Origin: an uncultured virus (IMG/VR IMGVR_UViG_3300025530_000008)
Lineage: Duplodnaviria > Heunggongvirae > Uroviricota > Caudoviricetes > Herelleviridae
IMG/VR virus record: IMGVR_UViG_3300025530_000008
DNA length: 20,000 nt
Direction: 5' to 3' (one strand)
In this document: positions 1 to 20,000 of the stretch, in pieces
Layout: every line of letters begins with the position of its first letter
How positions within the stretch are numbered: position 1 is the first letter of the stretch
Made by a program: the position numbers and the translations under genes
The notes under the pieces: generated by a model
Seen by the model: the letters and a program-made list of their open reading frames with translations, nothing else
Database searches by the model: none
What the model was told of the DNA's origin: nothing

Positions 1-1
1 G

Positions 2-3000
2 ACGAGCTGGGGACTCACCCCGGATGTGCTGGAGATGCGACCGACGCGCATCGTCTACGGCCGGAGCCGGGAAGACATCCTGAAGTCGCTCGAGCCGCAT
101 GAATACGTCGGCAGCTTCGTTACGTTCGAAGACGGCGAAGTCGCTGCGCAGGTAACGGAGCTCACGCTGCCTGAAGGTCACGAACTTCGGAAGGCCTTTA
201 TGGACACGCTTCAGAAGGCCATGTTCCCGCACAAGGGAGCATCCAACGCCGAGATCAACAAGAAGGCGCAGGAATACGTACGGGCCAATAAACAGCGGTA
301 CGCCAGTCTGGCGGACCAGCAACTGGGACGTATCCGGGGAAAAGGCGGTAGCCTCACATGGTCTGAAGAACTTCTTCTGAAGAACCCGGGAAGCGCGTGG
401 ATCACGTGGGGCGGTAAACGCATCCTGATTAACACCGGGAACGGTGAGATCATATACGACTCCCGGAATGAGGCACACCGCGAGGACTACAACCAAGGGG
501 CGCAGGAAGACAAGATCGAGTTCCACCACGAGAAGGAAGCCGGCGTCAGTGAGGAAAACGCTCACGAGCACGACCACGGCATCCAAGCCTTCCGAAACGA
601 GTTCATGAACCGCATGCGGGACGAGTGGATCAAGAAGGAAGGCAACAAGATTGTCGGCGGAATAAAGGGAGAGTTTTTGCAACACAACTCGCACAAGGCA
701 CTGGACGTGTACCGCGACCTTTCGGATGAGGAACGGAAGGCACTTGATGACATGGGCGCCGACCGCGAGGCGAAAGCGGCGTTCCTCGGCGACCACTTCC
801 TGCGTAAAGAGGGCGTCATCGAAGCGCTCCAGCAATACCGGAACGGCGAGCTTTCGGAAGAAGACATTCGGCAGCGGCTGGCCGGTCTGGGGTCGCTGGC
901 GGGACGCAACTCGAAGATGATGGCTTCGTTCCTCGGCGACGTGAAGAAGCACGACCCGGCGACGGAGGAAGGGCTTAAGAAGCTGGCCGAATCGTTCGGT
1001 GCGAAAGAAATGACTCGTGCTGGCGAAGAAGCGAGCAAGAACCTTCTGCCGGAGGGCAAATACATGATTGGCAACCCGATTACGGGCAAAACCATGATTG
1101 TACACGTTGGCGGTGCCTTCACCGGCGGCCGCGGCAGCCGGAAGAAGGACGAGTCCGGCAAAGAGGAAAAAGGGAAGTACACTTCCGAAGTTCTCGAAGC
1201 GTTCGACCCGGATGGCCGCATCCATGAGACGATCAACACGTGGGGCGATCTCGGCCGGGCACTCGGCTACACGGGCAAAGAGGCAAGCGACCTGAAGGCG
1301 ACGCTGGTGGCACACGCCAACACGGCGCCGGATAAGCCGTTCATGCAGAAAATTTCGGATGAGGAATTCGCCCAGCACCGGGCGAAGACGAAAGCCGGGC
1401 TTCAGGAGTCCATGCTTCATAAAGATTTCCGGCTGGTCGACCAGACCCGGGACAAGGACGGCAACATCACGAGCCAGACCTTTGCTCAGAAGATGCCGGA
1501 CGGCACCATGAACCACATCACGGTCGACGGCAGCGGCCGGATTACGGACCCGCTGATGCGACGCCTGCTCAACCAGCGCGCACCGGTGACGAACGAGAAG
1601 GAACTGAACGAACTTCTGAAGAACGCGGTCGGCAACCGGGTATGGGTGACGGCACACTTCGGAAGCGACATCCACATCGGAGACGCGCTGGGCCATCACG
1701 TGCAACTGGAGTATGACGGAAAAGGCGCGCCGCGGGTAGTCGGCGGAAAGTACGACGGCTATCGGTACGTTGACCGCCGCGACATTCCGAAAGGCGCAAT
1801 CGACCCGGCAACGGGCGAGCCGGTAAAAGCGCTGTTCCGCAACGGCCGATTGGTTGATCGTCGATTTACGACGAAAAATGACGTGCCGATGCGGGAAGGT
1901 AATCCGGTCATGTACAGGGACGGCGACAGCTACAAGAAGGGCCGCATCTACTCCATCGAGGGCGACAACTACAAGATCACGGATGGCCAAGGGCACGTCA
2001 TCGGCATTTTCAAGAAGGAAGACCTGAAGCCGGCGAAGCAGGAAGGTCGCATGCTTTCGGAAGCCGGAACGGCCGTGCTGAAGGTAGCTCAGACCGGTAC
2101 GCACCGCTTGAACGTACAGGAAGCACTGGCTGACATGTCGAAGGGCCGCCGGAAGCTGCTTGAAGAAGCCCTTCAGAGGGCACACATCCAGCGCGCAGCA
2201 TTCGACTCCGACGGTAACCTTCGGAACGAGCTGGAGCTGTCGGATGCAGCGCACAAGCGGCTGAGCAAAATCCTCGGCCGGTCGAAAGCCGGACGGGAAA
2301 TCCTGTCGAAGTTCAACAGCGCCTACACGAAAGAACTGGAGCTGCATGTGCCGGAGCGCCTGCGGAGCGTGGTCGAAGCGGAAGGCGTCCGGGTGCTGGC
2401 AGACGGCACGGCGCGCATTTCGGCATCGAAGTTCGAACAACTTCGGGATGTGCTGAACAACGCCGGCAGCGGCATTTCGCTGACCTATCAAGCGCAGGAG
2501 CATTTGGCGGATCACTTCGCCCGCAAAGATCGTGTTCCGAAGGAAGTCAGCGAGCTGCGGAAGAAGTATCAGCCGTCGACGATTGAATCCGGCGACAAGG
2601 AATTCGACAAGCACTACAAGGCGCAGTTCAACGAGAAGTCGTACCTGATGGACCCGTCAAAAGGTCTGTACGGCACGCAGCTTGACGGCGTCTCGCACCT
2701 CATCGAGCGCGGCCGGGGCATTGCCGGCCACGGCATGGGTACGGGTAAGACGATCCTCGGCGTGGTTGCCGGCCTGCATACGAAAGCGCAGGCGCTTGCT
2801 CGGGGCGAGAAACCGAAGAAGACGCTTATCGTGGCGCCGAAGGGCATCATGTCGGACTGGGGCAAGGAAATCGCCACGCACACCAACAGCAAGGCGCTCT
2901 ATATCGGTGGCGCAAGCAGCTTCGCCGGAGCGAAGCGCGGCGAGGACGGTAAGCGCTACTGGGGCCAAGCCGGCACGGAGCAGGAAGCTGTCGACATTCG

Positions 3001-4897
3001 GAAGTTCAAGAAAGGCTCGCACGCCGGTCAAGATCACGACTTCCATATCGTCAGCTACGACACGTTCATGCGGAACCGCGACTTCTTCGCCAACAGCGGC
3101 GAGTACGACAACATCGTCATCGACGAAGTCCACGCCTTCAAGAACCAGAAAGGCAAGCGCGGCGCCGCGCTGGCGGAGACGACGGACAAGTTCAAGAACG
3201 TGTGGGGCCTGTCAGGTACGCCGATGGAGAATGATCCGCGTGAGATGCACGCATTGGTCGACACCATCACCGGCGGCCGGCACGAGCTCGGAAGCCTGCG
3301 GGAGTTCCAGAACAAGTACATGATGAAGGACCGCAACGGCAAGCTGGTCGGCATCAAGCCGAGCATGGCGGAAAAGCTGGGCGACATTCTGGCATCCATA
3401 GTGCAGTTCCGAAGCGGCGAGGACGTAACCTACAACGACGGCAGCAAGATTCGCTTCCCGCATCTGGTTGGTCAGCAATCGAATGATCCGGGACAGAATC
3501 CGAGTCCTCCGGTCGACTTCATCGGTGACATGGTCGACCGCAGCCGCGACCACCAGACGACGGATTACTACGGCACGAAGCACTCGATTACCGATTTCGA
3601 AACCAGTACGAAGCAGGTTACCAACGCGAAAAGCGGCGAAACCTACGAGGTCACCACGACGACGCCGAAGAATGTATCGCCGGAGCTGGCGGCCATGTAT
3701 GATACGTACAAGTCACTTGAAGCGAAGTACCTGCCAGCATCGAAGCTTAACGAGCTGGCGTCTGCGGCCGCAACAGGCATCGATCAAGGCCAGAAAGGTC
3801 AGTCGAACTACCTGACGGCCATGCAGAAGCTTCAGAAGTTCCTGAATGCACCGCTGGCGCACAAGATGTATGTCGAAGGCGGAAACGCAATCGATTCCGA
3901 CGCAACGGATGCGCAGGCGGAAAAGCCGGCGAAGGGTGGCGCCTCCGGTCTGGTCGAAGGCAAGCACTACATCGTCGACGAGAACGGCTTCAAGCGCTAC
4001 TTTGAAAGCGACGGCAAGGGCGGTTACCTGCGTAACCCGGACGGCAGCCCGAAGCTGCTGCCGCCGCTGCACAAGCAGAATCCGAAAGCGCAGTACCTGC
4101 AAGACCGGATTCACAAGTATCTGGATTCGCTCATGTTGGAGAACCGCCGTCGGGTAGCCCGCGGCGATAAGCCGCTGGTGCCGAAGGTTGTCGTGAAGTC
4201 GAACTACACGACGTTCGGCACAGACATCGTCGACAACGTGCTGAAGGAAGTCCGTAACACGCACCCGATCTTCGCCGAACTGGCGCGGCAGGGTTACACG
4301 AACTTGACCCACGGACAGTTCACCGGTGAAGCGAAGGACCGGGAAGAAACAAAGAGCGGCTTCCGCGGCAACAAGCACGACTACCTGAATAATCAGGGCA
4401 ACCTGTGGGCCACGACGGTTTCGCCGGCCGGTAAAGAAGGCGTTGACTTCGGAAACGCGCATCTGATGATCCACTACGATCAAGACTGGAACCCGCAGAA
4501 GATGGCGCAGTTTACGGCGCGCGTCCGGCGGTCGGACTCGGCGAAGACGCACGAGCAGGTCGGCCGGGCGAATGCGGTTCGGGTCGAATCGCTGCACGTT
4601 CCGAATACGGTCGAGGACTTCATCTTCAACGCGCAAGACGCGAAGATGCGTGCGATTCAGCACGTTGTCCAAAGCACCCGGGATGCAGAGGCCTTCCCGA
4701 AGCTCGGTGAAACCGAAGGCACGGTCGGTTACGGTGCCCGCGGATTCACCAGTCGCAAGCAGCCGCGTCAGCCGGTTGCACCGGCACGACCGGATAAAGC
4801 GCCGAGCATTCCAAAGCCCGGAAGCGGCGGAGCTGAAGTTCGGAAGCCCATGTTGGCGAGTGCTGACAAAGCACTGAAGTTAGTGGTACTCTTGTAG
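2..4897 (+). CDS. Giant multidomain protein with C-terminal SNF2/SWI2-family (SF2) ATPase/helicase; 5'-truncated; candidate virion-packaged (DarB-like) protein
   Basis: The frame is open from base 2, so the true start lies upstream. SF2 motifs: I GHGMGTGKT (~2726-2752), Ia LIVAPKGIMSDW, II VIDEVH (~3116-3133), III LSGTPMEN, V SPAGKEGVDF, DQDWNP, and a divergent VI QFTARVRR. A possible SH3/KOW-like segment lies at ~1890-2030. The ORF ends with tandem TAG TAG. Confidence 0.85.
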   Translation, partial: TSWGLTPDVLEMRPTRIVYGRSREDILKSLEPHEYVGSFVTFEDGEVAAQVTELTLPEGHELRKAFMDTLQKAMFPHKGASNAEINKKAQEYVRANKQRYASLADQQLGRIRGKGGSLTWSEELLLKNPGSAWITWGGKRILINTGNGEIIYDSRNEAHREDYNQGAQEDKIEFHHEKEAGVSEENAHEHDHGIQAFRNEFMNRMRDEWIKKEGNKIVGGIKGEFLQHNSHKALDVYRDLSDEERKALDDMGADREAKAAFLGDHFLRKEGVIEALQQYRNGELSEEDIRQRLAGLGSLAGRNSKMMASFLGDVKKHDPATEEGLKKLAESFGAKEMTRAGEEASKNLLPEGKYMIGNPITGKTMIVHVGGAFTGGRGSRKKDESGKEEKGKYTSEVLEAFDPDGRIHETINTWGDLGRALGYTGKEASDLKATLVAHANTAPDKPFMQKISDEEFAQHRAKTKAGLQESMLHKDFRLVDQTRDKDGNITSQTFAQKMPDGTMNHITVDGSGRITDPLMRRLLNQRAPVTNEKELNELLKNAVGNRVWVTAHFGSDIHIGDALGHHVQLEYDGKGAPRVVGGKYDGYRYVDRRDIPKGAIDPATGEPVKALFRNGRLVDRRFTTKNDVPMREGNPVMYRDGDSYKKGRIYSIEGDNYKITDGQGHVIGIFKKEDLKPAKQEGRMLSEAGTAVLKVAQTGTHRLNVQEALADMSKGRRKLLEEALQRAHIQRAAFDSDGNLRNELELSDAAHKRLSKILGRSKAGREILSKFNSAYTKELELHVPERLRSVVEAEGVRVLADGTARISASKFEQLRDVLNNAGSGISLTYQAQEHLADHFARKDRVPKEVSELRKKYQPSTIESGDKEFDKHYKAQFNEKSYLMDPSKGLYGTQLDGVSHLIERGRGIAGHGMGTGKTILGVVAGLHTKAQALARGEKPKKTLIVAPKGIMSDWGKEIATHTNSKALYIGGASSFAGAKRGEDGKRYWGQAGTEQEAVDIRKFKKGSHAGQDHDFHIVSYDTFMRNRDFFANSGEYDNIVIDEVHAFKNQKGKRGAALAETTDKFKNVWGLSGTPMENDPREMHALVDTITGGRHELGSLREFQNKYMMKDRNGKLVGIKPSMAEKLGDILASIVQFRSGEDVTYNDGSKIRFPHLVGQQSNDPGQNPSPPVDFIGDMVDRSRDHQTTDYYGTKHSITDFETSTKQVTNAKSGETYEVTTTTPKNVSPELAAMYDTYKSLEAKYLPASKLNELASAAATGIDQGQKGQSNYLTAMQKLQKFLNAPLAHKMYVEGGNAIDSDATDAQAEKPAKGGASGLVEGKHYIVDENGFKRYFESDGKGGYLRNPDGSPKLLPPLHKQNPKAQYLQDRIHKYLDSLMLENRRRVARGDKPLVPKVVVKSNYTTFGTDIVDNVLKEVRNTHPIFAELARQGYTNLTHGQFTGEAKDREETKSGFRGNKHDYLNNQGNLWATTVSPAGKEGVDFGNAHLMIHYDQDWNPQKMAQFTARVRRSDSAKTHEQVGRANAVRVESLHVPNTVEDFIFNAQDAKMRAIQHVVQSTRDAEAFPKLGETEGTVGYGARGFTSRKQPRQPVAPARPDKAPSIPKPGSGGAEVRKPMLASADKALKLVVLL

Positions 4898-4902
4898 TAG
4901 CA

Positions 4903-4930
4903 GAGCGGGGCGGAAATGCCCCGCTCCCTT
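4903..4930 (+). terminator. GC-rich hairpin after the SNF2 gene (possible weak terminator or stabiliser)
   Basis: 9-bp stem GAGCGGGGC (4903-4911) / GCCCCGCTC (4918-4926), followed by only a poor U-tract (CCTT). Confidence 0.5.
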
Positions 4931-4948
4931 AAGGGAGGGGGTAGGTAA

Positions 4949-5203
4949 GTGGCGGACCGGATGTTCGATACGGACTCATTTCTGGATGAGATTCAGACAC
5001 CGGAAGAAGCAAAAGCCTGCGTGGATTTCCTGACCGCGAACGAACGAATCTTCCGAAGACAGCTTATGGACGAGGGCCTGTCGCATGAGCAGGAAGAACA
5101 GGAAGTAAAGGCGGTCTGGACGAATCTCATCAAGGCCTGCCGCCGGGTCGGCTACAAAGACCCGTGGGTGGATGAGAAGGCAAAACGATACGGTGTAGGG
5201 TAA
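4949..5203 (+). CDS. Small acidic helical hypothetical protein (84 aa)
   Basis: GTG start after a G-rich SD region (AAGGGAGGGGGTAGG). Its stop overlaps the next SD (TAAGGAGG). Confidence 0.75.
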   Translation: MADRMFDTDSFLDEIQTPEEAKACVDFLTANERIFRRQLMDEGLSHEQEEQEVKAVWTNLIKACRRVGYKDPWVDEKAKRYGVG

Positions 5204-5216
5204 GGAGGTCTGGGCG

Positions 5217-5417
5217 GTGGTAAAATGCGAAGGCTGCGGGCGGATCATTCTTGACCAGACTTCGGAGGGATGGAAGCTGCGCACACGAATGCTGCTGTTC
5301 GAGCGCGGCGGTGCGTATGCGATATGTCCGTCTTGCAAGAAGGAAGTCAAGGTGCCTGTCGTATTGAACGATCCACCGCCCGCACTTCCGAAGACGAAAT
5401 TGTTGGTGAAAATTTGA
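5217..5417 (+). CDS. Small zinc-ribbon protein (CxxC...CxxC, 66 aa); architecture reminiscent of Mu Com-like regulators
   Basis: SD TAAGGAGGT at 5201-5209, GTG start, CEGC and CPSC motifs. Confidence 0.8.
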   Translation: MVKCEGCGRIILDQTSEGWKLRTRMLLFERGGAYAICPSCKKEVKVPVVLNDPPPALPKTKLLVKI

Positions 5418-5427
5418 AACAATATTA

Positions 5428-5456
5428 TTGACTAACTTCCGAAGTGGAAGTATATT
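5428..5456 (+). promoter_or_regulatory. Sigma-A/sigma-70-type promoter upstream of the structured RNA and head operon
   Basis: TTGACT (5428-5433), a 17-bp spacer, then TATATT (5451-5456). An AT-rich UP-like tract at 5409-5427 stands out in otherwise GC-rich DNA. The spacer contains CTTCCGAAG. Confidence 0.8.
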
Positions 5457-5462
5457 CAGAAT

Positions 5463-5600
5463 CAAAAGGGCAACGAAGTCCAACGAGGACAGCCCAAGAC
5501 GTGCATTTGTGGATCGTCCTTTACCAGCTCCTCGATCCACAAATGACATAGCCGTCCCCATCCCGCGGCTTACGTCTTGTGCTGTCCTCGTTGGATTTTT
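5463..5600 (+). ncRNA. Predicted structured RNA (three-way junction), either a discrete sRNA or a 5' leader
   Basis: Pairings: 5479-5493/5581-5595 (15 bp perfect), 5495-5502/5572-5579 (8 bp), 5504-5516/5533-5545 (13 bp, 16-nt loop) and 5550-5554/5566-5570 (5 bp, 11-nt loop). It ends in TTTTT at 5596-5600 and begins just downstream of the promoter. Confidence 0.65.
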
Positions 5601-5623
5601 GGCGGGGAAAGGTAGGTGATAAC

Positions 5624-7237
5624 ATGCGTTCCACGCTGGAAAACAACGACACTTACCATCTGTGGGTGCCCATTGAAGACGCCGACCTGATGAAGTCGGT
5701 CGAAGTCGATGAAAATGGCGACTGGATTGTTCGCGGCGTCATGACATCCGACGACAAGGACGAGGAAAACGACGTTATCAGCCCTGAAGGTATGGATTGC
5801 TCGTACTTCCTCGAGAAAGGCTGGATCAAATACGAGCACGGCAACAATCCGAACCAGTTCATCGGCGAACCGATCGCCGTCAAGGTAGGGCGCTTCAAGC
5901 ATCCGACACTCGACAAGTCGGTCAACGGCGTCTATGTCGAAGGCAGGCTGTACCGTAACCGCGAGCTTGCAAAGCAGGCCGTTCAAACGATCGAAGACCT
6001 TCAGAAGTCGAACACCAAACGGCGGATGGGTTGGTCGATCGAGGGCAGCGTGCGCGAGCGGTGCCGAAAGACCGGCAAAATCGTGAAATCCGTTCTTCGG
6101 AACGTGGTACTTACGATGAATCCGGTAAATACAATGACGTGGGTCGAACTGGCGAAGTCCTTCGCTAAAAACCACGAACTGACGATCGACATGCCGATGG
6201 ACAAGTCTCTTGACACCGGCGAAATGGCGGAAGTGACGCCGCAGTCGGTCGAGGGCGGGAGCAAGAAAGCTGTTCCCGAAGTAAGCGACGAGGCATGGAG
6301 CCGTCTTCTGCGCGCTTTCGTTGAAAGCGACGAAGACGATATCCATAAATCCGTGGACTCGCCGGGAAGTTTGGCCATGAAGGCCTTCGCCTTTGCCAAA
6401 CTGAAAGGCTTCAACTACGACGACGCCTACACTTTCGGTGCGTTCGTCAAGCAAAACCACGGGAAAATTCGGCTCTTAATCAAGAGCCATGGGGGTGAGA
6501 CGATGAGCAAGCAAACGGGTGTGCTCGACACGGCGCTGGAGGAACTGGAGAAGGCGCTGGACATCGAAGCTGTGCAGGACGAGGACGAGCTGCTGAAATC
6601 GCAATCTTCCGAAGATGACGAGGAAGATTACGAGGACGACAGCGAGGACTACGAAGACGCCGACGAGGACAGTGACGAGGACAGCGACGAGGACAGCGAC
6701 GAGGACAGCGACGAGGACAGCGACGAGGAAGGCGACGGCGAAGGTTTTGCGAAGTCCTTCAGCAAGGACAGCACGGTGCAGCAAGCGCTGGAAGTCTCGG
6801 ACTTCCTGTCCAGACTCGTCGACGAAGTCGGCTACTCGATCGACACCGTGAACAAGTCCCTGAGCAGCGTAAGCCGTCAGCAAAGCGCACTTCTGAAGGC
6901 ATTCAAGGCCGTTGGCGAACAGCTCCGCGACCTTGCGGAAGAAAACGCTGAGCTGAAGAAATCCTTCGAAGAACTGCTGAATCGTCCGATCGGGCGCCGC
7001 GGCGTAACGTCGACGCGGGAAGTCCAAACCATCACGAAGGGCTTCAATCTGGGTCCGCAGCCGATGGAAGGCAAGCTGACGAGAGCGAGAGTGCTCGCCG
7101 AGCTGAATAAATCGTTCGAAGCCGGCAACTACAGCCTCGGCGAAGAAATCATGCGCTACGAGGCGGGTGTTCCGCTCGAGAACTTGAACCTTCCGCACGA
7201 GCTGCGCGTGAAGTTCGGCCTCGCATCGGCTGAATAA
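5624..7237 (+). CDS. Prohead protease fused to an acidic scaffold-like domain (537 aa)
   Basis: The ATG at 5624 follows SD AAAGGTAGGTGAT and is preferred over the track's 5579 start. Herpes/HK97-type protease signatures: D-x-E-N-D, IKYEH, GWSIEG and VVLTMNPVN. The C-terminal half is acidic/coiled-coil, and the gene lies directly before the capsid gene. Confidence 0.85.
   Translation: MRSTLENNDTYHLWVPIEDADLMKSVEVDENGDWIVRGVMTSDDKDEENDVISPEGMDCSYFLEKGWIKYEHGNNPNQFIGEPIAVKVGRFKHPTLDKSVNGVYVEGRLYRNRELAKQAVQTIEDLQKSNTKRRMGWSIEGSVRERCRKTGKIVKSVLRNVVLTMNPVNTMTWVELAKSFAKNHELTIDMPMDKSLDTGEMAEVTPQSVEGGSKKAVPEVSDEAWSRLLRAFVESDEDDIHKSVDSPGSLAMKAFAFAKLKGFNYDDAYTFGAFVKQNHGKIRLLIKSHGGETMSKQTGVLDTALEELEKALDIEAVQDEDELLKSQSSEDDEEDYEDDSEDYEDADEDSDEDSDEDSDEDSDEDSDEEGDGEGFAKSFSKDSTVQQALEVSDFLSRLVDEVGYSIDTVNKSLSSVSRQQSALLKAFKAVGEQLRDLAEENAELKKSFEELLNRPIGRRGVTSTREVQTITKGFNLGPQPMEGKLTRARVLAELNKSFEAGNYSLGEEIMRYEAGVPLENLNLPHELRVKFGLASAE
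6503..7237 (+). CDS. Putative nested in-frame scaffolding protein (244 aa) from an internal start
   Basis: Strong SD GGGGGTGA (6491-6498) shortly before an in-frame ATG at 6503 (MSKQTGVLDTALEELEKAL...). Confidence 0.65.
   Translation: MSKQTGVLDTALEELEKALDIEAVQDEDELLKSQSSEDDEEDYEDDSEDYEDADEDSDEDSDEDSDEDSDEDSDEEGDGEGFAKSFSKDSTVQQALEVSDFLSRLVDEVGYSIDTVNKSLSSVSRQQSALLKAFKAVGEQLRDLAEENAELKKSFEELLNRPIGRRGVTSTREVQTITKGFNLGPQPMEGKLTRARVLAELNKSFEAGNYSLGEEIMRYEAGVPLENLNLPHELRVKFGLASAE
6662..6727 (+). repeat. 12-bp tandem repeat GACGAGGACAGY x5 encoding (DEDS)n in the scaffold
   Basis: Directly visible in the sequence. Confidence 0.95.
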
Positions 7238-7270
7238 TCCATTAGCCTAAGAGAAAGGGGAGAACGCGAC

Positions 7271-8776
7271 ATGTTGGGTGTTATGGACCCGCAAGTTACC
7301 GAAGGCTTCGGTGTATCGTCGGTAGAACAACTCGACGAGCTTCAGAAGGCCCTCGGTACTGGTCAGGATGGCGAAGCATATGGCAATGGTGCCTATGCTG
7401 ACATGTCCGCTATCCGTCCGCAGTCGCTTGAAGGTACGCTCAAGGTCGTGACTGCGAAAGACCAGCACATCAAGTTCTGGAAATCTATCGGCAAGAAGAA
7501 AGCATTCAACACGGTCGAAGAATTCAACGTATTGGACAGCTACGGTGGGGATTCGTCTCCGTTCTTCGTTGAAGGCGGCCTGCCGAACGAAGAAGATTCG
7601 AACTTCATCCGCCAAGCGCAATACGTGAAGTATCTCGGTACGACTCGTGTTATCACGCATCCGGCAACGCTGGTGCGCAACACGATCGGTGATATCGTAG
7701 CGCAACAAACGCGCGACGGTACGCAATGGCTGCTGATGCAACTGGAGCGTGCCCTGTACTTCGCGGATTCTTCGTTGAACCCGCTGGCATTCGACGGTGT
7801 CATTGCGCAAGTGAAGAACTTCGTCGCAGGCAAGCCGTATGAAAACCAACACATCATCGACATGCGGGGCAACCCGCTGGATGAATTCACACTGGAAGAC
7901 ATCGCGACGATCGTACTGGACAACTACGGCAACCCGAGCCTCGAGCTGCACATGACCAACCAAGTGCACAAGGACCTGTCGAAGATCGTCCTCGGTACGA
8001 CGGCGAACGGCGTGTACAACGGCCGTCAGCGTGTCGACAATCCGGGTGAAGGCATCCGACTCGGTCAGCCGGTAACCGGCTATCAAGCAAACGCGGCCTC
8101 GATCCAGTTCGTCAACAACATCTTCCTGAAGCCGCTGGGCGCACCGAAAGCTGCTTCGCAAAAAGGCGCACCGGCTGTTCCGACCATCACGGGTATCGCT
8201 GCACCGGTTGACGCTGTGGAAGATGCGACGAGCAAGATGACGGCCGGCACGTATCACTACTTCGTGTCCGCAGTCAACAGCCAAGGCGAATCCGCACCGG
8301 TTTACGCTGGCAGCGTAGCTGTCGCATCCGGCCAACGTGCAGACATCACGATCAACCGGGTAGTCACCGACCCGGCGGCACTGACGTACCGCGTATATCG
8401 AGGCGTAACGAGCAACGCTTCCGAAGCGCAATTCGCTTTCGAAGTGAAGGATGTAGGCGGTACGGAGCCGACGCAAGTGATCTCGGACCGGAACTTCGAC
8501 ATTCCGGGCACGCATACGGCAATCCTGATCGACAACGATCCCGACCAAGTGCTGTGCTTCAAACAGCTTGCACCGCTCATGAAGATGCCGCTGGCGCGCA
8601 TCAGCGCTTCGGAACGCTTCATGATCCTGCTGTACGGCATGGTTCAGGTCTACAACCCGCGCCGGATCGTCGTCATCAAGAACATCGGCGTGCAAGGCAT
8701 CAACAGCAACCGTCCGCTGTTCGGTCCGACCTACGGTGCGACGAGCTTCGGCACGATCAAGCCCGTTGCGCGCTAA
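7271..8776 (+). CDS. Major capsid protein, SPO1/Twort/A511-like (501 aa precursor)
   Basis: SD AAAGGGGAG. The N-terminus ELQKALGTG...AIRPQSLEGTLK and motifs such as VEEF and LERALYFADS resemble Herelleviridae capsid proteins. There is a beta-rich insertion (YHYFVSAVNSQGESAP), and the gene follows the protease/scaffold. Confidence 0.9.
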   Translation: MLGVMDPQVTEGFGVSSVEQLDELQKALGTGQDGEAYGNGAYADMSAIRPQSLEGTLKVVTAKDQHIKFWKSIGKKKAFNTVEEFNVLDSYGGDSSPFFVEGGLPNEEDSNFIRQAQYVKYLGTTRVITHPATLVRNTIGDIVAQQTRDGTQWLLMQLERALYFADSSLNPLAFDGVIAQVKNFVAGKPYENQHIIDMRGNPLDEFTLEDIATIVLDNYGNPSLELHMTNQVHKDLSKIVLGTTANGVYNGRQRVDNPGEGIRLGQPVTGYQANAASIQFVNNIFLKPLGAPKAASQKGAPAVPTITGIAAPVDAVEDATSKMTAGTYHYFVSAVNSQGESAPVYAGSVAVASGQRADITINRVVTDPAALTYRVYRGVTSNASEAQFAFEVKDVGGTEPTQVISDRNFDIPGTHTAILIDNDPDQVLCFKQLAPLMKMPLARISASERFMILLYGMVQVYNPRRIVVIKNIGVQGINSNRPLFGPTYGATSFGTIKPVAR

Positions 8777-8792
8777 GCCGCAGACATCTACA

Positions 8793-8830
8793 GAGAGGAA
8801 GGGCAGGGCTCCGTCCAAGCCCTTCCTTTC
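8793..8830 (+). terminator. Stem-loop after the capsid gene (probable terminator/attenuator)
   Basis: GAGAGGAAGGGC (8793-8804) pairs with GCCCTTCCTTTC (8819-8830). The position after the major capsid gene is typical. Confidence 0.55.
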
Positions 8831-8864
8831 GACTATTATCAAGCATTTAAGGAGCTGAATCGCT

Positions 8865-9422
8865 ATGTCGGCTATCAAAGTCAGAAAGATCGTCGGCCGG
8901 TTCCCGGAGACGGTCAAGATTTGTGGAGAGCTCGTGGTGTTCAGCGAGAACGGCGTCGCTTCTGTTTCGGAAAAGGTTGCCGAGTTCTTGAAGGAGCACC
9001 TGTCGCATGAATACCTGTTCGCCAATGAAGATGGCACGTTCCCGGCGCCGGAAGAAGCTGCATCGGCAGCCGCAGCACCGAAAGTGGTCTCGGACGAGGA
9101 ACGCGACCTGCGCGGCGAACTGGCGCGCGCGAGGGCAGCCAACGCTGACCTTACGGCTGAGCTTCAGAAGGCACAAGAGAAAATTAAGGCACTGGAGGCA
9201 GAGGTTGCGGAGCTGAAGAAAGCTGCTGAAGCTGCTGAAGCTGCTGAAGCTGCTGAAGCTGCTGAAGCTGCTGAAGCTGCTGAAGCTGCTGAAGCTGCTG
9301 AAGCTGCTGAAGCTTCTTCGACCTTGCCCGCAGCACCGGCAGCACCGGCAGCACCGGCAGCACCGGCAGCACCCACGCGCCGCACGCCGGCCAAACCGGC
9401 AGCCCCGAAGAAGGAGGGGTAA
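8865..9422 (+). CDS. Hypothetical head-associated protein with coiled coil and (AAE)10/(PAA)n low-complexity tail
   Basis: SD AAGGAG, 185 aa, located between the capsid and neck genes. Confidence 0.75.
   Translation: MSAIKVRKIVGRFPETVKICGELVVFSENGVASVSEKVAEFLKEHLSHEYLFANEDGTFPAPEEAASAAAAPKVVSDEERDLRGELARARAANADLTAELQKAQEKIKALEAEVAELKKAAEAAEAAEAAEAAEAAEAAEAAEAAEAAEASSTLPAAPAAPAAPAAPAAPTRRTPAKPAAPKKEG
9222..9311 (+). repeat. Perfect 9-bp tandem repeat GCTGCTGAA x10
   Basis: Directly visible; encodes (AAE)10. Confidence 0.97.
9330..9374 (+). repeat. 9-bp tandem repeat GCAGCACCG x5 (last copy ends in C)
   Basis: Directly visible; encodes (AAP)5. Confidence 0.95.
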
Positions 9423-9425
9423 TAC

Positions 9426-9698
9426 ATGCCTGTATTTGGCTTCCGAAGTCATGCCGTGTTCGAGGGCGTAACCGAAGGCGTACTCGACTCGCACGGCGCC
9501 TATCTGTACGCGGAAGTGACCAATGACGGACAATCGGATGTCTACTTCTTCCCGAATCCGATCCTCCCGAGTGGCATAGCGAACCCGGCTGTTCCGGCCG
9601 GCATCCCGATTAAGGCCGGAACGACGCGGGCAATTCCGATGTCGCTGTACACCTTCAAAGCGAGTGGTCCGGTCACGGTGGTCGCTTACCGCTCGTAA
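9426..9698 (+). CDS. Small beta-rich virion protein (90 aa), possibly head decoration
   Basis: SD AAGGAGGG, with ATG 3 nt after the upstream stop. Function is inferred only from position and composition. Confidence 0.7.
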   Translation: MPVFGFRSHAVFEGVTEGVLDSHGAYLYAEVTNDGQSDVYFFPNPILPSGIANPAVPAGIPIKAGTTRAIPMSLYTFKASGPVTVVAYRS

Positions 9699-9710
9699 GG
9701 AGTGGACCCT

Positions 9711-10613
9711 ATGCCGAAGTACACGAAAGTTGTTCCGTACTGGGAAGTCGAGGAAATCGACGACGGACAGGGCGGGACGATCAAAAAGTATAAGTCCACG
9801 ACGAACCTTCCGAGCCCGGACGACGTTCGCCGGCAGTGGTGCTTCGGCCTTCCGCTGGCTACCGAAGACGGAACGCCGATGACGGACGAGGACATCATCT
9901 CCTTTATGAACGGCGCAATCGCCCGCATGGAGCGTGAGCTGGGAGTCTTCCTAAAGCCGACGATTATCGCGTGCAACGGCGAGATGCGCGGGCTCGAGCC
10001 CGGCGTGGACTTCGACATCGAGGAACCGCCGTATGATTACGACTACAAGCAGTGGTTCAACTACGGATTCCTCCAACTGCGGCATCGTCCGGTCATCGAG
10101 CTGCACGAGTTCAAGCTGATACTTCCAAATAACCAGATCATCTTCGACTTCATGACGAAGCCGGAGTGGCTGAAGACCAACCCGCGCTCCGGGCAAGTCA
10201 GGATTGTGCCGTATGCCGGCGATCCGACGATCTTCAGCCTTGCAGGATCGTCGCTTTCCGGCTATCCGTTCTTGACCGGATTGATTCAGACGAACGTGCC
10301 ACAGATGATCTTCGCCTCGTATGTCGCAGGCTTCGAGCTCGGCCAGATTCCGAGTGACATCGTTACGGCTGTCGGCAAGATGGCAGCTATCGACATTCTG
10401 GGCGTCGCTGGCGACGCCGTCATGGTCGGTATTGCCGGCATGTCGACATCCATCGACGGTCTGAGCGAGTCCGTCAGCCTGACGGCATCCGCAACGTCAG
10501 CCACCTACGGCGCGCACATCAAACAGTTGCAGGACGAAGTGAAGGACTTCTTCAGCGCGAAATCCGGCAACATCCGGTCTGCGGTGCGCGGCGTCACGTT
10601 TACCGTACTGTAA
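9711..10613 (+). CDS. Head-tail adaptor/neck protein (300 aa)
   Basis: SD AAGGAG at 9697-9702 favours ATG 9711. Motifs EPPYDYD, FLQLRHRPV, PQMIFASYVAG, GIAGMSTSIDGLSES and SATYGAHIKQL resemble the first neck protein of SPO1/Twort-like phages. Confidence 0.75.
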   Translation: MPKYTKVVPYWEVEEIDDGQGGTIKKYKSTTNLPSPDDVRRQWCFGLPLATEDGTPMTDEDIISFMNGAIARMERELGVFLKPTIIACNGEMRGLEPGVDFDIEEPPYDYDYKQWFNYGFLQLRHRPVIELHEFKLILPNNQIIFDFMTKPEWLKTNPRSGQVRIVPYAGDPTIFSLAGSSLSGYPFLTGLIQTNVPQMIFASYVAGFELGQIPSDIVTAVGKMAAIDILGVAGDAVMVGIAGMSTSIDGLSESVSLTASATSATYGAHIKQLQDEVKDFFSAKSGNIRSAVRGVTFTVL

Positions 10614-10627
10614 AGGAGGGATAAGCG

Positions 10628-11383
10628 GTGTCGGATGTGGGTAATGCAATTCGGAAGATACGCCTGCATGGCGACCGCTTCGAAGACCTTATCTATCGGC
10701 GCGGACGTGACGTGTTGTGGGAAGAAGGCATTCTGTGCTCGTGCTGGAACATGGACAGCCAGCAGCCGAGGTACGATTGCGCCGCCTGCAACGGCCGGGG
10801 ACGCATCTTCAAGCCGCCGGTACTGAGCCGGGTGCTGCTGACCAGCATCACGCAGAACGCCGAGTTCGAGGAAACGGCGGGTATGTTCCATGTCGGCGAC
10901 GCCGTCATGACGGTTCCGAAGTACATGTACAAGCGGAACGACGACGGAACGTTCAACATGAACGTAAAAGAGATCGTTCCGGCGTACAACGTCGGCATGT
11001 TCGACATCATCACCGTCACAGACGATGACTATAAATCTTCTGAAGTCCTGATCCGCAATCAGCCGATGTACCAGAGGCCGGCGGACACACTACTGAATGA
11101 TCACATCATCGACATTCAGGTCGTGCGCAAGACCGACCCGGTGACGGGAGAGATTATCGACTACGAGCCGGATGTCGACTACACACACGAGAACAACCGC
11201 ATCGTATGGCTGCCCGGCGGAAGATCGCCGGAAGATGGGGAGCAGTATAGCGTCACTTACCACCACAGGCCGTCATTCACGGTCCTGACAACACTTCCGA
11301 AGCCCCGCTATCAGGACGGCCAGCTTCTGCCGCGTTATGTGGTGCTGCGATACCGGGCGGCGGGTTTTGAGAAGCCGGTATGA
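10628..11383 (+). CDS. Head closure/neck protein with CxC...CxxC zinc-binding motif (251 aa)
   Basis: SD AAAGGAGG, GTG start. WEEGILCSC...CAACNGRG is typical of the second neck protein in this phage group. Confidence 0.75.
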   Translation: MSDVGNAIRKIRLHGDRFEDLIYRRGRDVLWEEGILCSCWNMDSQQPRYDCAACNGRGRIFKPPVLSRVLLTSITQNAEFEETAGMFHVGDAVMTVPKYMYKRNDDGTFNMNVKEIVPAYNVGMFDIITVTDDDYKSSEVLIRNQPMYQRPADTLLNDHIIDIQVVRKTDPVTGEIIDYEPDVDYTHENNRIVWLPGGRSPEDGEQYSVTYHHRPSFTVLTTLPKPRYQDGQLLPRYVVLRYRAAGFEKPV

Positions 11384-12231
11384 GCCTACTGACGATCTCC
11401 GCCGAGCTTCCGAATCTGGATACGATCATTTCGAATCTGGAATCGGCGGGCTCGAGCGGGCAAAAGCTCCCTTTTACCAAAGAGGCCATACGAGCAGCCA
11501 CGGTCGATGTCATTCAGCGCACGTGGATTCAGTACGCATCCGGCGCTTACGTCACGTACAGCGGTGGAAGCTTCCGCATCAACGTGGTGACCGGCGAATA
11601 TGTCCGCAGCATTCAGGACGGCGTTCGTTTTCCGAACGACCTGACGGGTGAAGTGTTCACGACCAGCCCGCACGGTGAGTCTATTGAGAAGGGGCAGCGC
11701 CCGCGGGATATGAAGCAAGCGCTGCTGTCCTCGCCGAAAGCGAAGAAGGGCAAGAACGGAAGCCGGTACATCACGATTCCGTTCCGGCACGGAACGCCCG
11801 GCGCGACGACAATTCCGGCTATGCCCCGGGCCGTTTATAACGCTGCCCGGCGGCTCGGCTACACCCGGCGGGAGCAGGGGTTGACTGGAGACGCCCGTGT
11901 TTATGTTTGGGGCGGACGGTACAGTCAGGGTGTGGAGCGCGACGCACAGTACGGCATGCGGACGCACATCGGCGCTCACCCGGGGGCCGGCTATCAGCAC
12001 AAAAGCGGTATCTATGAGGGCATGGTTCGCATGGGACGGCCGGGGCATTCGCAGTACATGACCTTCCGAAGGGTGTCGGATAAGTCCGACCCGCGGAGCT
12101 GGATGCATCCCGGAACGCCGCCGCGCCCGATCCGCGAAGCGGTTGTCGAGAATACGAAGGAAGAAGTGCTTCAGCTCATCCGGCGCGGATTCGAAATGGA
12201 CCTTTACTTTATGGGATTGGGGGGAAGCTGA
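11380..12231 (+). CDS. Basic neck/tail-completion protein (283 aa)
   Basis: ATGA overlap with the upstream gene. Motifs KKGKNGSRYITIPFRH and YMTFRRVSDKSDPRSWMHPG; synteny. Confidence 0.7.
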   Translation: MSLLTISAELPNLDTIISNLESAGSSGQKLPFTKEAIRAATVDVIQRTWIQYASGAYVTYSGGSFRINVVTGEYVRSIQDGVRFPNDLTGEVFTTSPHGESIEKGQRPRDMKQALLSSPKAKKGKNGSRYITIPFRHGTPGATTIPAMPRAVYNAARRLGYTRREQGLTGDARVYVWGGRYSQGVERDAQYGMRTHIGAHPGAGYQHKSGIYEGMVRMGRPGHSQYMTFRRVSDKSDPRSWMHPGTPPRPIREAVVENTKEEVLQLIRRGFEMDLYFMGLGGS

Positions 12232-12782
12232 TGGCTGACATTGAGTTCGACTACGCCACAATAGACGTGAAGCAGGAATTGGTCGACATTCTAAAAGCCC
12301 AGCTTCCGAAAAAGGGCTTCGGGGATGTCCGCGTCCTGAAGTCCGATCCTGCCCTACCAAGCGAGCTGCCATGCATTGGCATCAACCGAATATCCGACGA
12401 CGAAACGCAAATGTCCATCGGTGACAGCATCGGTGCTTCTTACGACGGAACTGGAGAGTTCCGGCACCAGCAGGGCACGTTCTTCAATGAGTCCATGGAA
12501 GTCCGCATCTGGCACACGAACGCCGACCAGCGCGACGCACTTTACCTTACACTGCGCGCGATCCTGTTCGCGTTCCGGCTGCCGCTGGTTGAGAAAGGGC
12601 TTCGTAATGTCACGCTTCGCATGGGCAGGGACGAGCAGGACAGCACCATGCAGTTTGCTCCGAGCGTTATCTACTGGAGCACCATTACCCTGACTTATGC
12701 GAATCCGCTCAACGTCGATATCATCGAAGATGTCGAGCCGATCTCGGCGGTCATCGATAATGGCACTGTGGAAGGAGGATGA
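12231..12782 (+). CDS. Probable tail terminator/tail completion protein (183 aa)
   Basis: TGATG overlap, acidic composition, LPCIGINRISDDE motif, and position just before the sheath gene. Confidence 0.65.
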   Translation: MADIEFDYATIDVKQELVDILKAQLPKKGFGDVRVLKSDPALPSELPCIGINRISDDETQMSIGDSIGASYDGTGEFRHQQGTFFNESMEVRIWHTNADQRDALYLTLRAILFAFRLPLVEKGLRNVTLRMGRDEQDSTMQFAPSVIYWSTITLTYANPLNVDIIEDVEPISAVIDNGTVEGG

Positions 12783-12787
12783 CGGAT

Positions 12788-13108
12788 ATGAGTAAGCGGA
12801 GCACGAAGACGCAGAAGGGCCAACAGCGCAAGGCTGTACAGGAGCCTGTAGCCGCAGAACTTCCGAAGGCGGAAGACAGCCCTCAGCCTTCCGAAGTGAA
12901 CGGAGGCGGGAGTAAATTAGCGTCGACGCAAGCTTCGGAAGACTGTAAAATTACGTTTGAAGGGTACTTGCGGCGGGTATCGGTACGCCCCGGACTGGTC
13001 GCAAGCTTCAAGGCGGAGGCTGCCAACACTCCGGGCGCGCTGGACCCGAAAACAGCGGAGGAATGGGCCGCAGCCTTCGAAAAGCAAGCAAAACGGGTGT
13101 ATCCGTAA
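12788..13108 (+). CDS. Hypothetical protein (106 aa) preceding the sheath gene
   Basis: SD AAGGAGG at 12772-12778 favours ATG 12788 over 12779. Disordered N-half and helical C-half. Confidence 0.65.
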   Translation: MSKRSTKTQKGQQRKAVQEPVAAELPKAEDSPQPSEVNGGGSKLASTQASEDCKITFEGYLRRVSVRPGLVASFKAEAANTPGALDPKTAEEWAAAFEKQAKRVYP

Positions 13109-13132
13109 AGTCCGTAAAGGAGGGTATCAGCT

Positions 13133-14521
13133 ATGGCAATCAACATCTCGTTTGGCGGAACGACCATCCAGCGCCCGGGTGCTTTTGCGATTGTGGATAC
13201 AGCGAACATGGTTCCGGTCTCGCTGGGCGCACTCCGCAGTTTGGCCGTAATCGGCGTGATGGATGAGTCCGCCTCGCTGGCGCCGGGTCGTGCCTACGCC
13301 TTCACGGAGCCTTCCGAAGCGCGTAAAGCGCTGACGCAGGGCGAGCTGCTGGATGTGATGTACACCGCATGGCAGCATGGCGCCAACCTGATCTACGTTG
13401 TGCCGGTAAACAAACCGGTAGCCGCCAGCATCACGCTGAAGGACAACGACGAAGAATCCCCGGCCGATGTACTGAAGCTGACGGCACGTGCCCATGGCAC
13501 GAAAGGCAACGGCATCACGGTGGAAGTCGCAAACAACGACCTTATCGTGGCGTTCGACGGGAGGTCGGAGTCCTACGATGCGACGAAGACGGTTGAAGAA
13601 CTTGCAGCACTCGTCAACGCCAGCAGCGCGCTCGTAACGGCTGAAGTGGTTGGTTCCGGTACCGCAGTTCTCGGCACGCTGGCCGAAACGAATCTGTCGG
13701 GTGGCGGCGCAGGCGCACCGGTCACGGACAGCGACTGGGAAGAAGCGCTGGAAGTGCTCGAGCAGATCGAAGTGGACGGCCTGATCCCGGTCACGACAGC
13801 ACAAGCCATTCAGGCGAAGGTCGATGCGCATGTACAGGCTATGTCGAACATCCACAACCGCCGTCGTCGCCGGGCATTCTACGGCCACGCTGTAGGCGAG
13901 TCCATTGAAAACATCAAGAATCTTGCTGCTGCGCTGAATAACGAACGCGCGCTGCTGGCCACGCCTTGTCCGATGGTAGCGGACTCCAGCGGCAACCGAG
14001 TAACGAAGCCGTCGTACTACACGGCAGCGGCCGTAGCCGGTATTTGGTCCGGTCAAGAGCCGCAGGAGCCTGTTACCTATAAGGCGGTCAAGTTCGCAGG
14101 GCTCGAGAAGCAGTACAAGCCGACGGAAATCGTCGAACTTCTGAATGCGCACGTCTGCGTCGTCGAAGTGGTGAAGAACGGCGGATACCGGATCGTGCAG
14201 GGCATTACGACTTCGTCCTCGGCCGACCTGACGCAAGCTGAACTGTCGGTATCGACGCTGAAGGACATTATGTCCGAAAATCTTGAAACGCACTTCGAGA
14301 ACAAGTACGTCGGCAAAGCTGGCGTCCGCGGCGTCGAAATCACGATGTACAACGATCTGGTATCGATGCTGGAGCAGTTCGTATCGAGCGGCCTGATTGC
14401 CGGATACGTTGCGGATTCCGTCAAAGTCACGCGGAACGGTACGACGTTTAATCTGGAATGGCAGGGCACGCCGACGCTCCCGATCAACAACTTCCTCATC
14501 ACGACCAGCCTGACCCTGTAA
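13133..14521 (+). CDS. Contractile tail sheath protein (462 aa)
   Basis: SD AAAGGAGGG. N-terminal FGGTTIQRPG; ARAHGTKGNGITVEV, NLSGG, AAAVAG...EPVTYK and YRIVQGITT are sheath-type motifs. Confidence 0.9.
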   Translation: MAINISFGGTTIQRPGAFAIVDTANMVPVSLGALRSLAVIGVMDESASLAPGRAYAFTEPSEARKALTQGELLDVMYTAWQHGANLIYVVPVNKPVAASITLKDNDEESPADVLKLTARAHGTKGNGITVEVANNDLIVAFDGRSESYDATKTVEELAALVNASSALVTAEVVGSGTAVLGTLAETNLSGGGAGAPVTDSDWEEALEVLEQIEVDGLIPVTTAQAIQAKVDAHVQAMSNIHNRRRRRAFYGHAVGESIENIKNLAAALNNERALLATPCPMVADSSGNRVTKPSYYTAAAVAGIWSGQEPQEPVTYKAVKFAGLEKQYKPTEIVELLNAHVCVVEVVKNGGYRIVQGITTSSSADLTQAELSVSTLKDIMSENLETHFENKYVGKAGVRGVEITMYNDLVSMLEQFVSSGLIAGYVADSVKVTRNGTTFNLEWQGTPTLPINNFLITTSLTL

Positions 14522-14564
14522 TGAGTCGGCTGGAACCTATACCATGTAAAGGGGGAAGCAGGAA

Positions 14565-15002
14565 ATGGCAAGCGTAAATCAGCAATCGGTGCACTCCGGC
14601 CACACAATTCGCCTGAAGGTAAACGGGCAGGAGATCGGACGCGCCCAGTCGATCAGCGGCCGGCGCTCGTTCGGCGTTGAGGGTGTGTACGAAATCGGCT
14701 CCATCATGCCGAACGAGCACGTGGCACTCCGGTATGACGGATCGGTGACGCTGGAAAAGTACCGCATCCGCCAACGCTCGCTGAAGCAACTGGGTCTGGC
14801 CGCCCTCGGTATCGGTATCCTGCAAATGGGCGTCATCGACATCGAGGTTACGGACATCTACACCGGAGAAATCGTCATGGTCTACCGGGGATGTACGCTC
14901 GCAGAAAGCTCCGAGGACTTCCGGGCGAACGCGTTCGCCGGCGAGCAGGCAACGTGGTACTACCTGTCGGCTGACCAAGGCGTCGCCGAAACGGTAGCGT
15001 AA
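14565..15002 (+). CDS. Tail tube protein (145 aa)
   Basis: MASVNQQSVHSGHTI...IGRAQSISGRRSFGVEGVYEIGSIMPNEHVALRYDGSVTL closely resembles Herelleviridae tube proteins; follows the sheath gene. Confidence 0.9.
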   Translation: MASVNQQSVHSGHTIRLKVNGQEIGRAQSISGRRSFGVEGVYEIGSIMPNEHVALRYDGSVTLEKYRIRQRSLKQLGLAALGIGILQMGVIDIEVTDIYTGEIVMVYRGCTLAESSEDFRANAFAGEQATWYYLSADQGVAETVA

Positions 15003-15023
15003 CGATCAATCTTCCGAAGACCG

Positions 15024-15060
15024 AAACATCTCCTATCCGTTTGGGTGGGAGATGTTTTAT
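15024..15060 (+). terminator. Intrinsic terminator after the tail tube gene
   Basis: AAACATCTCCTATCC (15024-15038) / GGGTGGGAGATGTTT (15043-15057), with a GTTT loop and a TTTTAT tail. Confidence 0.75.
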
Positions 15061-15077
15061 AATTGGAGAGAAATCAT

Positions 15078-15596
15078 ATGAAAGGGATGGTAAAGGTGAA
15101 AAACGAGGTTTATCAAGAAAACATGGAGAAGGTCAAGGCGCTCATGGAGGCCCAAAAGAACGTTCAGCTCGCCGGAAACCTTCGGAAGACGGTACATATC
15201 GACTTCACATCTCCCGAAGGCAACACGTACAAAGGCGACGTGACGTTCAAGCGCCTTACGGTAGGCGACATGCTGCGCGTGGAAGCGCTCGTGGCTGAGT
15301 ACTTCCGAAAGGCGGGCGTGACCGACATCCGCTTCATCGACGAGAATGCGAAGTTCCACGCGCGTGTCATGGCAACGCTCCGCGTCGCTATGGTGGATAT
15401 GCCGGACTGGCTGCGCGACATGGAAAAGTTGACGGAAATTGAGATCATCTACCATGTGTACGGCCAGTACCGTAACTGGGAGGACTCCTTTCTCGTCCGA
15501 AGTGCAGCAACTGCTTCCGATGATGGTTCGGATTCCGAAGGAGCGGAAGCTTTGGATGCTTCGGAAGCATCTGTACGGGGGAATTCCGCCGACTGA
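15078..15596 (+). CDS. Tail assembly chaperone (short form)
   Basis: Lies between the tube and tape measure genes. SD GGAGAG precedes ATG 15078, although the exact start is uncertain. Contains the PDWL...YGQYRNWEDSF pattern. Confidence 0.75.
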   Translation: MKGMVKVKNEVYQENMEKVKALMEAQKNVQLAGNLRKTVHIDFTSPEGNTYKGDVTFKRLTVGDMLRVEALVAEYFRKAGVTDIRFIDENAKFHARVMATLRVAMVDMPDWLRDMEKLTEIEIIYHVYGQYRNWEDSFLVRSAATASDDGSDSEGAEALDASEASVRGNSAD

Positions 15597-15813
15597 TCCG
15601 CGCATTCTGGCCATGACGGACGAGCAGATCGAGCTCGAATTTGCGCACTTAGAGCTCGACCAGATGCTGCGCAACAGCGCAAAAGAAATCTTTACAGACC
15701 CGACCTACGAAGAATACGAAAAGCAGGTTGAGGCTGAAGAATCCGGGGCGAACAGCGTGCCAGAGCTGGACAGCTCCGATACAGACGATAGTGACGACTG
15801 GGAAGACGTGTAG
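15490..15813 (+). CDS. Tail assembly chaperone C-terminal extension, probably reached by +1 frameshift
   Basis: Overlapping +1-frame ORF with no recognisable SD. Contains IPPTDPRILAMTDEQIELEF and an acidic DDWEDV end. Candidate shift site TCC TTT C at 15486-15492. Confidence 0.65.
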   Translation, partial: FSSEVQQLLPMMVRIPKERKLWMLRKHLYGGIPPTDPRILAMTDEQIELEFAHLELDQMLRNSAKEIFTDPTYEEYEKQVEAEESGANSVPELDSSDTDDSDDWEDV

Positions 15814-15852
15814 AGCTGGCGCCTTCCCAGTCCCTTGCAGGGGGTGTTCTCC

Positions 15853-18800
15853 GTGGAGCAATCGATTCGCGTCTCGGCACGCGGCGACTTCGGACAGCTA
15901 ACACGCGGTCTTAAGCAACTGCGAAGCGATTTGAAAAATGTCACGGATGAACTGAGCCGGGGCGCACGAGGGGGAGGCGTGTTCGACGAGTCTCGTCTTC
16001 GTGCGCTCGATTTATTCCGGCGCCGGTTTGTCTCCACGCTTCGAGAGATCGACCGCGAGTTCGAGAAGCAGAATCAGATCATCGACGAACTTCATCGGTC
16101 CATGAGCCGGGCGCAGGCGTCCGAGCGCGACGCGATCCGGCGCACGATTCAGGAGCGCGAACGGCAGCTCGATGTGATCCGCAGGCAGGTTATGGAGGCC
16201 GAGCGGCTGTACGAGCTTCAAATGCGCCAGCTCCGCGCGGGGTCGTCGCCGCAAGCAACGGCACGGGGCGGATCATCTATTGGCGTCCCTATGCCGGGTA
16301 CGCCGCAGTACACACGCCTTCAAGAAGGAATCAAGACCCTTCGGAAGGACTTGCAAACGATCGTCACGGAAGTCAACCGTGGCGCTCGGCGCGGTGGTGT
16401 GTTCAGCGAAGAAAACCTGCGCGCATTGGATATCTTCAAAAACCGCTTCCGGTCGACAATGGAGGCCATCGATGCGGAGTTCCAGCGGCACAATGATGCA
16501 CTGGACCGCCTCTATGAGCGCATGGAGCGTGCGCAGGAGGACGAGCGCGAGGAAATACGCAAGACGATTCAGGAGCGCGAGAAAGAGCTGGACGTGCTGC
16601 GGCAGCAGCTCTATATTATCGAGCGCATTTACAAAGAGCGAACTTCGGAAGCTTCCAGCTTTTCGATGAAGACCGCTGGCGTAGACGCCGGCCAGCTTAA
16701 TGAAGCCTCCGAAAACAGCCTGTTCGGACGGATGCTCCGGTCGCAGCTCCTGCGGCGCGGTATCGGCTTCGGAAGGTCCGCGCTGGCGCTCGCCGGCATC
16801 GGCGGAATCGGCGCTATTCTGTCACAGGCCTATCAAGCTGCGTATGCCCGGGAAGTCGAGTCGCTTGACCTTGCGCAGCGTCTCCGCGGGTACGCCGGAA
16901 GGTCCGGCAGCGCGTCGAGCATGTATGCCGCTGCTGCGGCGATTGGCCGCCGTGACCGGATGGGTTACACGGCGCAGGAAAGCTGGCAGTTCCTTGATCA
17001 GTATTCCCGACTGGCCGGCGCCCTCAGCGCTGAGCAGCAGTACGGCCTCATGCGCTTCGGAAGGGCCTACGGCCTGTCGCTGGGTGAAGTGGCCGGGCTC
17101 GTCGGCGCAAACGTACAGGCGGGCGGCGTAACGTCCCCGAAAGAGTTCGCCGATGCCATTGCCGGCAGCGTGGCTACGTCCGGCATGACGCCGCGTATTG
17201 TTGAAGTCATGGAAGCCAATAACGCACTGCTTCAGCAAATGAACACGACGCTGAAGGACGGCAGCGCGCGGCAGCTTCTGGCCTACCAGACGACGCTCGA
17301 CCGCATCGGTCTGTCTCAGGGCATGACCCAACTTACGGGTGCGCAGGGCGCCAGCCTGATTGCAGGTCTCGGCGGCATCTTCACACCCGACAACGATAAG
17401 TGGAAATGGATGGGAATCCGAGCCCTTCAGGCATATAATCCCGAAAAATACGGGAACATGGACCTGTTCGATCTTGAGATGGCCTTTGAGGATGGCCTGC
17501 TTAACCCAGACAACATTCCGGCTATGTCCTCGTATATCCGAAGCATCGTCGGAAACAACGAACCGCTCGCCAAACGCATCATGCAGCGCTGGCTTACGGA
17601 AGGCGGCTACGCGGCAACAAAGCGTGAGGCTTCCGAGTTTTACGACGCGACGCAAGGGCTCCGGGTGTTTGATGAAGCACAGATGGCCGCGCTCCGCGAC
17701 GGTATGATCGACTCCGGGGAGAAGTACGCTGAGCGCATGGACCAGACAGGGCAGGAGATTCTGGATGTCAACGCCCGCTACCTGAGCGCGCTTGAAGGCG
17801 TCGGCGGCGAGTTTATCGGCGTCATCAACACGCTGAAAGATGTTGTCACCACGGGTGTCGAAAGCCTGAACCAGTTCGCCGATGCGGTGGATGCTGCGGT
17901 GGATTCGCTAAAAGCCCCGAACTGGATGAAGGAAGCCGGTATGAACGCCATGGACTTCATCGAAGACAACCCGTGGGCCATCATCGGCGGCGCTATGGCC
18001 GGCAAAGGGATCGCCAATATGATGCGCCGCCGGCAGGCCGGCCGGGCGGGTGCAGCCGGAGCAGGCAGGGCGTCCGGCATCATACCCAAAACGCCGAAGG
18101 CCTCGTCCCTGCTGCGGGGAGCTGGCATCCTCGGTGCCGGTATCGGGCTCTATGAGATCATCCGCAACTGGGACAGCATCACGCCCGGTACCGATTACTG
18201 GGAGTACAACCTTCTGGACACCGTCATGCCGGGTGCATCTTCGATTCTGGGTGGAAACCCAAGCACGCGGCGTGTCATCATGCCGGAAGAAATCGACGCT
18301 ATGCGTGCCAAACGACAGGGGCTGGAGTATGTCGATAAGATTACACCCCAGCAGGTAGAAGGGCTTAGGTCATGGATGGCGCAGCAGAAGGAGAAGGCAA
18401 ACGCCGCCGGCGACTCGCTCATCGGCCGCATGACCGAAGAAGACTACCGCCGGTTTACGTCGATGCCCCGGGATGTTACCGAAGACTTCGGAAGGCTGTC
18501 GGAAGCCGGCCAGACCTTCTACTCGGACACGCGCCGGGAGCACCGCGACAGACTCCTTCAGATTTACAACGAGCACCGCGGGCTGCGTGATCTGTTCTCC
18601 GGCATGTTCGGCCCGGTTATCGAAGGCTTCCGCTTTATGATCGGCTACGCCAGCCAGATTCTTAACGGATCGATGGCGTCTACATCCGCCGGCGCGCTCA
18701 CCAGCGCAGCGTTTGATGTGCGCAGCGGCATCGGAAGTGTGACCGCAGCGCAGCTTAACGCGCAACTGGGTGGCGTACTGTCCGGCCGCGGTGCGGAATT

Positions 18801-19848
18801 TATTGCGGCCGGCCAGCGGTACGGCATAAACCCGGCATTTCTTGCAGCGGTCGCCATGCACGAGACCGGCAACGGTACGTCGGCTGCTGCCCGGCTCAAG
18901 AACAATGTCGGCGGCATGATGGGCAAGAACGGCTTGATGACCTTCGGAAGCATTTCAGAAGGCATCGACGCCATGGCGCGGAATCTCTACCGCAACTACA
19001 TCTCGCAGGGACTTACGACCGTTGAGGATATTCAGCGGAAGTATGCGCCCATCGGTGCGGCCAACGACCCGAACAACCTGAATTCGAACTGGACCCGCGG
19101 CGTTTATGCCTACATGAACCGCCTCGGCGTATCCACGCCGACGCCGGCGCGTGCTGGCGGGTTCTTCTCCGGCTGGGAGTCCCGTGTAACGTCTCGCTTC
19201 GGAAGCTTCGAATCGTTCCGATCGAAGCCGCACGGCGGGCTCGATATCAAAGGCGCACAGGGCGACCCTATCGAAGCACTGGCAGGCGGCAAAGTCGCAT
19301 TCATTTACTACGACGACGGCAGCAAGCTGGACTCCGACGGAAAGGCCAACACCCGCGCCGGAGGTACGGAAGTCGGCATCCAGATGCCGGACGGCAGCAT
19401 CTACTACTATAGCCACCTGTCGAAGGTCAATCCGAACCTGAAAGTCGGGCAGGAGATCAATGCCGGCGACTACATCGGAAACGTCGGCGGCACGCCGGGC
19501 AAGCCGGGAAGCGGCAGCTCGACAACCGGAGCGCACCTGCATCTGGGCTACATGAACGCTGCCGGCGAGCTGATGAATCCCGAGCAGCTTCTGAGGCAGC
19601 TCAATATCGGCGATTCCGACATTGGTCGGTTCATGTCGCAAATGCCGCTGCAGAACCGCGAGCAACTGTCCGCATCGTCGTCGCGCAAGGTCGAGGTTTC
19701 GATCGACATCAACATTACCGGCGAAGGGGCGCAATCGTTGAACAGCATGACAGAGCAGCAGCTTCGCCGCATGATCCAAAAGATCATGCAGGAAAGCAAG
19801 CTTACGCAACTTCTGCAATCTCCGACGAGGGTGGGGTATAGCGGATGA
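15853..19848 (+). CDS. Tape measure protein with C-terminal GH73/glucosaminidase-like and M23 peptidase domains (1331 aa)
   Basis: SD AGGGGGTG before GTG 15853. Long helical Ala/Gly-rich body. YGINPAFLAAVAMHETGNG...NNVGG...KYAP (~18740-19110) is lysozyme-like GH73. HGGLDI, YSHL and TGAHLHLG (~19180-19600) are the M23 HxxxD/HxH motifs. Confidence 0.88.
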   Translation: MEQSIRVSARGDFGQLTRGLKQLRSDLKNVTDELSRGARGGGVFDESRLRALDLFRRRFVSTLREIDREFEKQNQIIDELHRSMSRAQASERDAIRRTIQERERQLDVIRRQVMEAERLYELQMRQLRAGSSPQATARGGSSIGVPMPGTPQYTRLQEGIKTLRKDLQTIVTEVNRGARRGGVFSEENLRALDIFKNRFRSTMEAIDAEFQRHNDALDRLYERMERAQEDEREEIRKTIQEREKELDVLRQQLYIIERIYKERTSEASSFSMKTAGVDAGQLNEASENSLFGRMLRSQLLRRGIGFGRSALALAGIGGIGAILSQAYQAAYAREVESLDLAQRLRGYAGRSGSASSMYAAAAAIGRRDRMGYTAQESWQFLDQYSRLAGALSAEQQYGLMRFGRAYGLSLGEVAGLVGANVQAGGVTSPKEFADAIAGSVATSGMTPRIVEVMEANNALLQQMNTTLKDGSARQLLAYQTTLDRIGLSQGMTQLTGAQGASLIAGLGGIFTPDNDKWKWMGIRALQAYNPEKYGNMDLFDLEMAFEDGLLNPDNIPAMSSYIRSIVGNNEPLAKRIMQRWLTEGGYAATKREASEFYDATQGLRVFDEAQMAALRDGMIDSGEKYAERMDQTGQEILDVNARYLSALEGVGGEFIGVINTLKDVVTTGVESLNQFADAVDAAVDSLKAPNWMKEAGMNAMDFIEDNPWAIIGGAMAGKGIANMMRRRQAGRAGAAGAGRASGIIPKTPKASSLLRGAGILGAGIGLYEIIRNWDSITPGTDYWEYNLLDTVMPGASSILGGNPSTRRVIMPEEIDAMRAKRQGLEYVDKITPQQVEGLRSWMAQQKEKANAAGDSLIGRMTEEDYRRFTSMPRDVTEDFGRLSEAGQTFYSDTRREHRDRLLQIYNEHRGLRDLFSGMFGPVIEGFRFMIGYASQILNGSMASTSAGALTSAAFDVRSGIGSVTAAQLNAQLGGVLSGRGAEFIAAGQRYGINPAFLAAVAMHETGNGTSAAARLKNNVGGMMGKNGLMTFGSISEGIDAMARNLYRNYISQGLTTVEDIQRKYAPIGAANDPNNLNSNWTRGVYAYMNRLGVSTPTPARAGGFFSGWESRVTSRFGSFESFRSKPHGGLDIKGAQGDPIEALAGGKVAFIYYDDGSKLDSDGKANTRAGGTEVGIQMPDGSIYYYSHLSKVNPNLKVGQEINAGDYIGNVGGTPGKPGSGSSTTGAHLHLGYMNAAGELMNPEQLLRQLNIGDSDIGRFMSQMPLQNREQLSASSSRKVEVSIDINITGEGAQSLNSMTEQQLRRMIQKIMQESKLTQLLQSPTRVGYSG

Positions 19849-20000
19849 GCATCGGGTACAAAGAGAAAGGCGGCAACAACAGCCGCACCGTCAAGCGATA
19901 TATTCCGGTGGTTTATGTCAGCTTCCACACCAAAGACAAGTGCTACCAACTAAAGGGCGAGATTACAGAGGAAGGAAAACAGCTTGATCCGACCTATCAG
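19845..20000 (+). CDS. Start of the next tail gene (probably baseplate hub/tail lysin), 3'-truncated
   Basis: ATGA overlap with the tape measure stop. The frame is open to the window end (MSIGYKEKGGNNSRTVKRYIPVVYVSFHTK...). Function is inferred from synteny only. Confidence 0.6.
   Translation, partial: MSIGYKEKGGNNSRTVKRYIPVVYVSFHTKDKCYQLKGEITEEGKQLDPTYQ

What the first reader, a model, noticed from the sequence alone, without database searches (positions are those of the whole stretch)
185..19205. Highly iterated palindrome CTTCNGAAG written through the whole module
Seen: ~25 exact CTTC[C/G]GAAG copies by hand count. There are also at least 9 CTTC[A/T]GAAG copies (209, 374, 1613, 3830, 5999, 6890, 7340, 9162, 11037) and many one-mismatch variants. 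A simple base-composition estimate at ~60% GC gives about 0.2 expected C/G-centre copies per 20 kb, so enrichment is on the order of 100-fold. The motif is read in all three frames (LRK/LPK, TSE/ASE, FGS/FRR) and occurs in intergenic DNA (5436, 15011), so it is not a peptide repeat. Several copies have extended arms (ATCTTCCGAAGAT at 6604, ATGCTTCGGAAGCAT at 15556). Inference: a DNA-level code overlaid on the genes. Candidates are binding sites for a dimeric protein (repressor/stoperator-like, nucleoid or packaging organiser, or loading sites for the SNF2 motor), a modification target, or a HIP1-like iterated palindrome.
Basis: partly seen in the sequence, partly recalled or inferred. Interest (0 to 1): 0.85.

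Follow-up and report, generated by a model that had tools for sequence, protein, structure and literature searches.

The report
Phage genome saturated with CTTCSGAAG palindrome
A clade of ~100-kb tailed phages (probably of Paenibacillus-like bacteria) has written the 9-letter symmetric DNA word CTTC(C/G)GAAG into its genome about every 600-800 bases, bending its own proteins to fit it and building it into promoters, which marks it as the docking site of a still unidentified DNA-reading protein.

Summary
The window holds 25 CTTCSGAAG and 9 CTTCWGAAG copies, against 0.23 and 0.13 expected. The excess survives amino-acid-preserving codon shuffling.

It is genome-wide in four complete relatives of 94-107 kb, with 133-191 sites each. 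It is absent from a sister phage and a Paenibacillus provirus. None of the 602 rows for sampled Bacilli genomes shows enrichment.

The word is sharp: 9 bp, strict 1-bp spacing, centre S far above W, and no flank information. It fills 73-83% of all synonymous opportunities and has tripled the peptides that permit it. It is kept at orthologous places in 80% of cases, against 15% for control words.

It sits in the spacer of a conserved sigma-A-type promoter before the head genes in all four phages. It also abuts a second promoter class and piles up just after stop codons.

Three of the four phages have no hit to either DNA-methyltransferase family tested.

Best reading: an array of sites for a phage-encoded, two-fold symmetric dsDNA reader that at least controls transcription.

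This scan has noted similar phage-wide palindromes on other DNA. My literature searches found no published phage case.

The parts
185..193 (.). CTTCGGAAG, in giant SNF2 gene (26-4897), frame 0, LRK
209..217 (.). CTTCAGAAG (W centre), SNF2 gene, frame 0, LQK
374..382 (.). CTTCTGAAG (W), SNF2 gene, frame 0, LLK
1182..1190 (.). CTTCCGAAG, SNF2 gene, frame 1, TSEV
1613..1621 (.). CTTCTGAAG (W), SNF2 gene, frame 0
1657..1665 (.). CTTCGGAAG, SNF2 gene, frame 2, HFGS
3830..3838 (.). CTTCAGAAG (W), SNF2 gene, frame 0
5050..5058 (.). CTTCCGAAG in ORF 4949-5203, frame 2
5217..5417 (+). 66-aa CxxC...CxxC zinc-ribbon ORF. Conserved in the four motif-bearing phages and absent from the motif-less sister. 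One of the candidate readers or regulators. Holds site 5385.
5385..5393 (.). CTTCCGAAG inside the 66-aa ORF (LPK)
5428..5456 (+). Best sigma-70-type promoter match of the window (TTGACT, 17 nt, TATATT; 10 of 12), before the prohead protease/head genes. The motif fills spacer positions 3-11. The same layout occurs in all four motif-bearing phages.
5436..5444 (.). CTTCCGAAG, intergenic, operator-like copy in the promoter spacer
5999..6007 (.). CTTCAGAAG (W), protease/scaffold gene 5579-7237
6606..6614 (.). CTTCCGAAG, protease/scaffold gene, frame 1, SSED
6890..6898 (.). CTTCTGAAG (W), protease/scaffold gene
7340..7348 (.). CTTCAGAAG (W), major capsid gene 7271-8776
8418..8426 (.). CTTCCGAAG, major capsid gene, frame 1, ASEA
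9162..9170 (.). CTTCAGAAG (W), ORF 8865-9422
9440..9448 (.). CTTCCGAAG, ORF 9426-9698, frame 2
11037..11045 (.). CTTCTGAAG (W), ORF 10628-11383, frame 1
11294..11302 (.). CTTCCGAAG, ORF 10628-11383, frame 0
12063..12071 (.). CTTCCGAAG, ORF 11380-12231, frame 2
12860..12868 (.). CTTCCGAAG, ORF 12779-13108, frame 0
12888..12896 (.). CTTCCGAAG, ORF 12779-13108, frame 1
12933..12941 (.). CTTCGGAAG, ORF 12779-13108, frame 1
13311..13319 (.). CTTCCGAAG, tail sheath gene 13133-14521
15011..15019 (.). CTTCCGAAG, intergenic, 9 nt after the stop of gene 14565-15002. An example of the after-stop class.
15180..15188 (.). CTTCGGAAG, tail chaperone gene 15063-15596
15559..15567 (.). CTTCGGAAG, tail chaperone gene
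16339..16347 (.). CTTCGGAAG, tape-measure gene 15835-19848
16643..16651 (.). CTTCGGAAG, tape-measure gene
16767..16775 (.). CTTCGGAAG, tape-measure gene
17055..17063 (.). CTTCGGAAG, tape-measure gene
18486..18494 (.). CTTCGGAAG, tape-measure gene
18942..18950 (.). CTTCGGAAG, tape-measure gene
19197..19205 (.). CTTCGGAAG, tape-measure gene

Best explanation
CTTCSGAAG is the recognition word of a sequence-specific reader of double-stranded DNA with two-fold symmetry.

Selection keeps one site about every 550-780 bp over the whole genome.

At a few conserved places the word is part of promoters. It lies in the spacer of the sigma-A-type promoter before the head genes. It also lies directly upstream of a second promoter class.

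I infer that the many intragenic and after-stop copies act through the same bound protein. They would be genome-wide roadblocks or a silencing coat, comparable to stoperators or KorB operator sites.

Shown: the DNA-level selection, the sharpness and symmetry of the word, its restriction to one clade, and the promoter placement.

Inferred: that a protein binds, that it is phage-encoded, and what the bulk array does.
For: Excess and DNA-level origin:
- About 100-fold excess in the window. Whole-genome counts are 134, 161, 191 and 133 sites, against 5-21 for the reversed control word.
- The excess survives codon shuffling.
- The centre is S in 163 of 172 frame-1 sites, although TCW makes up 18-48% of TCN codons.

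Symmetry and sharpness:
- Half-site spacing is strictly 1 bp: 134 copies against 8 or fewer for other spacings in G001.
- Inner positions are invariant and mirror each other.
- Flanks carry no information.

Strength of selection:
- 91 of 124, 112 of 135, 113 of 141 and 109 of 144 synonymous opportunities are filled. The motif-less relatives fill 1 of 43 and 0 of 19.
- Permissive peptides are 3.4-3.6 times residue-shuffle expectation.
- At orthologous places with the same amino acids, 154 of 192 sites are kept, against 14980 of 97172 control words.

Link to transcription:
- The motif sits at a fixed offset in the TTGAC...-10 spacer before the protease gene in 4 of 4 phages. This is the best promoter match of the window.
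- It is directly upstream of the TAGAAT..CCTGTGTAT promoter class in 3 of 6 cases and 4 of 5 cases.
- Intergenic copies within 30 nt after a stop number 50, against 20.5 expected.

Specificity that drifts with lineage:
- W centres are tolerated in G001 and G003.
- The G004 lineage has no W centres but does carry the gapless CTTCGAAG.

Not a host signature.

Unrelated viral contigs use longer palindromes with the same core in classic operator or iteron arrays. This shows the core can serve as a protein site.
Against: - No reader is identified.
- The clade-specific gene list rests on a single evolutionary contrast, and the sister record is only 83% complete. The list holds an SprT-like zincin with a C-terminal HTH, its two neighbours, a 66-aa zinc ribbon, a 108-aa winged-helix-like ORF, a DnaQ-like exonuclease and a small protein.
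- The one candidate I modelled as a possible dimer looks like the RNA-polymerase epsilon / T7 Gp2 fold, not a DNA binder. The other model matched nothing.
- About 84% of sites are inside genes, far from promoters. A repressor model does not need 130-190 sites.
- No integrase was found and no recognisable immunity repressor. Lysogeny is only hinted at by ParM-, TubZ- and coupling-protein-like genes, which differ between the phages.
- Promoters are consensus matches only.
- HTH dimers usually need half-sites about 10 bp apart, not 5 (my own knowledge).
- Gene calls are from my own crude script.
Confidence: 0.45

Rival explanations
1. A HIP1-like structural signal. The word is read by a nucleoid, condensation or packaging protein that organises the phage chromosome. 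The promoter copies are incidental.
For: The statistics match HIP1: 15- to 300-fold excess and conservation within and between ORFs (abstract of PMC5861425). Spread is even over core and accessory genes, at 1.26-1.77 and 0.96-1.29 sites per kb. Close pairs are fewer than Poisson in 3 of 4 genomes. The phages encode an HU-like protein.
Against: The fixed offset in a conserved promoter spacer in 4 of 4 phages, and adjacency to a second promoter class, are hard to call incidental. The HU-like gene is also in the motif-less sister phage. Long gaps are not avoided.
Confidence: 0.2
2. A self-mark. The word tags phage DNA so that a nuclease or helicase-nuclease (phage or host), or a patrolling protease, spares or services it. 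Host DNA, with about 1 site per 25-200 kb, goes untagged. This follows Chi-like logic.
For: There is a 25- to 200-fold density contrast with all 602 sampled genome rows. Per-site selection is strong enough to change proteins. Clade-specific genes include an SprT-like protease with an HTH and a DnaQ-like exonuclease.
Against: Known Chi sites are asymmetric and are enriched in the host, which is not seen here. Nothing links the nuclease genes to the word. The promoter placement is not predicted by this model.
Confidence: 0.12
3. A modification target or repair-driven word. A methyltransferase (with a Vsr-type repair bias) or another modifying enzyme acts on the central CpG-bearing word, and the excess follows from that.
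For: Enzyme-like sharpness of the word. S-centred copies and the G004 8-mer all carry a central CG. G004 alone has an N6/N4 methyltransferase.
Against: No PF01555 or PF00145 match in six frames of G001-G003. No methylase among the Pfam hits of G001. One-mismatch neighbours are not depleted in the way a conversion drive predicts. W-centred copies without CG are also enriched, with 27 in G001 against 1.9 expected. Other methylase families and host enzymes were not tested.
Confidence: 0.08
4. A host-factor site or host-wide signature that the phage copies, for example a host regulator, Chi or an uptake signal.
For: Phages of GC 45-58% share the word. This could reflect one conserved host protein.
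Against: In the 401 genomes listed for the family of a related provirus's host, the maximum is 272 per 6.9 Mb. The count is mostly below the reversed control. In the 201 genomes listed for its class, the maximum is 0.048 per kb. The sister phage and Paenibacillus proviruses lack the word. The true host is unknown, so this rival is not excluded.
Confidence: 0.07
5. A peptide-level, codon-bias or RNA-level effect.
For: Eight of the 9 W-centred copies in the window are in frame 0 as LQK or LLK. All genes are on one strand, so the word is also in the mRNA.
Against: Codon shuffling does not reproduce the excess. All frames and intergenic DNA are used, with intergenic density the higher at 1.9-3.1 against 1.2-1.6 per kb. 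Perfect two-fold symmetry and equal use of C and G centres fit duplex DNA, not RNA. A 4-bp stem with a 1-nt loop cannot fold.
Confidence: 0.02

Closest known systems
HIP1 (GCGATCGC), the highly iterated palindrome of cyanobacteria
   Same: A short exact palindrome about 1 per kb and 15- to 300-fold over chance. It lies inside and between genes and is conserved by selection. Its reader and function are unknown (abstract of PMC5861425).
   Different: HIP1 marks a cellular chromosome and carries a methylated core. Here the word belongs to one phage clade and is absent from the sampled candidate hosts. It has an odd length with an S centre. It is built into promoters. Three of the four phages have no hit to either methylase family tested.
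Operators and stoperators of Cluster A mycobacteriophages (L5 repressor)
   Same: One repressor word is repeated across the phage genome, in promoters and in short intergenic spaces, stopping initiation and elongation (passages of PMC9283540). Here there are promoter-spacer copies and a pile-up just after stop codons.
   Different: Stoperators are asymmetric 13-mers read by a monomer. They number somewhat more than twenty per genome and are oriented with transcription. Here the word is a 9-bp palindrome with 133-191 copies, about 84% of them inside genes. No repressor or integrase was found.
KorB (ParB-family) operator sites of plasmid RK2
   Same: Dispersed palindromic operators are read by one global silencer that acts near and far from promoters (abstract of PMC11790492). 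That the KorB operator is a 13-bp palindrome with an S centre, present in 12 copies, is recalled and not read here.
   Different: RK2 has a dozen sites, not 130-190. The only ParB-like domain here sits in a giant head-block protein that the motif-less sister phage also has.
Other phage-wide iterated palindromes noted by this scan (AGTACT, TTASTAA, TTCCGGAA)
   Same: The same kind of excess, also written into proteins, with an unknown reader (notes). I confirmed one 110-kb record with 155 TTCCGGAA against 0 for the control.
   Different: That record is only a distant relative: capsid 38% identical, and 8-13 proteins of each motif-bearing phage find a match in it. It shares 0 of 30 mapped site positions and none of the candidate genes. 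The word has therefore arisen independently.

Membership tests
HIP1-type highly iterated palindrome | Short exact palindrome at least 15-fold over-represented genome-wide | tested here: met
   25 against 0.23 in the window. 133-191 per genome against 5-21 for the control.
HIP1-type highly iterated palindrome | Present in coding DNA in all frames and in non-coding DNA, and conserved beyond background | tested here: met
   Frames. 154 of 192 sites kept against 15.4% for control words.
HIP1-type highly iterated palindrome | Signature of the cellular chromosome of a lineage | tested here: not met
   No enrichment in the 401 + 201 genome rows sampled. The word is restricted to one phage clade.
HIP1-type highly iterated palindrome | Core is a methylation site with a cognate methyltransferase | tested here: inconclusive
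   PF01555 is found only in G004 and PF00145 in none. Other families, host enzymes and actual methylation were not tested.
Stoperator/operator array of a phage immunity repressor | The same word in promoters and in short intergenic spaces across the genome | tested here: met
   Promoter spacer in 4 of 4 phages. After-stop excess of 50 against 20.5.
Stoperator/operator array of a phage immunity repressor | Asymmetric site, oriented with transcription, read by a monomer | tested here: not met
   The word is a perfect palindrome. The choice of centre base follows coding constraints.
Stoperator/operator array of a phage immunity repressor | Cognate repressor gene and temperate life style | tested here: inconclusive
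   No integrase and no recognised repressor. ParM-, TubZ- and coupling-protein-like genes differ between the phages.
ParB/KorB-type dispersed operator system | ParB-family CTPase with an HTH as reader | tested here: inconclusive
   A ParB-like nuclease domain sits in a 1189-aa head-block protein. The motif-less G005 has a homologue of that protein (38%). No binding test is possible with these tools.
Chi-like or uptake-signal-like host word | Enriched in the host chromosome | tested here: not met
   Maximum of 0.04-0.05 per kb in the 602 rows for sampled Bacilli genomes, against 1.1-1.4 per kb in the phages. The exact host is unknown.
Restriction-modification target | Palindrome avoided by the phage | tested here: not met
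   This word is enriched, while classic 6-mers are purged: GGATCC 0 against 40 expected and CAGCTG 0 against 46 in G001.

The most novel reading that the evidence does not exclude
The word is a phage-invented 'self' tag. A phage protein, for example the clade-specific SprT-like protease with a C-terminal HTH, docks on it every ~700 bp. From there it would strip host proteins from the phage DNA, or halt a DNA-degrading machine. Phage DNA is serviced or spared while the nearly word-free host chromosome is not. This would be a Chi-like self/non-self code owned by a virus.
Probability: 0.12. Interest if true: 0.95.

Novelty: new variant of a known kind. Interest (0 to 1): 0.78.

Why it matters
Highly iterated palindromes have been a puzzle in cyanobacteria for decades because their reader is unknown and the genomes are large.

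Here the same phenomenon sits in a ~100-kb phage genome and offers three advantages:
- a motif-less sister phage for comparison;
- a short list of clade-specific genes;
- copies wired into conserved promoters.

If the array silences or marks a whole viral genome through 130-190 sites, it would be a new scale of sequence-directed genome control in phages.

It also shows that a DNA word can reshape a viral proteome. Permissive peptides are tripled.

Tried and rejected
- Max-order Markov ranking of k-mers was uninformative, because sub-words of the motif are enriched too.
- Megablast of the window against named phages found nothing. The nearest named capsids are Herelleviridae at 33-38% identity.
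- The run of G centres in the tape-measure gene looked like a strand switch. It is not repeated in relatives and follows the reading frame.
- The top words of G005 are a 24-bp peptide tandem repeat and a coding-strand word (CAGAGGCT, 33:8). They are not a counterpart palindrome.
- The small protein between the terminase genes is a fused tandem pair in G001, so I tested it as a possible dimeric reader. Its model resembles RNA-polymerase epsilon (YkzG) and T7 Gp2, with weak E-values.
- The model of the 107-aa neighbour of the SprT-HTH gene matched no fold.
- Pfam and NCBIfam scans of the small candidates gave nothing above threshold.
- I tested whether the 110-kb TTCCGGAA phage keeps variant words at our positions. 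It kept 0 of 30.
- All sequencing runs that hold the phage are kept as contigs, so read ends or nicks at the word could not be examined.
- Rfam and tRNA scans were empty.
- Complex prediction was not used, because no protein pair is claimed to bind.

Full report
**Observation**

The window holds exactly 25 CTTCSGAAG copies, against 0.23 expected and at most 3 in 200 dinucleotide shuffles. It also holds exactly the nine listed CTTCWGAAG copies, against 0.13 expected.

The window is the head-to-tail block of a myovirus. All genes lie on the + strand: a giant SNF2 protein, prohead protease/scaffold, major capsid, sheath, tube, chaperones and tape measure.

Shuffling synonymous codons within each of 16 genes 1000 times gives 4.3 S copies (maximum 9), against 25 observed. 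Three of the 4.3 are unshuffled sites. For W copies it gives 0.68, against 9 observed.

**Extent**

The window's own assembly is not held. The nearest record, G001, is 94,044 bp, and the window corresponds to about 9811-29810 of it. G001 has 134 sites, against 5 for the reversed control word.

Relatives found through the capsid protein fall into two groups:
- G002, G003 and G004 are complete, 99-107 kb, GC 45-55%, capsid 72-78% identical. They have 161, 191 and 133 sites, against 11-21 for the control.
- G005 is 80 kb, 83% complete, GC 40%, capsid 67% identical. It shares the replication and structural genes at 43-67% identity but has 2 sites.
- A provirus, G006, has none.

Further fragments found through the terminase and the SprT-like gene behave the same way. 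Every fragment close to the four phages carries the word, and every G005-like fragment lacks it.

No gapped 4+4 palindrome of any kind is comparably enriched in G005 or G006.

**Anatomy of the word**

- CTTCCGAAG and CTTCGGAAG are by far the commonest 9-mers.
- Half-site spacing is strictly 1 bp. In G001 there are 134 copies, against 3-8 for spacings 0 and 2-6.
- Single changes at positions 2-4 and 6-8 occur at or below Markov expectation. Positions 1 and 9 tolerate some change.
- S-centred against W-centred copies number 107:27, 145:16, 151:40 and 127:6.
- Flanks carry no information.
- In frame 1 the centre is the free third base of a Ser codon. There, W is found in 2 of 37, 0 of 47, 4 of 40 and 1 of 48 sites, although TCW is 18-48% of TCN codons. 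The S preference is therefore a DNA-level rule.
- W copies sit mostly in frame 0, where the amino acid fixes the centre.
- The G004 lineage differs. It has almost no W centres, but the gapless CTTCGAAG occurs 68 times, against 2-13 expected. Secondary preferences thus drift with lineage, as expected for a co-evolving reader.

**Strength and mode of maintenance**

- Of all peptide contexts that allow the S-centred word by codon choice, 73-83% carry it: 91 of 124, 112 of 135, 113 of 141 and 109 of 144. The figures are 1 of 43 in G005 and 0 of 19 in G006.
- Those permissive peptides are themselves 3.4-3.6 times commoner than in residue shuffles, for example 124 against 36.8 with a maximum of 59. 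In G006 they are not (19 against 23.1), and in G005 only mildly (43 against 26.8). The word has therefore changed the proteins.
- Orthologues between the four phages average about 50% amino-acid identity. Over 12 ordered genome pairs, a site whose amino acids are unchanged is kept in 154 of 192 cases. The figure for control 9-mers is 14,980 of 97,172, or 15%.
- Most losses (472) are where the amino acids differ. In 42 cases the site survives an amino-acid change, and 94 fall in gaps.
- Genes private to one genome still have 0.96-1.29 sites per kb, against 1.26-1.77 in core genes.
- Spacing is near-random (CV 0.72-1.0). Close pairs are fewer than Poisson in three of four genomes, and long gaps are not avoided.

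**Not a host signature, as far as sampled**

- The endolysin has an SLH domain and the holin is A118-like.
- The only cellular relatives of the capsid are proviruses in three Paenibacillus genomes.
- Those three genomes have 135, 47 and 48 CTTCNGAAG copies in about 6 Mb, below the reversed control.
- In the 401 genomes listed for that family, the maximum is 272 per 6.9 Mb, or 0.04 per kb.
- In the 201 genomes listed for the class, the maximum is 0.048 per kb.
- The phages have 1.1-1.4 S copies per kb.
- The true host is unknown, so this test is by sample.

The phages purge classic 6-bp palindromes at the same time: GGATCC 0 against 40, CAGCTG 0 against 46 and TCCGGA 2 against 66 in G001. They face ordinary restriction pressure and are not generally modified.

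**Link to transcription**

- The best sigma-70-type match in the window (TTGACT, 17 nt, TATATT; 5428-5456) has the word at 5436-5444 in its spacer.
- The same layout stands before the prohead protease gene in all four phages: TTGAC, 2-3 nt, the word, 6-8 nt, then a -10 hexamer. G005 has a promoter there without the word.
- G003 and G004 each have two more promoters of this layout.
- A second conserved element looks like a phage-specific promoter: TAGAAT, about 17 nt, CCTGTGTATRGT, on the coding strand only. The word lies 0-5 nt upstream of it in 3 of 6 cases in G001 and 4 of 5 in G002.
- G002-G004 encode sigma factors.
- Intergenic density is 1.9-3.1 per kb, against 1.2-1.6 in genes.
- Intergenic copies concentrate in the first 30 nt after a stop codon: 11, 14, 16 and 9, against 3.0, 5.8, 6.6 and 5.1 expected.

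**Who reads it?**

No methyltransferase of PF01555 or PF00145 is present in six frames of G001-G003. G004 alone has one. No integrase was found.

Genes present in all four phages and absent from G005:
- an SprT-like zincin with a Cys cluster and a C-terminal Fis/TyrR-type HTH;
- its two downstream neighbours, of 107 aa and 204 aa, the latter with a Cys-rich end;
- a 66-aa zinc ribbon (window 5217-5417);
- a 108-aa winged-helix-like ORF in the portal block;
- a 117-aa and a 114-aa ORF;
- a DnaQ-like exonuclease;
- a small protein between the terminase genes.

The small protein is a fused tandem pair in G001. Its model (pLDDT 81) resembles RNA-polymerase epsilon (YkzG) and T7 Gp2, so it is more likely an RNA-polymerase binder. 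The 107-aa protein folds confidently (pLDDT 88) but matches nothing.

The recognition helix of the SprT-HTH protein differs most in G003 and G004, the two lineages with the most deviant secondary site preferences. This is suggestive only.

All of this rests on one evolutionary contrast, and G005 is incomplete.

**Life style**

G001 and G002 have a ParM-like actin with a small partner on the opposite strand. G003 has a tubulin. G002 and G004 have a coupling-protein-like ATPase, and G004 also a replication-relaxation protein. These hint at plasmid-like persistence, but they differ between the phages and prove nothing.

**Context elsewhere**

A scan of viral contigs for two copies of the word within 9-39 nt found members of this clade. 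It also found unrelated contigs that use longer palindromes with the same core in classic arrays:
- six copies of a double 15-bp palindrome in a GC-60% contig;
- roughly 21-bp-spaced iterons of a 17-bp palindrome beside an integrase gene.

The core can therefore serve as a protein site, with other proteins.

Earlier notes of this scan describe phage-wide palindromes on other DNA. I confirmed one 110-kb record with 155 TTCCGGAA against 0 for the control. It is only distantly related: capsid 38% identical, none of the candidate genes present, and 0 of 30 mapped positions shared. Such words thus arise independently in phages.

**Literature**

- A search for the word itself gave only primers and unrelated uses (listing).
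- Searches for iterated or over-represented palindromes in phages gave only cyanobacterial HIP1 papers and no phage case (listings).
- For HIP1 I read the abstract and outline of PMC5861425.
- For stoperators I read passages of PMC9283540.
- For KorB I read the abstract of PMC11790492.

**Verdict**

The most likely mechanism is an array of sites for a symmetric, phage-encoded dsDNA reader that acts as an operator at conserved promoters. By inference it also acts as a genome-wide roadblock or coat.

My confidence that a reader protein exists is about 0.8. My confidence in the transcriptional role of the bulk array is about 0.4.

The phage is seen in contigs of bioreactor, compost, phyllosphere and soil runs from 17 studies, some of them RNA libraries. 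It is therefore not an assembly artefact.

Noticed in passing
window 9220-9314 and 9330-9373: Two perfect 9-bp tandem repeats inside ORF 8865-9422: AAGCTGCTG x10.6 and GCAGCACCG x4.9. The ORF has weak coiled-coil-type Pfam hits. This is a peptide repeat unrelated to the palindrome.
   Followed up: partly
window 6610-6737: 21-bp and 12-bp tandem repeats (CGACGAGGACAG x6.4) in the protease/scaffold gene. They encode an acidic peptide repeat.
   Followed up: no
window 5457-5578: The ~120-nt leader between the promoter and the protease gene carries blocks conserved in all four motif-bearing phages (GGGCAACGAAGTCCA ... AGGACAGCCCAAGAC) and an inverted repeat. They are not seen in G005. There is no Rfam match.
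   Followed up: partly
G001-G004 whole records (L003-L007, L024-L040): Complete purging of several 6-bp palindromes: GGATCC 0 against 40, CAGCTG 0 against 46 and TCCGGA 2 against 66 in G001, and seven words at 0 in G003. G005 has no TTCGAA at all in 80 kb.
   Followed up: partly
G001 42930-42990, 68405-68870 (L005, L006); G002 5671, 43046-44480: A conserved promoter-like element on the coding strand only: TAGAAT, about 17 nt, CCTGTGTATRGT, followed by GTGAA..GAGGG. It is probably read by a phage sigma factor.
   Followed up: partly
L007:8321-8791 (G001): The small protein between the terminase genes is a fused tandem duplication in G001 and a single ~80-aa unit in the relatives. The model resembles RNA-polymerase epsilon / T7 Gp2.
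   Followed up: partly
L044:15618-18352 (G005) and L026 (G002): The large terminase gene is split. In G005 an HNH endonuclease ORF lies between the two halves. In G002 only the C-terminal part is one ORF.
   Followed up: no
L163 629-11172: An unrelated GC-60% viral contig has six dispersed copies of a 33-bp element. Each is made of two 15-bp palindromes (AGACTTCSGAAGTCT) 3 nt apart.
   Followed up: partly
L096 6001-6364; L103 2281-2512; L156 6001-6231: Unrelated contigs have iteron arrays of ATTTCTTCSGAAGAAAT at about 21-bp spacing. In L096 and L103 the array lies between a tyrosine-integrase-like gene and a small basic protein.
   Followed up: partly
G595 (L330-L335): A 110-kb, GC-67% phage with 155 TTCCGGAA against 0 for the control. 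It is only distantly related to this clade.
   Followed up: partly
G005 (L041-L045): The word CAGAGGCT occurs 41 times against 4 expected, 33 of them on the coding strand. It looks like a codon or peptide effect, not a palindrome.
   Followed up: partly
G002, G004 whole records: AAAGGAGCTGGTA occurs about 20-27 times per genome. It is probably a fixed ribosome-binding-site context before start codons.
   Followed up: no
G001 4415-14707 (window 26-4897 is part): Two giant proteins lie between the portal and the protease. One is 1189 aa, with LPD1 and a ParB-like nuclease. The other is 2203 aa, with SNF2.
   Followed up: no

Follow-up and report, generated by a model that had tools for sequence, protein, structure and literature searches.

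A leader RNA with two competing folds before the head genes of an uncultured virus, a likely terminator/antiterminator switch adjoining a zinc-ribbon gene

The leader RNA in front of the head genes of an uncultured virus is likely a terminator/antiterminator switch that is off by default, and we infer that a zinc-ribbon protein encoded upstream binds its 5' hairpin and thereby permits read-through. The structure at positions 5463-5600 of the window (the whole stretch of 20,000 nucleotides analysed here, which is the final 20 kb of a 76.6-kb virus record) is real and selected, and both of its overlapping folds are backed by covariation. The leader is located between a gene for a 66-aa CxxC-x29-CxxC protein and a protease-scaffold gene, behind which capsid, neck, sheath, tube and tape-measure genes follow, all on the same strand. 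Judged by the protease, the nearest cultured relatives are Herelleviridae-type phages (identity of at most 37%). The features of the locus are:

5217-5417, plus strand: gene for the 66-aa zinc-ribbon protein, CxxC-x29-CxxC with a basic K-L-R-T-R strand (open reading frame; weak phrog_2834 match)
5428-5456, plus strand: sigmaA-type promoter TTGACT-17-TATATT (consensus scoring; similar hexamer pairs in relatives)
5436-5444, no strand assigned: palindrome CTTCCGAAG between the promoter hexamers (90 copies contig-wide)
5468-5495, plus strand: state A, predicted antiterminator hairpin (found in 21/21 phage leaders)
5475-5599, plus strand: state B, long closing stem, predicted terminator hairpin (folding and covariation)
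5504-5545, plus strand: apical hairpin with the conserved loop core ACCAGCUC at 5523-5530 (core RCCARCUC in 19/21 phage leaders)
5550-5570, plus strand: side hairpin, variable and dispensable (second internal hairpin in only 9/21 leaders)
5596-5600, plus strand: U5 tract, predicted termination site (sequence; homologue tails)
5610-5619, plus strand: Shine-Dalgarno-like AGGTAGGTGA (sequence)
5624-7237, plus strand: prohead protease-scaffold fusion, first gene behind the leader (phrog_1028, E 5e-46; phrog_15087, E 4e-13)
7271-8776, plus strand: major capsid protein (phrog_752, E 1e-76; further PHROG hits for later genes)

The promoter, presumably active, is the top sigma70/sigmaA-type site of the window and agrees with the consensus at 10 of 12 positions. 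Similar hexamer pairs are present upstream in the relatives, 12 of 23 fitting a strict script pattern and the rest being seen by eye. The palindrome in its spacer is not required for the leader; it is absent from L154, L155, L029, L117, the prophage-type relatives and the 8 bacterial loci described below. The 90 copies of CTTC(C/G)GAAG in the 76.6 kb compare with 3-10 expected under Markov models of order 2-4; they lie mostly within genes (over the whole contig; positions 185-19205 in the window), and the word is enriched in most close relatives.

Folding of 5463-5600 gave a minimum free energy of -72.2 kcal/mol (z = -10.5), and 0 of 200 shuffles folded as well. In state B, a lower helix pairs 5475-5493 with 5581-5599 over 19 bp (15 bp when the four pairs formed with the U tract are left out) and, above a mismatch at 5494/5580, an upper helix pairs 5495-5503 with 5571-5579 over 9 bp. 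Within it are the apical hairpin (5504-5516/5533-5545, 13 bp, 16-nt loop) and the side hairpin (5550-5555/5565-5570, 6 bp), and the U5 tract sits 23 nt ahead of the ATG at 5624. The initial annotation of this region had described the near-consensus sigma-A promoter, the overall fold with its 13-bp hairpin, the U5 tract at that distance from the protease start and two pyrimidine-rich loops, all of which recur in our analysis; its helix sizes need correction, the 8-bp helix having 9 bp, the 5-bp hairpin 6 bp and the 15-bp helix 19 bp with the U-tract pairs. Its view that the element is neither a tRNA nor a known riboswitch agrees with a tRNA scan of the window element, which found none, and with the Rfam 15 covariance models, none of which matched over this element (E up to 5) or over the leaders of 15 related loci (E up to 1). 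Two features had been overlooked, the zinc-ribbon gene (5217-5417) and the 5' hairpin (5468-5495) that competes with the long stem.

This hairpin, state A, consists of P1 (5468-5471/5492-5495) and P2 (5478-5481/5487-5490), separated by the internal loop AACGAA (5472-5477) opposite A5491. It shares the 5' strand of the long stem, and since the same bases cannot serve both folds, the RNA is a two-state element. In the window, the predicted probability of state A is 0.86-0.98 before the 3' strand emerges. A second pairing with the AACGAA internal loop, specific to the window, spans 5468-5520 (with TGGAT-C-GTCCTTT near 5510-5522, 7 + 5 bp) and is probably due to chance. Contigs from two metatranscriptomes flank the leader and miss its stem (those of X1 are without 5483-5617 and those of X2 without 5327-5589); contigs are uninformative on transcript ends, strand and level, the stops of the two differ, a short X1 piece has adapter ends, and the gap was not counted as evidence. 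The same applies to the depth step; run X5, of unrecorded kind, covers 5207-5600 at a depth of 3.3.

Homologues were gathered by protease-anchored and pattern searches. After duplicate merging these gave 21 distinct leaders including the window, with L132-L144 not taken in and two divergent leaders with a different internal loop (L029 and L117) kept apart; pattern matches in L040, L043, L052, L055 and L058 were dropped as chance hits because the fold or the gene context was missing. The state A hairpin, with an AACNAR loop opposite a single purine, is found in every one of the 21, the register in the window being set by hand to that common to the other 20. In this register 98.2% of the cells are paired (28-49% in slid registers) and 6 of 8 pairs show compensatory changes, which 0 of 500 shuffles matched, a significance that is overstated because the fold was derived from the same related sequences and the shuffle controls ignore relatedness. 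It is the individual compensatory changes, and not the shuffle statistics, that carry the evidence for state A; these include GUCC/GGAC to AUCC/GGAU as well as GGGC/GCCC to GAGC/GCUC, GGAC/GUCC and CUAUAC/GUAUAG. For state B, 94.7% of the cells are paired, 14 of 18 pairs are compensatory and RNAalifold recovers the same stem. In 6 sequences, for example, a change in alignment column 42 is accompanied by changes in both column 15 and column 181. The check for covariation among homologues that the initial annotation had called for is therefore positive for both folds.

The strongest sequence conservation lies 5' of the stem, in a region that is unpaired in the three-way-junction fold. The side hairpin of that fold is absent from 12 of the 21 homologues and its loop sequence occurs in the window only, and the three-way junction is not the conserved unit and is only one of two states. 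Nor is the suggested likeness to phi29 pRNA, a three-way junction with two complementary loops, borne out, the second arm being that same dispensable hairpin and the loops of the window both being pyrimidine-rich. HDV-like ribozymes have an invariant GG before a conserved junction and P1/P3 elements upstream; this candidate was rejected, as GGGC is changed in 6/21 leaders, with the downstream partner co-changing in three of four P1 pairs, and the window promoter leaves about 5 nt upstream for P1/P3 elements. A reading without any switch, in which the long stem serves to process or stabilise a read-through head mRNA (as an RNase III-type site), is very improbable: a long duplex with one conserved imperfection would suit such a role, but neither the covariation of the competing 5' hairpin nor the association with the zinc ribbon and with short classical terminators would be explained.

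According to the energy predictions, state B is favoured at equilibrium in all 21 leaders, by 3.8-23 kcal/mol. When only the hairpin has emerged, state A has a predicted probability of at least 0.5 in 14/21 leaders and below 0.5 in 7/21, and it is predicted to be replaced once the 3' strand is complete. In 17 of the 21 long stems the third or fourth position of the 3' strand of P1 is mismatched, at the distal end of P1; this mismatch may be the entry point of the invading strand and, by analogy with the ZTP riboswitch (10.1101/521930), act as a kinetic brake. In the proposed switch, the host sigmaA polymerase would initiate near 5463, early, at the promoter seen in the sequence, and the 5' hairpin with its AACNAR/R loop is predicted to form first. 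The apical stem would then fold and zip down, its 3' strand crossing the conserved mismatch and displacing P1 and P2, which would complete the terminator; covariation backs these pairings, and the kinetics are those we infer. By default, the long stem and the U tract would end the transcript near 5600, before the head and tail genes. Gene linkage suggests how the switch would be opened: the zinc ribbon, whose gene closes the upstream operon, would accumulate and hold the hairpin against the invading strand, and the protease, capsid and tail genes would be turned on.

A translational switch operating in the phages is an unlikely explanation. In that case state B would free the ribosome-binding site and a repressor (e.g. 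free protease-scaffold) would hold state A, the released pyrimidine-rich strand then covering the Shine-Dalgarno sequence. Scaffold autoregulation in P22 is a precedent for this, and forcing state A raises the predicted opening cost of the ribosome-binding site in 17/21 leaders, by at least 2 kcal/mol in 15 of them (values without a shuffle control). Moreover, the long stem ends 24-42 nt ahead of the start codon in all 21 leaders, and the U tracts are weak in several phages. However, the window itself shows no such increase (10.3 to 9.3), pairing with the Shine-Dalgarno sequence is to be expected of any complement of a purine-rich strand once it is freed, and the bacterial homologues carry strong terminators far from the gene. 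As the bacterial terminator lies more than 300 nt before the annotated gene, with extra hairpins in between, in the loci where this distance was read (L183, L184 and L188), termination is favoured over translation control. The capsid-gene attenuator offered as one option in the initial annotation gains support from the two overlapping covarying folds and the terminator-bearing homologues, and the anti-Shine-Dalgarno loops it had proposed find none: the apical loop beats 95% of the shuffles against the cognate Shine-Dalgarno sequence in only 4/19 leaders, and not in the window (fraction 0.52). Short hairpins covering the Shine-Dalgarno sequence are predicted 3' of the long stem in L013, L147, L151, L152, L155, L012 and L049, and not in the window.

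Several points speak against the terminator/antiterminator switch. In the phages the U tract is often weak, an 8-nt stretch holding fewer than 5 U in 8/21 leaders (two of these being register artefacts), the window is without the TTNTTT that follows the stem in 12/21 leaders, the long phage stem closes an insert of 50-110 nt, and the L095/L108 leader has no zinc-ribbon match. In addition, state A is marginal in the 7/21 leaders mentioned above, the zinc ribbon matches no known RNA-binding fold and the switch does not account for the apical loop. In the available text of PMC8060035, the NusG/NusA-stimulated terminators of B. subtilis typically combine a weak A-U stem base with an interrupted U tract, and long terminator stems and single interruptions are tolerated according to the accessible part of PMC10325885.

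The apical loop core is kept while the flanking stems vary; it is missing in L154, whose stem insert is only about 40 nt, in L155, L029 and L117, and in all 7 bacterial leaders. No conserved complement at a fixed place in the loci was found that could serve as its cis partner. The switch does not explain this loop, for which an sRNA or processivity role may exist. Its conservation, together with the leader's own promoter, terminator-like end and very stable fold, would fit a discrete RNA of ~135 nt (sRNA or structural) as the main product, in which the RCCARCUC loop acts in trans and the 5' hairpin only tunes the amount. We regard this as quite improbable, given the leaders in which the loop is missing and the fixed-position complement that was not found. 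Furthermore, the hairpin is single-copy in its own contig, and four near-complete relatives have one copy apiece; its place is always immediately ahead of the protease gene. The hairpin search models are insensitive to distant forms and missed the true, divergent leader of G005; a weak hairpin match in the same genome lies inside a gene and was rejected as a second copy.

In prophage-type relatives, whose protease is 61-69% identical, the protease gene is not preceded by a leader. Five Paenibacillus genomes or records of this kind, which bear a prophage with the protease and are incomplete, yielded neither the RNA nor the zinc ribbon. Three distant phages (L123, L200 and L201) keep the order of zinc ribbon, promoter, hairpin overlapping a longer stem and protease, with other sequences, as judged by folding only; the U run after the stem is U6 in L200 and short in L123 and L201. 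In L159 the gene of a distant protease relative (29%) is likewise preceded by a promoter and by a leader that contains a U6 terminator (620-790).

In 19 of the 21 loci the zinc-ribbon gene was found upstream of the leader; its distance to the hairpin is 47-93 nt in 17 of these and 540 nt in the other two. No zinc-ribbon match was obtained for L095/L108, either in the locus or in the 80-kb record (83% complete), or for L156 within the 780 nt of sequence at hand. The leader at L095:2330-2457 (= L108, L150) is the most diverged of the phage leaders, with a weak tail, a state gap of 8 kcal/mol and unrelated genes inserted upstream. The protein family comprises 87 close and 289 distant representatives (E up to 0.001). 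The four Cys are invariant and the basic strand is conserved; R24, C37, P38, C40 and K41 are invariant in 86 homologues. The predicted model is a small all-beta domain (pLDDT 93). Structure searches of PDB and BFVD returned no match at E 0.001 or better (best VIA Z 2.5) and none to a known RNA-binding fold, and the best E value of a PDB sequence search was 1.3. The top ESM Atlas matches (0.93-0.94) are to clusters that are unnamed or labelled Mut7-C and share fewer than 170 features, to be read as leads only, and a search with P0102 gave knuckle-level matches only. In P0099, P0133, P0152 and P0221 a zinc-ribbon homologue forms the N-terminus of a longer protein, and two of these end, by eye, in an apparent receiver-type domain; they could be signal-controlled versions or assembly artefacts.

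A tblastn search against cultured phages and plasmids gave no match to the zinc ribbon. It was likewise not found in 401 genomes sampled across the phylum, and among 301 genomes sampled from the class it was present in the centre genome only. Among 401 genomes of the order around a Paenibacillus genome there were 8 strong matches, all within one family sample (136 genomes). The hairpin pattern was found in 7 of these 136 genomes, one copy each, all among the 8 protein carriers; it was absent from the 128 family genomes without the protein and from all 129 genomes beyond the seven, and as it was derived from the same 7 loci it is circular there and tested by the 129 misses only. Judged by the type of downstream gene, the 7 genomes come from about two lineages; the phage sequences, too, are related to one another, so that these counts are not independent events. 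In viral contigs the bacterial-type pattern had 0 matches.

In these loci (L182-L186, L188 and L189, from genomes G228, G306, G246, G149, G242, G147 and G072) a sigmaA-type promoter comes after the zinc-ribbon gene, and behind it the same hairpin, with the loop GC/AC-RAYNAR opposite G; L186 carries the exact CAACGAAGTCC word of the window. The hairpin overlaps a classical intrinsic terminator with U6-U9, as seen by folding and sequence, and state B of the bacterial copies is plainly of the terminator type. Genes within 1.5 kb are not phage genes; in the 5 of 7 loci scanned, secreted LTD/Big_5 or OB-fold/DUF5689 proteins are encoded downstream. The protein and the RNA appear to travel together while the regulated gene changes. 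In the eighth carrier (L187:1492-1740) the 3' end of the zinc-ribbon gene is replaced and there is a different terminator and no leader, which looks like a broken cassette.

The zinc ribbon likely flips the switch, because its gene adjoins the leader even in bacterial chromosomes with unrelated downstream genes. The least unlikely of the alternatives keeps the terminator/antiterminator switch and assigns the stabilisation of the 5' hairpin to another ligand (a phage or host protein, a small molecule or an ion), with the zinc ribbon acting otherwise, e.g. on promoter DNA. It would account for L095/L108, which keeps the hairpin with full compensatory changes and where no zinc ribbon was found; linkage is also no proof of binding, and the protein matches no known RNA-binding fold. 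On the other hand, the zinc-ribbon gene lies upstream of the promoter, and is thus not regulated by the leader, yet stays attached to it across phage and bacterial contexts with differing downstream genes, and the hairpin pattern occurs in 0/128 genomes without the protein.

Among known systems, the BglG/SacY/LicT proteins act on the RAT, a small internal-loop hairpin that overlaps the 5' strand of a terminator; termination is the default and the protein stabilises a weak hairpin. The leader resembles this in that its antiterminator hairpin overlaps the 5' strand of an intrinsic terminator (by covariation and folding, the termination being predicted). It differs in its 66-aa CCCC zinc ribbon, which has no CAT or PRD Pfam match, in a leader without Rfam match, in its targets (phage head genes or secreted proteins) and in the insert closed by the phage terminator; it would work like BglG/RAT antitermination without being a member of that system. 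Late antitermination by lambda Q at pR' acts through a DNA site. With Q, and with the RinA late activators (PMC3152322), the leader system shares a regulator gene next to a late promoter and the timing of morphogenesis genes, whereas the sites there are DNA and here there is a conserved, covarying RNA fold.

Mu Com, in the available text of PMC6483171, is a small zinc finger of the CCCC type; it binds a short hairpin in RNA that adjoins an inhibitory structure, and it activates mom translation. The leader system would likewise combine a CCCC zinc ribbon, here a putative binder, with a hairpin next to an inhibitory structure in late phage gene control. An hhalign comparison of the zinc ribbon with Mu Com showed a weak likeness (78.6% and 84.7%), driven by the Cys knuckles; phrog_13819 (gpCom) was matched weakly by 1 of 10 homologues and phrog_6417 by 4 of 10, one homologue is named 'phage FluMu protein Com' by its source, and the Com Pfam family is not among the first 25 families listed for the zinc ribbon. 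The Cys spacing is 29 residues in contrast to 17 in Com, the CC(N)2-3GAG loop motif given for Com in the same part of PMC6483171 is found in only 2/21 phage leader hairpins (the window and L008), and the predicted output is termination rather than release of the start codon. Forcing state A lowers the predicted opening cost of the ribosome-binding site in only 4/21 leaders, by at most 1 kcal/mol, so that no freeing of the Shine-Dalgarno sequence or start codon is indicated. The pair is not Mu Com/mom as far as that system is described in PMC6483171.

The cATT zipper attenuator of pLS20, according to the accessible text of PMC13401043, has a long stem that is an antiterminator when zipped and a 5' hairpin that favours termination, for which a binding protein was proposed. 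Common to both are a weak conserved 5' hairpin, a long imperfect zipping stem, a terminator and the guarding of a long operon of a Gram-positive mobile element. The polarity is opposite to that in this account, the zipped stem of the leader being the predicted terminator whose formation the 5' hairpin would prevent, and the U tract follows the zipped stem itself, with no separate downstream terminator hairpin. In the ligand-gated ZTP (pfl) riboswitch, as presented in the available part of 10.1101/521930, completion of the terminator requires strand displacement through an earlier fold, as the leader's terminator also must; the leader differs from it in having no pfl/Rfam match or pseudoknot and in a ligand that would be a protein.

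More tentatively, but as a serious possibility, the zinc ribbons of ~65 aa and the RAYNAR-loop hairpin may form a new RNA-binding antiterminator family, a portable two-part switch with which Bacillota phages would set when their head and tail genes are expressed from a host sigmaA promoter, and which some Paenibacillus-related bacteria would have taken over for large secreted proteins; the phage apical loop would provide a second signal, either for processive read-through or for some role of the ~135-nt RNA that termination leaves. The main known ways of switching on late genes in Gram-positive phages are activators that bind DNA and phage sigma factors. If true, an attenuator in the leader that a zinc ribbon opens would be a different solution, and an unannotated protein family (the 289 representatives above) would gain a function. 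The bacterial copies are short, clean versions (about 60 nt) in cultivable-type hosts, which makes the claim easily testable, and a 66-aa protein with a 28-nt hairpin would be a compact orthogonal switch for Gram-positive synthetic biology. No description of the zinc-ribbon/leader pair was found in the literature searched, in which subscription papers are thinly covered, and an uncurated motif may be among the 224 RNA motifs of PMC5737381.

Further observations concern the gene order of the window. A gene for a 1623-aa SNF2-type helicase (26-4897) is located inside the head module, a position kept in the relatives, and is followed by a G+C-rich hairpin with no U tract (4903-4926); another G+C-rich, terminator-like hairpin with a short U run follows the capsid gene (8801-8828). 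Each could be a processing site or a terminator. Two overlapping open reading frames in different frames (15063-15813) both match tail assembly chaperone families, which may point to a programmed frameshift.
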